From: a bacterium
Lineage (GTDB): Bacteria; Hydrothermota; Tepidihabitantia; SM23-42
Assembly (NCBI GenBank): GCA_029933705.1
Contig: JAOZNQ010000001.1
Coordinates: forward strand, 1-54,992
Length of the DNA stretch: 54,992 nt
Direction of reading: 5' to 3'
Shown: in pieces, positions 1 through 54,992 of the stretch
Position numbering within the stretch: the stretch's first letter is position 1
Layout of the letters: every line of letters starts with the position of its first letter
The notes under the pieces: model-generated
Database searches by the model: none
Seen by the model: the letters and a program-made list of their open reading frames with translations, nothing else
What the model was told of the DNA's origin: nothing
Made by a program: the position numbers and the translations under genes

Positions 1-991
1 AGTATACACTTCGGCCTTTATTCCTCCTTCCGGTAATAAAATTGAACCGTGGAATCATCACGGTTTCACCCTTTAAAATCCGATGCAGGTGTTGATTCAA
101 CAATTTTATATCAACCGCATTTATCGACTCAAAATCGAGCCTCCCGAATTTATCCTTTGGTGTCTGACTATGGGGAAGAAAATAATCATCGGTAGAGATT
201 GATAATGGTCTTATACCATTTACCAGCAATTGAATTGCAAGACGTTTTGTAAAGGTTGTCTTGCCCGCGCTACTCGGTCCTGCAATTAAAACCAATCTAC
301 TGTTCCTCTTTGTGATTTGATCCGCTATATAGACAATTTTCTTTTCATGGAGGGCTTCACTCACCTTGATGATTTCAGAACCCGTGCCCTTTTTTATTTG
401 ATAATTTAATTGACCCAAATCACTGACCCCCAGAATCTGTGCCCACTCTTCATGTTCACTGAAGATCCGGGCAAGTCGGGGTTGAGGAACATATTCGGGT
501 AGTCTTGATATATCCTGCCAGATAGGGAAGACCATCACAAATCCTGGGGCAAACTTTTTCAGGTAGAATTGTGATGCCTTGCCTGTAGTATTAAAGGGTG
601 GGACTAAAAAGATATCATAGATATCAAGTAGTGAATAGACTGTAACCTGGGGGATTCGGATGTTCTTTAAGAGTACAACTTTGTCTTCAAGCGCAGTTTT
701 TTCGAAAAGTTTAATCGCCTTGCTCCGTTGCAAAACCCGGGCATTAATCGGTAGATTCATTTCGATTATCTGACGCATCTTCTTATCAATCTTTTTGATG
801 TCGGTCTGGTTTATCCTTCTGTTCAAAAGGCAGTAAAAGCCCCGGCTCATTGAGTGTTCAATGCGCAGTTTTGCCTTTGGATACAGTTTTTTTATTGCGG
901 TATACAGAATAAATGAGAGCGTAGATTGATAACTACGCCAATGGTTCAGTCTTCGAAGGTCTTCAACCCCTTCTATGTCCTGTTCAAACAT
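1..991 (-). CDS. Uridine kinase / phosphoribulokinase-family nucleoside kinase (long form with ThrRS-SAD-like N-terminal region); C-terminus runs off the left window edge
   Basis: Absent from the supplied ORF track because no stop lies inside the window. My manual minus-strand translation from ATG 991-989 stays open to position 2, with an in-frame TAA immediately upstream at 994-992. Translation: MFEQDIEGVEDLRRLNHWRSYQSTLSFILYTAIKKLYP...RLVLIAGPSSAGKTTFTKRLAIQLLVNGIRPLSISTDDYF...LDFESINAVDIKLLNQHL. Walker A GPSSAGKTT is encoded at 254-280. The ORF overlaps the 3' end of yggS by 19 nt. Confidence 0.7.
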   Translation of the reverse strand, partial: MFEQDIEGVEDLRRLNHWRSYQSTLSFILYTAIKKLYPKAKLRIEHSMSRGFYCLLNRRINQTDIKKIDKKMRQIIEMNLPINARVLQRSKAIKLFEKTALEDKVVLLKNIRIPQVTVYSLLDIYDIFLVPPFNTTGKASQFYLKKFAPGFVMVFPIWQDISRLPEYVPQPRLARIFSEHEEWAQILGVSDLGQLNYQIKKGTGSEIIKVSEALHEKKIVYIADQITKRNSRLVLIAGPSSAGKTTFTKRLAIQLLVNGIRPLSISTDDYFLPHSQTPKDKFGRLDFESINAVDIKLLNQHLHRILKGETVMIPRFNFITGRRNKGRSVY

Positions 992-1671
992 TTATAGTCC
1001 CGCGGACCGAATATTGCAGTTCCCACCCTTATCAAATTTGAACCCTCTTCAATAGCCACCTCAAAATCCGATGTCATCCCCATTGAGAGTATCGGAAATG
1101 GTTGATCGAATGCCCGGGCGAGTTCATCGCGGAGTTCACGCAGGAGCCGAAAACAGGACCTTGATGCCTCTGGGTCCTGAATTGCCCAGCCTGGACCGAT
1201 AGTCATCAATCCGACAATATTTAACTGCTTAAAGGGATGCAGGGCTTCGTAGAATTGAATCAGTTCATTGGGTTTGATACCGAATTTTGAAGGCTCCTGA
1301 GAGGTGTTGACCTCGATAAGGCAATCGATCGGTTTTTCGGCCCGACGGTCAATCTCTCGGGCAAGCCTTATTGAATCGAGACTATGAATCATCCTGAAGA
1401 TCTTCAGGGCATCCTTAACCTTATTGGTCTGTAAATGTCCGACCATATGCCACTCAACCACATTCCCCAGGCGCACAAACTTCTGCTTTGCCTCCTGAAC
1501 GCGGTTTTCGCCGATTATCCGGATGCCTGACTCAACCGCCTCAAGAATTTTCTCCACAGGGAAGGTCTTGGCAACTGCCACTATGGTAATCTCATCCGGG
1601 GTGCGTCCTACTCGAGCTGCAGCCTCGGCAACCCTCTTATTCAATGCCTCAATATTTTCTCTTATTGACAT
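973..1671 (-). CDS. yggS: YggS-family pyridoxal-phosphate homeostasis protein (PLPBP)
   Basis: 232 aa. VAVAKTFP (PLP lysine context), HMVGHLQTNKVK and SMGMTSDFEVAIEEGSNLIRVGTAIFG are typical of the YggS/PROSC family. Confidence 0.9.
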   Translation of the reverse strand: MSIRENIEALNKRVAEAAARVGRTPDEITIVAVAKTFPVEKILEAVESGIRIIGENRVQEAKQKFVRLGNVVEWHMVGHLQTNKVKDALKIFRMIHSLDSIRLAREIDRRAEKPIDCLIEVNTSQEPSKFGIKPNELIQFYEALHPFKQLNIVGLMTIGPGWAIQDPEASRSCFRLLRELRDELARAFDQPFPILSMGMTSDFEVAIEEGSNLIRVGTAIFGPRDYKCLNRT

Positions 1672-1677
1672 AGCCCA

Positions 1678-1705
1678 ATTATACGAATTTACGGCATTAT
1701 GTCAA
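1678..1705 (-). promoter_or_regulatory. Sigma70-type promoter for yggS, leaderless geometry
   Basis: Minus strand reads TTGACA (1705-1700), a 16-nt spacer, TATAAT (1683-1678), 6 nt (tgggct), then ATG at 1671. Confidence 0.7.
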
Positions 1706-1725
1706 TTGTGGTGCCTGATGGAGTG

Positions 1726-2862
1726 TTAATCATTATCATTAAACTTGAATCGGGCGATGGTGAAGTTTCCTGAATATGCATTGGAGATTTTTTCAAAGGT
1801 CGGTTCATGGAAGAGGGTGTGGATGACTATGTCATCCTGGTCCAGAAATTTATTACCATTATCAAATGCAAGAATTGCGGCATGCCTCGACCACAGGACA
1901 ATGTTACCGGGAATGACCGCCTCATTGTTGTTACCGTCGAATTTAATCCGTGCACCGTTTTTTATATAAAAACCTTTATTATCAATACTGTCCGGGCTTG
2001 CGATTATATTTGCATAATGGAGCAGTGATTGACTGCCGGTATAGGGCATATCATAACCCGCCTTTCTGAAAATCCCGACCACAAAGTCGGCACAGTCCGC
2101 ACCGATATACTTCTCTGTCTGATGTTCACAGGGCCGGCCTGTCCTACTGGCGCTTCCCCAGATAAAAGGAAGGTTGAAGAATGAATATGCCCAGTCGATG
2201 ATTTTATTACCGGTATTTCCCCGAACACTGATACGATGGGCATCAATATCACCATCCTTTTTAACCGATTCTGCTCCGGGTGAAGAAATCATCTGGTTAT
2301 TGAACTTCACCTCCACTTTATACCGCATTGTGCCGAAAGGATGCGAGTCCAATTCCACCGGAATAACATCAGCTTTGATAATCCAGGTATTCGAACTATC
2401 CCAGACAAACTCTTTATAATTGAGCTTATCCCAGTGCCATATCTTTTTAAGAATACCATCTTTTTCAACCCAGTCTTCATTGCTATAGTATCTAAAACCG
2501 GTCTTCTTGTTGCCACGCACCGGCTCTACCTTATACCATAGAATCTTTATCTGTTCTAATCCGAAATCCTCAGGTGCTTCGGTCACAATCTCTTTGCCAC
2601 CTATTATCACCATTTCCCAGGGCGAGATAAAGAACTTCTTATTGTCCTTTTCGAACTCGACGACCAGACCGAGGAACGCCTCTTCGCTATCCAATACCGG
2701 ATATTTGGGTTGACTCGAGGGGACCCCTGAATCTACCTGACAATTGACCGGAAAGACCCTGGATACGATATATACCCTTTCAATCGATTGACCACTGAGG
2801 TGCGTAAGGAACACGCCAAATAGTATTCCGGGCAATAGTTTAGAGAACTTTTTTCTGTCCAT
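1726..2862 (-). CDS. Secreted protein with C-terminal NlpC/P60-like cysteine peptidase domain
   Basis: Cys motif GADCADFVVGIFRKAGY, His motif VLWSRHAAILAF, and a third polar residue in IVIHTLF. I moved the start to ATG 2862 (MDRKKFSKLLPGILFGVFLTHLSG, a signal peptide) because a promoter sits inside the 22-codon extension called in the ORF track (1726..2928). Confidence 0.6.
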   Translation of the reverse strand: MDRKKFSKLLPGILFGVFLTHLSGQSIERVYIVSRVFPVNCQVDSGVPSSQPKYPVLDSEEAFLGLVVEFEKDNKKFFISPWEMVIIGGKEIVTEAPEDFGLEQIKILWYKVEPVRGNKKTGFRYYSNEDWVEKDGILKKIWHWDKLNYKEFVWDSSNTWIIKADVIPVELDSHPFGTMRYKVEVKFNNQMISSPGAESVKKDGDIDAHRISVRGNTGNKIIDWAYSFFNLPFIWGSASRTGRPCEHQTEKYIGADCADFVVGIFRKAGYDMPYTGSQSLLHYANIIASPDSIDNKGFYIKNGARIKFDGNNNEAVIPGNIVLWSRHAAILAFDNGNKFLDQDDIVIHTLFHEPTFEKISNAYSGNFTIARFKFNDND

Positions 2863-2867
2863 TTTCA

Positions 2868-2895
2868 ATATTACATCAGTTTTTGTAAAAATCAA
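2868..2895 (-). promoter_or_regulatory. Sigma70-type promoter for the NlpC/P60-like gene, leaderless geometry
   Basis: Minus strand reads TTGATT (2895-2890), a 16-nt spacer, TAATAT (2873-2868), 5 nt (tgaaa), then ATG at 2862. Confidence 0.6.
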
Positions 2896-2924
2896 GAACC
2901 GATATAGATTAAAGTATGAAGTTT

Positions 2925-4043
2925 TCAACGGATTCGTGAAGAGCGAAGTTCTGAGCCCTTTATGATTCTGGTGCCGGGATAGTAGTGGCGTAGTATTTCA
3001 CGGTAGTTTTTGCCCTGGCGTGCCATTTCCAGGGCGCCAAATTGACACATCCCTACACCATGACCGAACCCCCTGCCTTCGATTATCAAATTTTCGCCTT
3101 TTATCTTGAAGTATATATAATTCGAAGGTAATAATCCACCTGGGTCCTGTGGAGAACCCAGAATACTACGCACATCATATCCCGGAATCGCATATTTTCG
3201 TCTGGTGGTTATGACCACAAGCTGTCTTATTCGACCACTCCTTGGGTTTCTGAGAATCCTTAAACTCTTAATTACCTCATTCAATGGTATCACAATTCCA
3301 ACCTTCTTGATATTTTCTCTTAATCGGGGAAAAAATTCTTTTGTTAAATAAGTTTTTTGCCAGCGGAAATGTGGACTCTTGCTGCAGTAAGGACATCTGA
3401 CACTTCTCAAATAGGGTGGGGCAGGTCCTGGCCAGGCATCATTGAAGTCTGCGGTCCTGCCACCACAGGTGGAGTGGTATTTTGCTTCTATCGGCTTATT
3501 ATGATAAACGAGAATTTCCCCGCGTGTCTGTTCAATCGCAATATTTATCAGACTATCTTCACCACTTTCGCCCAGATAGACCTGGTCCTGGACTGTGGCA
3601 TAGAGGTCAAAGCCGAGTTCCTGATAATTGTTGAGATGGGCATAGGTATAGGTGCGTGCGGCAACAGCCTGGGCCTTTGCCGCGGCAAGTAGATTCGGGG
3701 TAATTTTACCCAGTTCAGCAGGGACAACACCTTTTAGATAATCTTCGATTTTCAGGACATTTATTGCCCAGAGTTTCCCGCCAATCTTTTTCAGAACTAC
3801 AGTGCCCCGGTATTTTCGACCGTTCACATAGACACCACCACGGTAATACATAGGAAACCTGTGGTTGATAAGAATCTCTTCAGTTTGAGAAGCGTCCGCC
3901 TCTTTGATGCGGATACTTTCGGCACCGCAGACAATTGCTACTCTCACCATCCGCGGAACCCTCTGCTTTCTTACATAACCGAGACAGTTCAACAAAAATA
4001 TGACTACAAAAATTATATGATAGGGTCTTATGTATCTCTTCAT
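2925..4043 (-). CDS. SpoIID/LytB-domain peptidoglycan lytic enzyme / amidase enhancer
   Basis: 372 aa with an N-terminal TM or signal segment. AKAQAVAARTYTYAH and AKYHSTCGGRTADF are hallmark SpoIID-domain motifs. Confidence 0.8.
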   Translation of the reverse strand: MKRYIRPYHIIFVVIFLLNCLGYVRKQRVPRMVRVAIVCGAESIRIKEADASQTEEILINHRFPMYYRGGVYVNGRKYRGTVVLKKIGGKLWAINVLKIEDYLKGVVPAELGKITPNLLAAAKAQAVAARTYTYAHLNNYQELGFDLYATVQDQVYLGESGEDSLINIAIEQTRGEILVYHNKPIEAKYHSTCGGRTADFNDAWPGPAPPYLRSVRCPYCSKSPHFRWQKTYLTKEFFPRLRENIKKVGIVIPLNEVIKSLRILRNPRSGRIRQLVVITTRRKYAIPGYDVRSILGSPQDPGGLLPSNYIYFKIKGENLIIEGRGFGHGVGMCQFGALEMARQGKNYREILRHYYPGTRIIKGSELRSSRIR

Positions 4044-4495
4044 CCTATTTTTTTATCGAGGATGGTCTTCAGTTCCTTCATCATCCGTTGATAATGGGTT
4101 CCCTTCCAGTAGACCCGCTGACATCTTTCACACTGGGCAAATTCATCGAAGTTTTTATAAGTGAAATAGGGAACTTTCTCTTTAATCGATTCCTTGTTGA
4201 CGGGTTTGAGTTTTTCATTACAGAGCAGACACCGGCTGAATGGCGAAATTTCCTTATGCAGGTTAAATTTATCAATTACCTCTTTAATCTGTGATAAAGG
4301 TTCGTCCGGTTCGATGAAGAATGTCGATTCCTGATTCAGCAATCTTCGGTTTTTGGTAAGGATTATGCGTCCTTCCCGTCGTGCCTCAAGGAGAATTTTT
4401 ATTCCCTGATTTGAATATTCTGTATCGATGCCACATATCCTCATCAGCCTGCATAATCTACCCAGCATCCCATCACAGATAAATTTCTTTGCCAT
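4040..4495 (-). CDS. Mut7-C RNase-domain (DUF82, PIN-like) protein with C-terminal zinc ribbon
   Basis: 151 aa. N-terminal FICDGMLGRLCRLMRICGIDT is typical of the Mut7-C family. C-terminal CLLCN...CERCQRVYWKGTHY forms a CxxC...CxxC ribbon. Overlaps the SpoIID start by 4 nt. Confidence 0.65.
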   Translation of the reverse strand: MAKKFICDGMLGRLCRLMRICGIDTEYSNQGIKILLEARREGRIILTKNRRLLNQESTFFIEPDEPLSQIKEVIDKFNLHKEISPFSRCLLCNEKLKPVNKESIKEKVPYFTYKNFDEFAQCERCQRVYWKGTHYQRMMKELKTILDKKIG

Positions 4496-5443
4496 TCAGG
4501 GCAATTCCATAAGGCAATTGAACAGCAGAAGGAGGCGATTCGGATTCTGCTCCAGGATATTTATTGCCTGATTCAACATAATCAGTGTATTGACAATCTT
4601 CTTTACAGAAAGCCGCCGGGCCTTTTTTACTATATCTTTTGGAAAAGGTACATCGTCAACCAGTTTTAATTTTTTATATAGAGTAATTCGATAGAGGAGG
4701 AGCAGGGGATAGAATAGGTCGAGGATATTTTTTCGCTCAAAGTTCCGGGCAATGGATGCTGATTTCCTTGGCATCAGGGGTGCGGCACGGAAGATTTCGA
4801 TTACCGGTTCAATAAGTTCTTTCTCACGCAGGCGTAAAATTTCACCCGGGCTACCCAGGAGATATTCATCATGTCCATCATAGATAATTTTCTCAATATC
4901 ATCAGGCCGGAGATAACCGAAGGGAAGAATCTGACACCGGGAACGTATTGTGGGAAGCAGAAAGTTCACACGCGACGAAGTAAGAATAAAGATTGTATCA
5001 ACCGGTGGTTCTTCCAGGGTCTTCAGAAACGAGTTTGCTGCGGCATCGGTCATCCTGTCGGCCTCAAGGATTAATACTACCCTTTTGGTCCCTTTTCCAG
5101 GCATATGGAGGAGCCTTTCAATCACCCGCCTTATCTGTTCAATATGGATTGAGGAACGTTCTTCGAGTTCAACCAGAGGATTGGTTGGTAGATACTGATT
5201 TAAATACTCTTCCAGTTTTTTACCTTTTTCTTTGAGTTTTGAAGGGATCGGGGCAACAAGGATAAAGTTCTGGGAATTATATGGGCAACCCAAGGCTCGG
5301 GCAAGGGCAAATGCGAACCGTCTCTTTCCTACACCCTTAGGCCCGACTAAGAGTAGGTTATAAAGATTTCCTTTATGCAGGGCAGTGGTAACAAACTGTT
5401 TTATTGATGACTGGTTGATAATCTCAGAAAAGTAATCTGCCAT
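4496..5443 (-). CDS. holB: DNA polymerase III subunit delta-prime (clamp-loader AAA+)
   Basis: 315 aa. LLLVGPKGVGKRRFAFALARAL (P-loop), TLEEPP, and TIRSRCQ (SRC motif). Confidence 0.8.
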   Translation of the reverse strand: MADYFSEIINQSSIKQFVTTALHKGNLYNLLLVGPKGVGKRRFAFALARALGCPYNSQNFILVAPIPSKLKEKGKKLEEYLNQYLPTNPLVELEERSSIHIEQIRRVIERLLHMPGKGTKRVVLILEADRMTDAAANSFLKTLEEPPVDTIFILTSSRVNFLLPTIRSRCQILPFGYLRPDDIEKIIYDGHDEYLLGSPGEILRLREKELIEPVIEIFRAAPLMPRKSASIARNFERKNILDLFYPLLLLYRITLYKKLKLVDDVPFPKDIVKKARRLSVKKIVNTLIMLNQAINILEQNPNRLLLLFNCLMELP

Positions 5444-5451
5444 CCGTTATT

Positions 5452-5479
5452 ATTATAATGGAAAATTGCTGATGGTCAA
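5452..5479 (-). promoter_or_regulatory. Sigma70-type promoter for holB, leaderless geometry; overlaps the hflX stop codon
   Basis: Minus strand reads TTGACC (5479-5474), a 16-nt spacer, TATAAT (5457-5452), 8 nt (aataacgg), then ATG at 5443. Confidence 0.65.
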
Positions 5480-6582
5480 GATGTGTGGTGGAAAAAGTAT
5501 TCTTTAAGATAGACCTTTATTTCATCTATACCCAGACCCTGGGTTGCCGAAATCAGGAAAGCTTCGGGAAACTTTCTTTTAAAGCGTTCTTTTTCTTCTT
5601 CAAAGAGGCGGTCGATTTTGTTGAGAAGCAGGAGTTTCGGCTTCTCGTGGGCTCCAATCTCTTTCAGGACATTATCTACAGTTGCAATACGGAGTTCCAG
5701 GGACTGGGCTGTGCTGTCGACAATATGGAGCAGGAGGTCGGATTCAATGACCTCGGCAAGTGTTGCATGAAAAGAGGCAATAAGATTATGAGGCAGGGCC
5801 TTGAGAAAGCCTACTGTATCACTGATTAGGATACGGTGATGTGGTGGAATGAAGAGAAGTTTTGTGTTGGAATCGAGGGTCGAAAATAGATAATCCGCGG
5901 TAAGGAGGTGAGCCCGGGTCAGGGCATTGACAAGTGATGATTTGCCAGCATTGGTATAGCCGACCACTGCCACCTTGGGCAATCCCTGCCGTGCCTTCCG
6001 CTGGGTCTTCTTAGAGCTTTCTATCTTTTTAAGAGCCTTTTTTAATGTAGCAATCCGCTGTTTTATTCTTCGGCGGTCAATTTCCAGTTTCTTTTCGCCT
6101 GGTCCACGAGTTCCAATCCCACCACCCAGGCGTGAATACTCCAAACCCAGACCAACAAGCCGGGGGAGGCGATATTCTAATTGAGCGAGTTCAACCTGGA
6201 GTCTTGCTTCCTTGGTTCGGGCATGTTTGGCAAAGATATCCAGAATCAATGCGGTACGGTCAATCACCCTTATCCCGATTATCTCTTCGATATTTCTTAT
6301 CTGGGCAGGACTTAGTTCGGTATCGAAGATTAAAAGGTCAATATTCAGTTCTTCGCATATCTTACCAAGTTCCTTCACCTTTCCGGTGCCGATCAGGGTT
6401 GAAGGGTTGAACCTCGGTTTTATCTGAATGAAACTCTCAATCACCCGACCCCCTGCGGTTTTTGTGAGGTTGGCCAGTTCTTCAAGAGATTCCATTACCT
6501 GCCAGCGCTCTTCACGGCGTTGGGTCATACCAATGAGTAAGACACGCTCCTTCTGCTCCATTTTCTGAACTTGCGTTTTCAA
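5476..6582 (-). CDS. hflX: GTPase HflX
   Basis: G1 VGYTNAGKSSL, G3 DTVGF, G4 NKID, plus an HflX N-terminal domain. The track start at 6582 is TTG and overlaps the upstream stop. ATG at 6561 (MEQKERVLLIG) is an alternative start. Confidence 0.9.
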   Translation of the reverse strand: MKTQVQKMEQKERVLLIGMTQRREERWQVMESLEELANLTKTAGGRVIESFIQIKPRFNPSTLIGTGKVKELGKICEELNIDLLIFDTELSPAQIRNIEEIIGIRVIDRTALILDIFAKHARTKEARLQVELAQLEYRLPRLVGLGLEYSRLGGGIGTRGPGEKKLEIDRRRIKQRIATLKKALKKIESSKKTQRKARQGLPKVAVVGYTNAGKSSLVNALTRAHLLTADYLFSTLDSNTKLLFIPPHHRILISDTVGFLKALPHNLIASFHATLAEVIESDLLLHIVDSTAQSLELRIATVDNVLKEIGAHEKPKLLLLNKIDRLFEEEKERFKRKFPEAFLISATQGLGIDEIKVYLKEYFFHHTS

Positions 6583-7160
6583 TTCTTCTTGGTCTGTTTG
6601 TAGATATAGATGATACGGTGCAGCGCAGTTTCGAATGTTCCAACGACAATTACTATCAAAAAATATACCATAATCTTTGGTCCAAAAAATGAACCGATAA
6701 AAAGGAGGATGAAGCGCACCAGACGTTGAAATATTCCTACTTGGGGGGAAATTCCCAGCCCTTCACCCCGGGCACGGGTGTAACTGACCATCATCGAACC
6801 GAATAGTGCCAGCATAATCCAGAAAAGTACATAAGGTGTTCGAGTATAATAATATAAGAAGAGGCCCAGGTATATCAGAAACTCATTTATTCGGTCTACT
6901 GTTGAATCAAGAAAACCACCCAGTTTGGTTATATGATTCATCTGGCGTGCGATTTCTCCATCAAAGGTGTCGAATATTCCGCACAAGAATAGAAAAATTG
7001 CTCCGAGCCAGAATGTGCCATTTTTATAGCATAGAAAGGCGATGACTGCAAAGAAGAGGCTGGTAATCGTTATGGTATTGGGACTGATATGGAGTAGCAT
7101 CAGGGGCTGGACCATCGGACGGACCAGAAATCTACGGGCAAGGGATTTAATCTTTTCCAT
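6579..7160 (-). CDS. CDP-alcohol phosphatidyltransferase family protein
   Basis: 193 aa, multi-TM. Contains [10 protein letters not shown]...[13 protein letters not shown], matching the D-x2-DG-x2-AR...G-x3-D-x3-D signature. Confidence 0.8.
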
Positions 7161-7818
7161 TACTACCAGCGATTACGAGGGTGAATTCTCCCCGTGTTTT
7201 TTTGAGCCCGGCGAGTACTTCACTCAGCCTACCCCGTTGCACGGTTTCATAATATTTGGTCAATTCCCGACAGAGCACAACCTGGCGGTCGCCGATTATC
7301 TCAAGCAGTTCACTTAACAACCGTTTGATCCTCTGTGGTGATTCGTAGATTACAGTGGTGCGGGTCTCATATTTCAGGGATTTCAGACGTTGAATCCGGG
7401 CTCCCTTTTTTCTGGGCAGGAAGCCTTCAAAGATAAACCTGTTAGCAGGCAGACCAGAGACGGTCAATGCGGTTATTACCGCACTGGGGCCGGGGATCGC
7501 CTGAACCTTGATATGTTGCTGAATTGCAGTCCGAATAAGTAGATAACCTGGATCCGAGATGACTGGTGTTCCTGCATTGCTGATTAAGGCAATCTTCTTA
7601 CCCGAACTTAATTTTTTTATAATACCAGGGATTCTCTTTTTTTCGTTATGTTCATAAAGGGAGAGGAGCGGTTTCGAGATTTCATATCGTTTTAACAGAA
7701 TTCCTGCCCGTCGTGTATCCTCACAGACGATAAGGTCAACATTTTTTAATATCTCAATGGCACGGAAAGTAATATCATTCAAATTTCCAATCGGTGTTGC
7801 AATGATATAAAGGGACAT
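7147..7818 (-). CDS. rsmI: 16S rRNA (cytidine1402-2'-O)-methyltransferase
   Basis: 223 aa. [21 protein letters not shown] and [11 protein letters not shown] (tetrapyrrole-methylase fold, RsmI family). Confidence 0.9.
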
Positions 7819-8768
7819 TAAATTTTTAATTTTGTGTAGTCAAAAAATTTCAGGGTCTTCAGGGCAAAACGGTAATCATTCAGGGCCTTCTTGGCGATTA
7901 CCGCACTTTCCTTGCCCAGGAATGTAGCGAATGATTCATAGATGATATCAAACCAGCGTGCCATACCCTGGGCAAAGCTTAGGGGCTCGACCACAACCTT
8001 GCCGCTGACTTCCAGCTCTGAATTTATTTTGAAATTTTCGATGAAAGGAAATTCTTTCTGGGCGGTGGAACGGGCACTCACTGCGGTCCTCAGAACCAAA
8101 CTCTTACCTAGGGGATGGGCATACTTTTTCAGAAGGTTCGAAAATATTTTGCAGAACATCTCCACCTGAGCCGGGGTAGCCTGCTTTACCTCGACCTCTT
8201 CACCTCGATCAAAGATTGAGATTGTCAGATTGGGCCGCATCAGGAACGGAATAATCTCTTTTTCCGAAAGTTTTTTACTCGCACCCGCAACATAACACCC
8301 GGTTATCTCTCCCTGCTCAAAATTGATGAACGATTCCTCCATCCCCGAGACAACCCATATAAATCCATCAAACTTGGTGCTTTTTAACTTGTCGATAAAT
8401 ATTTTCGGTTGAACACGGGAAAGGTCAAGGTTTGCCTTTATTGGCTTTCTTGTGATCGAGGCAATAATCATCTGGAGTAAACCTTCGTCTGTGGCGTATT
8501 CAGAAAGGATTCCACTTGTTGCATTCTTTGCCTTTTCAATCACCTCACTGATGGAGACGATCTCCCTTTTATTTACTGAAATCCGGGCTGCATTGAACGG
8601 TTCGCCCTGCCTCAAGAAGATGAGTTCCTGAACATCGGGATAGATAATCGAAATATACCCTGAAATCCGGTGTGCCCTTTCCCTTTTTGAGGCACTGAGC
8701 ACATTGTCAAGATTGATAAATTCCAATCTGGTATTTTCCAGAATCGGCCTTCCCTTAGGAAACTTCAT
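7818..8768 (-). CDS. Hypothetical cytoplasmic protein with an internally duplicated small module
   Basis: 316 aa with no motif I can assign. Two similar segments, [28 protein letters not shown] and [29 protein letters not shown], suggest a tandem domain duplication. Its stop overlaps the rsmI start (TAATG). Confidence 0.5.
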
Positions 8769-8774
8769 TAGGCT

Positions 8775-8803
8775 ATATTATCATAAAAATTTAGAAAAGT
8801 CAA
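8775..8803 (-). promoter_or_regulatory. Sigma70-type promoter for the 316-aa hypothetical gene (head of the operon reaching at least to hflX), leaderless geometry
   Basis: Minus strand reads TTGACT (8803-8798), a 17-nt spacer, TAATAT (8780-8775), 6 nt (agccta), then ATG at 8768. Confidence 0.6.
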
Positions 8804-8862
8804 GCAAAAAAATCTCAACTTTTCTTCCCCTTTTTGAAAGATTGGTATATTTCGTTCAAACC

Positions 8863-8890
8863 TTGACTTTATTGTTGATTTATATAAAAT
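8863..8890 (+). promoter_or_regulatory. Sigma70-type promoter for the 431-aa TPR/coiled-coil gene
   Basis: TTGACT (8863-8868), a 16-nt spacer, TAAAAT (8885-8890). The in-frame TTG at 8895 lies 4 nt downstream and the in-frame ATG at 8907 lies 16 nt downstream. Confidence 0.55.
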
Positions 8891-8894
8891 AGTC

Positions 8895-10190
8895 TTGAGA
8901 CGAAAAATGATTTTTAAAAGAAAAGAGAATAATGTCAGCAAGTTGATTAAAGAGATCAACGAGCTGGAATTGAGGGGAAAGATAAAGGAAGCGGTGCAGA
9001 AGCTGGAAAAAGCTATTACCTTAAGTCCGAACGAAGGTAGTTTTTACAACCGTTTAGGAGACTTTCATATTAAACTCAATGATACGACCTCGGCTATCGA
9101 GGCATATAAAAAGGGCATAAGTGTTTTCCGCGAAAATGGCTATTACCGCAATGCCCTGGGCCTCTGTAAGAAAATTCTAAGGTATGCGCCGGGGAATATC
9201 GAAATATACTGGACTACCGCAGAGCTGTTGATTGAACTTGATGAGAAGACAGATGCGCTGATGTATCTATTCGAATATGCGGAGAAGCAACTGGTACAGA
9301 AGAATGAAAAAGAGGTCCTGCGCACAATCGATTATATCAAGAATATGGAGATCAGGAATGATAAAGTTGAGGCCAAGATAAATGAACTTTATAAGGCATT
9401 GGGAAGGAAAGAATTTATTAAAGAGACGGTAAGGCCACAACCTCCGGAGAAGAGGCCGAGCCGACCAGAGGCTGAGAAGGTCAGTAAAGTTGAGGTAAAA
9501 CCCGCAGCCAGAAAGCCGACTGTAGAATCTCTTGATTTTGAGAAAAGGTTAAAGGATGACCTTGCTCGATTGGACGAGGTAATAAAAGGGGTCGATTCAG
9601 CCATTGCTGAATTGAGAAAGGCCTTGCGTCTTGATGAAGTGATTGTTGCCCTTGATAAATCGTTGTCTTCACTTTCTGATGGACATAAGAAGGCAATCGG
9701 ACTTTTACAGAAGTCAATCAGTTTGAATCTTGATACACTTCAGAAGTCGATCCGCGAGCTGTCTCAGGGTTCGGAAAAGAATATTAAAGGACTGGAGGCG
9801 CTCTTAAATAGTCTGAGTAAATCGTTGACCAATATGGGGAAAAATCAGGCGGCCTTCAGTCAGGAGATACATAAAAACCTATTGAGGGTAGGTGACAGTT
9901 TTAATAAAACAACAGAGGTGGCCGTGAAAAAGGTTGAAGAGTTTTTGAAGGACTATCAGAGGATAAGTAGAGATATGTGTGAACGGCTTACTGAGACCAA
10001 AGACTGCAATGTCTCATTGGTCAAGGTCGTAGAAGGGATGAAGGTTGACCTCCAGGCAATGAATGATGCCCTGGTGAAGTTTGTAATGTCTCAGGAGTCG
10101 AAGGCAAAGACCCTGGGCCGTTTTGGATTAATCATAATAATTATTGGTGCCGTAATCTGTGGTATTCTACTGATCTCACTTTTTAAATAA
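8895..10190 (+). CDS. Tail-anchored membrane protein: N-terminal TPR repeats, Pro/Lys-rich linker, long segmented coiled coil, C-terminal TM helix
   Basis: 431 aa. TPR-like region (GSFYNRLGDFHIKLNDTTSAIEAYKKGISVF...). Linker RPQPPEKRPSRPEAEKVSKVEVKPAARKP. Heptad-rich middle section. C-terminal LGRFGLIIIIIGAVICGILLISLFK. The start may be ATG 8907 rather than TTG 8895. Confidence 0.5.
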   Translation: MRRKMIFKRKENNVSKLIKEINELELRGKIKEAVQKLEKAITLSPNEGSFYNRLGDFHIKLNDTTSAIEAYKKGISVFRENGYYRNALGLCKKILRYAPGNIEIYWTTAELLIELDEKTDALMYLFEYAEKQLVQKNEKEVLRTIDYIKNMEIRNDKVEAKINELYKALGRKEFIKETVRPQPPEKRPSRPEAEKVSKVEVKPAARKPTVESLDFEKRLKDDLARLDEVIKGVDSAIAELRKALRLDEVIVALDKSLSSLSDGHKKAIGLLQKSISLNLDTLQKSIRELSQGSEKNIKGLEALLNSLSKSLTNMGKNQAAFSQEIHKNLLRVGDSFNKTTEVAVKKVEEFLKDYQRISRDMCERLTETKDCNVSLVKVVEGMKVDLQAMNDALVKFVMSQESKAKTLGRFGLIIIIIGAVICGILLISLFK

Positions 10191-10221
10191 TTAATTTCAA
10201 ACTCGATATGAACAATTTCGG

Positions 10222-11338
10222 TTAGAGATTCGCCTTTGCTTCCTTACGCAGGTAGTTATATATAAAATCATCAATGTGGCCGTCCATCACTTTATCGATC
10301 TGGGTGGTTTCATAGTTGGTCCGATGATCCTTCACAAGTTTGTAAGGGTGGAAAATGTAGGAACGGATCTGATGGCCCCAGGCAATCTCGGTCTTCTTCT
10401 CATCCAGTTTCTTTATCTTTTCCTCTTCTATTTTTTTCTTGTAATAATCATAGAGTCGGGATCTTAAAACCTTCATCGCATTGACCTTATTCTGATACTG
10501 AGAACGTTCATTCTGGCATTGAACCGTAATTCCGGTAGGGAGATGTGTGATTCTGACTGCAGAGGAGACTTTATTTACATTCTGACCTCCATGACCTCCT
10601 GCACGGAATGTATCAATCTTTAAATCCTTCTCATCAATTTCGAAGTTTATTGCTTCAATTTCAGGATAGACAAATACTGAGGCGAATGAGGTGTGGCGTC
10701 GCGCATTGGAGTCGAACGGTGATATACGGACAAGACGATGGATTCCCACCTCGGCCTTTAACAGACCATAGGCGTAGTCACCAATCACTTCGATAGTCGC
10801 ATCCTTAATTCCCGCAATCTCGCCGGGCAGGAGATTGAGAATTCGATAGGAGAAATTTTTCAACTGTATCCATTTCAGATACATCCGAAAGAGTATCTCA
10901 GCCCAATCACAGGATTCTGTCCCGCCTGCCCCAGGATGGATTGTAAGAATGCAGTTTTTGATATCATCTTCCTGGCCCAGGAGTAATTTTAGCTCGAGGG
11001 AGTTAATCTGATTCTCAACGCGCTTTATCTCGGCGTGGGCTTCTTTCTTCAGTTTCGGGTCCAGCTCAGGCAAGGAGACTATCTCATCGAGGAGGTCAAT
11101 ATCCTGGGCGGTCTTGGTTATCGCATCGAACCAGGTCTGTTTCCGGTTTAACTCCTCCATTATCTTTTGAGCCTTAGCCCGATCATTCCAGAAATCGGTT
11201 GCGGTTGTTTTCTTCTGGAGTTTTTCTAAATCCTTTTTGAGCTCCTCAAGGTCAAAGATGCTCCTTTAATTTAGTGAACCTCTCCCTCAGTTTTTTCACC
11301 TTTTCAAGGGTGATATCTTCTACTGACGGCCTATTCAA
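10222..11338 (-). CDS. prfB: Peptide chain release factor 2, expressed through a programmed +1 ribosomal frameshift
   Basis: The track ORF 10222..11160 carries SPF (ISPFDS) and GGQ ([11 protein letters not shown]). Upstream, frame 0 runs from TTG 11338 for 26 codons ([28 protein letters not shown]) to CTT TGA at 11257-11252. Shifting +1 gives GAC CTT GAG..., which reads [41 protein letters not shown] and runs in frame into the track ORF. Confidence 0.9.
11251..11265 (-). promoter_or_regulatory. prfB +1 frameshift cassette: internal SD-like AGGAG, 3-nt spacer, CTT TGA C
   Basis: Minus strand reads AAAGGAGCATCTTTGACC. This is the same architecture as the E. coli prfB site (SD-like element, 3 nt, CUU UGA C). 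Confidence 0.85.
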
Positions 11339-11574
11339 TTTTTACTCCTCTTCTTTTTTGAACGTGTCGGAGTTCTCTTTTTTGAATAGCGCCTTATGAA
11401 CTTCTCAACCCTGCCTGCAGAATCGACAATTTTCTGACGGCCGGTAAAAAATGGATGGCACTTTGAACATAGATCAACTGAAATCTTCTCAACGGTTGAC
11501 CTTGTTTCAATCTTATTACCACAGGCACAGGTAATAACACAGTGCACATATTTAGGATGAATCTTTTTCTTCAT
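11335..11574 (-). CDS. rpmE: 50S ribosomal protein L31 (zinc-ribbon type) with a basic C-terminal tail
   Basis: [27 protein letters not shown]...[11 protein letters not shown] (CxC...CxxC). SD AAGGGGG lies upstream. Its stop overlaps the prfB TTG start (TTGA). Confidence 0.9.
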
Positions 11575-11588
11575 CGTTTACCCCCTTA

Positions 11589-12842
11589 TTATTCACTGCT
11601 CATTGATTCGAGGAATTCTTTATTTGTCTTTGTCCGCCGCATCTTTTCGATAAGGAACTCCATCTGTTCAATGGTGTTCATTTCAGAAAGGAGTTTTCGC
11701 ATAATCCATAACCGATTGAGTTCAAACTCGGACAATAAAAGTTCCTCTTTTCTGGTCCCTGATTTGTAGAGGTCCAGGGCAGGGAAGATCCTTCGATCAG
11801 ATAGCCGGCGATCCAGAATTAGCTCAAGATTACCGGTTCCTTTAAATTCCTCAAATATCACCTCATCCATTCTCGAGCCGGTATCGATCAGGGCGGTGGC
11901 GATTATGGTGAGACTTCCACCTTCCTCGATATTACGCGCTGAACCGAAGAATTTTTTCGGCTTCTGAAGAGCGGTTGAATCGAGTCCACCAGAAAGGGTC
12001 TTGCCAGAATGGGGGACCACTGCATTGTGGGCCCGGGCAAGTCGGGTGAGGCTGTCCAGTAATATTACAACATCCTTTTTTGCCTCAACCATCCGCTTTG
12101 CCCTTTCCAGAATAATCTCAGCGACTTCGGTATGGCGGTCCGGAGTTTCATCAAAGGTTGAAGATACGACTTCGGCGTCCACTGAGCGTTCAAAATCGGT
12201 AACCTCTTCAGGTCGTTCATCAATTAACAGGACAATCAGATAGATTTCAGGATGGTTTGTGGTGATCGAGTTGGCTATCTTTTGAAGGAGAATTGTCTTT
12301 CCTGCCCGGGGTGGTGAGACAATAAGTCCACGCTGGCCTTTACCGATGGGTGTGAAGAGGTCGACAATCCGCATTGAAAGGTCATTCTTTTCTTCAATCT
12401 CAAGATGGATTCTTTCACGAGGATAGAGTGGTGTGAGGTTATCGAAGAGGACCCTTTCCCGAAACTCTGAGAGTGGAATGTCGTTAATCTTTTCAATCTT
12501 AATCATTGCAAAATAGCGTTCACCTTCCCGGGGTGGTCGTGCCAGGCCTTTAATATGGTCACCAACCTTCAGATTAAATTTCCGAATTTGAGAGATCGAG
12601 AGATAGATATCGTCCGGGCTCTGCAGGTAATTATAGTTGGGAGAACGTAGAAAGCCATAACCTTCAGAATGGACCTGCAAAACACCTTCCACTGGAACCA
12701 ATTCAGCCCTTTTTGTCTCGGCCTCAATGATTGCATGAATCAGGTCCTGTTTCTTCAAATCCGTGTAGTTGAAAAGACCCAATTCTTTAGCAATCGCATG
12801 AAGCTCAGAGACTTTTTTCTTTTTAAGTTCAGTTATTTCCAT
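11589..12842 (-). CDS. rho: Transcription termination factor Rho
   Basis: N-terminal Rho_N ([18 protein letters not shown]), a CSD-like RNA-binding domain, and Walker [13 protein letters not shown]. The track start is GTG 12848. ATG at 12842 ([10 protein letters not shown]) is more likely. Confidence 0.95.
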
Positions 12843-12967
12843 TTGCACCTACCATTTTTAAATTGCCATCCTTCCAATCCTTGTGGTTTAACACCAATAC
12901 TCAGGGGTACAATTTCCCCCTTCCCCATAGCAATCCGCTTCATCTGGAGAATATCTAAGGATAGAAA

Positions 12968-12995
12968 ATTATAATTAAAATTTATGATTTGTCAA
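12968..12995 (-). promoter_or_regulatory. Consensus sigma70 promoter for the rho-rpmE-prfB operon, followed by a leader of about 120 nt
   Basis: Minus strand reads TTGACA (12995-12990), a 16-nt spacer (aatcataaattttaat), then TATAAT (12973-12968). Confidence 0.7.
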
Positions 12996-13011
12996 TACCT
13001 AATTTATTGAT

Positions 13012-13929
13012 TCAGTCACTAATCACAGATTTGGTGAGGATGAAACGGATTGGGTCAACCGGCCGGTTGGCAATATGAACCTCATAATGGAGATGGGGGC
13101 CGGTAGATTTACCGGTATTGCCGACATAGGCGATGATATCACCTCTTTTTACCTTCATCCCGGGAATTACCTTGATTCGCTGACAATGGGCGAACAGGGT
13201 GCTGTATCCATAACCGTGGTCGAGCTCAACGGTGAGTCCAAAACCGCGTTTTGTACCGGTATATTTTACCACACCATCAGCAGGCGCAACGATTGGGGTT
13301 CCTATTGGTGCAGCGATATCAAGACCTTCATGCATCTTTACCTTGCCGGTAAAGGGGTCGATATGATAGCCGAAACCCCGGATCAACCATCCCTGGACCG
13401 GGATGATAGATGGTGTATGATTTTGCATATATCGTTTTTCCTCAAGGTAGTTGTAGAGTTCATTAAAGCTCTTCTGCTGAACCCTTGCCTGAGCAAGGAT
13501 ATTATCAAGGGTCTGGGAAATATCGGTGAGTTTATCCTTTATCCTGGGGGATATTTCTTTGTCATTGTAATGCGGGGTATAACCACCGACCCCTGCCTTT
13601 CTCAAATCTTCATTGATCGGTGTAAGAGGGGCATAGACCCTCAATTTCTTGTCGTAGAGTGCAAGGCTATCAATTATATTATTCAGGTTGGCTATCTCAT
13701 TTTCAATCCGCATCAACTCCTGGTGAACTATTTGATTCTCGGTCCTCAGTTTCCTCAGTCGATTCTGGTCGACTTCGTTGGTCGCAAAGAATACAACACT
13801 GTAGATAAAGAAACCTAAAATTCCCAGTATGAACATTCCTAACAGAAGAATAAAGATAAATTTTATGTGTAGATTTAAGGTCTTATTGCCCCGGCTGCTA
13901 ACAAGAATTATGTCCAATAAACTCTCCAA
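13012..13929 (-). CDS. M23-family peptidoglycan DD-metalloendopeptidase (TM anchor, coiled coil, LytM domain)
   Basis: HEGLDIAAPIGTPIVAPADG and GNTGKSTGPHLHYEV. The track start (13974) lies upstream of a strong promoter embedded in the ORF. The first in-frame start after it is TTG 13929; ATG 13836 (MFILGILGFF) is an alternative. Confidence 0.85.
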   Translation of the reverse strand: MESLLDIILVSSRGNKTLNLHIKFIFILLLGMFILGILGFFIYSVVFFATNEVDQNRLRKLRTENQIVHQELMRIENEIANLNNIIDSLALYDKKLRVYAPLTPINEDLRKAGVGGYTPHYNDKEISPRIKDKLTDISQTLDNILAQARVQQKSFNELYNYLEEKRYMQNHTPSIIPVQGWLIRGFGYHIDPFTGKVKMHEGLDIAAPIGTPIVAPADGVVKYTGTKRGFGLTVELDHGYGYSTLFAHCQRIKVIPGMKVKRGDIIAYVGNTGKSTGPHLHYEVHIANRPVDPIRFILTKSVISD

Positions 13930-13933
13930 CCAT

Positions 13934-13961
13934 ATTATATAGACAATTAAAAAAAAGTCAA
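13934..13961 (-). promoter_or_regulatory. Sigma70-type promoter for the M23 peptidase gene, inside the track-called N-terminal extension
   Basis: Minus strand reads TTGACT (13961-13956), a 16-nt spacer, TATAAT (13939-13934). The in-frame TTG at 13929 lies 4 nt downstream. Confidence 0.6.
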
Positions 13962-14014
13962 GGGTTTTCTGCATCCAGAACAGAGATTAATTTGAAGTAT
14001 CAAAAAATGGATTG

Positions 14015-14042
14015 TTGACAAGTTAATGATACTAAGTATAAT
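14015..14042 (+). promoter_or_regulatory. Consensus sigma70 promoter for the class II RNR gene, near-leaderless
   Basis: TTGACA (14015-14020), a 16-nt spacer, TATAAT (14037-14042), 9 nt, then GTG at 14052. The palindrome ATACTAAGTAT (14029-14039) overlaps the -10 box. Confidence 0.7.
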
Positions 14043-14051
14043 CTTATTGTT

Positions 14052-16088
14052 GTGAATAAGGTCATTAAACGAGATGGTTCCGAAGAGAATTTTGATCCGA
14101 ACCGAATTTATAATGCCATCAGAAAGGCCCTTAAGGCAAGTCAAGAGGACATCTCCCTTGCTGAAACAATCGGAAATGAGGTTATAGCAGAGTTAGAAAA
14201 GGAACCTGAATCATTCAAACCGCATGTTGAAGATATCCAGGACCTCATTGAGAAGACATTGGTGCGTCATGGTAAGTATGCAACCGCAAAGGCTTATATT
14301 ATTTATCGCCGGAATAGAACCGAACTCAGGGAGAAGAAGACCATCCTTGGAGTAAAGGATGATCTCAAGTTATCATTTAACAGCCTTAAGATACTTGAGG
14401 AACGTTATCTGAGGCGTGACCCTGCAGGAAGGGTGATTGAGTCTCCTGAGCAACTGTTCAAACGAGTAGCAAAGGCAATTGCAGAGGTCGACGCCAATTA
14501 TGGTGCCCGTCCTGAGGAGACTGAAGAGAAGTTCTACAACAGTATGGTCAATTTGGAATTTTTGCCCAATTCACCTACCTTGATGAATGCAGGGACCGAG
14601 ATAGGTCAATTATCAGCCTGTTTTGTTCTGCCGATTGAGGATTCATTGAAGAGCATATTTGATACCTTGAAAAACGCGGCATTGATTCATCAGTCCGGTG
14701 GTGGGACCGGTTTTTCATTCTCCCAGATTCGACCCCGGGGCGATGTTGTGAAGTCGACTATGGGTATCGCTTCTGGGCCTATATCATTTATGAGGATCTT
14801 CGACCGTGCCACTGAAATCATAAAGCAAGGGGGACGGAGACGCGGTGCGAATATGGGGGTTCTGCATGTGACCCATCCTGATATTGTAGATTTTATCCGG
14901 CTCAAAGAGAAGGAAACCGAATTTGTTAACTTCAATATCTCAGTGGCGGTTTCAGACAATTTCATTAAACGGGCGATCAATAATCAGGTATATGAACTCA
15001 TAAACCCTAGAAATAAGAAGGTGGTGAAGATGCTGAATGCCCGTGATGTCTTCGATTTGATAATCACCAATGCCTGGAAGACAGGAGATCCCGGGATGCT
15101 CTATCTTGATGAGATAAATCGCAGAAATCCCACACCCGGACTCGGCTCAATCGAGACAACAAATCCCTGCGGTGAGGTCCCTTTGCTTCCCTATGAATCC
15201 TGCAATCTCGGTTCAATAAATCTTGTTCAGATGTTCAACGCAGGCAAATTTGATTATAATAAACTGGCTCGTACGATTGAGGTGGGGGTTCATTTCCTGG
15301 ATAATGTCATTGATGCCAATCGATATATTATTAAAGAGATTGAAGATATCACCAGGGGCAATCGAAAGATCGGTCTGGGGATAATGGGGTTTGCCGATTG
15401 TTTGATTAAGATGAACATCCCTTATGATTCCCAGGAGGCGCTCGACTTTGCTGGAGAATTGATGAATTTTATTCAGAATAAGGCACGGGAAGCATCACAG
15501 GCCCTGGCAGAAAAGCGCGGTTCATTTCCCAATATTCAACATTCAATCTTTAAAGATAAAAAGATGCGGAATGCCACAGTGACATCCATCGCCCCCACGG
15601 GAACAATCAGCACCATCGCGAATGTCTCTTCCGGGATTGAACCGCTATTTTCGGTTGGATATCTGAGGAATGCATTGGATACGACCCTTTTGACGGTTAA
15701 TCCACTGTTTGAAGAGACCGCCCGGGAGCGGGGTTTCTATTCAGCGGAGATGATTGCTGAGGTTGTGCGCACCGGCTCGGTTCGACGGATACCCCAAATA
15801 CCCGATAATATCAAGCGCATATTTCCGGTTGCCCATGATATTCCACCTGAATTCCATATTAAGATGCAGGCGACATTCCAGCGTTATGTGGATAATGCAG
15901 TGAGTAAGACCATAAATCTTCCAGAGAATGCTACCCTGGAACAGACCCGGATGGTTTTTCTACTCGCCCACAAGCTCAAATGTAAAGGGGTTACCATATA
16001 TCGATACGGAAGTAAGAAGAGGCAGGCGTTAGAATTTGGAGAGATTAACAACTATAGGGTCTGTGGTGAAGGAATCTGTAATTTTTAA
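14052..16088 (+). CDS. nrdJ: Adenosylcobalamin-dependent (class II) ribonucleotide reductase with N-terminal ATP-cone
   Basis: 678 aa. ATP-cone VIKRDGSEENFDPNRIYNAIRKA. Active-site TNPCGEVPL. C-terminal Cys pair VCGEGIC. Monomeric class II length. Confidence 0.9.
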   Translation: MNKVIKRDGSEENFDPNRIYNAIRKALKASQEDISLAETIGNEVIAELEKEPESFKPHVEDIQDLIEKTLVRHGKYATAKAYIIYRRNRTELREKKTILGVKDDLKLSFNSLKILEERYLRRDPAGRVIESPEQLFKRVAKAIAEVDANYGARPEETEEKFYNSMVNLEFLPNSPTLMNAGTEIGQLSACFVLPIEDSLKSIFDTLKNAALIHQSGGGTGFSFSQIRPRGDVVKSTMGIASGPISFMRIFDRATEIIKQGGRRRGANMGVLHVTHPDIVDFIRLKEKETEFVNFNISVAVSDNFIKRAINNQVYELINPRNKKVVKMLNARDVFDLIITNAWKTGDPGMLYLDEINRRNPTPGLGSIETTNPCGEVPLLPYESCNLGSINLVQMFNAGKFDYNKLARTIEVGVHFLDNVIDANRYIIKEIEDITRGNRKIGLGIMGFADCLIKMNIPYDSQEALDFAGELMNFIQNKAREASQALAEKRGSFPNIQHSIFKDKKMRNATVTSIAPTGTISTIANVSSGIEPLFSVGYLRNALDTTLLTVNPLFEETARERGFYSAEMIAEVVRTGSVRRIPQIPDNIKRIFPVAHDIPPEFHIKMQATFQRYVDNAVSKTINLPENATLEQTRMVFLLAHKLKCKGVTIYRYGSKKRQALEFGEINNYRVCGEGICNF

Positions 16089-16100
16089 GGAGAATTGATA

Positions 16101-17021
16101 ATGGAATGGTTTAAGATTAGAAGGGTCAGCACCTTTACTCGAACTCCGTATGCAGGTAACCCGGCCTGGGTTATCGTCTGTCCAGAGGGTAAGGTTGAAG
16201 AGAATCGGATGCTCAGATTGACACAGGAACTGAACCCCATTTCAGACACAACATTTGTCTTCCCTGGAGACCAGAGTGCAGATTTATATCTCCGTTTCTT
16301 CAGTAAATCTGAGGAGATAAATTTTTCCGGACATGGCACAATCGCTGCCTACTTTGGAATTGCAGAAGACAATCTGATTAAACTTAATGAACCCATTACT
16401 TTAGTCCGTCAACACACCAAATCCGGAGTTCAACATTTAGAATTGAGGGTTAAAGAGAACCGGGTGGAGAGGGTAACCGTTTCGATCCCGATACCCCAGT
16501 TTTTGAGTATGGCCATAGACATAAAATCGATATCGAAGATTCTCGGTGTCTCACCGATCGATATTCAAGGGACAAATTATCCAGTGGCAACGGTGAGCTC
16601 GGGCATTACCGACCTTATTATACCGGTAAAGAGCCTGGAACAGTTGATGGACATTCAACCCAATTTCCAATTGATGGCAAACTATTGTAATCGGTTACTT
16701 ATCAGCGGCATTGTTGTCTATTCGATGAAGACATTTGATGAAAATAATACCGTCCATATGAGACACTTTGCACCGACTGTGGGGATAAAAGAAGACCCGG
16801 TAAGTGGTGCATCGAGTGCTTCCCTGGGTTGCTACTTATTGAAGAATCGTATTATTCCACAAGAAGAGATGTCACGGATTCTTGTTGAACAGGGCCATTC
16901 AATGAATATGCCAGGGATTGTATATGTTCACATAAATATAATCAAGAATCAAGTTCTAAAAGTATCCTTTGGTGGTCAGGGTGTTGTTACATTTGAGGGC
17001 TCCATTATGTGCCCAGAATAG
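16101..17021 (+). CDS. PhzF-family isomerase-like protein
   Basis: FTRTPYAGNPAWVI, SGHGTIAA and EDPVSGASSASLGCYL. SD AAGGAG (16087-16092) precedes ATG 16101; the track start TTG 16095 is less likely. Confidence 0.8.
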   Translation: MEWFKIRRVSTFTRTPYAGNPAWVIVCPEGKVEENRMLRLTQELNPISDTTFVFPGDQSADLYLRFFSKSEEINFSGHGTIAAYFGIAEDNLIKLNEPITLVRQHTKSGVQHLELRVKENRVERVTVSIPIPQFLSMAIDIKSISKILGVSPIDIQGTNYPVATVSSGITDLIIPVKSLEQLMDIQPNFQLMANYCNRLLISGIVVYSMKTFDENNTVHMRHFAPTVGIKEDPVSGASSASLGCYLLKNRIIPQEEMSRILVEQGHSMNMPGIVYVHINIIKNQVLKVSFGGQGVVTFEGSIMCPE

Positions 17022-17049
17022 GTTGTAAACTCTTTTCGAAATACCTCTA

Positions 17050-20000
17050 TTACTTTATCGTAATTAGCTTAACGGTTTTATGGAAATGATGGGATGTGAT
17101 GCGACAGAAGTAGACGCCGGATGGGACCTTTCGGAGGGTATTGTCATTACCATTCCAGTATATCTGATAATAGCCAGGGTCCAATTTCCCTGAAACCAGA
17201 GTCTTTATCAACTTACCACAGACATCATAGACCTTAATCTCCACGATATCGGCCCGGGGCAGGGCATATTTGAGACAGACCCGCTTCACAAACGGATTCG
17301 GAAAGACCGAAAAAGCATAAGAAACCGGCACCAACCGAACTGAACCCTCACCCGAACTATAAACCGTCTCATAACCACCACGAATCACCGGCCTCATCAC
17401 CAAACCCTCAGAAGTTGACTGAGCATTAACCTTAATTATCTCAGTATTCAAACGCTCACCACCCCGATATAAACTGTAGCCGATAATATCCTTGCTGTCA
17501 AAATAACTGGATGATATCGGCACCAACCTCAACTCACCCAACTCCTGAATGTCCACACCCGGATCAAGCTCAAAACCAAACACCCCAAAATACGCCCTAT
17601 CACCCTTCAACGCCTCAACAATCAACAAAACTTCCTCACCACCACACCAAGGATGACAGAAATTACCCACATCAAACCAGAAATTAACCACACCCTCAAC
17701 CTGCTCATAACCACAACCTATCATCCGCTCGGTTAAAGGATCCTCAGGCAAACCCGGACGATAAACCGTAAAAACAACACCATCACAACCAGATAACTCA
17801 AAATAACCACGCACCAGATGAGAAATACCCGGTTCACGGTAATTTATTTCTTTCTGTAAATCTCTATCAGCTAAACAATATAAAGAAGGATCTGTATCTT
17901 CAATCTCTTTCTTTAACTTTGTCCGTGATGCACTCGGGCTAATCATCCAGACCGAACCCCGACCCGGCGTAGTAAACTTACCCAGATGACTTTCAACCCC
18001 TGAATACTCGGGCTTACGAGCCAGTATCCTTGCCAGGGCGAGATTGCTGAATTCTGTAGGATTCCAGAATGTATCCACGATCGTAACAAACTCATAACCC
18101 CGACCCGAAGTAATCGCAAAGTCGGTTCCAGCCCAGTGCGGGAAGGGCACCGTGGTCCAGGTATAACTTTCATATAGCTGGTCATCCCGGAGATTGGTGA
18201 TCTTCACCAAGGGGTTGCCTGAGGGACTATATTCGGTTGTAATATCACTGACCGTATTGTAGACCGCATTATAGGGGATTGAGACCCAGTTTTTATCGGT
18301 GGTCGAAGGGTTTTCATTCAGGGTGATTAGACCATCCGGGTTATTTGAACCCACAAGGATAAGTGAGGTATCAACTGTAGTGACAAGTTCATAGGCACGA
18401 CCCGGAGTAATCGCAAAGTCGGTTCCAGCCCAGTGCGGGAAGGGCACCGTGGTCCAGGTATAACTTTCGTATAGCTGGTCATCCCGGAGATTGGTGATCT
18501 TCACCAAGGGGTCTCCGGAAGGACTCAGGTCAGTAGTCAGATCCGAGACTGTGGTATATTCATTATACCAGGGCAGACTTGTCCAGTTTTTGTCCGTAGC
18601 GGAAGGATTCTCCACAAACGCCTTATGGAAAACATAACCCATATTCGATCGGGATGACTTGGTGCCATATTTATTGAAGGCATAATTTATATAATAGTAA
18701 TTATCTGCACTATCCAGAACATTGGGGTCAGTGAAAAATGTATCCGGGCCTGCACTCAGGAAATTGTTGTATCCCGGAGTAAAATTAGGGTTTGTCGCGC
18801 GATAGATTGTATAATGGTCACAGATAATTGGGTTGCCTGAGACATCGGTCTTTACTGAATCCCAGGTGAGCAGGGCGTCGTTGGTCTGTTTTGATACCCT
18901 GAGGTCTGGAGCAAGTGGTGCATCATCAGGATATGAGAGGTATTTTACCAGGGCCTTAATCTCCCAGTCGGCCTGGGATGTATCAGAACCGCTGACCCAG
19001 GTCGGTGCATACCACTGGTCGGTATTGGTTCGGTCTGAATTGGAAAGGCTTCTGCCATCGATGTTTTCGTAATCGGCAAAATCTGAGAATGGAACCAAAA
19101 CGGTATCGGCACCGGATACCGGAGCAAACACTCCGAGCCAGAAATCACTGTCGGTTTCATAGTTTGAACCCTTTGAGCCCGAGGTAAAGTCGAGCCTTAC
19201 CCGATATATATAACCGCCCTGGGTCGCGCCGACTGAGTTGGGTGTAAAGCATACGGTATCGATGAATGTCGCAGATGCAGGATGGTTAAGGGTATCTGCC
19301 CACAGAAACAGGGTACAGGGTGCGGTGCAGTTGTCACGATTTGGCCAGATATTTATTAAGGCGCCCCAGACCGTGCACCTCCTTTCCGGTGTAAACCTTA
19401 CTGCATAGTATGGTTCGGCAACGCCGAGATCTCCCCAGGTTTCTTCATTATAGGATATCACATTGATTGTGCGACAGTAAACTGGTGCCTGGGTTGTGTC
19501 ATTACTGCGGTTTTGGTCTGAACTCAAATTGGTGTAGCCCTTTATTGTATAATCCATATCCGGTACCTGGGGTGTCCAGGAGCTGAAACTTATCTCCTGG
19601 ATTTCTGCAGGACCTAAGGTTGTCGATGTTGTATCCGCAAATTCAACGGTGTCCAGACTATCCAGGACCAGAAATATCACATTGAATGTTTCACTGTTCA
19701 ATCCAAAGTTTTCGACCGTTACCTGAGGCGTAATAGGATGGTCTGGATAGACCCAGTCATAGGGCACGGGGTTATCTAAGGATGTCACGCCGACATCATG
19801 GTCATATGGACTGCCATAGTATTTTACCCTTGCCCTTAACATCATATCATAAATCATAGGGCTGCCCCATCCTGAGCCGGTATTGGCATAGGAATGATAT
19901 GGTTGTTCATCGGTATTGTCAAAGCGGGGACAGATCGTATCTCCACCCTGAAGACCATAGGTCCATAAACCGAGTGAGAAGTCTTCGGCATTGGGTCGGT

Positions 20001-23000
20001 CAATCTTTTCTGCATTACTGAAATTGTAGGTATTCCATCCATTGATTGGGAATGCGGCTGTCTTTCGCCAGAGCCTGACTGTTGGTGTATCATTTTCAGC
20101 TTCATAGGCAAATAGGGTGCAGGCATGGGGTGAGCCGCCTACATAGAGCATATAATCAATCCCAATTACTGTGCAGGCGCGGGCTGGATAGAAGGTAACT
20201 GCCCAGTAGCAATTATTGTCGGTATAGATCCAGTAAGGACTATTGTCATCGTAAGCGAGGGTATCGTAGCTGTTTGTCAAAACATCCTGATAAAGGGTAT
20301 CATTACTCCGGTCCTCATCATTGGAAAGTTGGGTATAACACCGTAAATTATAGGTACCATCCTCCCAGTTTGGTGACCAGCCGGTGAATGTCAGGGTGTC
20401 GGATTCATATTTATTAAGTGTTTTTGAGACTGTTTTTGTATCAGTGTATATTTCATTGCCTGCTGAATCAATCTTCATAGTAACATTGAAATTTGACTGG
20501 GAATAGGCACCGATATTCTTTACCACTGCCTGAGGTATAACCGGGACCTGATTGATGATATGGACTGCGGGTGAGATAATTTCAGTGGTGGAGACATCAT
20601 TATTGTATGTAATATATTTGACCTGCACTTCGAACATTATCACCCCAGGGTCCTGTCCAGTCCACCAGTATCCCCAGGACCAGCCAGGATTTGTTCCCAC
20701 CCATGAGAATCTACCCACGCTGTCCTGATAGGTTACGCTCTGATCAACACCCATATATAGATTCCCTGCTTGTTGAATCACCGTAATATGGAAGAGTCCG
20801 GAATCGGGTGTCCAATAGACACGTTCTGCACCTGAGAGGTTGATTACAGTCCAGCCCTCAGGATTGATATTGCTGTTTGGGACATATTTTGATACCCAAG
20901 CGCTTGCGGTCTTTTTTGGTGCATAACGATAGGCCTGTCCTGCTGAATCGGGAATGATATAGGCAGTAAAACCGCCGGTGGTGCCAACATCATATGTATA
21001 GCATCTGATTGCTATAATACTACAGGCAGCAGCAGGCTGGGGCATTAATGTGGTATAGGCATAACTGGAACCACCGGTCCCGCCATAGAATCCGATATTG
21101 CCGTCGTCCCTCTTCAACCATACACCGGCAGCACCACCCCGAACATATACCGTATCAATGAGTGTATCATTAACCAAATTCTGGTCGCCGTTCAGAGTGG
21201 TATAGGCGGTAATAATGTAGCGGGAACTTGGACCACCTACTATCCAATCCTGGAAACTGATCAGCCTGCCCTTATTTATCTTATCGGTGCGGTCTGCAAG
21301 ACCTTCAACAAACACGGTATCTGCATAGACATTTGCCCCGGTTATCGTATCGATACGGCAGATCACCTTGAATGTTTCACGGTGAATCCCGCGATTCTGG
21401 ACAACGACCTTGGGTGTGATTCTGGAATAGGCATCAATTGAATCACCCTCATCCACCTGGGGACGGTATATCTTATTGACCGAAACATTTTTATCGAAGA
21501 CCTTCATCGATTCATAGGGATTGACCCTTCCTCCACCCATCAGTCCGGAGCGGCCCTCATTGGCAGGAACATAATCGATCCAGTCCGCACACTCAGTCAG
21601 AGCTGTTCTTATCTGATTTACATTCCAGCCCGGATGTTCGCTTTTGATCAGACCGATAACTCCGGCAGCCTTTGGTGCAGAAAAGGATGTTCCCCAGGCC
21701 ATAGCTTCATAGCCGATGCTATACTGTCCACCGGTTGCCAGACATTCAATCCAGGGTCCATAGACATAGATATTTTCATCTCCGGACTGGGTTGCGCCGA
21801 CAGCAATGGCATTTCCAAAATAGGCAGGATAACTGATCTCAGGATAGTCTGCATTACCTGAAGATGCGGTAACCAGACATCCATTATCCACCGCATAATT
21901 GACCGCAGCCTCAACCCCGGCACCAGGTGAGGTGCCGCCAAAACTTGCATTCTCAACGATACAGCCGTTATCTGCTCCCCATTTGAATGCTGCTATTTCA
22001 GCCGCGGTGGTGTTTCTCATCCCATAATAGGTCCAGGTGCAACCATGGGTAGAACCCCAGCCTCCAGCAACACCACATTGGCCATAACCATTATTGTTTT
22101 CTGCAGCCATACATCCGGCACAGGCAGTGGCATGGGTGGTTGCAGACCCGGCGTTTCCACCTCCAGAGCCCGCATAATTGAGGTCAAGGTCCTGATTATT
22201 ATAATCAGGATGGGCACCAATATTCGGATTGGATGCAGGGCCCAATGCAATATGGCAGACCTTTACTCCTGATGAACCGGTATTTAGATACCAGGCCTCA
22301 CGACATTTCATCTCATCCCAGGACCAGGGTGTCTGGGTGTAGTAAGGGTCATTCGGAGCAGGATACTGGGGTATATTCATCGGATAGAGTTGCCAGTTAG
22401 GTGATGCCTCTTTTACGACAGGGTCTTTGAGATACTCTTCAGATATCTTTTTTACATCAACCGCAGAAGGGAATTTTATCAGGTATATGAGGTCCAGCCC
22501 ATGCTTCATAACCGATTGCTTTTTGCCTTTTTTAATCGTCTCAGGCTTGATCACACGCTCAATCGAGACCACTCTATATTTTTTGTTGATTCTGTCGATA
22601 GATTGAATACCAAATACTGGCATTCCATTTCTTGTGGCGGTTTTTATCAGGGCGCGTGCTCGATTTTTAAACTGAACAATGACCTCTCCTGGTATGTATT
22701 TTTGTGAACCATCAGGATTGACCCAGCCCTCTTTAACAAGATATTCACGCCACCTTTTTACCTGTTCTTTTTCCCATCTTCGCAGCTGGGTTGTTTCGGC
22801 AGGCTTATAAGGAAGGGATATCGATTTTTGCTTTTTGATATTCAGCGGATGGAGGATCTTTGCCTTTGAATTTAGACCCTTGTTAACCTGGGGCTGGCCA
22901 TTTTTAATAACCTGAAAACCCTTTTGTTTTGCTTCATTATGGGGTAAATTTTTTTGACCTGTCTGGCTGAGACCAGCATAGGCAAGTCCAAAAATTACTC

Positions 23001-23043
23001 CAATGAAGCAGATTGTCACTAACCTTATAATTAGACTCTTCAT
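17050..23043 (-). CDS. Giant secreted subtilase-like (S8 fold) multidomain protein with a T9SS C-terminal sorting domain
   Basis: The start is taken as ATG 23043, preceded by AAAGGAGAAGG, giving the signal peptide MKSLIIRLVTICFIGVIFGLAYA. I9-like propeptide (GEVIVQFKNRA...). S8 motifs are THATACAGCMAA (His), ASSGNADY (Asn) and GTSFSAPKAAGVIGL (Ser, codon 21685-21687). Three CARDB-like modules, an FN3-like segment, two 99-aa repeats and a T9SS CTD follow. Confidence 0.85.
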   Translation of the reverse strand: MKSLIIRLVTICFIGVIFGLAYAGLSQTGQKNLPHNEAKQKGFQVIKNGQPQVNKGLNSKAKILHPLNIKKQKSISLPYKPAETTQLRRWEKEQVKRWREYLVKEGWVNPDGSQKYIPGEVIVQFKNRARALIKTATRNGMPVFGIQSIDRINKKYRVVSIERVIKPETIKKGKKQSVMKHGLDLIYLIKFPSAVDVKKISEEYLKDPVVKEASPNWQLYPMNIPQYPAPNDPYYTQTPWSWDEMKCREAWYLNTGSSGVKVCHIALGPASNPNIGAHPDYNNQDLDLNYAGSGGGNAGSATTHATACAGCMAAENNNGYGQCGVAGGWGSTHGCTWTYYGMRNTTAAEIAAFKWGADNGCIVENASFGGTSPGAGVEAAVNYAVDNGCLVTASSGNADYPEISYPAYFGNAIAVGATQSGDENIYVYGPWIECLATGGQYSIGYEAMAWGTSFSAPKAAGVIGLIKSEHPGWNVNQIRTALTECADWIDYVPANEGRSGLMGGGRVNPYESMKVFDKNVSVNKIYRPQVDEGDSIDAYSRITPKVVVQNRGIHRETFKVICRIDTITGANVYADTVFVEGLADRTDKINKGRLISFQDWIVGGPSSRYIITAYTTLNGDQNLVNDTLIDTVYVRGGAAGVWLKRDDGNIGFYGGTGGSSYAYTTLMPQPAAACSIIAIRCYTYDVGTTGGFTAYIIPDSAGQAYRYAPKKTASAWVSKYVPNSNINPEGWTVINLSGAERVYWTPDSGLFHITVIQQAGNLYMGVDQSVTYQDSVGRFSWVGTNPGWSWGYWWTGQDPGVIMFEVQVKYITYNNDVSTTEIISPAVHIINQVPVIPQAVVKNIGAYSQSNFNVTMKIDSAGNEIYTDTKTVSKTLNKYESDTLTFTGWSPNWEDGTYNLRCYTQLSNDEDRSNDTLYQDVLTNSYDTLAYDDNSPYWIYTDNNCYWAVTFYPARACTVIGIDYMLYVGGSPHACTLFAYEAENDTPTVRLWRKTAAFPINGWNTYNFSNAEKIDRPNAEDFSLGLWTYGLQGGDTICPRFDNTDEQPYHSYANTGSGWGSPMIYDMMLRARVKYYGSPYDHDVGVTSLDNPVPYDWVYPDHPITPQVTVENFGLNSETFNVIFLVLDSLDTVEFADTTSTTLGPAEIQEISFSSWTPQVPDMDYTIKGYTNLSSDQNRSNDTTQAPVYCRTINVISYNEETWGDLGVAEPYYAVRFTPERRCTVWGALINIWPNRDNCTAPCTLFLWADTLNHPASATFIDTVCFTPNSVGATQGGYIYRVRLDFTSGSKGSNYETDSDFWLGVFAPVSGADTVLVPFSDFADYENIDGRSLSNSDRTNTDQWYAPTWVSGSDTSQADWEIKALVKYLSYPDDAPLAPDLRVSKQTNDALLTWDSVKTDVSGNPIICDHYTIYRATNPNFTPGYNNFLSAGPDTFFTDPNVLDSADNYYYINYAFNKYGTKSSRSNMGYVFHKAFVENPSATDKNWTSLPWYNEYTTVSDLTTDLSPSGDPLVKITNLRDDQLYESYTWTTVPFPHWAGTDFAITPGRAYELVTTVDTSLILVGSNNPDGLITLNENPSTTDKNWVSIPYNAVYNTVSDITTEYSPSGNPLVKITNLRDDQLYESYTWTTVPFPHWAGTDFAITSGRGYEFVTIVDTFWNPTEFSNLALARILARKPEYSGVESHLGKFTTPGRGSVWMISPSASRTKLKKEIEDTDPSLYCLADRDLQKEINYREPGISHLVRGYFELSGCDGVVFTVYRPGLPEDPLTERMIGCGYEQVEGVVNFWFDVGNFCHPWCGGEEVLLIVEALKGDRAYFGVFGFELDPGVDIQELGELRLVPISSSYFDSKDIIGYSLYRGGERLNTEIIKVNAQSTSEGLVMRPVIRGGYETVYSSGEGSVRLVPVSYAFSVFPNPFVKRVCLKYALPRADIVEIKVYDVCGKLIKTLVSGKLDPGYYQIYWNGNDNTLRKVPSGVYFCRITSHHFHKTVKLITIK
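17053..17313 (-). other. T9SS (Por) C-terminal sorting domain of the giant protein
   Basis: The last 87 aa are FSVFPNPFVKRVCLKYALPRADIVEIKVYDVCGKLIKTLVSGKLDPGYYQIYWNGNDNTLRKVPSGVYFCRITSHHFHKTVKLITIK. This matches the type-A CTD pattern: PNPF, a strand, YD..G, W.G.D, SGVYF. Confidence 0.8.
18101..18215 (-). repeat. Copy 1 of a 115-nt near-identical core within tandem 99-aa (297-nt) repeats
   Basis: 18101-18215 versus 18398-18512 is offset by exactly 297 nt, and I count 2 mismatches (18108/18405 and 18172/18469). The flanking repeat sequence is much more diverged. Confidence 0.9.
18398..18512 (-). repeat. Copy 2 of the 115-nt near-identical core
   Basis: See copy 1. Both copies encode ...LVKITNLRDDQLYESYTWTTVPFPHWAGTDFAIT... 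Confidence 0.9.
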
Positions 23044-23135
23044 ACCTTCTCCTTTCACTATTTTTGATAAAGTTTGAATTTTAAAAAGAATCACTCAAAA
23101 CCAGCCGATATCTATAGGCTTAAGTCTTGTGTCTC

Positions 23136-23163
23136 ATTATAACAAAATTTTTCAATTTGTCAA
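23136..23163 (-). promoter_or_regulatory. Consensus sigma70 promoter for the giant subtilase-like gene (leader of about 85 nt with SD)
   Basis: Minus strand reads TTGACA (23163-23158), a 16-nt spacer (aattgaaaaattttgt), then TATAAT (23141-23136). Confidence 0.7.
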
Positions 23164-23266
23164 GGGCCAAAAACAGATGGCAGAAACTGAGTAATCGGGT
23201 GGCTTCGAATTTTTATATTTGATTTTACTTACTGTGTCGAATTAAATAAGAGTGGTTGAAAGCATT

Positions 23267-24091
23267 TTAGTACTTATAAATATTTCTGTTATGCTCAATT
23301 TCATAAAGGTTGATCCGCGCCTGAACTTCGTATATTGAACCAGAAGATAGTCTCATAACTTCATTGAAAATCTGGATGGCGGATGAACGGTAAGTGTTTT
23401 TTCCAGTGATTTCGAAGAGAACCCGGTTCAGATATCCAAGTTCCATCAGCGCAAGGATATATTCTTCCGCATCAGGGTATTTTTTAATAAAATTCTGCCA
23501 CATCCTCAGTTCATGCTGAATGGGTAATAAGAAATCGCTCCAGGGTTGAGATATTTGGCGATAGAGTTTGATCAGTTGATACTCCGCCTTTGGGGTGTAT
23601 GGACTTTCAGGAAATTCAGTGATAAGCCTCATAAAGGCATCACCTGGATAATACCATCTTTTGGTTCGAGGATTGAATTTTAAACCCGGAATCGTATCAG
23701 TTTCTTTGAGTTTCTCTGCCCATCGTATGTATGCGAGTCCAGCATAATAGAGGGCCATATCAAGATAGTTCGATTTTGGAAAGTGATTGATGAACAGGTT
23801 GAATAACCTTACCGCCTTTGGATAATCCGCTTCGTCGAAATATCCCCGGGCAAAGATTAACAATTCTTCTTCACCTATCGGTCCTTTCAGGTCAATTAAA
23901 ACACCCGGGCTGAGCTGTCCTGTGGCATTATTGAATTCTACTTTGATAAAATCACCCGATTTTTTTATGACCTTTACGGTATCACCTGTATTCAGAATTT
24001 TCGTCTTATGGTTGTTACCATAGAACCAGACATTGTCGACGATGACAACGGCCGGTCTGGTTGATAAAATAGATAAGAGTAGATAGAGCAT
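23267..24091 (-). CDS. Envelope protein with SH3b-like N-terminal segment and BamD/YbgF-type TPR repeats
   Basis: Repeated [F/Y]P.S.Y...A.Y-type motifs: FINHFPKSNYLDMALYYAGLAY, ITEFPESPYTPKAEYQLIKLY, FIKKYPDAEEYILALMELGY. ATG 24091 overlaps the upstream stop (TAATG), whereas the track start 24118 would overlap by 28 nt. Confidence 0.45.
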   Translation of the reverse strand: MLYLLLSILSTRPAVVIVDNVWFYGNNHKTKILNTGDTVKVIKKSGDFIKVEFNNATGQLSPGVLIDLKGPIGEEELLIFARGYFDEADYPKAVRLFNLFINHFPKSNYLDMALYYAGLAYIRWAEKLKETDTIPGLKFNPRTKRWYYPGDAFMRLITEFPESPYTPKAEYQLIKLYRQISQPWSDFLLPIQHELRMWQNFIKKYPDAEEYILALMELGYLNRVLFEITGKNTYRSSAIQIFNEVMRLSSGSIYEVQARINLYEIEHNRNIYKY

Positions 24092-25059
24092 TAAATATAA
24101 CCCTGTTCCTGATACCATTTGATCGTCTTTTTCAGGCCTTTTTCTAATGAATATTCAGGTTTGAAATTGAGTTCCGTGACTGCGCGGCTGTCGTTGCAGA
24201 CCCAGTAGCGTGCCGAGATTTCTCTCACCTTGTCGCGGGATATGAGCCTTCTCTTTTCCGGCAGAAAGATGTCATTGAAGAGGCCGGCCAGAAGGCTAAG
24301 CGATTTTGGGATGTAGATTCTAATATTTTTCTTCTTCAAAATCTTGGAGATTTCATCGAACAATTCAGAGAATTTGTAAATATTTCCATCATTGATAAAA
24401 TATATGCGGTTGTGAAAACTGTCCGATTCAATTATCTTTAATATAACCCGGACGAGATCGGCAACATAGATAAGATTGATATACTTTTCACCCCAGCCCG
24501 GAATTAAACCGAGGCCGAGGTTCAGAAGTTTTATATATCTCAGGATATCTAAATCATAAGGTCCATATACGGAAACTGGCCGCAGTATTGTATACTGAAG
24601 ACCACTCTGGATTACTGCCTGCTCAGCCAGATATTTTGTCCGGCCATAAAAGGAGATAGGTCGTGGTGGTGTTGACTCATCCAGTGGTCTCTTGTTTGGA
24701 GCCGGGCCACAGGCAGCTTGGGAACTGAGAAAGAGGATTTTTTTGACGGCCTTTTTCTTCATTGCAGAAGTGATGTTTATTGTACCCAGGGTATTTGTAT
24801 TATAGAACTCAAAATAGTTTTTGCCCATAGTTCGAGCCGCACAGTGTATTACGATTTCGATATCGTCAAGAGCATCAGGAAGGCCATAATTTTGTTCCAA
24901 ATCTCCGAGAACGATTTCTGCATTCTCCAGGTTCTTTAACAAACCGATATTTGAGGTGGGTCGCACCAGAAACCGAGCTTCTTTTGAACGAACAATTAGC
25001 GGTGCAAGATTTTTGCCGATGAATCCGGTTGCTCCGGTAATAAGAATCTTAGGCGCCAT
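24091..25059 (-). CDS. NAD-dependent epimerase/dehydratase (extended SDR)
   Basis: ITGATGFIGKNL (Rossmann fold) and YGRTK (YxxxK). Confidence 0.8.
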   Translation of the reverse strand: MAPKILITGATGFIGKNLAPLIVRSKEARFLVRPTSNIGLLKNLENAEIVLGDLEQNYGLPDALDDIEIVIHCAARTMGKNYFEFYNTNTLGTINITSAMKKKAVKKILFLSSQAACGPAPNKRPLDESTPPRPISFYGRTKYLAEQAVIQSGLQYTILRPVSVYGPYDLDILRYIKLLNLGLGLIPGWGEKYINLIYVADLVRVILKIIESDSFHNRIYFINDGNIYKFSELFDEISKILKKKNIRIYIPKSLSLLAGLFNDIFLPEKRRLISRDKVREISARYWVCNDSRAVTELNFKPEYSLEKGLKKTIKWYQEQGYI

Positions 25060-26515
25060 TATTCCCCTTCAGAATCTTTTCTTCAATCTTTTTGCCAACA
25101 TCTTTTGGATTTAACCTTCCTTTGGTGGTTTTCATTACATATCCCACCAGCACTCCAATTGCCCTGATCTTACCCCTCCTGATCTTCTGTACAATTTCAG
25201 GGTTTTTTCTGATTACCATATCTACTGTCTGCTCAAGAATCTGTGGGTCTTCTATCTGAATTAGATTCTCAACTTTTATGATTTCTTCAGGTGATCTATG
25301 TTCTGAAACCATTATGTTGAAGATATCCTTTGCGGTCTTTGAGGTTATTTTTTTCTCTGCAACCTGTGCAAGTAGTTCGGCAATCCATTGTGCCGGGATA
25401 TTGAATTCTGATAATTCGAGATTATTTACATTCAGATATCCAAGCACTTCAGTGGTGAGAAAATTTATGATTCCTGTGTCATTTGTCTTTTTTGTTATCC
25501 TTTCATAATATTCTTTTATCGCAGAAAAGTATTCATAGCCGTTGATGTTTATGATCGTCTCGATTCGGGCAGATGGAATGCCGAGTTTTTTCAACCTTTT
25601 CCTTATCTCATCAGGCATTAATACATCAATGGAACGGTCGAGTGTTTTAATATAATCGTCATCAATCTTGAGCAAGGGAAGATCCGGCTCTGGGAAATAT
25701 CGGTAGTCCGCAGATTTCTCCTTGGTCCGCAGGGGAACTAACATCTTTTTCTTATCGTCCCATCCCATTGTCTTCGGGATGACCTTTTTCCCTTTTCGAA
25801 GTAGACCTATCTGCCTTTCAATCTCACATCTCATCGCCTCCCTTACATTTGCAAATGAGTTGATATTCTTTATCTCTACCTTAGGGCCGAGGTTCTCTTC
25901 ACCCCTACTCCTTATTGATATATTCGGCTCACAGCGCATCTGACCTCGTGCCATATTGGCCTCACTGACCCCAAGCCGAACAAGGATAATCCTTAACTCA
26001 CGCAGGAACCTTTCAACAATTTGGGTATCTCCGATAATCGGTTCGGTGACGACCTCAATCAGAGGAATCCCTGCACGGTTGAAATCGATTAATAATTTTT
26101 TATCTTTATAAAGAAGTCGGGCGGTATCCTCTTCAAGGTGGATGCGTCTTATGCTGATTTTTTTATTGCTGATGGTCAAATAACCATCTTGGGCCAGTGG
26201 TCGGTCATATTGGGTTATCTGATAACCTTTGGGAAAGTCAGGATAGAAATAGTGTTTACGGGCAAAGGCACTGATTTTATTTATTGTGCAGTTTAATCTC
26301 TTCGCCGCAATGATTGCCAGCTCAACCGCCCTTCTATTCAGGACCGGGAGTGTTCCAGGAAGACCAAGGCATTGGGGACAGACATTTTTGTTGGGTGGTA
26401 TATTGTATTCAACCGGGCAGGAACAGAACAGTTTACTCTCGGTCTTGAGTTGAATATGAACCTCAAGTCCGATAACCGGTTCGTATCCCTTAAAGCCTTC
26501 TGGTCGAACTTTCAT
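25049..26515 (-). CDS. gatB: Asp-tRNA(Asn)/Glu-tRNA(Gln) amidotransferase subunit B
   Basis: YEPVIGLEVHIQL, CPVCLGLPG-like CPQCLGLPGTLPVLN, and a C-terminal GatB/YqeY domain. Confidence 0.95.
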   Translation of the reverse strand: MKVRPEGFKGYEPVIGLEVHIQLKTESKLFCSCPVEYNIPPNKNVCPQCLGLPGTLPVLNRRAVELAIIAAKRLNCTINKISAFARKHYFYPDFPKGYQITQYDRPLAQDGYLTISNKKISIRRIHLEEDTARLLYKDKKLLIDFNRAGIPLIEVVTEPIIGDTQIVERFLRELRIILVRLGVSEANMARGQMRCEPNISIRSRGEENLGPKVEIKNINSFANVREAMRCEIERQIGLLRKGKKVIPKTMGWDDKKKMLVPLRTKEKSADYRYFPEPDLPLLKIDDDYIKTLDRSIDVLMPDEIRKRLKKLGIPSARIETIININGYEYFSAIKEYYERITKKTNDTGIINFLTTEVLGYLNVNNLELSEFNIPAQWIAELLAQVAEKKITSKTAKDIFNIMVSEHRSPEEIIKVENLIQIEDPQILEQTVDMVIRKNPEIVQKIRRGKIRAIGVLVGYVMKTTKGRLNPKDVGKKIEEKILKGNNGA

Positions 26516-27890
26516 AAACCTTTCCCAGATTGAGAATCAAATCTTCCCGGAACCATGGACCTATGAGTTGAAACCCGATTCCAGATTTTACCGGTAATGC
26601 GAGGGCTGGTAGCCCAGCCAATGACGGCGGAACTGTAAAGGTGTCGCAGTGATACATCTTTAATGGTTCATCAATATAGGTGCCGATAGGAAACGGCTTT
26701 AGCGGAGCGACCGGGGTGAGAATCACATCAACATATTTGAATGCATTTAAAAATTCATCGCGAATAATATTACGCACCTTCTGGGCTACATTGTAATATC
26801 GTTCATAGTAGCCACGGGAGAGCACAAAGGTGCCGATGATAATACGTCTTTTTACCTCAGACCCGAAGCCGATGCTCCTCGTCTTTATATAGGTCTCGCC
26901 GTTTTCAATCCTTAAACCGTATCTCACTCCATCATAACGGGCGAGATTTGATGAGGCCTCGGCCGGTGCAATCAGATAGTAACTTGCCAGGGCATATCTT
27001 GTATGGGGCAGGGAGATCCGGACGAATTCTTTTATCTCCGGGGTTAAGACTTTTATAACATAATCGATCGCTTCTTTAATTTCTGTGTCCAGATCATCAC
27101 CAAAATATTCTTCAGGGAGACCGATACGATAGTCCTTGACCCGAATTGGGGATTTATTCATCGGGGATTTCTCGACCGAGGTGGAGTCGTTGGGGTCGAA
27201 ACCACCGATTGCCTGTAGCATTATCTCGGCATCCAGGGTATCACGGGTGATAGGGCCGATCTGGTCCAGAGATGATGCATAGGCAACAAGACCATATCTG
27301 GATACAAGGCCATAGGTGGGTCTCAATCCCACAACGCCGCAGAATGAAGCAGGTAGCCGAATTGAACCGCCAGTATCTGAACCCAGGGATGCGCAGGCCC
27401 CACCGTAGGCCACGACCGCAGCCGCCCCACCGCTTGAACCGCCTGCAACAAGCTTTGTATCAAAGGGATTATGAACCGGTCCAAAGACCGAAGTCTCATT
27501 TGATGAACCCATTGCAAATTCATCAAGGTTTGTCTTACCCAGGATGATTGCTCCCTGGGCTTCAAGTCGCTGGATGACTGTGGCTGAATAAGGTGAAATG
27601 AAATTCTGTAGCATTCTTGAACCGCAGGTAAGTGGTTTGTCTTTGATTGCAATGTTATCCTTGACCGCAATCGGGATACCATATAATGGAGGAATACTAC
27701 TATCAATTTTTTTGTCGAGTAACCCTGCCCGTTCAAGTGCCTCGTCCGGATAGAAGGATGTGTATCCATTAATCTCTTTATCTTTTTTTTCTATTTTTTC
27801 GATTACTGCGCTGACCGTTTCGTAGACAGTTATTTTCTTTTCACGCAGAAGTTTATGAATTTTATGAACTGGTAACAGGGTTAAATCCAA
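26490..27890 (-). CDS. gatA: Asp-tRNA(Asn)/Glu-tRNA(Gln) amidotransferase subunit A
   Basis: Amidase signature GGSSGGAAAVVA...GSDTGGSIRLPASFCG. TTG start at 27890, 2 nt after the gatC stop. Confidence 0.95.
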   Translation of the reverse strand: MDLTLLPVHKIHKLLREKKITVYETVSAVIEKIEKKDKEINGYTSFYPDEALERAGLLDKKIDSSIPPLYGIPIAVKDNIAIKDKPLTCGSRMLQNFISPYSATVIQRLEAQGAIILGKTNLDEFAMGSSNETSVFGPVHNPFDTKLVAGGSSGGAAAVVAYGGACASLGSDTGGSIRLPASFCGVVGLRPTYGLVSRYGLVAYASSLDQIGPITRDTLDAEIMLQAIGGFDPNDSTSVEKSPMNKSPIRVKDYRIGLPEEYFGDDLDTEIKEAIDYVIKVLTPEIKEFVRISLPHTRYALASYYLIAPAEASSNLARYDGVRYGLRIENGETYIKTRSIGFGSEVKRRIIIGTFVLSRGYYERYYNVAQKVRNIIRDEFLNAFKYVDVILTPVAPLKPFPIGTYIDEPLKMYHCDTFTVPPSLAGLPALALPVKSGIGFQLIGPWFREDLILNLGKVYESSTRRL

Positions 27891-27892
27891 AG

Positions 27893-28159
27893 TCAGAAGG
27901 TGATAAAATTTTTATGAATTTTTGGAACAAAGTTTTTCAGCCTTATATGGAAGCGAACAGCTTTATCCGTCCTCAATTTTTTTATATCAATCGAGTTTAA
28001 TTTCTGTAAGTCGATTTTTTCGGTATCGATGGACTGGAGCTGTTCAAATGTCTTTATGATTTCTATAAGCTGTTGGATAAATTTTTCTGAAGGTGGTGCT
28101 AATCGGGATAAATCTGCAATTTCTTCAATCGTTTTTCTGCTCAGGCTATTTCTGGACAT
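27893..28159 (-). CDS. gatC: Asp-tRNA(Asn)/Glu-tRNA(Gln) amidotransferase subunit C
   Basis: 88 aa. Position immediately upstream of gatA-gatB. IEEIADLSRL...LQSIDT pattern. Confidence 0.75.
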   Translation of the reverse strand: MSRNSLSRKTIEEIADLSRLAPPSEKFIQQLIEIIKTFEQLQSIDTEKIDLQKLNSIDIKKLRTDKAVRFHIRLKNFVPKIHKNFITF

Positions 28160-28177
28160 CAGTATAATAGATGTTTT

Positions 28178-29188
28178 TTAGAAGCGATATGAGAATGAGA
28201 ATTTACGGTTTGTTGTTTCAAATTCATAGATTGCCTGGTCAATTCCAACATCTATAGAAAAACCACCAGCCTTAATTCCACCCCCAAAGGTGAAACCGAT
28301 CCTGGCTCCTTCGGTATCGCGGAAATAACCACCGCGCAGACAGATAAAGTTGTAATACTCTACTTCTAAACCAACCGCCTTCCATGCTGTCTGGAATTCG
28401 TATCTTAAATTTTCAAAGAAAGTACTATCTTCACTGGCAAACATTCCAACCAGAATCTTAGTGACATCTGTAGTCATACATACCCGTAATATCCGTGAAT
28501 TTATCGGTTCAAGTTTCATCCCCAATCTCAGGGTATAGGGCAGGGGATCCGAGGAGCCACTCTCGGTATAACTGATATTGGGTCCGAAATTCTGCAGGGC
28601 AAGGGCGAGGGATATGAAGCTATAGGGTTTATAGAGCAGGCCTCCATCAAATGCCCAGGTGATACCGGTGCCGCCCTTTTCGATTCCCAGACCCGGCATC
28701 CTTTTGAATACCCAATCCGGGACAAGAAATGAGTAGATGAATTTCCAGCCTATACCCATACCCAGCTGGTTAGTCAATTTGAATCCGTAGTTTAGCCCGG
28801 TCGCAATATCAAAGGTGATATATTCTCCGATGTATTGCCCGGTTTCGTCGATCACCTCGGTGGTGCCGGTGGTGAGATAGATGATGTCGAGCCCTAAGGC
28901 GCCCATCTTCATCGGTTTCACCACACCTGCATATTCATAGTACATACCGGAGTGGAGTGCAGGCAACCAGTTTGCATGCTGAAGCGTAACGATGGTCTGG
29001 TCGAGAAAGGCCAGACCCGCCTGATTATAGTAACAGGCAGTTGCGTCATCCGCAATTGAAGAAAATGCTCCACTCAGTGCGGTTGCCCTGGCTCCGGGCC
29101 AGATCAGCAAAAATACTGCTCCGGGTCGACGACCTGCACCTCCGAGTAGCCCGCAGAACAGGCTAAGAATTAAAAAAACCTTGCGCAT
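28178..29188 (-). CDS. PorV/PorQ-family-like outer-membrane beta-barrel (T9SS-associated)
   Basis: Signal peptide MRKVFLILSLFCGLLGG. GARATALSGAFSSIADDATACYYNQAGLAFL resembles the PorV/PorQ N-terminal signature. Alternating beta-strand pattern ending in ...KFSFSYRF (terminal aromatic residue). The start is taken as ATG 29188, behind GGAGG. Confidence 0.6.
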   Translation of the reverse strand: MRKVFLILSLFCGLLGGAGRRPGAVFLLIWPGARATALSGAFSSIADDATACYYNQAGLAFLDQTIVTLQHANWLPALHSGMYYEYAGVVKPMKMGALGLDIIYLTTGTTEVIDETGQYIGEYITFDIATGLNYGFKLTNQLGMGIGWKFIYSFLVPDWVFKRMPGLGIEKGGTGITWAFDGGLLYKPYSFISLALALQNFGPNISYTESGSSDPLPYTLRLGMKLEPINSRILRVCMTTDVTKILVGMFASEDSTFFENLRYEFQTAWKAVGLEVEYYNFICLRGGYFRDTEGARIGFTFGGGIKAGGFSIDVGIDQAIYEFETTNRKFSFSYRF

Positions 29189-29206
29189 CAAAAACCTCCA
29201 CATTTT

Positions 29207-29234
29207 AGTATAATAAAAATATGGTAAATGTCAA
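29207..29234 (-). promoter_or_regulatory. Sigma70-type promoter for the PorV-like gene and downstream gatCAB
   Basis: Minus strand reads TTGACA (29234-29229), a 16-nt spacer, TATACT (29212-29207). ATG 29203 lies 3 nt downstream. ATG 29188, with GGAGG, lies 18 nt downstream. Confidence 0.65.
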
Positions 29235-29256
29235 GGGGAATACATATTTGATAAAG

Positions 29257-30474
29257 TTACCTTCCTTCGTTCTCCTTTGCACGCTGAAGATACTCATTTG
29301 ATTTGGCATCATTGCCGAGCTGGGCATAAAGATAAGCCAGATTAGTCAAGACTTCCACACGGTTTGGGTCCACTGGCAACATCCTGTTCTCATAGATTTC
29401 AATAGCCCGTTTATAGAAACCGAGTTGTGTATAGCAGACTGCAAGATAAAACCAGGCATCCTGGTCATCCGGATTTATCTTCGTAAGCTCTTCTAAGTAT
29501 TCCCGTGCTTTCTGATATTCCTTAAATTTGATGAGTATCTCCGAAGCGAAGAAGAGTGCATCAATGTCATCGGGTTTGAATCGTAAACAATTTTCTAAAT
29601 TTTGCAGGGCGGTGCTGTTTTCTTTCAAGTTATAATACAACATCCCTATGTAGTAATAGGTGTGGGCAAGATCAGTTGCTGCCCTGGATAGTCCAAGCAT
29701 AACCTCATTGTGTGCTGCCAATCCATCTGTAAGTTTCAACTCTTTTTTAAACAACTCGTCCAATTCCTGGAGCTGTTTATTGAACCATAATCTTAATACC
29801 TTTCGGGTGAGTTTGTCATCCACATCAATTTTGTTTTGGAATAAGACCTGCAGTGTTCGTTTGTATTTCGGTCTGTAATATTTCATAGCATTGATGAAAT
29901 ATTTTAAACAGCTGTCAAATGCCCCGGCTTCAAATAGTGACTTTCCGATAAGAAAATTTATATCGGGATTCTTGGGGTCCCTGCTTAAAATATCAAGGTA
30001 TTCCCTGTTTGCCTCTTCAATTCGACCGAGTTTAAAGAGGATGGCACCTTTTAGTATGCTACTATTTTTATCGCAATAATCAAAATAAGCAGTATATTTA
30101 ATATCATTCAATGCCTCCTCGTATTTATGCTTTTTAAAGTAATCGAGGGCGGAGAAATAGAATGCCTGATGATAGTATTTTTCGCCTCCGCCTCTTTTCC
30201 TGATCCAGTCAAGGGTGTGCAGGGAATCTTTTGAAAATGCACCTTTCAGTGCCTTGACTGCAGCATGCCAGTTGCTGTATGAAATTTCACAGGCGCTGAG
30301 AATTGCATAAAGCTCAAAATGGGTATCACCCTTTTTAATTCCTTCAAGGCAGGCCTTCTTTGCCCTTTTATAATCCTGTTCATTAAAGAAGGCGATCCTT
30401 GCAGTATTTAGATATACTGAGGCATTCATAAATGTAATACATACGATAGAGAGCAAAATTAATGACCGACGCAT
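29257..30474 (-). CDS. TPR-repeat protein with signal peptide
   Basis: 405 aa. MRRSLILLSIVCITFMNASV, then multiple 34-aa TPR units (e.g. AWFYLAVCYTQLGFYKRAIEIYENRMLPVDPN). SD AAAGGAGG lies upstream. Confidence 0.6.
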   Translation of the reverse strand: MRRSLILLSIVCITFMNASVYLNTARIAFFNEQDYKRAKKACLEGIKKGDTHFELYAILSACEISYSNWHAAVKALKGAFSKDSLHTLDWIRKRGGGEKYYHQAFYFSALDYFKKHKYEEALNDIKYTAYFDYCDKNSSILKGAILFKLGRIEEANREYLDILSRDPKNPDINFLIGKSLFEAGAFDSCLKYFINAMKYYRPKYKRTLQVLFQNKIDVDDKLTRKVLRLWFNKQLQELDELFKKELKLTDGLAAHNEVMLGLSRAATDLAHTYYYIGMLYYNLKENSTALQNLENCLRFKPDDIDALFFASEILIKFKEYQKAREYLEELTKINPDDQDAWFYLAVCYTQLGFYKRAIEIYENRMLPVDPNRVEVLTNLAYLYAQLGNDAKSNEYLQRAKENEGR

Positions 30475-30506
30475 AAAGATCCTCCTTTCAATATTTTAAC
30501 TTTATT

Positions 30507-31811
30507 TTAATAGGTTTCGAGCAATTGAAATTCATTCACTGCATTACGTTCTTTTCCACTCAACATATCCTTCACTCTCAAAACAATCAAATAGGAACCC
30601 GGTTTTAGGTCCATTGGATGGTATTTTGCAGCAAGATAAGCAACCGATGATGGGCCGATATGGTCCTCACTCATTATATCGACAATCTCCTTGCGCATCT
30701 TCTGTTTATTATAGATTTCATATATCGTCTTTATATGGTGCTCACCACCTTCTGTTTTGAGATTATAAACTTCAGTATATAGGTAGAAAGGCCTATGGAT
30801 AGGAAAGATCGAATTCGTCAGTGGAATGACCCTTCCTACCGGTTTTTCAAACTTTTGGTGGGTAAAGGCGTCATCAATAACCATTGCGTAGATGAGATCA
30901 CTGATTTCCTTTGCATCATCCTGATAATCGATTAGATTGACTGTCTCGACTTTTGTCTTTGAACATCCATCTCTCAAATTGGTTATTGTAATCTCCAATC
31001 TATATTTATCAGGCGAGAGCCATAAATTGGTTTCATCAAAGAAGGTTCCTTGTTCAGCTTGCCTCGGTTTCAAAAAGTCGGATTTACTTTGGATCAAACT
31101 GTCATTCAGGTCAAGAACTTTTATTTGACGCCAAAAGATTAACGAGGTAGTATCTTCAAGCATAACTGTAATATAAATCTCCAACCGCGTTAAATTTCTT
31201 CTCTGACGAAATCTCCCAATTGTAACATCAAAATCCATTTTTCCAAAGGATTTCTTCGGGAGTGTGGTGTCGATTCCGATCTCTTCCAAATACGGGATTT
31301 TTAAACCCTCACCAAATTCAGATACGGCAATGAGTTTATATGCCCTCACGAATCTGACAAAGTCGAACATCCTGCCATAATTATCATAGGTCCAGATCTC
31401 AGCGGGTTTAACACTTTCTTTTATCTTAAAGGCAATCTTCTTTTGTGGTATAATCTCTTCCCTGACAGTAGGCGCACCATATTTCACATAAATCGGGATT
31501 CGATCATCACTGAGTGGCGCATATTTACCAAATTTCCGGTATGCATAATCGATTCTTTTCTCAAATTCGCGGCGCGCAGACTGGGGTTTACTCGACCAAA
31601 AATTTTCATAATATCGGGCTCGTTCAGTCGCTGATTCAAGGTTCAGATATTCGATGGCGGCCAATGAATCAAGCCCTCTCAACCCAAGGAATATCTTCTG
31701 CTCTTTCTCAAGAAGTCGATAATAGCGCGATGCAAGGATGTTTGTAACCCTGCATAGGGTTAATACTATGATGGCGAAAAAAAGGAGTAGTTTAAAAGTC
31801 CTGCGGTTCAT
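30507..31811 (-). CDS. GWxTD-like domain protein (paralog 2), secreted or membrane-anchored
   Basis: The start is taken as ATG 31811 (MNRRTFKLLLFFAIIVLTL), which overlaps the upstream stop (TAATG). DDRIPIYVKYGAPTVREEI...PAEIWTY resembles the GWxTD-domain core (..G..Y...G.P......E.W.Y), although the GWxTD tetrad itself is degenerate. Confidence 0.5.
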   Translation of the reverse strand: MNRRTFKLLLFFAIIVLTLCRVTNILASRYYRLLEKEQKIFLGLRGLDSLAAIEYLNLESATERARYYENFWSSKPQSARREFEKRIDYAYRKFGKYAPLSDDRIPIYVKYGAPTVREEIIPQKKIAFKIKESVKPAEIWTYDNYGRMFDFVRFVRAYKLIAVSEFGEGLKIPYLEEIGIDTTLPKKSFGKMDFDVTIGRFRQRRNLTRLEIYITVMLEDTTSLIFWRQIKVLDLNDSLIQSKSDFLKPRQAEQGTFFDETNLWLSPDKYRLEITITNLRDGCSKTKVETVNLIDYQDDAKEISDLIYAMVIDDAFTHQKFEKPVGRVIPLTNSIFPIHRPFYLYTEVYNLKTEGGEHHIKTIYEIYNKQKMRKEIVDIMSEDHIGPSSVAYLAAKYHPMDLKPGSYLIVLRVKDMLSGKERNAVNEFQLLETY

Positions 31812-33088
31812 TAGTCCTCCTGTAATATGTCCTCCTCTTCTTCGGACTTCTGCCTGAAATAGGTTCCTGGAGCAATCCGCGTCAACCAGGGCCACTTTCT
31901 GATATCCTCTGGTTTATAGTAGCCAAGTTCAATTATATGAAAAAGTTCATTTACCCTCAAAACAGCAATCAATTCTGGATCTCCATCATTATGCACATCA
32001 CAGAATAAAACATCTTTCCCCTGAGAATAGTAGTGCCACAATTCCAGTGGTTTTCCCCACCTGTTCATCGGGATATCATCGATACATTCTGGAGGTCCAT
32101 ATTTTATGTAGTATCTTCCGCGCTTGGAATTCCTGCCTTTCATCCGTGTGGTGGAAAATTTTTCATCGGCTTCAAGAAGTCTCTTCACAAACTCCTGGTA
32201 ATCGTGTTCGGTCCAGAATTTTTTCAGATATATCTCTTTCTCCTGTTGACTGAGAACCTTGAATCTTTTGAATTCTTTCTGGCTTACCAGAAATTGTATC
32301 TCAGAACTGAAAGGCATATTCGAGATATCAACTTTTAGAGGTCTAATGGTGAACAGCCTTTTATGCTGAAATCTGCTTGCTGAAACCGAATCGTAAATTT
32401 CAACCAGGAAGGTATATTCTCCTCCGGTAAGGCCGTTAAGGGGTATGGAGGTGGTATCTACAATTTGATACCCACACTTTAAATTTCGTAATTTCCTCTC
32501 GTAGATAAGATTGCCTGAATTACCGATTATCTTATATCGTGAATCATAATACAGACTATCAGCCCGTAATCCATAAATTTCAATATAAGAAAACAATGTG
32601 TCATTCAATTCAAAATTTAAATCGATTACGGGTATAAACGGAAGGCCACGGTAGCTGAAGATTTCCATATTGCATCTCTTGCCAATGATGAGATCACTCG
32701 TGTATACTTGTCCGGTGTCCGGAATAATTTCAATCTGTCCTTTATACTCTTTCGAAAAGTCCTTGGTATCTATGAGCAGTCGATAATGGAATAATCCGGG
32801 ATAAAGAGAAATCGGAATATAATCCACAAAATGAAAATCTTTCTGAACCGACTTCAGAGGTCTGAAGAGACCTTTGGTGCCGGCAATATGTGCCGAATCG
32901 TTATTTTGGTAATTGTAAATTTCCAACTGGTATTTATATTTCTCAAAAAGAGAATCTGCAATGACCCGGGTATCAGACAAAGAGAATTCTCTTGAACTGA
33001 TATGATACCAGAGCTCAACATAGCTATTATTAAAACGATATACCTCAACATGTTGCTCTGCTATCGACAGCAGGATGGCAAGAAACAT
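31811..33088 (-). CDS. GWxTD-like domain protein (paralog 1)
   Basis: KGRNSKRGRYYIKYGPPECIDDIPMNRWGKPLELWHYY resembles the GWxTD-domain core. The start is moved to ATG 33088 (MFLAILLSIAEQ) because a promoter occupies the track-called extension (to 33172). Confidence 0.5.
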   Translation of the reverse strand: MFLAILLSIAEQHVEVYRFNNSYVELWYHISSREFSLSDTRVIADSLFEKYKYQLEIYNYQNNDSAHIAGTKGLFRPLKSVQKDFHFVDYIPISLYPGLFHYRLLIDTKDFSKEYKGQIEIIPDTGQVYTSDLIIGKRCNMEIFSYRGLPFIPVIDLNFELNDTLFSYIEIYGLRADSLYYDSRYKIIGNSGNLIYERKLRNLKCGYQIVDTTSIPLNGLTGGEYTFLVEIYDSVSASRFQHKRLFTIRPLKVDISNMPFSSEIQFLVSQKEFKRFKVLSQQEKEIYLKKFWTEHDYQEFVKRLLEADEKFSTTRMKGRNSKRGRYYIKYGPPECIDDIPMNRWGKPLELWHYYSQGKDVLFCDVHNDGDPELIAVLRVNELFHIIELGYYKPEDIRKWPWLTRIAPGTYFRQKSEEEEDILQED

Positions 33089-33096
33089 ATGGTAAA

Positions 33097-33124
33097 AGTA
33101 TATATATAATTTACTAAAAATCAA
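33097..33124 (-). promoter_or_regulatory. Sigma70-type promoter for the GWxTD-TPR gene set, leaderless geometry
   Basis: Minus strand reads TTGATT (33124-33119), a 16-nt spacer, TATACT (33102-33097), 8 nt (tttaccat), then ATG at 33088. Confidence 0.6.
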
Positions 33125-33161
33125 TAATGGTAAACAGATCCGATATTCTGAACTTAAGTAT

Positions 33162-33189
33162 TTGACAATCAAAAAATCAGGATTATAAT
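33162..33189 (+). promoter_or_regulatory. Consensus sigma70 promoter for the phosphohexomutase gene, leaderless geometry
   Basis: TTGACA (33162-33167), a 16-nt spacer, TATAAT (33184-33189), 5 nt (cggat), then ATG at 33195. Confidence 0.75.
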
Positions 33190-33194
33190 CGGAT

Positions 33195-34517
33195 ATGCCA
33201 TTAATTTTTGGAGTTTCAGGTTTGAGAGGGGTTGTGGATAAAGGGCTGACTCCGGAAATCGCTCAGGACTATGCTTTGCTCTTTGCACAATTTATGAAGG
33301 TGAAGAGGATCGTTATCGGTCGGGATACCCGGGGTTCTGGACCGGTTCTGAAAAAGGCGGTAATCAGGGGATTGAAGACCGCAGGATGTGAGATAATCGA
33401 CCTGGGTATTGTGCCCACGCCAACGGTTCTCTTTATGGTGCGCAAGATCAGGGCACAGGCGGGTCTGGTTATTACTGCAAGCCATAATCCAGAGAAATGG
33501 AATGGTCTTAAGTTCATCGACAACAAGGGGAATTTCCTCGATGAGAAGCAGTTTAACCAATTCTCAAAATTTATCCAGAAGAATATTGGAATCAGGCATT
33601 ATAAATCTATTCCCGGTGTGGTGCAGAAATATTCAGGTGTCGGTTTTCACATTGAAGGTATAGTTTCAAATCTTGGTTCGGTGCGAAAAGGGATAAAGGT
33701 TGGAATTGATGCAGTGGGTGGTGCGGGTGCCCAGGCCTTGCCCAATCTGCTCAGGACAATGGGTTGCCAGGTTTATCGCTTGAATTGTCGATACAGTCGT
33801 CAGTTTCCCCGGGGACCTGAACCGATTCCCAGAAATATCAAGGATCTCTGCCAGTTAGTAAAATTGAAAAAACTCGATATCGGTTTTGCAGTGGATCCGG
33901 ATTGCGACCGACTTGCGGTAGTTGATGAGGATGGCCATCCAATCGGAGAGGAGTTGAGCCTTGTTCTCGCTACCGACTATATCCTGAGTAGACGAAAGGG
34001 GGTGGTGGTGACCAACCTTTCTACCACCGCCCGAATGGAATACATTACGAAAAAATATGGGTGTCCACTCTATAGAACAAAGGTGGGAGAGGCAAATGTT
34101 GTGGCAAAGATGCGTCGGGTTAATGCAATTATCGGCGGTGAGGGCAATGGCGGTATTATATACCCAAAGATAAACTTTACCCGTGATGCCCTAACCGGTG
34201 CCGCCATAATCCTCAAACTTATTTCTGAGAGAGATAAGAAAATCTCCACAATTGTTGCCGAGTATCCCAGGTATTATATGATAAAAAAGAAGGTGAAACT
34301 TGATCGTCAGGGGTTTGAAAGAAAAGAAAAACTTTTGCTCAGACGGTTTATGGGAAGGGTCAGTCGGGTTGATGGCATTAGGATTAGTGCAAGGGACTAC
34401 TGGTTACATATTCGCCCTTCGAATACCGAACCGGTGATTAGGATTATCGGCGAGGCCAAGATGAAAAGTGTAATCGAGGATGTTATTCTTAAGATTGAGA
34501 TGATTTTGAATAAGTAG
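33195..34517 (+). CDS. Alpha-D-phosphohexomutase (phosphoglucosamine / phosphomanno / phosphoglucomutase family)
   Basis: Phosphoserine loop ITASHNPEKWNGLKF, metal loop GFAVDPDCDR, and sugar loop GGEGNGG. Confidence 0.85.
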   Translation: MPLIFGVSGLRGVVDKGLTPEIAQDYALLFAQFMKVKRIVIGRDTRGSGPVLKKAVIRGLKTAGCEIIDLGIVPTPTVLFMVRKIRAQAGLVITASHNPEKWNGLKFIDNKGNFLDEKQFNQFSKFIQKNIGIRHYKSIPGVVQKYSGVGFHIEGIVSNLGSVRKGIKVGIDAVGGAGAQALPNLLRTMGCQVYRLNCRYSRQFPRGPEPIPRNIKDLCQLVKLKKLDIGFAVDPDCDRLAVVDEDGHPIGEELSLVLATDYILSRRKGVVVTNLSTTARMEYITKKYGCPLYRTKVGEANVVAKMRRVNAIIGGEGNGGIIYPKINFTRDALTGAAIILKLISERDKKISTIVAEYPRYYMIKKKVKLDRQGFERKEKLLLRRFMGRVSRVDGIRISARDYWLHIRPSNTEPVIRIIGEAKMKSVIEDVILKIEMILNK

Positions 34518-34556
34518 CATTTCATAACAACCTTTGCTATTTTCCCGGTCCCGTGG

Positions 34557-34584
34557 TTGACTTTTCATTGTTATTGGATAGAAT
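34557..34584 (+). promoter_or_regulatory. Sigma70-type promoter for purA, leaderless geometry
   Basis: TTGACT (34557-34562), a 16-nt spacer, TAGAAT (34579-34584), 6 nt (ttgagt), then ATG at 34591. Confidence 0.65.
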
Positions 34585-34590
34585 TTGAGT

Positions 34591-35838
34591 ATGAATATTG
34601 CAGTGGTTGGTTTACAATGGGGTGATGAGGGTAAAGGCAAGGTGGTTGATTACCTGGCAAAAGATTTTGATATTGATGTTCGGTTTCAGGGTGGTGCCAA
34701 CGCCGGACATACAGTTCGGGTCGGTGATGAAAAAGTTGTCTTTCATCAAATCCCCTGCGGTGTCTTACATAAGAATATAACCGGTGTTATCGGTGCGGGA
34801 TGTGTGTTTGATCCCTCAATATTTTTTGAAGAATTGTCCACACTTAAAAAATATGATTCCAGGATTGAGGATCGTATCAAGGTCTCGAAATTTTCCCATT
34901 TGGTAATGCCCTACCATATCATTATCGATCGAATAAGGGAAGAGACCAAGCAGGGTATCGGCACGACAAAGAAGGGTATCGGGGTTGCCTATGAGGATAA
35001 GTATGGACGGATCGGCTTGAGGGTGGGTGACCTCTTTGACCCGGAACAGTTTGAGGGGAGATTGAAGCGGAACCTTTCCCGTAAAAATCTACTTCTTATG
35101 GAAATCTATCGAGCCGAACCTCTGTCGGATGATGAAATACTGGAAAGGTTTCGGGAATATGCAGAGCGTTTGAAGCCGATGGTGGTTGATGATACAGAAT
35201 TCCTTGGCAGGGCGATTGCAGAAAAGAAGAGTATAATATTTGAAGGTGCACAAGGCGCACTCCTCGATATCAATTTTGGTACCTATCCCTATGTTACCTC
35301 TTCCCATACCATTGCTGGAGGTGCCAGTATCGGTCTTGGTCTGGGACCGTTGTCCATTGATAAGGTTATCGGGGTGGTGAAGGCCTATACAACCCGGGTC
35401 GGACTGGGTCCGTTTCCATCTGAGGATAAGGACCAACTTGGTGAAGGTCTGAGAAGGGTGGGAAAAGAGTTTGGGGCAACTACGGGCAGACCCCGGCGCT
35501 GCGGTCCGTTCGATGCCGCAGTGGTTCGCTATGCAGCCCGATTGAGTGGAGTAAAAGAGATATTTTTAACCAAGCTTGATGTGCTTTCAGAGCTTGATAA
35601 AATTAAAATCGGCGTGGGTTATGAGAATAGCAAAGAATTTGATCCATTCATTGCTGAGCAACTATGCCCGATTTATGAGGAGCTCCCTGGCTTCAAGAAG
35701 GATATTTCCGGGATCAGAGATTTTAATAATCTGCCCGAGTCGGCAAAGGAGTATGTTAAATTAATCGAACATTATACCGGACTACGGGTGGGTTATATCT
35801 CGGTTGGTCCTGAGCGGAATGCAGTGATTGAAAAGTAA
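34591..35838 (+). CDS. purA: Adenylosuccinate synthetase
   Basis: MNIAVVGLQWGDEGKGK, GTTKKGIG and GATTGRPRRCG. The track start TTG 34585 abuts the -10 box, so ATG 34591 is preferred. Confidence 0.95.
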   Translation: MNIAVVGLQWGDEGKGKVVDYLAKDFDIDVRFQGGANAGHTVRVGDEKVVFHQIPCGVLHKNITGVIGAGCVFDPSIFFEELSTLKKYDSRIEDRIKVSKFSHLVMPYHIIIDRIREETKQGIGTTKKGIGVAYEDKYGRIGLRVGDLFDPEQFEGRLKRNLSRKNLLLMEIYRAEPLSDDEILERFREYAERLKPMVVDDTEFLGRAIAEKKSIIFEGAQGALLDINFGTYPYVTSSHTIAGGASIGLGLGPLSIDKVIGVVKAYTTRVGLGPFPSEDKDQLGEGLRRVGKEFGATTGRPRRCGPFDAAVVRYAARLSGVKEIFLTKLDVLSELDKIKIGVGYENSKEFDPFIAEQLCPIYEELPGFKKDISGIRDFNNLPESAKEYVKLIEHYTGLRVGYISVGPERNAVIEK

Positions 35839-35899
35839 ATTTTTACTTTAATAAAAATAGTATCATACTGATTATCTATGCACCTATTACAATTAACCC

Positions 35900-35927
35900 T
35901 TGATTTTTTTAGAATTATGTATATTAT
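35900..35927 (+). promoter_or_regulatory. Sigma70-type promoter for alr, leaderless geometry
   Basis: TTGATT (35900-35905), a 16-nt spacer, TATTAT (35922-35927), 7 nt, then ATG at 35935. Confidence 0.55.
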
Positions 35928-35934
35928 TATTTTA

Positions 35935-37104
35935 ATGAACCGTTCTGAAGGAAGGGTCTGGGCTGAGATTTATTTAGACCGACTTATCAAGAATTACTAT
36001 CAGATCAAAAAGAAAGTAGGTAAGGCACGGATAATGGCGGCGATTAAGGCCGATGCCTATGGGCATGGGGCAAGGGAGGTCGGCCGCACCCTCGAGGCCG
36101 AAGGTATTGAGATGTTTGGTGTGGCAAGCATTGAGGAAGGAGTTGAATTACGAGAGGGAGGTATCCAGACCCCGATTCTTATTCTGAGTCCGATTCTCTA
36201 TTCCCAGATTGATACACTACTTGAATATGACCTGATGCCTACAATATCTGAATTGAGTTTTTATAACCACCTGGAACGAAAGTTGAGGAAACTGAGGCGG
36301 CCGATAAAGATCCATATCGAGGTGGATACCGGTATGACACGGACCGGTTTTTCCTATAACAAAATCAAGCAGGCGATTCATAAAATCGGGAAATCCCGTT
36401 TTATCAAAATTGAAGGTTTCTTCTCCCATTTTCCGGTTGCGGATGCAGATGGCTCTTTCACCAAGAAACAGATTGAGGATTTTAAGGGATTGTTGAAGCA
36501 GATGCATAACCTACGGGTTCGACCCCGGTATGTGCATCTGGCCAACTCAGCGGGAATCTTTAAATATCCCAGGGCCTATTTTAATCTCGTGCGTCCAGGA
36601 ATTGCCCTCTATGGTTTACGTCCCAGTCCTTCTATCGATTTTGGTAAGAATTTTGCCCCGGTTCTTGCATTGAAATCAAGGGTGGTGAATGTTCGTCAGG
36701 TTGGTCCACAAACTCCAATCAGTTATGGCCATCGTTTTATTACCAAGAGGCGGAGTCGGATTGCTACAGTAAGTGTGGGATATGGTGATGGTTATCCCAG
36801 GGTTTTATCCAATCGGGGTGAGGTACTCATCCGGGGTACACGGGCAAGGATTGTAGGAACTGTATGTATGGATTTGATTATGATCGATGTTACCCATATT
36901 CATGGGGTGAGGGTTGGGGATATTGTTACCCTGATTGGCCAGGACGGTAAGGATGAGATCAGCGCTGAAGAATGTGCCCGATGGGCGAATACCATAGTCT
37001 ACGAAATTACTTCAGGAATTGGTCCCCGGGTTGCAAGGGTTTACAAGATAAAGGGGCGCACGATTGAAATCAGAAATTTACTGGGAAGGTGGCGAAATGC
37101 TTGA
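35935..37104 (+). CDS. alr: Alanine racemase
   Basis: AAIKADAYGHG (PLP lysine), SHFPVAD and VSVGYGDGYPR. The start is moved from 35878 to ATG 35935 (MNRSEGRVWAEI). Confidence 0.9.
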   Translation: MNRSEGRVWAEIYLDRLIKNYYQIKKKVGKARIMAAIKADAYGHGAREVGRTLEAEGIEMFGVASIEEGVELREGGIQTPILILSPILYSQIDTLLEYDLMPTISELSFYNHLERKLRKLRRPIKIHIEVDTGMTRTGFSYNKIKQAIHKIGKSRFIKIEGFFSHFPVADADGSFTKKQIEDFKGLLKQMHNLRVRPRYVHLANSAGIFKYPRAYFNLVRPGIALYGLRPSPSIDFGKNFAPVLALKSRVVNVRQVGPQTPISYGHRFITKRRSRIATVSVGYGDGYPRVLSNRGEVLIRGTRARIVGTVCMDLIMIDVTHIHGVRVGDIVTLIGQDGKDEISAEECARWANTIVYEITSGIGPRVARVYKIKGRTIEIRNLLGRWRNA

Positions 37105-37190
37105 TAACAATGATAATGGTTTTATACCAATAGATTCCTCCGGCCGGCTGTTTGGGAAGGGAATAATAGATTTTTTATAAGGAGGCAGAT

Positions 37191-38243
37191 ATGAAGAAAT
37201 TATTGATTCTATTGATGTTTGTCTCCATTTTTGCACAGGAGACAACACATGTGGTAAAGAAGGGCGATACCCTCTGGGATATTGCCGGAATATACTATCA
37301 GAATCCATTTCTCTGGCCCTATATCTGGCGTGCCAATTTGACCAAAATCAATGATCCTCACTGGATATATCCAGACCAGGAATTTGTTATTCCACCTGCA
37401 CCTGAGGAGGCAATCGGTGAGGTTCCTGCACCACCGACGCCAATGCCGGCACCAACTCCAGCTCCAGAATCGGTTGCGGTTCCTCCTGAAGAGGTTGTGA
37501 TGCCAACACCACCACCGCCGAGTAAGCCTGCTGCAGAGGTTATATCTGTGGTCAGTCCGGAAGAGAGGGTTTTCAGTGAAGAAATGATCCATCGGGCTGG
37601 ATTCATTCTTGAAGACGACCTTCCCTACTGGGGTAAGATCATTGGAACCGAACCTGCAGCCACCAAGCACATAACAACTTTCAGGAAGATCTATATTGAT
37701 CGTGCTACTGATGTCAAGGCTGGTGATATTCTGACAATCTATCGGCCGGGTCATGTGGTCACGCATCCCAAGACCGGACGAAGGTTGGGTAAGGAGATAA
37801 TTGTTCTGGGTAAGGCAGAGATTGAGGAAGTAGGTCCTGACGGCTCACGATGTAAGGTGATAGCATCTTATGATATTATCAAAAAGGGTGATTTTGTAAC
37901 CCCTTATGAGCCGATACTTGCTCCAGAAAAGGTAACTCTCATTCCAACGGAAAAGGATATTGAAGGTTATGTTGTTGAGGTGAAGAACAAAGACATTCTT
38001 ACACCATCCAATATCTTTGCGTATGTTGATCAGGGTGAGGACGCGGGGATTGCGGTCGGAGATATCTTTGATGTCTATGAGAAACGTGAAGTTGAAGGCA
38101 AGAAGATGCCCGATTTCAATATCGCCCGGATCCAAATTGTAAGTGTCTTTAAGAACGCTTCGATTGGATTGTTGCTTGTGCAACGGGAAACATCCGTGGT
38201 GAAGAGAGGTATGCATTGCCGCCTCTCGATGGAGGTGAGGTGA
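37191..38243 (+). CDS. Secreted LysM-domain protein with Pro-rich linker and two beta-rich C-terminal repeats
   Basis: SD AAGGAGG. Signal peptide MKKLLILLMFVSIFAQ. LysM domain HVVKKGDTLWDIAGIYYQNPFLWPYIW...IYPDQEFVIP. Linker PAPPTPMPAPTPAPE...PTPPPPSKP. Two GD-x-hydrophobic barrel-like units (VKAGDILTIYRPG..., IAVGDIFDVYEKR...). Confidence 0.7.
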   Translation: MKKLLILLMFVSIFAQETTHVVKKGDTLWDIAGIYYQNPFLWPYIWRANLTKINDPHWIYPDQEFVIPPAPEEAIGEVPAPPTPMPAPTPAPESVAVPPEEVVMPTPPPPSKPAAEVISVVSPEERVFSEEMIHRAGFILEDDLPYWGKIIGTEPAATKHITTFRKIYIDRATDVKAGDILTIYRPGHVVTHPKTGRRLGKEIIVLGKAEIEEVGPDGSRCKVIASYDIIKKGDFVTPYEPILAPEKVTLIPTEKDIEGYVVEVKNKDILTPSNIFAYVDQGEDAGIAVGDIFDVYEKREVEGKKMPDFNIARIQIVSVFKNASIGLLLVQRETSVVKRGMHCRLSMEVR

Positions 38244-38704
38244 AAGAGAAGGAAGTTCTAAGTCAGGTTTACCTGTTCCGCGAATTGACGCCCAGTGAGA
38301 TGGATATTCTCATTTCGATCTCCAAGGAAAAACGGATTAAAAAGAATGAGGTGATTTTTAAAGAGGGTGATATCGGTGATGCATTCTATCTGATTGTTTC
38401 GGGTAGTGTTCGGATTTCAACGATTGTGCCCGGGGTTGGGGAGGAGGCATTGACGATTCTGCGTGAAGGTGAATACTTCGGTGAGATGGCATTGATCGAC
38501 GATGCTCCACGTTCCGCCTCGGCCATCGCCAATGACGATACAATTCTGCTCTCTATCGGTAAAGAGGATTTCCGAAAACTCCTGGCCCAGGATACCAAGA
38601 TTGCCTACAAGTTGCTCTGGGTATTCACCAAGACACTTTCTGCACGATTGCGCAAGACCGATGAACAGCTGAAGAGCATCTTCTCGATAGCAAAGACATT
38701 CTGA
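38240..38704 (+). CDS. Stand-alone cyclic-nucleotide-binding (CAP effector) domain protein, no DNA-binding domain
   Basis: FRELTPSEMDIL..., GDAFYLIVSGSV and FGEMALIDDAPRSASAIA (FGE...R-S/T-A phosphate-binding cassette). GTG 38240 lies behind GGAGG (38231-38235) and overlaps the LysM-gene stop (GTGA). The protein ends about 20 aa after the cNMP domain. Confidence 0.8.
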   Translation: MKEKEVLSQVYLFRELTPSEMDILISISKEKRIKKNEVIFKEGDIGDAFYLIVSGSVRISTIVPGVGEEALTILREGEYFGEMALIDDAPRSASAIANDDTILLSIGKEDFRKLLAQDTKIAYKLLWVFTKTLSARLRKTDEQLKSIFSIAKTF

Positions 38705-38775
38705 TTCTAAGGTAGACACCGAGGAAGAGGAAAATTTAATGGACATTAGTCTTAAGTCTTAGAGTTGGAAATGTA

Positions 38776-39099
38776 ATGGCAAAGGTTCTGATACTTGTTT
38801 TGGCTCTTGCCCTGATTGTGGAAAGGATTACTCAGAAGGTGCTCTTTCTATTACCGATTTCAGAAAAGAAGGTCTGGGCCTGGATTGTGAGTACCGGGCT
38901 GGGGTTACTTATCAGTTTTTCCTTTTCGTTCGGGATTATCCGGGAACTCGGACTCGGAACCGGTTATCGTGTTGCCTGCTGGGTGGACTATTTTATCACA
39001 GGTTTACTGATCTCTTCGGGAAGCGAACCGGTGCATTCGATTGTTGAGGCCTTGGCAATGAAAAAGAATGAGTTGAAAAAGAAGGCGAAAGGTGTTTGA
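38776..39099 (+). CDS. Small integral membrane protein (about 3 TM)
   Basis: 107 aa. Hydrophobic segments VLILVLALALIV, WAWIVSTGLGLLISFSFSFGII and WVDYFITGLLISS, with a basic tail. Overlaps the next gene by 8 nt. Confidence 0.4.
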   Translation: MAKVLILVLALALIVERITQKVLFLLPISEKKVWAWIVSTGLGLLISFSFSFGIIRELGLGTGYRVACWVDYFITGLLISSGSEPVHSIVEALAMKKNELKKKAKGV

Positions 39100-42000
39100 T
39101 TTCTTCGGGGCACGGGATCCAGAAAAGGCCTTGCAAAAAGCACAGGAATATTTGAAGGAAGGTAAGGCCGAACCGGCAATCAAGGTTCTGGAGCAGAACC
39201 TTACTGATGGAGAGGAGTCTTTTGAAAATTATCAACTTCTTGCCCGACTCTATTATGAAGCAGAACAAAGGGAACAGGCGGTGCGTCTGCTGCAGCAGCT
39301 TCGTAAGATTGCACCATCGCGGGACGATGAGATCGTTTCCCTCATTTCTGAACTGTTTTACCGTCATCCCTCGATAGATAGTGGCGATTTCTTTATTCAT
39401 CTGTCAATCGCAAAAGAACGTTATGAAGAGATTGAGAAGATCCTGCGCGCCCTGAGTGACAGGGAAGTAAAGTTACTAATCACCCGTTATGATAAACTGA
39501 ATCAGAATATCAATTCCAAACAGGTGATTTCAAAAAGAGATTTTGAAAATTTGATAGTCCTCTCTGCTTTGAGATTTTTTACCAATGAGGGAGAGGTGGG
39601 TTTGAAGGTGATCGAACCGATGATCAGCGTCGATGTCTATGCCCCAAAGGTTCTGAAATGGGCGCGCACAATATCAAGAAGTCGTTTTAATGACTCTTAT
39701 TCTGCACTGTTGCTTCTCAAAGCCCAGCTGGCCAATGGTGAATATGATGCCGGGGTGGCTCAGGCCCAGCGGATATTTGAGAAATTTCCTGACTTCATCG
39801 ATCCTTTGATTGATACTATAATAAAGACAAAGCTTCCCAAGGATTATGAAGTAAAATTTTCTGAATTCCTTACGGAGTTGTATATTAAAAAAGGTGACTT
39901 CGCTACATCCATTGAACAGCTGAAGAGAATTCTCGCTGAAGACCCGAGCAAGATTGATGATGTAATCAAGGGGTTAAGGGAATTACAGCGCGTAAACCCT
40001 AAGGACCTTAAAATTCTTTACACCTTGGGTGATACATATCTTGATGCAGGTCGGGTTTCCCTGGCGATAAACGAGTTTGATAAAATACTTGAAATCGCTC
40101 CGCAAGATTATGATAAGATCATCGACCGATATAAGAAGGCATTTGAGAAAGAGCCGAATAACCCTTTGGTAATTCAGGGTATTGTCAATACCTATTTGAA
40201 AAAAGAAGCAGTTGATGAAGCGGTGGCGGTTATTGAGAGGGCATATAAGGGTGACCCTGGATTGCTCGATGAATATATATTGAACCTCAATGCGATTCTG
40301 GAGAAGAAGTTGGATAACACCAAGGCGCTCTATCTACTGGGGCTCTGCTATGGCCATAAGGGTGACAAGGAGCGTGCCCTGGTGATTTTTCAAGACCTGA
40401 TGGACCAGGGAGAATACCGCTATGTGGATGAAGCCACCAAGGAGATTCTCGATAAGGTTGAGGACTTTGATTATATAAATCTCAGGGCACGAAGTTTGTG
40501 CATGCTCAAAAGATATGATGAGGCATTCGGATTGATAAAACCATACCTTGATGAACCGGCTGAGAAACTCCTTATATTCTTTTCGACACTTGATATGATT
40601 ATCAATAAACAACCTGCACTTCTGGATAAAGTTTTACCTATCTATAAGAGATATAAAGAAGAGGACCCCTTCATCGGTGAGCTGGCTATGGCACGTGCCC
40701 AAGCATTTGCGGGTAAATATAATGAGGCGGTAAAAGGGTTTGAACGGTGCCTTGCCGAAGAGGAACAGAAGGATGTGGCAAAGCGGGCCTTGATTGAAGT
40801 GATTAAGGAGCGGCCTGACGCGGTGCCCTTATTATTGACTGCGGCCAGGATCTTTATGAAAGAAGGCGAACTTGAGATTGCCACACAGTTTTTCAAAACC
40901 GCCCAGATGGTCGATCCCAAGGCGTTCTTTGAGATCATCGATGAATTTTATGATGCACTCAAGGCGTTTCCCAAGGATCGTGAGGTCAGGACCGTTTTGA
41001 TTGAAACATTCTTCCAGCGCAAATTATGGGATCGGGTGATTGAAGAGGCAAATCGGGCGATTGAGGTTTTTGGTAGGAATGAACAGTATTTTAATCTGAA
41101 ACTGGGTCAGGCACTGGTGGAGAGCGGAAATTTGAGTGATGCGGTGAGGCCTTTGATGCTTTCACTCAACGGTGAAGAGGATTATTCACAGGAGGTGATT
41201 GATTATCTTGATAAGATCCTACAGATTGACAAAAGCAATGTTCCGGCCCATTTTGCCCGTGGTCGTGCCCTGAGCCGTGCCCATCGTCTGGATGAGGCGG
41301 TTGATGAGTATCTTTTGACCGTCAGAATCCTCCCTGCCCGGGCCGAGTATGTACTCGATGAACTGAAGGCCCTCTCTTCAAAGGCGATGGCAAATCCCAA
41401 AATTATCTTTGCCCTCGGTAGTGTCGAGGTGGTGCTCAAGAGGTATGATGATGCAATCAAACACCTTTCCCAGGCCTGTGAACTGGACAGCTCCTTGGTG
41501 AAGCGGGTGATCCCTCTATTTGAAAAGTTGTCCCGTGAAACATCGAGTCCACTGCTCGATTTTTCTCTGGCAAAGATATATCAGATTGCAGGCTTGAAGA
41601 ATTCCGCGGTCAAATATTATATGAAGGCACAGGCCGGGAATAAGGCATATCGTGAGCCCGCGATCTCCGAGATGAAGAAGATCTGTACCGCCAATCCCAA
41701 GGATGTTGAATCCCGTATGGGCTTGGCTGAACTCTATTTTGACTATAACAATCTTGAGGATACATCCACCCTGGTGAGTGAGGTCTATGAACTGGACCGA
41801 ACAAAGGCCAACTGGGTCAAGAAGTTTGTTGCCAAGATTCTGCAGAAGAATCCCCGTCATATCCCATCTTATTATTTTCTCGCCCACATATTTCTCAGTG
41901 AGAAGAGCTATAAAAAATGTGTTGAGGTCTATAAGAAACTCCTTGAGATGGTTCCCACTGAACTGCCCAAGGTGCTCAATATTCTGGGTAAATATGAAGA

Positions 42001-42817
42001 TGCAGATCCGGAAATTCTCTTTTTCCTCGGTCTGCTCCACCAGGAAAGTGGCGATGTCAAAAGGTCGGTTGAATTATTCAACAAACTCTATTCCCGAGAC
42101 CCCGGCTTTGGCTCAGCCATAACCTATCAAATTAAAGAGATTTTAAAGAAGAATGCGGATATGGGTGAAGCCTACTTACTGGCAAGCAAGATATTTGCGA
42201 TGGAGAAGGAGTATGAAAGGGCGATTGAGTCGATTCACCGCGCCCAGGAATTGATGCCTGAAAAAGAGGATATAATATTGAAAGAAGGGCAACTGTACTA
42301 CAAAATGGGTGAGCCTGAGAAGGCAATAAAGCTTTATACTGAACTATTAAATAGAACAAAGGACCGTAAGAAGATATATCGTTTGATCAGAAACACACGC
42401 AACAATTATTTGAAGGAAAAACTGGAGATGATAAAAGGCGACGACGATGAGGCGCGTCTCAAACGGGCCGACATCTATCTCCAGCTGAATAAACTTGATG
42501 AGGCAGGAAGAGAAATCCAATTTATCCCGAAAGATAATCTCCTGATGAAGGCACAGACAGTTCTCCGCGCCCGATTATATCTCAAACGGAATCGTCCAAT
42601 TGATGCACTTGAAATTATCAGAACCCTACCAGTAGATAAAGAGACCGCCTTGGTTTATGCAGATATCTATGAGGCGATGGGTTCGTATGGCATCGCTGCA
42701 GGGGTGTTGAGGCAGGCGGGTGTTGAAGGTGTTGAAGCGAGGATCGAGAACTACGAAAAACTTGCCTTGATGAGAAGATCGGCAAAGGGAAAATATTTCA
42801 TTGAAGGGAGGAGTTGA
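39092..42817 (+). CDS. Very large (1241-aa) all-TPR/helical-repeat cytoplasmic protein
   Basis: GTG start. No signal peptide. TPR-like 34-aa units run throughout (e.g. ALYLLGLCYGHKGDKERALVIFQDLM, AHFARGRALSRAHRLDEAVDEYLLTV). Confidence 0.6.
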   Translation: MFDFFGARDPEKALQKAQEYLKEGKAEPAIKVLEQNLTDGEESFENYQLLARLYYEAEQREQAVRLLQQLRKIAPSRDDEIVSLISELFYRHPSIDSGDFFIHLSIAKERYEEIEKILRALSDREVKLLITRYDKLNQNINSKQVISKRDFENLIVLSALRFFTNEGEVGLKVIEPMISVDVYAPKVLKWARTISRSRFNDSYSALLLLKAQLANGEYDAGVAQAQRIFEKFPDFIDPLIDTIIKTKLPKDYEVKFSEFLTELYIKKGDFATSIEQLKRILAEDPSKIDDVIKGLRELQRVNPKDLKILYTLGDTYLDAGRVSLAINEFDKILEIAPQDYDKIIDRYKKAFEKEPNNPLVIQGIVNTYLKKEAVDEAVAVIERAYKGDPGLLDEYILNLNAILEKKLDNTKALYLLGLCYGHKGDKERALVIFQDLMDQGEYRYVDEATKEILDKVEDFDYINLRARSLCMLKRYDEAFGLIKPYLDEPAEKLLIFFSTLDMIINKQPALLDKVLPIYKRYKEEDPFIGELAMARAQAFAGKYNEAVKGFERCLAEEEQKDVAKRALIEVIKERPDAVPLLLTAARIFMKEGELEIATQFFKTAQMVDPKAFFEIIDEFYDALKAFPKDREVRTVLIETFFQRKLWDRVIEEANRAIEVFGRNEQYFNLKLGQALVESGNLSDAVRPLMLSLNGEEDYSQEVIDYLDKILQIDKSNVPAHFARGRALSRAHRLDEAVDEYLLTVRILPARAEYVLDELKALSSKAMANPKIIFALGSVEVVLKRYDDAIKHLSQACELDSSLVKRVIPLFEKLSRETSSPLLDFSLAKIYQIAGLKNSAVKYYMKAQAGNKAYREPAISEMKKICTANPKDVESRMGLAELYFDYNNLEDTSTLVSEVYELDRTKANWVKKFVAKILQKNPRHIPSYYFLAHIFLSEKSYKKCVEVYKKLLEMVPTELPKVLNILGKYEDADPEILFFLGLLHQESGDVKRSVELFNKLYSRDPGFGSAITYQIKEILKKNADMGEAYLLASKIFAMEKEYERAIESIHRAQELMPEKEDIILKEGQLYYKMGEPEKAIKLYTELLNRTKDRKKIYRLIRNTRNNYLKEKLEMIKGDDDEARLKRADIYLQLNKLDEAGREIQFIPKDNLLMKAQTVLRARLYLKRNRPIDALEIIRTLPVDKETALVYADIYEAMGSYGIAAGVLRQAGVEGVEARIENYEKLALMRRSAKGKYFIEGRS

Positions 42818-45441
42818 TGAAGTGTCCTTTTCTGAGCAAAAGGAAGGATATCCTTGACAAGAGTGGCAAAAAGATAGGAGAGGAGATTACCCTCCAGGAA
42901 TGCGTGAAGAATGAGTGTATGGTTTATGACGGTGCGACAAAGTTATGTTCTTTACTTTCATCGAATATGAAGATTGGGGTGCTTATTGATGACTTCAAGA
43001 AGGGTATTGAGACGCTTAAAGAAGAGGTCTTCCAGCGCACCGAGGCGGTGACATCTGGGTTTTCTTCTGCAATTCAAACATTGCAGCAGACCTTAATCGG
43101 AAGATTCGATATTCTCCAGAAACAGAATGAAGTTATGGTGTTGGGGTTTGATAAATTACAGGAGACATTCAACAACAAATTTGAGGAGTTGAAACTTAAC
43201 TTCAGCGATTTCGCATCTAAGATAGATTCTCTGCACAGTAGCCTCATTGAGACCCTTTCCGATTATAACGGCCAGCTCATCAATCAGCTGAAGGAATTAT
43301 CCGAGGTGGTGAATGATAAAGGTGAAGGTTTGAAAGCCAATATTCAATCGGTTCAGGAAAAGATCCTTGAGGCGGACACGACGAATGCAAAGTTATTGGG
43401 AGAAATAAAAGAATTGAATGATAGATATACAACTAAATTGACTGAAATAGGAGAGATGATTGACCGTCAGGCCGAGGAGATGGAATCATTCGTAAGGGCC
43501 CTCAAGGATACAGCGGTAGAATTGAAGAATACAGACAGCCAATTTATCGATGAACTCAGAGAGTTTAAAGAGTCTATTTTGAATAAACTCACTCAGGGGA
43601 GTGAATTCACCCAGGCCCTGCAGGAAGGTCTCTCTTCCCAGCTCGAACTCCTCAAGGAGAACATAGCAAAATTGACCACCACCAATCAGGTGGGGATGGA
43701 GGCACTAGGTGGAGAGCTCAGTAGGATTAATCAACAGGGCAATGAGCTGATGGAGAGACTTCAAACTCTCGATAGTATATCTTCGGGTTTAGGTAACCTG
43801 GAAAACTCATTCCGCTCTGAACTTGCACAATTGAGGCAGGAGGGTACGAACTTCATCAGCTCTCTCTCCAACAAATTTGATGAACTCGCCCGTATCTTCT
43901 CCGAGGCGATAAAACCGGGTATTGATAGTATGACTGAATTGATAAAAGAGGAAATCAGTGGAGTTAAATCAGGAAGCTTGAATGCACTCCAGTCAATTTC
44001 GACAAAATTTGATGAACTTGCTGGTGTATTCTCAGAGGCGATCCAACCTGGAGTTGAGAAGATAAATGAACTCATTAAGACTGAGCTCAGCGCAGTGAGG
44101 ACCGAATCGATTGAGGCGATTAATGGACTTTCCCGGAAGGTTGATGAACTCAGCGGGACAATGAGCGATTCGATAAAGAGTGACCGTGAAAACATTCAGG
44201 AACTGGCAGAAAAATTTGCCGGTATCACCGAGACGATAAAGAATGAGATCAATGAATTTCGAAACAGTATTGCAACAAAATTTGACGGCCTGAACAATCT
44301 TCTGGCAGAGTCATCAAAAATCCAGCAGCAGGGTGCTGATATGATTGTGGCTCGTTTCGATTCTGTCGGTGATAACATTAAAGAAGAGGTGAAGGGGTTA
44401 CGGAGTGATACTACTGCAGTCTGGAGTGATTTTCGGAGTGAGATTGGTGGTTATCTTGATGGGGTGAAGAACGAGATAGTAAATTTGAAGAGCGATCAGA
44501 TCGCCTCACTCAATAATGTTCAGGGAGAACTGTCGAAATTGAAAGAACTCTTTACTCAATCTTCGGAGAGCCTTTCCACAATGAGTGATATGATGAAGAA
44601 CTTGAATAAGAATTATCTCGAGTCATTGAGCAAGATCGCCGGACTCGCAGAAGGGATGCGTAAGGGTGTAGAGAAGGTGGGTGATGGTATGCACGATTCG
44701 GTGAAGGACCTGATTGCAGAGATGAAAAAGGAAGTTGGTGCGCTGGAGAAACAATATGAGAAGACATTTGGTGATATTGCGCAGCTTGCTGAAAAATTTG
44801 AAGGGTTGAACAAGCGAATCAGAGAGATGACCCAGGAGGTTGAACATGAATTTAAAGAGTCATTTGAACGTCAGAGCAAACTCTCGGATTATACAAAGAC
44901 GATTTTGGAAAACATCAAGTCCTATTTTGAGAAGGAAGAGCAACGCTATAAGGACGAGCAGAAGAATCGCCAGAAGAAAGAAGGGCTTGATCACTTTGAC
45001 CGTGCAACACTCTATTATTACCGGGGCAATTATGAGCTTGCCCTGAATGAAGTCAATAAGGCCTTAGAGATTGAAAAGACCGCTGAATACCTCAATCTCA
45101 AAGGGCTTATCCTTGCTGAGCTGGGTAAGTTTGATGAGTCCAAGGAGACATATACTGAAGCCCTGAAACTGGAACCCAATCTCGCAGAGATACATAACAA
45201 TCTGGGTCTGCTCTACATTAAAATGAAGAAATTCGACGATGCGGTTGTCTCATTCCGGGATGCGACAAAGAAGAATATCCATTATGCCCTTGCCTATGTG
45301 AATCTCGGGAAGGCCCTGATTGAGCTGGAAAAATTTGATGAGGCGCTCAAGGCATATAATAAGGCATTGGAGATAGACCCGGCCAATAAAGAGGCATTGG
45401 AGGCGATCCAGTTATATAAAGAAGGAAAATTCAGTGAATAA
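42817..45441 (+). CDS. 874-aa protein (875 aa counted from the track's TTG 42814): N-terminal 4-Cys cluster, about 650 aa of segmented coiled coil with 44-aa repeats, and C-terminal TPR repeats
   Basis: SD GGGAGGAG. ATG 42817 overlaps the upstream TGA by 1 nt. N-terminus MKCPFL...LQECVKNECMVYDGATKLC. C-terminal TPRs (ATLYYYRGNYELALNEVNKALEI..., AYVNLGKALIELEKFDEALKAYNKALEIDP). Confidence 0.6.
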   Translation: MKCPFLSKRKDILDKSGKKIGEEITLQECVKNECMVYDGATKLCSLLSSNMKIGVLIDDFKKGIETLKEEVFQRTEAVTSGFSSAIQTLQQTLIGRFDILQKQNEVMVLGFDKLQETFNNKFEELKLNFSDFASKIDSLHSSLIETLSDYNGQLINQLKELSEVVNDKGEGLKANIQSVQEKILEADTTNAKLLGEIKELNDRYTTKLTEIGEMIDRQAEEMESFVRALKDTAVELKNTDSQFIDELREFKESILNKLTQGSEFTQALQEGLSSQLELLKENIAKLTTTNQVGMEALGGELSRINQQGNELMERLQTLDSISSGLGNLENSFRSELAQLRQEGTNFISSLSNKFDELARIFSEAIKPGIDSMTELIKEEISGVKSGSLNALQSISTKFDELAGVFSEAIQPGVEKINELIKTELSAVRTESIEAINGLSRKVDELSGTMSDSIKSDRENIQELAEKFAGITETIKNEINEFRNSIATKFDGLNNLLAESSKIQQQGADMIVARFDSVGDNIKEEVKGLRSDTTAVWSDFRSEIGGYLDGVKNEIVNLKSDQIASLNNVQGELSKLKELFTQSSESLSTMSDMMKNLNKNYLESLSKIAGLAEGMRKGVEKVGDGMHDSVKDLIAEMKKEVGALEKQYEKTFGDIAQLAEKFEGLNKRIREMTQEVEHEFKESFERQSKLSDYTKTILENIKSYFEKEEQRYKDEQKNRQKKEGLDHFDRATLYYYRGNYELALNEVNKALEIEKTAEYLNLKGLILAELGKFDESKETYTEALKLEPNLAEIHNNLGLLYIKMKKFDDAVVSFRDATKKNIHYALAYVNLGKALIELEKFDEALKAYNKALEIDPANKEALEAIQLYKEGKFSE
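43861..44124 (+). repeat. Two clear tandem in-frame 132-nt (44-aa) repeat units, with degenerate further units to about 44400
   Basis: Unit 1 (43861-43992) is SLSNKFDELARIFSEAIKPGIDSMTELIKEEISGVKSGSLNALQ. Unit 2 (43993-44124) is SISTKFDELAGVFSEAIQPGVEKINELIKTELSAVRTESIEAIN. My manual alignment gives 24 of 44 identical residues. Confidence 0.8.
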
Positions 45442-45455
45442 TACAGGAGAAAAGG

Positions 45456-45845
45456 ATGGATATTATTGAACGTTTGAAAAAGAAGAAGAAGGGCGATTCG
45501 GTCTTTGATACACTCATAAAGAAGAAGGAGAAGAAACCGGAGAAAGATGAGAAGGTGGAACGGCCGAGTGATATTGAGGTTCGGGAACTGCCTGATACCG
45601 CACGGGCATCGATACCAGAACAGTCTGAGGAGATAATGGATATCACCCAGCTGGAGGCAAAGCCGGTAAGGGAGTTTCGCACTGAAGGGATGCACGAGTT
45701 TGACATCGAGAGCCTTGGAACATCATCGGATGCGGCATTGAAGGCCGAATATAAGTCCCGTATCAATAATCTGATTGATCACAACAATATTGATGGCGCG
45801 ATGGCCCTTCTGCAGGAGTTGAAGAAAAAACTGGCGGAAAAATAG
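45456..45845 (+). CDS. Small, highly charged protein (Lys-rich N-terminus, acidic centre)
   Basis: 129 aa. SD AGGAGAAAAGG lies directly upstream of the ATG, 14 nt after the previous stop. MDIIERLKKKKKGDSVFDTLIKKKEKKPEKDEK... Confidence 0.45.
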   Translation: MDIIERLKKKKKGDSVFDTLIKKKEKKPEKDEKVERPSDIEVRELPDTARASIPEQSEEIMDITQLEAKPVREFRTEGMHEFDIESLGTSSDAALKAEYKSRINNLIDHNNIDGAMALLQELKKKLAEK

Positions 45846-45854
45846 ATAATTGTC

Positions 45855-47096
45855 TCAGGTTTGATTCAACTTTGAAAAATTATAGTAACGATTCTTGAAT
45901 AGTATAAATCCCAGACTCGAAACGAGGGCCAGGGAACCGATGATGCCCCAGATTATGAATGTCTTTCCCTGAAAGGTATCGAGGAGTAGACCTCCAATCA
46001 CCGGTGCTGTTGCCCAGCCCATTGATTGTGATAGATTGAAAAATCCCATATACCGTCCCCGATGATTTTCATCGGCGATCATCGATGCATAACTCAGAGT
46101 AGTTGGAGATACAATCATTTCAGCAACGGTGATGATTATAACACATATTATCAGGAAGGGATAGGTATTTGCAATGCCGATGAGTGCGTATCCTAAGGCG
46201 TAAATCAGGGCACCTGTCCACACGGCGGTTAACTGCCTTGGAACCGTTATTGCGCGGGTTATAAGATACTGAAATAGTACGACCATTATGCCGTTTATCG
46301 AAAATAGAAGCCCGAGCTGGGGTTTGGTTATACCGATACGGTTTACACTATAAATGGAGAGGGGATAGATCAACTGCCCCCAGACAACAAATATCAACCA
46401 GCATATGATTGTAAAGCTCAAGAATCGCCGGTCATTGATAACCGAAAGGACCTCTTTCAGATTGGTTCTTTTGATAACCTGACGGCTGGCCTCGCCGATC
46501 GACTCTTTACTGAACCGGAGCAAGATGGTTCCCGCAACCAGCATACAGAGAGCGGTGAAGAAGAATAGAAATGCATAGCCGACTGCAGCGAGGAGTCCGC
46601 CGATTGCGGGTCCTAAGGCCCAGCCGAGATTGCCGCCGATCCGTAAGAGACCGTATGCCGAGGTTCTCTTTTTGATAGTGGTGAGATCCGCGATATAAGA
46701 TTGAGATGCAGGCATAAAAAAGGAACCGAAGGCGGAATTCAGAATCAATAGACCGGAGATGATAAAAATATCACTTTTCTGGACGATGGCGTAGCCCATC
46801 ATTGCGAATATTAAAAATCGCCAGAACAGGGCACTTACCATTACCCTTTTTCTACCCATCTGATCACTCAGCTCACCGCCGATGATTGCGAGGAATGAAC
46901 CGACAATGGTTGCAGCCATAATAATTGCACCCACTGCACCCATCGCAATACCACGCTCATTATGGAGGTAGAGACTGAGATATGGCATCGATACAGAAAA
47001 ACCGACGGCGGTAACGATACGGGCGAAGAATACCGACCAGATATCTTTTGTATAACCCCTGGGCAAGGGGAGTGTTGATAGTTTAATATTCTTCAA
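45855..47096 (-). CDS. MFS transporter
   Basis: 413 aa, about 12 TM. MFS motif A-like GGELSDQMGRKR. Confidence 0.85.
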   Translation of the reverse strand: MKNIKLSTLPLPRGYTKDIWSVFFARIVTAVGFSVSMPYLSLYLHNERGIAMGAVGAIIMAATIVGSFLAIIGGELSDQMGRKRVMVSALFWRFLIFAMMGYAIVQKSDIFIISGLLILNSAFGSFFMPASQSYIADLTTIKKRTSAYGLLRIGGNLGWALGPAIGGLLAAVGYAFLFFFTALCMLVAGTILLRFSKESIGEASRQVIKRTNLKEVLSVINDRRFLSFTIICWLIFVVWGQLIYPLSIYSVNRIGITKPQLGLLFSINGIMVVLFQYLITRAITVPRQLTAVWTGALIYALGYALIGIANTYPFLIICVIIITVAEMIVSPTTLSYASMIADENHRGRYMGFFNLSQSMGWATAPVIGGLLLDTFQGKTFIIWGIIGSLALVSSLGFILFKNRYYNFSKLNQT

Positions 47097-47109
47097 GATT
47101 TTTACCTTA

Positions 47110-47415
47110 TCAGCTTTTTGTTCTCGTGTGTTCGACTAATTTCTCAAGGAACATACATATTCGGGAGATTGTATTATCCTTTATGCGGTAGAGTTTATCT
47201 CTGCCTCTTGTTTCATATCGAACCAGGTCAATATTTCTCAGTAGCCTGAGGGTTGATGAGATTGTGGTGAGATCAATACCCAGGGCACGGGATAGCTCTC
47301 CAGGGGTGTGCTCCTTCTTAAGCAATAATTTTATGATTTGATAGGCAGTGGGATTTCCCAAAACCCGGCACATTCTTGAGGCCCGATAGTCTGTTTCATA
47401 CATTCTTTTCCGCAT
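47110..47415 (-). CDS. ArsR/SmtB-family winged-helix transcriptional regulator
   Basis: 101 aa. CRVLGNPTAYQIIKLLLKKEHTPGELSRALGIDLTTISSTLRLLRNIDLVRYETRGRDKLYRI. Confidence 0.8.
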   Translation of the reverse strand: MRKRMYETDYRASRMCRVLGNPTAYQIIKLLLKKEHTPGELSRALGIDLTTISSTLRLLRNIDLVRYETRGRDKLYRIKDNTISRICMFLEKLVEHTRTKS

Positions 47416-47420
47416 AGATT

Positions 47421-47445
47421 ATTATAGATATCTTCAATTTGTCAA
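47421..47445 (-). promoter_or_regulatory. Putative arsR promoter with leaderless geometry but an atypically short spacer
   Basis: Minus strand reads TTGACA (47445-47440), a spacer of only 13 nt, TATAAT (47426-47421), 5 nt (aatct), then ATG at 47415. Confidence 0.4.
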
Positions 47446-47466
47446 TTGTCCAATTGTCGTATTGAC
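47434..47466. repeat. Three to four direct repeats of (T)CAATTG / AATTGTC at 7-8 bp phasing; candidate operator
   Basis: Plus strand reads tCAATTTG tCAATTG tcCAATTG tcgtATTGAC. CAATTG is itself palindromic. Confidence 0.6.
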
Positions 47467-47520
47467 TTAATTTATTGATTCGAGGACTATTTTTCGTTCT
47501 TCTGTTTCGTTCAGAAACGG

Positions 47521-50166
47521 TTAGCGCACCTTCTTCTTTCTGGATTTCTCCAATAAGGCAGCATGGGCCGCAGCCAGCCGTGCAATGGGAACACGATATG
47601 GAGAGCAGGAGACATAGTCCATTCCGATCTTATGGCAGAAGTGAACCGATTTCGGGTCGCCACCATGTTCTCCGCAGATGCCGATCTCGAGGTTCGGTTT
47701 TGTCTTCCTTCCCAGTCTTATTCCTATCTCCAGAATCTTACCCACACCGTTTATATCTATGGTCTTGAATGGATCCGCTGGTAGAATACCCAGTTCGATA
47801 TATCGGGGTGTAAATTTTGCGACATCGTCACGGGAAAATCCTAAGGTCGTCTGGGTCATATCATTTGTGCCGTAGGAGAAGAAGTCGGCGACCTTTGCAA
47901 CCTCATCAGCGGTGAGTGCGGCACGCGGGATTTCAATCATCGTCCCGACCATATACTTTATTTTGATATGGTATTTTTTCATCGTCTCTTCAGCAATGCG
48001 CACAACAATATCGCGCTGGTGTTTCAGCTCTTTGGCTTCCATTACCACCGGAATCATCACCTCGGGAATTACCTTTATCCCCTTCTTTGCGCATTCGCAG
48101 GCGGCTTCAAATATCGCCCGTGCCTGCATCTCGGTAATCTCAGGATAGATGATACCAAGTCGACAACCGCGATGACCCAGCATCGGGTTTGCCTCATGGA
48201 GTGATACCACAATCTGTTTCAGCTGTTCGAATGAGATATTCATATCCCGGGCAAGGGAATGGATTGATTCATCGTCTTTGGGAAGGAACTCATGGAGGGG
48301 TGGGTCAAGGGTTCTTATTATTACCGGCAGTCCGTTCATCACCTTAAAGATGCCGATGAAGTCTTCCTTCTGCATCGGCAGAAGTTTTTCTAATGCCTTC
48401 CTTCTTCCTATTTCATCGCGGGCGATAATCATTTCGCGCATCGCAGTTACCCTTTCAGGTTTGAAGAACATATGTTCAGTTCTGCACAGGCCGATACCTT
48501 CAGCACCATAGTCCCGGGCGAGCTGGGCGTCTTTGGGACGGTCGGCATTGGTGCGGACCCCAAGGCGCCGGAATTTATCTGCCCATTTCAATAGTGTTGT
48601 AACCTCCTTGCCCATTGACGGTTTTATCAATTTTGCTTCCCCCTGAATCACCTTGCCTTCGGTGCCGTCGATACTGATAACATCGCCCTGTTTTATGGTT
48701 ATGTTGCGGGCAGTAAACTCTTTTTTCTCCATATCGATGGCAATCTCTTCACATCCGACAATGCAGGGTTTACCCATTCCCCGGGCGACCACGGCGGCGT
48801 GCGATGTCATCCCACCCCGTGCGGTGAGAAATCCCTGTGCTGCCTCCATACCATGGACATCATCAGCCGAGGTCTCAAGGCGCACCAGAATTACTGATAC
48901 ACCGTTTTTCGCCTGCTCCACCGCCTCGTCAGGGTCGAATACAACCTTACCCACTGCAGCACCGGGTGATGCAGGAAGGCCGGTGGCGATGGCCTTATAC
49001 TTTTGGGTCGGGTCAATCATCGGATGGAGGACCTGGTCTAATTGTTCCGGGGTGACCCTTAATACCGCCTCTTTTCTGGTGATCAATTTCTGTAATGCCA
49101 TATCAACCGCGATCTTGATACTTGCCAATGCGGTCCGTTTTCCAGCCCTGGTCTGGAGGATCCACAATTTTCCCTGTTCAATGGTAAATTCGACATCCTG
49201 CAGGTCACGATAGTGTTTCTCAAGTTTCTTTAATATCTGCACCAACTTATTATAGGCTGAGGGAAGCACTTGCTTCAATTCCGCAATCTTCTTTGGGGTT
49301 CTTATTCCTGCAACCACATCCTCGCCCTGGGCATTCTGAAGGAATTCACCGTAGATCTTATTTTCACCGGTTGCCGGATTCCGTGTGAAGACGACACCGG
49401 TTCCTGAATCCTTACCCATATTTCCAAAGACCATGGTCTGAATGTTGACTGCAGTTCCCCAGATTTCCGGGATCTTATATATTCTGCGATATTCCTTGGC
49501 ACGTGGATTGTTCCAGGATTTGAACACCGCACCGATTGCACCCCATAACTGTTCTTCTGGATCCTCGGGAAATTTCTTATTGGTCTCTTTAATCACAAGT
49601 TTTTTGAACTGTTCAACGATCTTCTGCCAGTCATTACCGGTCAATTGAATATCATATTTGACACCCTTTGCCTTTTTCCGGGCTTCAATCAATTCCTCGA
49701 ATTTGTTCCGCGGGATGCCGAGTACGATATCTGAATACATCTGGATGAATCGGCGATAGCAGTCATAGACAAACCTCTTATCCCGGGTCTTTTTCAACAT
49801 TGCACGGATAGTTATGTCATTGAGTCCGAGGTTGAGGATTGTATCCATCATTCCCGGCATTGAAATGCGGGCTCCTGATCGGACCGAGAAGAGGAGGGGA
49901 TTCTCTTTATCACCAAATCCTTTGCCGGTAAGTTTTTCCACCCGTCTGATACTCTTTTTGACTTCAGTAACAAGTGATTTTGGGAATCTGCCCTTTTTTA
50001 GATAATCGATACAGAGCTCGGCTGAGATCGTGAATCCCGGAGGGACCGGGATACCGATGTTGGTCATTTCAGCAAGATTTGCCCCCTTGCCGCCAAGGAG
50101 GTTTTTCAATTTTGCTGAGCCCTGGGCCTTTTTGCCACCAAAATTGAATACCATTCTCTTAGCCAT
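47521..50166 (-). CDS. ppdK: Pyruvate, phosphate dikinase
   Basis: 881 aa. Phosphohistidine loop GGMTSHAAVVARGMGKP, C-terminal PEP-utilizer ICGEHGGDP, and N-terminal ATP-grasp GGKGANLAEM. Confidence 0.95.
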   Translation of the reverse strand: MAKRMVFNFGGKKAQGSAKLKNLLGGKGANLAEMTNIGIPVPPGFTISAELCIDYLKKGRFPKSLVTEVKKSIRRVEKLTGKGFGDKENPLLFSVRSGARISMPGMMDTILNLGLNDITIRAMLKKTRDKRFVYDCYRRFIQMYSDIVLGIPRNKFEELIEARKKAKGVKYDIQLTGNDWQKIVEQFKKLVIKETNKKFPEDPEEQLWGAIGAVFKSWNNPRAKEYRRIYKIPEIWGTAVNIQTMVFGNMGKDSGTGVVFTRNPATGENKIYGEFLQNAQGEDVVAGIRTPKKIAELKQVLPSAYNKLVQILKKLEKHYRDLQDVEFTIEQGKLWILQTRAGKRTALASIKIAVDMALQKLITRKEAVLRVTPEQLDQVLHPMIDPTQKYKAIATGLPASPGAAVGKVVFDPDEAVEQAKNGVSVILVRLETSADDVHGMEAAQGFLTARGGMTSHAAVVARGMGKPCIVGCEEIAIDMEKKEFTARNITIKQGDVISIDGTEGKVIQGEAKLIKPSMGKEVTTLLKWADKFRRLGVRTNADRPKDAQLARDYGAEGIGLCRTEHMFFKPERVTAMREMIIARDEIGRRKALEKLLPMQKEDFIGIFKVMNGLPVIIRTLDPPLHEFLPKDDESIHSLARDMNISFEQLKQIVVSLHEANPMLGHRGCRLGIIYPEITEMQARAIFEAACECAKKGIKVIPEVMIPVVMEAKELKHQRDIVVRIAEETMKKYHIKIKYMVGTMIEIPRAALTADEVAKVADFFSYGTNDMTQTTLGFSRDDVAKFTPRYIELGILPADPFKTIDINGVGKILEIGIRLGRKTKPNLEIGICGEHGGDPKSVHFCHKIGMDYVSCSPYRVPIARLAAAHAALLEKSRKKKVR

Positions 50167-51490
50167 CTTTCTCCTTTCTTTTATTCAAGGCCTTCTTTAT
50201 CAAATTTTCGAGTTTTGGCCCGGAGCGCTGTTTTAGTTCATAGGTAACCTTAACTCCGGGTTTGTTTAAAACGAGGAATTTCCTCAAATCCACTGGTGTC
50301 GCAATGATGATTGAATCGGCTGGGGTTCGGTTGATGCTCCTCTGGAGTTCCCGGATCTGTCTTGCACCATAGCCAAGTGCTGGGAGGAGTCGACCGATCT
50401 GGGGATATCGCTCAAAGGCTTTTTTAATAGAACCGACCGCATAAGGTCTTGGATCGATGATCCTGCGTGCCTTAAATTTACGGGCAGCGACGATTCCTGC
50501 TCCAAATGACATCTCGCCGTGGGTAAGGGTTGGTCCATCCTCGACCACAACTACCCTTTTATTTCTTATCAATTCAGGTTGATCCACTGAGGTGGGTGAT
50601 GCTGCCTCAATAATCACGGCTTTTGGGTTGAGTGACCTCACATTTGCCTTTAATTTATTAATATTTTTTTTCGGGGCAGTATCCACTTTATTGATTATTA
50701 TAATATCCGCCATACGAATATTCGCCTCACCGGGATGATAGGTATCTTCATTGCCGGTGCGGAACGGGTCGACCACAACAATGTGGAGGTCTGGTTTGTA
50801 AAACGGCAGGTCATTATTTCCACCATCCCAGACAATGACATCAGAGATTCTTTCCGCCCTTTTGAGGATCAGTCCATAATCGACTCCGGCAAAGACCGTG
50901 GTTCCCTGTTTTATATGCGGTTCATACTCTTCCCGTTCTTCAATGGTGCATTTATGCCGGTCCAGATCCCGCAGTGTGGAAAATTTCTGAACAATCTGCT
51001 TTTTTAAATCACCATAGGGCATCGGATGGCGGATGACAGAAAATCTTATCTTAAGTTTATTCAATATTTCACAGACCCGCCGGGTAGTTTGACTCTTGCC
51101 AGAGCCGGTTCTCACTGCGCAGATTGAGATTACCGGTCGTCTCGACTTCAGCATCGATGATTGAGGTCCCAGGAGCCAGAAATCCGCGCCCGCGGCAATT
51201 GCGATTGATGCCCTATGCATTACATAATTGTGGGAGATATCAGAATATGCAAATACAACGATATCAACCTTAAATTTTTTTATCAACTCACTCAATTTTG
51301 ATTCTGGAAATATCGGGATGCCCCGGGGGTATCTTTTCCCGGCCAATTCCCTGGGATATTTTCGGTCTTCAATATTTGGTATCTGGGTAGCAGTAAAACA
51401 GACGACCTTAAATTCTGGGTTGTTTCTGAAAAAGAGATTAAAGTTATGAAAATCCCTGCCTGCCGCACCCATAATGATAACCCGACGCAT
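50159..51490 (-). CDS. COG2403-type P-loop protein related to cyclic 2,3-diphosphoglycerate synthetase
   Basis: MRRVIIMGAAGRDFHNFN, Walker A AVRTGSGKSQTT, Walker B-like VIVWDGGNND, and NKVD. The start is taken as ATG 51490, behind AAAGGAGG; the track start is TTG 51508. The stop overlaps the ppdK start by 8 nt. Confidence 0.6.
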   Translation of the reverse strand: MRRVIIMGAAGRDFHNFNLFFRNNPEFKVVCFTATQIPNIEDRKYPRELAGKRYPRGIPIFPESKLSELIKKFKVDIVVFAYSDISHNYVMHRASIAIAAGADFWLLGPQSSMLKSRRPVISICAVRTGSGKSQTTRRVCEILNKLKIRFSVIRHPMPYGDLKKQIVQKFSTLRDLDRHKCTIEEREEYEPHIKQGTTVFAGVDYGLILKRAERISDVIVWDGGNNDLPFYKPDLHIVVVDPFRTGNEDTYHPGEANIRMADIIIINKVDTAPKKNINKLKANVRSLNPKAVIIEAASPTSVDQPELIRNKRVVVVEDGPTLTHGEMSFGAGIVAARKFKARRIIDPRPYAVGSIKKAFERYPQIGRLLPALGYGARQIRELQRSINRTPADSIIIATPVDLRKFLVLNKPGVKVTYELKQRSGPKLENLIKKALNKRKEKDG

Positions 51491-51514
51491 AAAAAAACCT
51501 CCTTTCAAGGTGCT

Positions 51515-51543
51515 ATTATAGGCTAAAAATTGATAAAAGTCAA
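51515..51543 (-). promoter_or_regulatory. Sigma70-type promoter for the COG2403-ppdK operon (leadered, with SD)
   Basis: Minus strand reads TTGACT (51543-51538), a 17-nt spacer, then TATAAT (51520-51515). Confidence 0.6.
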
Positions 51544-51614
51544 TGATTATATATGACCTGAGTCCATTATTTATAATGGTTTCCCTGATATTATGTCATT
51601 TATTCAATTTAATC

Positions 51615-51642
51615 TTGTAATCGTTCATAATATTCATATAAT
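51615..51642 (+). promoter_or_regulatory. Sigma70-type promoter for the EamA transporter gene, leaderless geometry
   Basis: TTGTAA (51615-51620), a 16-nt spacer, TATAAT (51637-51642), 5 nt (taccg), then GTG at 51648. Confidence 0.55.
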
Positions 51643-51647
51643 TACCG

Positions 51648-52535
51648 GTGGTTGATTATCAGGGTGAACTTTTTTCTTTAATGAGTGCGGTATTATGGGC
51701 CCTGGCGGTAATCTTTTTCAGAAAGAGTGGTGAACGGGTTCATCCCCTGGCATTAAACTCTTTCAAAAACTTTTTTGCCTTTATCTTATTGATCCCGACC
51801 ATTTATATATTTAATGAATCGTTGTTGATGCGTGTTCCAGTCCGATATTATCTGATCCCGATTTTGAGTGGAGTGATTGGTATCGGTATCGGTGATACAC
51901 TCTTCCTTTCGAGCCTCAATTTTCTTGGTGCGGGATTGACATCAATCGTGGTATGTATGTACAGCCCTTTTGTCATAGCCCTTTCTATATTATTTCTCGA
52001 CGAACATCTTCTCCCCACACAGATTGTCGGTGCGGTGCTTATCATTCTGGCAATCCTCATCGCCTCTTTGAAGAAAAAAGGAGAGGGCACAAGACCAAAG
52101 CGTTTATGGCTGGGCATATTCCTTGGCGTCCTCGCATCGGTCGCAATGGCCAGCGGGATTGTGATTGTAAAACCCCTCCTTTTGTCATTACCGCTTTTGT
52201 GGGTTACCGAGATCAGGTTATTGGGTGGTATCATTGTCCTTGCTGTAATCCTCGGTTTGATACCTGATCGGGTTAGGGTTGTTAATTCTCTCATCAAAAC
52301 GAAGAGCTGGACCTATTCTATCACCGGCGCCCTGATCGGTGCATATCTGGCAATGGTTGTCTGGCTTGCCGGGATGAAATATACCCAGGCATCTATCGCC
52401 TCGGTGCTGAATCAGACGAGCACAATCTTTGTATTTATATTCGCAGGAATTATCCTGAAGGAACCGATCAGTTTGAGGCGGATTCTGGGTATAGTACTCG
52501 CCTTTATCGGTTCACTCCTGGTGATTCTGAAATAA
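51648..52535 (+). CDS. EamA/DMT-family transporter
   Basis: 295 aa, about 10 TM in two EamA-like halves. Confidence 0.8.
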   Translation: MVDYQGELFSLMSAVLWALAVIFFRKSGERVHPLALNSFKNFFAFILLIPTIYIFNESLLMRVPVRYYLIPILSGVIGIGIGDTLFLSSLNFLGAGLTSIVVCMYSPFVIALSILFLDEHLLPTQIVGAVLIILAILIASLKKKGEGTRPKRLWLGIFLGVLASVAMASGIVIVKPLLLSLPLLWVTEIRLLGGIIVLAVILGLIPDRVRVVNSLIKTKSWTYSITGALIGAYLAMVVWLAGMKYTQASIASVLNQTSTIFVFIFAGIILKEPISLRRILGIVLAFIGSLLVILK

Positions 52536-52537
52536 CT

Positions 52538-53377
52538 TTATTCAAAGAGGGCTTCAATGAATGAGCTGGGGTCGAATGGAATGAGGTCCTCAATTCCCTC
52601 ACCCACTCCAAGATAGAGTACTGGTAGATTCAGTTCCTGACAGATCGGGATGATGGCACCGCCTTTTGCAGTCCCATCAAATTTTGTTAGAACCAGCCCA
52701 TTGATTGCAATCTCCTGGGTGAAGACCCGTGCCTGCTGGATTGAATTCTGACCTAAGGTGGCGTCGATGGTGAGGAGGTTGTGGTCAGGTTCTTTATTCA
52801 ACAACTTTTTTACTACCCGCACAATCTTTTTCAATTCAGCCATCAGGTCGGTCCGGGTATGGAGTCGGCCTGCAGTATCAATGATTACCGTATCAAACCC
52901 TTTTTTCTGTGCCTTGGAGACCGCATCAAATACCACCGCACCGGCATCCTGCCCTTTCTGTGAGCCTACGATTTCAACCCCGGCCTTCTCTGCCCAGAAT
53001 GATAACTGCTCATTTGCAGCATCACGATAGGTATCCGCACTGGCAAGAATAACGCGCGAATTCTTGAAATAGATATGGGCAAGTTTTGCTACGGTTGTTG
53101 TCTTCCCTGAGCCGTTCACTCCACTTACCATTATTACCTTTGGTGTGGTATTATCGGGTTGCGGTGGAGGGATATTTATATATTTGAATATTTCCTCTTT
53201 TAAAATAGCAACAGGATCGTCCGGGCTTTTCTTTATCTGGTTTATGATTTCCTGTGTATACCTTATACCAACATCTGCAGCCAGCAAGATATCTTCAATC
53301 TGTTCGATGGATGCGCCCCGGGTTGGAGAGAAGAGCCTTTTCACCCGCGCCAGGGCTTTGGTCAAACGGTTGAACAT
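52538..53377 (-). CDS. ftsY: Signal recognition particle receptor FtsY (short, NG-domain-only form)
   Basis: VSGVNGSGKTTTVAKLA, DTAGRLH, TKFDGTAKGG. ATG 53377; the track start TTG 53380 is one codon upstream. Confidence 0.9.
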   Translation of the reverse strand: MFNRLTKALARVKRLFSPTRGASIEQIEDILLAADVGIRYTQEIINQIKKSPDDPVAILKEEIFKYINIPPPQPDNTTPKVIMVSGVNGSGKTTTVAKLAHIYFKNSRVILASADTYRDAANEQLSFWAEKAGVEIVGSQKGQDAGAVVFDAVSKAQKKGFDTVIIDTAGRLHTRTDLMAELKKIVRVVKKLLNKEPDHNLLTIDATLGQNSIQQARVFTQEIAINGLVLTKFDGTAKGGAIIPICQELNLPVLYLGVGEGIEDLIPFDPSSFIEALFE

Positions 53378-53383
53378 CAAATA

Positions 53384-54992
53384 CTACTCGATTGCCCCGA
53401 TCTTCTCAAGGTCGGCAAGCCTTGCCGATATTACCTTGCTCTGCCCGGGCTTTTCCATAGTGAGGCCGTAGAGATAGTCTGCATACTCCATTGTCGCACG
53501 ATTATGGGTGATGATAATCACCTGGGTCCGCTGGGAAAGGTCACGCAGGAATTTGTTGAAGCGAACGACATTGGCGTCATCGAGCGGTGCATCGATTTCA
53601 TCGAGGATACAGAAGGGTGCTGGTTTAACTAAATAGAATGCCAGAAGCAGGCTAATCGCCAAAAGGGTTCTTTCACCCCCGGATAGCTGATTTATCGTTT
53701 TCAGCCTCTTCCCCCTCATCCGAACTACAATCTCAATCTTACTCTGAAGCGTATTTTCCGGATTGGTCAGAATCAAGTCGGCCTGACCCCCCTCAAAGAA
53801 GTTTGCAAAGACAAAGTTGAACTCCTTTTTCACCTGTTCAAAGATTGTCAGAAACCTTTCCTGGGCTCTTTGGTCCAATTCTTCAATCGTCTTTATCAGA
53901 TTTTTCTTCGCTGCAATTATATCATTGCGCTGGTTGAGATAATCATCGAGCCGCCCCTTCTCGTCTTCATAGGCCTGGAGGGCAAGAGGATTAATCTCAC
54001 CCAGCCTTTCCAGTTTCTCCTTTACGGTTGTCAGCCTTTCTCCGGCATTCTCAAATACCTGCTCAGGGGTGTAGTCCCTGAGTTCAACCTGAAATTCCTC
54101 TCGGGCCTTTCTGATATACTCTTTCTGTCTATGCTGGAGCTGGAAGAGGCGATATTTTAGTTCCAGAAGTTGATTATTTACCTCTTCATACTCTTTCTGT
54201 TTCTGGGTGAGTCGATCATAGAGTATCTCCTGCTGCTGGGTATAGGAACGCAGTTTCTCTTCAGGTAATCTTGATTCGTAGGCGAGCCGTTGTGAATTTT
54301 TGGCATCGAGTTCCTTTTGGAGGATATCGATGCGCATATTCAACTCGTGTAACTCCTGGTTATCAGCGGCTCTCTCAAGCTGTTCAATCTCATTGACCAT
54401 TGTTTGAATCTCATCCCGAAGCCGATCTTCGGTTCGTCGTAAATTCTCCCTCCGTTCTCTCAGGATCGCCATTTCTGTTACCAATTCATTTATTCGATTG
54501 TTCTCTTCTTCAATTGCTGATTTCAATTCTTCAAGTTCTTTTGAATCCCGGTCGATTTCTTCCCGGAGGGTGGTGAGGGTTGTTTGATTGTTATTAATCG
54601 CTTCTTCATTCTTCTGGCAGTTCGACCGGAGTCTTTCAATTTCACGGGTGAGTTGTTCAATCTCATTTTTCAACTCTTTGAGTTCTTTACTGCTCCTTTC
54701 GACTGTTCTGTCGACCTCCGCGATTCTCAATGAATATTCAGATTTCTTTATATTGAGAGAGAAGAGTTCTTCCTTCTTTTTTTCAATTTCAGTTTTTGCC
54801 TCTTCGGCCTCTTTTTCCAGCCGATCCCTTTCCTGGGTTAGAAATAGTATCTCATTTTTCAGTGATTCAAATCTCCTCTGTTGTTCTTCAAGACTCTGGG
54901 TTATTCGAAAATATCCGACATCACCCTTTTCAACGATTACGGTTCCCCGACGAAAGAGGAGTGCCTCGGGTGTGACAAAACCGAGTTGGGGT
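53384..54992 (-). CDS. smc: Chromosome segregation protein SMC, C-terminal part; N-terminus off the right window edge
   Basis: C-terminal ABC signature QLSGGERTLLAISLLLAF and Walker B FCILDEIDAPLDDANV. The track M at 54730 is an internal TTG. My translation stays open upstream to the window end (...PQLGFVTPEALLFRRGTVIVEKGDVGYFRITQSLEEQQRRFESLKNEILFL...), which is the end of the hinge plus coiled coil. Confidence 0.9.
   Translation of the reverse strand, partial: PQLGFVTPEALLFRRGTVIVEKGDVGYFRITQSLEEQQRRFESLKNEILFLTQERDRLEKEAEEAKTEIEKKKEELFSLNIKKSEYSLRIAEVDRTVERSSKELKELKNEIEQLTREIERLRSNCQKNEEAINNNQTTLTTLREEIDRDSKELEELKSAIEEENNRINELVTEMAILRERRENLRRTEDRLRDEIQTMVNEIEQLERAADNQELHELNMRIDILQKELDAKNSQRLAYESRLPEEKLRSYTQQQEILYDRLTQKQKEYEEVNNQLLELKYRLFQLQHRQKEYIRKAREEFQVELRDYTPEQVFENAGERLTTVKEKLERLGEINPLALQAYEDEKGRLDDYLNQRNDIIAAKKNLIKTIEELDQRAQERFLTIFEQVKKEFNFVFANFFEGGQADLILTNPENTLQSKIEIVVRMRGKRLKTINQLSGGERTLLAISLLLAFYLVKPAPFCILDEIDAPLDDANVVRFNKFLRDLSQRTQVIIITHNRATMEYADYLYGLTMEKPGQSKVISARLADLEKIGAIE

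Follow-up and report, generated by a model that had tools for sequence, protein, structure and literature searches.

Leaderless gene organisation in bacteria has been inferred in silico from promoters that directly abut start codons, both in the TA-like signal analysis (Zheng et al. 2011; PMC3160421) and in the GeneMarkS-2 study, which assigned such genomes to a group C (PMC6028130); the signature found here in WOR-3 is the same as theirs. In group C, exemplified by Mycobacterium tuberculosis, Streptomyces and Deinococcus deserti, a Pribnow box lies a few nucleotides upstream of first-in-operon starts in 25–50% of operons, leaderless starts are AUG and GUG, and the other and internal genes use Shine-Dalgarno (SD) ribosome binding sites (PMC6028130). 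This organisation is predicted for ~22% of bacterial species and is rare only among the earlier analysed FCB genomes. Within the FCB-related radiation, 90% of these genomes were classified as group B (non-SD, leadered), and a leaderless signal was present in only 1 of 37 Bacteroidetes/Chlorobi genomes (PMC6028130, PMC3160421).

The window, the whole stretch of 54,992 nt analysed here, originates from the candidate division WOR-3 bacterium 4484_100 and also encodes T9SS C-terminal sorting domains, a PorV/PorQ-family protein and GWxTD proteins. All 17 promoter-like elements proposed in a sequence-only reading of this DNA were relocated upstream of genes (Table 1). The predominance of a 16-nt spacer was confirmed, with 15 of 17 elements in our recount instead of the 14 claimed, and the window contains exactly the five perfect TTGACA-N16-TATAAT sites named before (yggS, rho, nrdJ, subtilase and phosphohexomutase). 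The bounds of that earlier finding coincide with the ends of two start codons, that of yggS at 1669 and that of EamA at 51650. Ten elements precede well-supported ATG or GTG starts located 5–9 nt past the −10 hexamer. Three (arsR, the TPR gene TPR427 and the M23 gene) are ambiguous and do not fit this geometry cleanly, and four are leadered, two by long leaders (rho and subtilase) and two by minimal SD leaders (the PorV-like gene and COG2403).

Table 1 Promoter elements relocated in the window, with strand and layout
Feature	Position	Strand	Layout
yggS promoter and start	1669..1705	-	TTGACA-N16-TATAAT-6 nt-ATG; leaderless-type; perfect site 1705..1678
hyp378 ('NlpC/P60') weak promoter	2860..2895	-	TTGATT-N16-TAATAT-5 nt-ATG (ATG 2862)
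holB promoter and start	5441..5479	-	TTGACC-N16-TATAAT-8 nt-ATG; -35 overlaps hflX stop codon
hyp316 (316-aa hypothetical) promoter and start	8766..8803	-	TTGACT-N17-TAATAT-6 nt-ATG
TPR427 promoter	8863..8909	+	TTGACT-N16-TAAAAT; TTG at 4 nt, ATG at 16 nt
rho promoter	12968..12995	-	Perfect consensus, N16; then ~120 nt leader
M23 peptidase promoter	13927..13961	-	TTGACT-N16-TATAAT within maximal ORF; in-frame TTG at 4 nt
nrdJ promoter and start, near-leaderless	14015..14054	+	TTGACA-N16-TATAAT-9 nt-GTG; perfect site 14015..14042
Giant S8 subtilase promoter	23136..23163	-	Perfect consensus, N16
PorV/PorQ-family gene	29186..29234	-	TTGACA-N16-TATACT; ATG at 3 nt, GGAGG, second ATG at 18 nt
GWxTD-1 promoter and start	33086..33124	-	TTGATT-N16-TATACT-8 nt-ATG (ATG 33088)
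Phosphohexomutase (glmM-like) promoter and start	33162..33197	+	TTGACA-N16-TATAAT-5 nt-ATG; perfect site 33162..33189
purA promoter and start	34557..34593	+	TTGACT-N16-TAGAAT-6 nt-ATG
alr weak promoter	35900..35937	+	TTGATT-N16-TATTAT-7 nt-ATG; start 35935, not 35878
arsR	47413..47445	-	TTGACA-N16-AATAAT-2 nt-ATG or TTGACA-N13-TATAAT-5 nt-ATG
COG2403-ppdK operon promoter	51488..51543	-	TTGACT-N17-TATAAT; minimal leader with SD-type element before ATG
EamA promoter and start	51615..51650	+	TTGTAA-N16-TATAAT-5 nt-GTG

Eight of the nine ATG gaps of 5–8 nt claimed in that reading were recovered (yggS, 'NlpC/P60', holB, hyp316, GWxTD-1, phosphohexomutase, purA and alr), as were both GTG gaps, 5 nt at EamA and 9 nt at nrdJ. 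The ninth, a gap of 5 nt at arsR, is obtained only if the spacer is 13 nt long; a spacer of 16 nt makes AATAAT the −10 and shortens the gap to 2 nt, and the element is ambiguous. Direct repeats overlap the arsR −35, and the 101-aa product was absent from the public protein collection searched. The gene labelled 'NlpC/P60' encodes a 378-aa signal-peptide protein with zero Pfam or NCBIfam matches; the ATG of this gene, hyp378, opens the signal peptide (MDRKKFSKLLPGILFGVFL...), and public gene calls also give 378 aa. The promoters of GWxTD-1 and phosphohexomutase are divergent. Gaps of 8–9 nt (holB, nrdJ and GWxTD-1) may correspond to leaders of 1–3 nt rather than to strictly leaderless mRNAs.

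TPR427 is ambiguous between a very short leader and a leaderless TTG start; its public gene call (427 aa) begins at ATG 8907. The start codon of the M23 peptidase is uncertain. The strong promoters of these two genes stand beyond the start-adjacent set, and in both a TTG lies 4 nt past the −10. Real leaders had been claimed for rho, subtilase and COG2403-ppdK only. Those of rho and subtilase are indeed long, the latter spanning ~85–90 nt to an ATG near 23043 that is preceded by AAAGGAGAAGG. Rfam and tRNA scans of the whole window gave zero matches, and hence both leaders are without a known riboswitch or leader RNA. The leader of COG2403 is minimal, with AAAGGAGG ahead of an ATG 24 nt past the −10. 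The PorV-like gene, too, is better read as carrying a predicted minimal SD leader, in which GGAGG is followed by the signal-peptide-opening ATG 29188; for its ortholog at locus L129, the gene call of 336 aa likewise begins at the second ATG.

These two minimal leaders, together with a gap class of 16–26 nt present across WOR-3, fit an alternative in which the promoters are real, the true starts lie further downstream behind short SD leaders and the adjacency is an annotation artefact. At six start-adjacent genes, Pfam domains begin 2–11 residues from the proposed N-terminus and hence leave no room for a downstream start: yggS (Ala_racemase_N from residue 7; the 232-aa start is shared by public gene calls), holB, nrdJ (ATP-cone from residue 3), phosphohexomutase (PGM_PMM_I from residue 4), purA (Adenylsucc_synt at the very N-terminus) and EamA (EamA domain from residue 6). 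Equally contrary to the alternative, M1 and the residues after it are invariant among 17 homologs of hyp316, the N-terminal peptide lies directly downstream of the promoter in holB and phosphohexomutase orthologs, and SD motifs are absent after the promoters of the well-bounded start-adjacent genes. A general displacement of the true starts thus appears very improbable.

The start-adjacent geometry is conserved in relatives. It was kept in 31 of 33 hyp316 orthologs; TTGACC-N16-TATAAT recurs in all 14 holB orthologs, with a GTG or ATG located 5 or 8 nt past it, and all eight phosphohexomutase orthologs, from diverse WOR-3 genomes, have a gap of 5–6 nt. At L129, the nrdJ ortholog has the same geometry as the window gene and the purA ortholog an identical one. 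Over dozens of WOR-3 genomes the promoter-start distance is conserved while the spacer sequence drifts. Three GC-rich loci with distant hyp316 homologs (L119, L125 and L126) are without N16 or leaderless geometry, L119 having N17–18 promoters with leaders; the trait is not common to every lineage with a hyp316 homolog.

Operon-internal genes of the window show the SD elements and stop/start overlaps as described before. Their families rarely carry a start-adjacent promoter (0–11%), as exemplified by rsmI (0/31 orthologs), a CDP-OH transferase (3/28), hflX (1/27), SpoIID (1/13) and Mut7-C (1/12). In eight WOR-3 genomes with independent public gene calls (GC 36–49%), the geometry was present at 23 of 76 leading genes (30%) versus 2 of 65 internal ones (Fisher p = 1.3e-5). 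With ORF-based calls from one pipeline, it preceded 35% of leading genes in WOR-3, 6% in Firmicutes and 5% in Proteobacteria (p = 2e-10). The control loci derived from a purA search of genome contigs which, due to the high conservation of purA, returned 80 loci of unrelated phyla at 45–50% identity; these were reused as Firmicutes, Proteobacteria, Actinobacteria and Acidobacteria controls. The Actinobacteria were rejected as a positive control because they scored 0% under the full −35/−10 criterion and longest-ORF calling is unreliable at their GC content of 64%. The in-silico comparison of leading, internal and shuffled sequence that had been proposed, run on the window and the WOR-3 neighbourhoods, yielded enrichment at leading genes. 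Near-consensus N16 promoters preceded 43 gene families, in 17 of which the start lay at 3–9 nt and in nine at 10–30 nt. The gap peaked at 5–6 nt (range 3–9) in three sets alike, namely the window, 43 metagenomic loci and the eight independently called loci, and 48 of 56 leaderless-type genes had a purine-first start codon (ATG 39, GTG 9).

Could AT-rich intergenic DNA yield TATAAT- and TTGACA-like strings beside starts by composition alone? In 100 dinucleotide-preserving shuffles of the window, perfect N16 sites averaged 0.02 (five observed), sites with at most one mismatch 0.52 (maximum 3; nine observed), and N16 sites with at most two mismatches whose −10 is followed at 2–9 nt by the ATG or GTG of an ORF of ≥80 codons 0.02 (eight observed); stringent matches were thus 17- to 250-fold enriched. 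A permissive scan (9 of 12 matches) was dropped as a test, being too loose to reveal the signal; its mild enrichment (50 versus 37 ± 7) is, with the weak elements of alr, hyp378 and GWxTD-1 (3–4 mismatches each), what can be said for chance. Scrambled hexamers of the same composition scored 4% versus 34% for the true motif, and the Firmicutes loci with their 6% equal the WOR-3 loci in GC. Reversed hexamers (ACAGTT/TAATAT) scored 11%, but this control is imperfect, as TAATAT itself is a functional −10 variant in WOR-3; the scrambled set is the fair one. Together with the sharp spacer peak at 16 and the retention of the geometry in orthologs, these controls refute chance, to which we assign practically no weight. 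The promoter-start layout in the window is a real feature that departs from randomness and is under selection.

The consensus of 106 non-identical WOR-3 sites was cTTGACa...TATAAT, and its logo itself displays the ATG 5 nt past the −10. Both hexamers are those of the canonical E. coli/Bacillus sigma-70 (sigma-A) promoter. The latter has its spacer optimum at 17 (17 ± 1), as reflected in the Firmicutes control (17 N17 versus four N16 sites, peak 17). The WOR-3 spacer stays inside the ± 1 range but has its optimum at 16 (106 N16 versus 11 N17 sites).

Our data support the earlier interpretation of the start-adjacent geometry as a leaderless signature, from which we infer the TSS position and the translation mode. 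WOR-3 probably possesses RpoD/sigma-70-type promoters with a 16-bp optimum, and ~30–40% of its transcription units are predicted from sequence to be leaderless or near-leaderless; this share is a rough estimate, since the relatives were sampled as orthologous neighbourhoods (~0.7 Mb in total) and not as whole genomes. In these units the −10 hexamer ends 5–9 nt (mode 5–6) before the ATG or GTG. With the TSS position assumed from E. coli-type geometry, RNA polymerase would start on the start-codon purine or 1–3 nt ahead of it, and the resulting mRNA would be leaderless or near-leaderless, devoid of an SD element. The modal 5-nt gap needs initiation at the sixth base past the −10, one base nearer than the E. 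coli mode. Translation would then proceed through direct recognition of the 5′-terminal start codon, by the 70S/IF2-fMet-tRNA route, for which other bacteria provide the precedent. A second large class has predicted minimal leaders of ~10–20 nt with room for only an AAGGAGG-type SD, long leaders precede fewer genes (rho, subtilase), and operon-internal genes rely on SD elements or overlapping stop and start codons.

The start-adjacent promoters might instead be secondary or internal, the main expression coming from longer transcripts with SD-independent leadered translation (e.g. S1/A-rich, as in Bacteroidota). The promoters of holB, yggS and hyp378 lie within 32–62 nt of, or overlap, an upstream co-directional stop codon, and hence read-through polycistronic transcripts may coexist there; moreover, the Bacteroidota, FCB relatives, translate SD-less leadered mRNAs (PMC6028130, group B). 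At the back-to-back promoters of the divergent pairs hyp316/TPR427, GWxTD-1/phosphohexomutase, COG2403/EamA and M23/nrdJ, an upstream transcript is impossible. Unlike Bacteroidota, this genome clearly equips its internal genes and its leadered ones with canonical AAGGAGG SD elements, and the near-consensus sequences speak for strong, primary promoters. This explanation is therefore regarded as improbable, and leaderless or near-leaderless initiation is preferred.

WOR-3 shares with group C the −10 within ~10 nt of leading starts, the occurrence of both AUG and GUG among putative leaderless starts and the SD elements at internal and leadered genes, and its affected share (35% ORF-based, 30% by public calls, 17 of 43 families) compares with the 25–50% of group C. 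It differs from the group C examples as an uncultured bacterium of the FCB-related radiation, in a modal gap of 5–6 nt versus 6–8 nt in M. tuberculosis, and in a strong near-consensus −35 TTGACA alongside the −10. In leaderless promoters of Actinobacteria, TANNNT is mostly the sole motif. Bacteroidota, which like WOR-3 belong to the wider FCB/T9SS-bearing radiation, have sigma-ABfr promoters (−33 TTTG/−7 TAnnTTTG) and SD-less leadered mRNAs, in contrast to the E. coli-like consensus and clear AAGGAGG SD of WOR-3. Our literature search found no description of leaderless organisation in WOR-3. The novelty is more modest than the earlier reading implied: 'T9SS-bearing lineages' was too broad a phrase, and the layout itself is a known bacterial type; new are apparently the lineage, WOR-3, and the 16-nt spacer optimum.

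For gene-start prediction in WOR-3 MAGs a leaderless-aware model is advisable, because calls that disregard the promoter signal drift, as seen in at least one phosphohexomutase ortholog (at L130) and in PorV, alr, GWxTD and M23 genes in or near the window. With slightly more confidence than doubt, we propose a compact promoter-start architecture at the phylum level, in which a primary sigma/RNAP holoenzyme that prefers 16-bp spacers and initiates 6 nt past the −10 would express at least a third of the operons, including essential holB, purA, glmM-like and nrdJ, as leaderless AUG/GUG mRNAs. The layout reveals no new mechanism, but it extends the taxonomic map of predicted leaderless initiation to an uncultured relative of phyla thought almost free of it. 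The near-consensus promoters of WOR-3 also form a set of unusual clarity, and their 16-bp optimum leads to a testable prediction on sigma region 3–4 geometry. If the proposed architecture is true, WOR-3 would be the first group-C-type lineage within the FCB-related radiation, and leaderless initiation would have been independently gained or ancestrally retained beside a fully functional SD system.

A mismatch-tolerant scan of the window returned exactly five perfect promoters of the form TTGACA-N16-TATAAT (N16, a 16-nt spacer between the -35 and -10 hexamers), located at yggS, rho, nrdJ, the subtilase gene and the phosphohexomutase gene as claimed in the sequence-only reading, against 0.02 expected from 100 dinucleotide-preserving shuffles of the window. 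Allowing up to one mismatch gave nine N16 sites (0.52 expected), and N16 promoters followed at 2-9 nt by an ATG or GTG opening an ORF of 80 or more codons numbered eight (0.02 expected). All 17 promoter-like elements reported upstream of genes were found again. The predominance of the 16-nt spacer holds, with 15 rather than fourteen cases; the remaining two, at the genes for COG2403 and a 316-aa hypothetical protein (hyp316), have 17 nt.

Ten genes in the window have a supported start codon 5-9 nt past the -10 hexamer (see table). They comprise eight of the nine for which a short gap to ATG had been proposed (5-8 nt) and both proposed GTG starts, EamA and nrdJ. The start codon opens at 1671 in yggS, 5443 in holB, 8768 in hyp316, 33195 in the phosphohexomutase gene, 34591 in purA and 51648 in EamA. 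The ninth, arsR, is ambiguous, with a gap of 2 nt behind an N16 promoter and the proposed 5 nt only if a 13-nt spacer is assumed. Direct repeats (ACAATTG-g-ACAATTG-ACAAATTG), probably an autoregulatory operator, overlap the arsR -35, and this may explain its misfit to the rule of N16 and a gap of 5-6 nt. Similarly ambiguous are the genes for a 427-aa TPR protein (TPR427) and an M23 peptidase, both with strong N16 promoters and an in-frame TTG exactly 4 nt past the -10, the next candidate start lying at 16 nt; these may be very short leaders lacking a Shine-Dalgarno (SD) element, or something else. Of three genes credited with real leaders, rho (~120 nt) and the subtilase gene (~85-90 nt) have them, whereas COG2403 has a minimal one. 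Operon-internal genes carry AAGGAG-type SD elements or overlapping stop and start codons, as previously described.

Promoters, starts and further features with their coordinates (window unless a locus is named; gap, nt between the -10 hexamer and the start codon)
Feature	Coordinates	Strand	Gap (nt)	Start codon
yggS			6	ATG
hyp378			5	ATG
holB			8	ATG
hyp316	7818-8768	-	6	ATG
GWxTD-1			8	ATG
phosphohexomutase			5	ATG
purA			6	ATG
alr			7	ATG
EamA			5	GTG
nrdJ			9	GTG
TPR427	8895	+
M23 peptidase	13929	-
arsR direct repeats	47440-47465	-
PorV-like gene, minimal leader	29186-29234
COG2403, minimal leader	51488-51543
hyp316/TPR427, back-to-back promoters	8775-8890
M23/nrdJ, back-to-back promoters	13934-14042
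GWxTD-1/phosphohexomutase, back-to-back promoters	33097-33189
COG2403/EamA, back-to-back promoters	51515-51642
prfB, frameshift region	11251-11336	-
prfB, frameshift site CTT TGA C	11257..11251	-
prfB, start of ORF0	11336	-		TTG
prfB, long ORF	10222..11160	-
Phosphohexomutase start region, locus L130	9985-10003
IS110-family transposase, locus L130	5599-6816
IS110-family transposase, locus L133	6731-7780

True starts could alternatively lie further downstream and be led by SD elements. Two genes alone fit this reading, the PorV-like gene and COG2403, where minimal leaders with GGAGG and AAAGGAGG, respectively, precede a downstream ATG at 29188 and 51490. In yggS, holB, nrdJ, phosphohexomutase, purA and EamA the proposed N-terminus and the beginning of the first Pfam domain are 2-11 residues apart, and the proposed start is the first start codon past an upstream in-frame stop. 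The 112 homologs of hyp316 (those with a named source mostly labelled WOR-3) are nearly all 316-317 aa long, with M1, P4 and G6 invariant in an alignment of 17 homologs. Public gene catalogues agree on the start for eight of ten products looked up. The promoter-adjacent starts are hence no annotation artefact.

Relatives conserve the geometry. Scanning metagenomes with the alignment of hyp316 homologs yielded 43 loci (~515 kb), almost all with TTGACT/A, a spacer of 16-17 nt, TAATAT/TATAAT, a gap of 5-7 nt and ATG (GTG in four loci) upstream of hyp316, while the spacer sequence itself varied. Among family members the geometry was kept in 31/33 for hyp316 and 14/14 for holB, whose orthologs mostly start with GTG (12/14) and 5 nt past the -10 (11/14), the -35 lying inside the end of hflX. 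In the operon-internal families that lie between these two genes it was found in 0/31 (rsmI), 3/28 (CDP-alcohol transferase), 1/27 (hflX), 1/13 (SpoIID) and 1/12 (Mut7-C). A homolog 46% identical to hyp316 (locus L116) retains N16 and short gaps; one 36% identical (L119, 60% GC) has N17-18 promoters with leaders. The protein hyp316 is highly conserved without a Pfam or NCBIfam match, and rsmI, a CDP-alcohol phosphatidyltransferase gene and hflX follow it in most fetched loci (L086-L128).

A homolog search with the phosphohexomutase gave eight loci from diverse WOR-3 genomes (36-49% GC, 52-71% protein identity to the query), most of them non-syntenic with the window. All eight orthologs have TTGACA-N16/17-TATAAT/TATACT and an in-frame ATG 5-6 nt on. 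In L130 the public call starts 9 nt past such an ATG, itself 6 nt downstream of a perfect TTGACA-N16-TATAAT, and the start was probably mis-called by a gene finder lacking a leaderless model. With the catalogues' own calls, the distinction drawn earlier between leading (first-in-operon) and internal genes was borne out in these loci, 23/76 against 2/65 having the geometry (Fisher p = 1.3e-5); those showing it belong to unrelated families, including purN, fabG, folK, polA, S26 peptidase and YkuD. Synteny around the phosphohexomutase gene is largely broken between genomes, and the promoter-to-start geometry is kept nonetheless; IS110-family transposases adjoin the locus in two WOR-3 genomes.

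In one pipeline applied throughout, a full promoter ended 3-9 nt short of the start codon for 35% of leading genes in WOR-3, 6% in Firmicutes loci of equal GC, 5% in Proteobacteria, and 0% in Acidobacteria and in Ignavibacteriales/Bacteroidota (p = 2e-10); a scrambled motif gave 4%. In Firmicutes the promoter signal is enriched 30-36 nt upstream instead. Shuffles and controls together exclude chance as the source of the pattern. Viewed from the promoter, 106 non-identical near-consensus N16 promoters of WOR-3 precede 43 gene families, with the start at 3-9 nt in 17, at 10-30 nt (minimal SD leaders) in nine and further away in sixteen, and the column frequencies of their alignment spell ATG from 5 nt past the -10. 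With at most one mismatch, WOR-3 sites numbered 106 at N16 and 11 at N17, and every other spacing between 12 and 22 nt had 3-18, whereas the identical analysis in Firmicutes peaked at N17 (17 sites; N16, four; p = 4e-11). The 'fixed' 16-nt spacer is therefore a genuine property of the lineage and no accident of the window. A second common class of WOR-3 units has the -10 at 16-26 nt before ATG, and an AAGGAGG-type SD fills nearly all of the predicted 10-20-nt 5'UTR.

Read-through transcription, as a further alternative, cannot explain the four divergent pairs of back-to-back promoters, whose -35 elements are 37-71 nt apart. The phosphohexomutase -10 lies within the palindrome ATTATAAT, which offers TATAAT on either strand. 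These alternatives cover at most a minority of cases. The leaderless reading proposed earlier is the most economical. With motif, spacing, position, conservation and specificity as the observed facts, we infer the transcription start itself and the route of translation: RNA polymerase holoenzyme would start at the start-codon purine or 1-3 nt upstream, and the resulting mRNAs would thus be leaderless or near-leaderless, without room for an SD. Canonical SD elements occur in the same organism on minimal leaders and within operons.

Exact-sequence matches assign the window (GC ~44%) to candidate division WOR-3 bacterium 4484_100: YggS corresponds to OPX17745.1, and the NrdJ cluster includes OPX18327.1. 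The window shares its locus with a 70-kb ENA contig and several other metagenomic contigs. Pfam and NCBIfam scans upheld essentially all gene names, except that the supposed NlpC/P60 gene (hyp378) encodes a 378-aa signal-peptide protein without a family match. The wording 'T9SS-bearing lineage' is apt: the S8 subtilase (2014 aa) carries a T9SS C-terminal sorting domain, and a PorV/PorQ-family protein and two GWxTD proteins are also encoded in the window. The genes rho and prfB (RF2) flank rpmE (L31). In prfB, 3 nt downstream of an SD-like AAGGAG, there is a classical site for programmed +1 frameshifting, and hence its long ORF lacks the N-terminus.

The promoter and start layout of WOR-3 shares its defining signature with bacterial group C of GeneMarkS-2, in which the Pribnow box precedes the gene start by 6-8 nt in 25-50% of operons (PMC6028130), and with the TA-led leaderless genes of Zheng et al. 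(PMC3160421). Of 4769 bacterial species, 1028 are predicted to have leaderless-type organisation, which is common in Actinobacteria and Deinococcus-Thermus; yet 90% of the analysed FCB genomes fall into the SD-less leadered group B (PMC6028130), and in Bacteroidetes/Chlorobi a leaderless signal was detected in only one of 37 genomes (PMC3160421). No paper in the literature searched joins WOR-3 with leaderless genes, and none listed by a search extended to promoters and SD elements mentions WOR-3. The novelty is accordingly modest: to a known type is added the WOR-3 case, modestly unusual in its near-consensus promoters, 16-bp spacer optimum and 5-6-nt discriminator. Its main value lies in the annotation of start codons in WOR-3 MAGs and in the phylogenetic map of translation-initiation modes.

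Follow-up and report, generated by a model that had tools for sequence, protein, structure and literature searches.

What do six closely packed genes do for a bacterium when none of them encodes a recognizable enzyme? This question is raised by positions 37191-45845 of the window, by which we mean the whole 54,992-nucleotide stretch of contig JAOZNQ010000001.1 that was analysed. Its six ORFs, all on the + strand, are predicted to encode a LysM-containing protein of the TsaP family (37191..38243, 350 aa), a cyclic-nucleotide-binding (CNB, cNMP) protein (38240..38704, 154 aa, GTG start), a small accessory membrane protein (38776..39099, 107 aa), a TPR protein (39092..42817, 1241 aa, GTG start), a Cys4/coiled-coil/TPR protein (henceforth the CC protein; 42817..45441, 874 aa), and a small charged accessory protein (45456..45845, 129 aa). 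The successive junctions are -4 nt (GTGA), +71, -8, -1 (TGATG) and +14: the CNB GTG start shares its GTGA with the stop codon of the TsaP-like gene, the ATG of the CC gene has one base in common with the TPR stop codon, and all but one of the six starts have a ribosome-binding site of the GGAGG type ahead of them. The six genes thus form two translationally coupled modules, TsaP-like > CNB and (107-aa) > TPR > CC (> 129-aa). A first-pass annotation of this DNA had reported the same six ORFs with overlaps or short gaps, and its coordinates and all five junctions were reproduced exactly. Its remark that no enzyme or ATPase is present also held, since Pfam and NCBIfam searches returned no such domain across the six proteins.

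The cluster recurs well beyond this contig. Across 40 WOR-3 genomes, each representing one species, and some 26 contigs from metagenomes, it is kept at ~60 independent WOR-3 ("Ca. Stahlbacteria") loci with identical order and overlaps, which answers the question of neighbourhood conservation that the first-pass annotation had raised. The 4-nt overlap from the LysM to the cNMP gene is found at 34 of 37 loci, the 8-nt overlap from the membrane-protein to the TPR gene at all 22 of 22, and the 1-nt overlap from the TPR to the CC gene at 37 of 39. Conservation of the neighbourhood alone is weak evidence, because purA (upstream) and PPDK (downstream) are frequently syntenic too. The conserved start/stop overlaps, by contrast, are strong evidence for the cluster, which is confirmed as real and more than chance. 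It is single-copy, occupies a fixed position in the core genome and is vertically inherited across the phylum. The earlier picture of a tightly coupled gene set stands, as the genes are co-conserved and made of interaction domains, but that of a uniform six-gene operon does not: only the TsaP-like, CNB, TPR and CC genes are universal, while the 107-aa gene occurs in ~60% of loci and the 129-aa gene in ~70%, so that the locus is a four-gene core with two accessory genes.

The two modules might still be independent neighbouring units, TsaP+CNB and TPR/coiled-coil, whose adjacency was inherited from the WOR-3 ancestor. Overlaps do lie within the modules only, the spacer between them (57-140 nt, or 24-110 nt ahead of the 107-aa gene) carries a recurring motif that could be a promoter, and unrelated housekeeping genes hold their position too. 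Moreover, in the one distant lineage module 2 alone is visible. This lineage, whose TPR protein is just 37% identical, retains the TPR-CC-small trio, with a copy of the 129-aa protein at 27% identity; a metagenome scan using an alignment that included the distant ortholog revealed no further distant lineages. Against independence, the modules are adjacent in all ~60 loci although the TPR protein has diverged to 44-57% identity and the genes that follow downstream are no longer the same (MFS/ArsR occur at some loci and not at others, and one clade has an ECF sigma block). They lie on one strand with short spacers, no terminator-like site was found between them, and an output-less CNB protein needs a partner, for which the scaffold proteins are the only nearby candidates. 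We therefore regard two independent units as decidedly improbable.

The first functional handle on the cluster is gene 1. Its product is predicted to begin with a signal peptide (aa 1-16, cleavage near IFA/QE), followed by a LysM domain (aa 20-68, 37248-37394), a Pro-rich linker and a tandem FlgT-C-like beta-roll, CI/CII (aa ~125-350, 37563-38240). We assigned the signal peptide by eye, from a hydrophobic N-terminus (MKKLLILLMFVSIFA, then QE) with an invariant A15-Q16-E17. Pfam matched the LysM domain with E=8e-9 at aa 20-68, with FlgT_C remaining sub-threshold. The HMM and structure-prediction searches that the first-pass annotation had advised were informative here. A profile of the orthologs searched against the PDB matched TsaP chain 3jc8_Ta (E=1e-31) and TsaP 6ve2_O (E=2e-20), the latter over nearly the full length (positions 19-321 versus 30-332) and with an alignment spanning both CI and CII. 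The AF2 model shows beta structure throughout and has pLDDT >90 at most positions of aa 130-350, and when it was used as a Foldseek query the sole match below 1e-3 was again 6ve2_O, the TsaP of the PilQ-TsaP complex (E=8e-6, prob 1.0, TM 0.62, 230 columns). By profile comparison and predicted structure, then, the gene 1 product is a member of the peptidoglycan-binding TsaP family, which is associated with the type IVa pilus secretin and forms a ring about it. The periplasmic LysM protein of the first-pass annotation retains its LysM domain and gains a family. That annotation had also held that matches to well-characterised families would speak against an undescribed system; gene 1 provides such a match, so this applies in part, while its statement that no characterised system matches the whole gene set still holds.

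The LysM-linker-CI-CII architecture has been described for TsaP (bioRxiv 10.1101/2020.05.29.123786). In Pseudomonas, the two FlgT-C-like domains of TsaP form a heptameric belt around the PilQ secretin, over-expression of TsaP in P. aeruginosa sets off cyclic-di-GMP signalling, and the protein is dispensable for pilus function in model organisms. The WOR-3 protein shares with TsaP of P. aeruginosa (6ve2 chain O) and M. xanthus (3jc8) the signal peptide, LysM domain, flexible linker and tandem FlgT-C-like beta-rolls, and its gene, like tsaP of model organisms, lies outside a pil operon. It differs in having only ~19% identity to P. aeruginosa TsaP over the CI/CII domains, and in that the WOR-3 gene is coupled to a CNB gene and always followed by the TPR/coiled-coil module. 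We found no description of such a TsaP-CNB-TPR/coiled-coil arrangement in the literature.

A rival reading starts from the genes around the cluster. The alanine racemase gene alr (35878..37104, +) lies directly upstream of the LysM gene, at a gap of 1-120 nt, at practically all loci where the sequence reaches far enough upstream. No promoter-like site was found between the two genes (37105-37190), and therefore the transcription unit may start further upstream and alr may be co-transcribed with the cluster, although we count it as context and not as an established member. Since alr provides D-Ala for peptidoglycan and glmM also lies upstream within the window, the cluster could be a peptidoglycan or cell-pole/division scaffold without any tie to a pilus, in which the TPR and coiled-coil proteins would make up a cytoskeleton-like structure, controlled by cNMP, for shape, division or polarity. 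The TsaP-like protein, held by its LysM domain, would be a ring in the periplasm or would mark peptidoglycan at the septum or the poles. We consider this reading unlikely, if by no means far-fetched. Peptidoglycan of the septum is a target of such LysM domains, the second Foldseek match of the TsaP-like model was the cell-shape protein MreC, and a single-copy, universally kept cluster in a housekeeping region looks more like a cell-biology essential than a pilus accessory. The coiled coil of the CC protein varies in length, as is typical of bacterial cytoskeletal and polarity proteins. However, the MreC match (E=1.3e-3, TM 0.14-0.22) is not significant, the cluster contains no division or elongasome genes, and the adjacency of alr may be plain synteny, like that of purA and PPDK. 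Moreover, all relatives of gene 1 that have been characterised by experiment are TsaP proteins bound to a secretin.

If gene 1 points to the envelope, gene 2 points to a second messenger. The CNB protein matches the full-length PF00027 cNMP_binding model (E=3e-26) and is predicted to consist of a beta-roll and a C-terminal helix, with no output domain. Its PDB matches are the canonical CNB domains of PKG, PKA-R and CRP, and in its phosphate-binding cassette, FGEMAL...PRSAS, the segment FGEMALIDDAPRSAS lines up with the PKG and PKA-R cassettes. The first-pass annotation had recognized both the stand-alone domain and the intact cassette (FGEMAL...RSA); the length of 155 aa that it gave is to be corrected to 154 aa, the length found in all 40 orthologs. 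Judged by mean pairwise identity among the 40 genomes, CNB is the most conserved gene of the cluster (88%, compared with 66% for alr and the TsaP-like gene and 51-57% for the scaffold proteins). We considered and rejected a CRP/FNR transcription factor: the C-terminal helix-turn-helix is absent from the 154-aa protein in 40/40 orthologs, and the matches of CRP/FNR NCBIfam models cover the N-terminal CNB part only, far below cut-off. The CNB fold and phosphate-binding cassette are those of CRP/Vfr-type cAMP receptors, and Vfr is a known case of cyclic-nucleotide control of pilus biogenesis, but unlike these receptors the WOR-3 protein has no DNA-binding or other output domain. Because it is always 154 aa long and lacks an output domain, any output should proceed via protein-protein contact.

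The candidates for such contact are large. In the 1241-aa TPR protein, Pfam TPR families span aa 7-1181, which predicts a cytoplasmic solenoid without a signal peptide; conservation peaks in a core at aa 551-800 (40742-41491), and the tail at the C-terminus, ...YF.EGR, does not vary. All 102 homologues come from WOR-3, measure 1240-1244 aa and are 49-81% identical. A profile search of the PDB returned generic TPR matches only, and an exact-match look-up of the protein returned nothing. The CC protein, whose pI is 4.9, opens with an N-terminal domain bearing four invariant cysteines, C3, C29, C34 and C44 (42817-42966), continues with an acidic, indel-rich helical region of 11/18-residue periodicity, and ends in 4-5 TPRs (~44950-45408) matched by Pfam TPR_1/2/8, with Apolipoprotein sub-threshold. 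Its length ranges from 484 to 878 aa, the ends being conserved and the middle variable. Self-BLAST and TRF detected no clean internal repeats in it; a degenerate motif of ~44-47 aa recurs, with 7/11/18-residue periodicity. The Cys4 domain has 12 relatives among 1.84 billion representative proteins, gave nothing specific in a profile search of the PDB, and its AF2 model (pLDDT 54) was unusable for a fold search. Homology searches with the TPR, LysM and CNB proteins had WOR-3 orthologs only among the matches listed. The TPR protein, like the Cys4 domain, is restricted to this lineage as far as the searches described here reach. The first-pass annotation had set Bat, Tol-Pal and Bam aside, and we agree: TPR components of Tol-Pal, Bam, Bat and LapB were rejected, as the NCBIfam matches (PrsT, LapB, PilW, YbgF, BatC and BepA among them) are TPR-only and far below cut-offs, and no partner genes are adjacent.

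Two kinds of known pilus regulator resemble this scaffold. Myxococcus SgmX is a large cytoplasmic TPR protein that regulates pili, and regulators of its type share with the WOR-3 TPR protein a length of ~1000-1250 aa, a sequence that is nearly all TPR, and a cytoplasmic location, proposed to be at the base of the type IVa pilus (T4aP); the WOR-3 family differs in being restricted to its lineage. The second kind is the FimV/HubP/TspA hubs, which have a functional link to T4aP secretin assembly and cAMP signalling, and a FimV-cAMP-T4aP connection is documented. FimV/HubP hubs have been described as combining an acidic part in the cytoplasm with a TPR domain at the C-terminus (PMC12918733; 10.1101/116954). 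The WOR-3 cluster offers the same elements: LysM as an anchor in peptidoglycan, a stretch within the membrane, a cytoplasmic region that is both acidic and variable, and TPRs at a C-terminus. Here, however, they are distributed among several proteins. The membrane protein is not always present, the LysM domain belongs to a TsaP-type protein and is accompanied by CI/CII, and the CC protein carries a Cys4 N-terminal domain. Membership in the FimV/HubP family was rejected, since the CC protein has neither LysM nor transmembrane segment, TIGR03504 gave no match (NCBIfam, E<=0.01), and what it has in common with the family is confined to the acidic variable region and the C-terminal TPRs. Likewise, the Pseudomonas axis of FimV (LysM/acidic region/TPR), FimL, CyaB and cAMP follows a similar logic with proteins that are not homologous. 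The likeness to FimV/HubP is, on our reading of the domain layouts, one of analogy and not of homology.

The two accessory proteins add less. In the 107-aa protein, three segments are hydrophobic, the motifs ER.T.K and GSEP.HS are invariant, and the C-terminus forms a basic tail; it has no Pfam, NCBIfam or PDB match. Its gene is present at 22-24 of ~41 genome loci, always encodes 107-108 aa and overlaps the TPR gene by 8 nt; in the Stahlbacteria-like clade it is absent, and no remnant was found there. The 3-TM protein of the first-pass annotation thus keeps its three hydrophobic stretches, read from the sequence rather than from a predictor, and is missing from ~40% of loci. The 129-aa protein starts with a helix rich in Lys (MDIIE.LKKKKK), contains the motif EFRTEGMHEF without variation and ends in a single TPR/PPR-like hairpin (aa 94-121); it has no Pfam match at E<0.01, and 16 of 24 orthologs match EAD11 weakly. 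In the clade that lacks its gene, a separate one from that without the 107-aa gene, the CC gene is followed by genes for a 250-aa secreted protein and for an ECF sigma factor with its anti-sigma partner. A permissive Pfam scan of the three unassigned pieces, in all orthologs, gave scattered weak matches only.

The EAD11 matches raise the possibility of a conflict or anti-phage system, Pycsar-like or TPR/EAD-based, to which one might add two results from PADLOC, where the CNB protein matches Pycsar effectors in their CNB domains (E=3e-14) and ZorA tails are matched by the helical region. We find this scarcely credible. The matches are domain-level or compositional only, there is no cyclase, effector, NTPase or nuclease, and single-copy occurrence at a fixed position, with vertical inheritance and strong purifying selection, is the opposite of a defence island. 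Pycsar and other cyclic-nucleotide defence was specifically rejected, as the CNB part alone matches, without cyclase or effector, in a core-genome position fixed across the phylum.

The explanation that we tentatively favour, as possible though short of probable, is that the cluster encodes a cyclic-nucleotide-responsive cytoplasmic scaffold on a secretin/type IV pilus machine, analogous to the FimV/HubP hubs. The cluster would then supply an accessory module, specific to WOR-3, for an envelope machine built around a secretin, and this machine would most likely be a type IVa pilus. The TPR and CC proteins would build a large cytoplasmic scaffold or hub at the base of the machine or at its position in the cell, and the TsaP-like protein would ring the outer-membrane pore of the same machine. 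The CNB protein would bind the scaffold depending on cAMP/cGMP, so that the second messenger could influence how the machine is assembled, where it is placed or how active it is, while co-translation might fix the ratio of TsaP-like to CNB protein. In favour of this reading are the TsaP assignment, the conserved overlaps, the slow change of the CNB protein and the hub-like build of the CC protein, and the effect of TsaP over-expression and the FimV-cAMP-T4aP connection are precedents for a second-messenger link. Pili do occur in the phylum: sy37, the one WOR-3 strain in culture, is a thin, diderm rod that carries them (PMC12285271). Beyond this observation, the WOR-3 literature, supplements included, says nothing about pil genes. 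In the 55-kb window we found no gene for a pilus component, a secretin or a cyclase, and a motif scan of 1.3 Mb of flanks at 73 loci found no PilB/T-type ATPase, secretin or prepilin motifs.

Several observations weigh against the pilus reading. The modules are joined only by conserved adjacency over a 24-140 nt spacer, without overlap, the gene order may partly be inherited synteny, as with purA and PPDK, and the TPR, coiled-coil and CNB domains are generic. TsaP is dispensable in model organisms and therefore fits poorly with a strongly conserved core-genome cluster. The TPR, coiled-coil and CNB proteins have no signal peptide or transmembrane segment, the TsaP-like protein is the sole exported one, and contact of the scaffold with an envelope machine is purely inferred, because no membrane anchor exists where the 107-aa protein is missing. 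These features also bear on the second-messenger-gated, envelope-spanning assembly proposed in the first-pass annotation. A coupled, co-conserved set with an intact stand-alone CNB domain survives from that proposal, but an envelope-spanning structure does not follow, because only the TsaP-like protein is exported and the sole membrane protein is missing in ~40% of genomes. Any trans-envelope connection would need another machine, such as a pilus apparatus encoded elsewhere. A further reading, quite unlikely in our estimation, is an undescribed phylum-specific machine in which the CNB receptor gates a giant TPR/coiled-coil scaffold tied through the envelope to a peptidoglycan-anchored TsaP-type ring. 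If true, it would be a new kind of polar organiser or second-messenger receptor complex and give the TsaP family a role beyond decorating the pilus secretin.

WOR-3 is a widespread and almost uncultured phylum, and the cluster is among its invariant lineage-specific gene sets; the cultured strain sy37 makes the predictions testable. There is a consequence for annotation as well: in public records the CNB protein is shortened to 134 aa and goes by the name 'CRP/FNR family transcriptional regulator', a misleading label because the protein has no DNA-binding domain. That a CNB receptor evolves more slowly than housekeeping enzymes implies a central second-messenger pathway in WOR-3. Finally, the cluster bears on the role of TsaP, a protein dispensable for pili in model species whose over-expression nonetheless triggers second-messenger signalling, and suggests that the arrangement of genes can bind TsaP-type rings firmly to proteins for signalling and scaffolding in the cytoplasm.

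The six plus-strand ORFs and junction sizes of the first-pass annotation were all reproduced at 37191-45845: a LysM protein (37191-38243, 350 aa), a cNMP protein (38240-38704, 154 aa, GTG start), a small membrane protein (38776-39099, 107 aa), a TPR protein (39092-42817, 1241 aa, GTG start), a Cys/coiled-coil/TPR protein (henceforth CC protein; 42817-45441, 874 aa) and a charged protein (45456-45845, 129 aa). In the window sequence the start of gene 2 overlaps the stop of gene 1 (GTGA), an 8-nt overlap joins genes 3 and 4, and genes 4 and 5 share one base at TGATG; gaps of 71 nt (genes 2/3) and 14 nt (genes 5/6) make up the rest, and GGAGG-type ribosome-binding sites precede five of the six starts. 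Public gene calls on contigs identical to the window (L073-L075) use a downstream ATG as the cNMP start, which leaves 134 aa, and give the LysM gene 342 aa. Ortholog comparison favours 154 aa for the former, whose start then overlaps the stop codon of the preceding gene, and 350 aa for the latter, where a strong ribosome-binding site precedes a complete signal peptide. As first noted, no enzyme or ATPase is encoded in the cluster (Pfam and NCBIfam scans).

The same strand carries glmM, purA and alr upstream of the cluster; genes for an MFS transporter, an ArsR regulator and PPDK follow it on the opposite strand. The remainder of the 54,992-nt window holds housekeeping and type IX secretion genes, and no pilus genes were found in it. 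The type IX secretion-related block (17050-33172, minus strand) includes an S8 protease of 2014 aa that carries a Por_Secre_tail sorting domain (17050-23094), a PorV-like protein (28178-29203), a 405-aa TPR protein (29257-30474) and two Pfam-less proteins of ~450 aa (30507-33172) with GWxTD-like 'KYG.P...E.W.Y' motifs seen by eye. Scattered cell-wall-related genes (973-1671, 2925-4043 and 13012-13974, minus strand), not adjoining the cluster, encode a YggS-like alanine-racemase-fold protein, a SpoIID-domain protein and an M23 peptidase. The ORF for release factor 2 (PCRF and RF-1 domains; 10222-11260, minus strand) is short at its N-terminus, and the canonical prfB +1 frameshift motif CTTTGAC (11251-11257) lies just upstream; apparently mechanical ORF calling has divided the usual programmed frameshift into two ORFs.

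The cluster is real and robustly conserved. The named homologues among the 102 TPR-protein homologues listed (1240-1244 aa, 49-81% identical) belong to candidate division WOR-3. Scanning one genome per GTDB species yielded 40 loci, all in WOR-3, Ca. Stahlbacteria or 'TA06 DG_78' MAGs, and a metagenome scan added 26. Gene order, rebuilt by tblastn and ORF reconstruction, is alr > LysM > cNMP > (107 aa) > TPR > CC > (129 aa) at every locus with enough sequence. Since purA and PPDK are frequently syntenic as well, gene order alone is weak evidence; the conserved overlaps are the strong evidence, the junction being -4 nt for LysM/cNMP in 34/37 loci, -8 nt for 107-aa/TPR in 22/22 and -1 nt for TPR/CC in 37/39. 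About 40% of loci, together a Stahlbacteria-like clade, lack the 107-aa gene and any remnant of it. The 129-aa gene is missing from another clade, where the genes downstream of CC encode a secreted protein of 250 aa and an ECF sigma/anti-sigma pair. Order, overlaps and absences thus define a core of four genes, arranged as two modules with coupled translation (LysM > cNMP and TPR > CC), plus two accessory genes. The modules are joined by adjacency over a 24-140-nt spacer, without overlap; that they are independent and stay together through inherited synteny is, in our judgement, quite unlikely. A distant lineage (identities of 37% for the TPR protein, 38-45% for the CC protein and 27% for the small protein) preserves TPR > CC > small protein and the 1-nt overlap, its contigs ending short of the upstream genes. 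In the 'complete' chromosome CP070795.1 (L036), a run of N at 9416-9892 (masked sequence or assembly gap) breaks the cNMP gene, with unrelated genes upstream of it; an artefact of assembly or masking probably accounts for the seeming absence of alr and the LysM gene there.

The LysM protein proved to belong to a characterised family. Its LysM domain is confirmed (Pfam, E=8e-9), and a 45-ortholog profile matches both solved TsaP chains, M. xanthus 3jc8_Ta (E=1e-31) and, nearly full length, P. aeruginosa 6ve2_O (E=2e-20); the remaining matches span the LysM domain only. Its AlphaFold model (pLDDT >90 for most of aa 130-350) has a single Foldseek match below 1e-3, TsaP of the PilQ-TsaP complex (E=8e-6, prob 1.0, 230 aligned columns). 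The architecture, a signal peptide, LysM, a Pro-rich linker and two FlgT-C-like beta-rolls, agrees with the published description of TsaP, in which the CI/CII domains surround the secretin as a heptameric belt (10.1101/2020.05.29.123786). Gene 1 is a TsaP family member by architecture and fold.

The cNMP protein is by far the most conserved of the neighbourhood, with a mean pairwise identity of 87.8%, against 66.8% for the TsaP-like protein, 66.1% for alr, 61.7% for the 107-aa, 56.7% for the TPR, 53.1% for the CC and 51.1% for the 129-aa protein. It is exactly 154 aa across loci (CC protein, 484 to 878 aa). It consists of a canonical cyclic-nucleotide-binding (CNB) domain (cNMP_binding, Pfam, E=3e-26), containing FGEMALIDDAPRSAS, and a C-terminal helix; it has no output domain, as the first-pass annotation had stated. 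Several public sources label it 'CRP/FNR family transcriptional regulator', an assignment we reject as it lacks a DNA-binding domain.

The TPR protein is an all-alpha solenoid without signal peptide, with TPRs over its whole 1241 aa (Pfam, NCBIfam) and greatest conservation at aa 551-800. PDB searches returned generic TPRs and no specific match, and matches to PrsT, LapB, PilW, YbgF, BatC and others fell far below family cut-offs. In the CC protein, an apolipoprotein-like helical region precedes C-terminal TPRs (Pfam, NCBIfam): the conserved N-terminal ~100 aa carry four invariant cysteines, and a search of 1.84 billion representative proteins found just 12 relatives of this domain; the helical middle has many indels, an acidic composition (pI 4.75) and a periodicity of 7/11/18 residues, and the final ~170 aa are conserved TPRs. 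Neither small protein matches a Pfam or NCBIfam family. In the 107-aa protein there are three hydrophobic segments, and the motifs ER.T.K and GSEP.HS are invariant; the 129-aa protein combines a Lys-rich helix at its N-terminus and the invariant motif EFRTEGMHEF with a single C-terminal TPR/PPR-like hairpin, which probably explains weak matches to the effector-associated adaptor domain EAD11 (Pfam) in 16/24 orthologs (best E=0.007). That the cluster is a defence system is most improbable, its PADLOC matches being domain-level only.

No promoter-like site was found between alr and the LysM gene, and the best such site of the 15-kb region is a perfect sigma-70 consensus (TTGACA-16 nt-TATAAT; 33162-33189, plus strand) directly upstream of glmM. 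Transcription may therefore start upstream of the cluster, which may share transcripts with glmM-purA-alr. In genomes without the 107-aa gene, a GGTTTGGAAACTGGAAA-like motif recurs in the 57-140-nt cNMP/TPR spacer (L004, L005, L007-L009, L022, L024, L026, L027, L029 and L033) and could be an internal promoter or regulatory site. The invariant alr neighbour and the core-genome character of the cluster favour a scaffold for peptidoglycan, polarity or division that has no relation to pili; we consider this somewhat unlikely.

The gene arrangement shows an exported TsaP-type peptidoglycan-binding ring protein paired with a cytoplasmic cyclic-nucleotide receptor, predicted to be translated in a coupled manner from the same mRNA, and adjoined by two large, putatively co-translated interaction scaffolds. 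The scaffolds would form a cytoplasmic hub at a machine whose outer-membrane pore is ringed by the TsaP-like protein, and the CNB protein, lacking an output domain, would act through nucleotide-dependent binding to this hub. As a whole, this reading is the likeliest of those considered, and we hold it tentatively. Published work describes FimV/HubP hubs with a LysM, a membrane segment, an acidic region and a C-terminal TPR (PMC12918733; 10.1101/116954), which in Pseudomonas link secretin assembly with cAMP production and Vfr (10.1101/116954). The CC protein shares the acidic-region-plus-TPR layout but is not a FimV, having no LysM, TM segment or FimV C-terminal domain match. Over-expressed TsaP sets off second-messenger signalling, and the single WOR-3 bacterium in culture is a diderm rod bearing pili (PMC12285271). 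There are weak points: TsaP is dispensable in model organisms, no cluster product crosses the inner membrane in genomes without the 107-aa protein, and no pilus, secretin or cyclase gene was seen in the window or near any of the 73 loci.

An uncharacterised, enzyme-free, cNMP-linked scaffold set, as first proposed, stands, but the TsaP membership of gene 1 and the four-gene core revise its composition, and the envelope-spanning assembly is not supported. In the literature, nothing relevant was found that links TsaP with cyclic-nucleotide-binding proteins. It is unlikely that the cluster is something categorically new; we view it as a variant of secretin- or pilus-associated hub and second-messenger modules.
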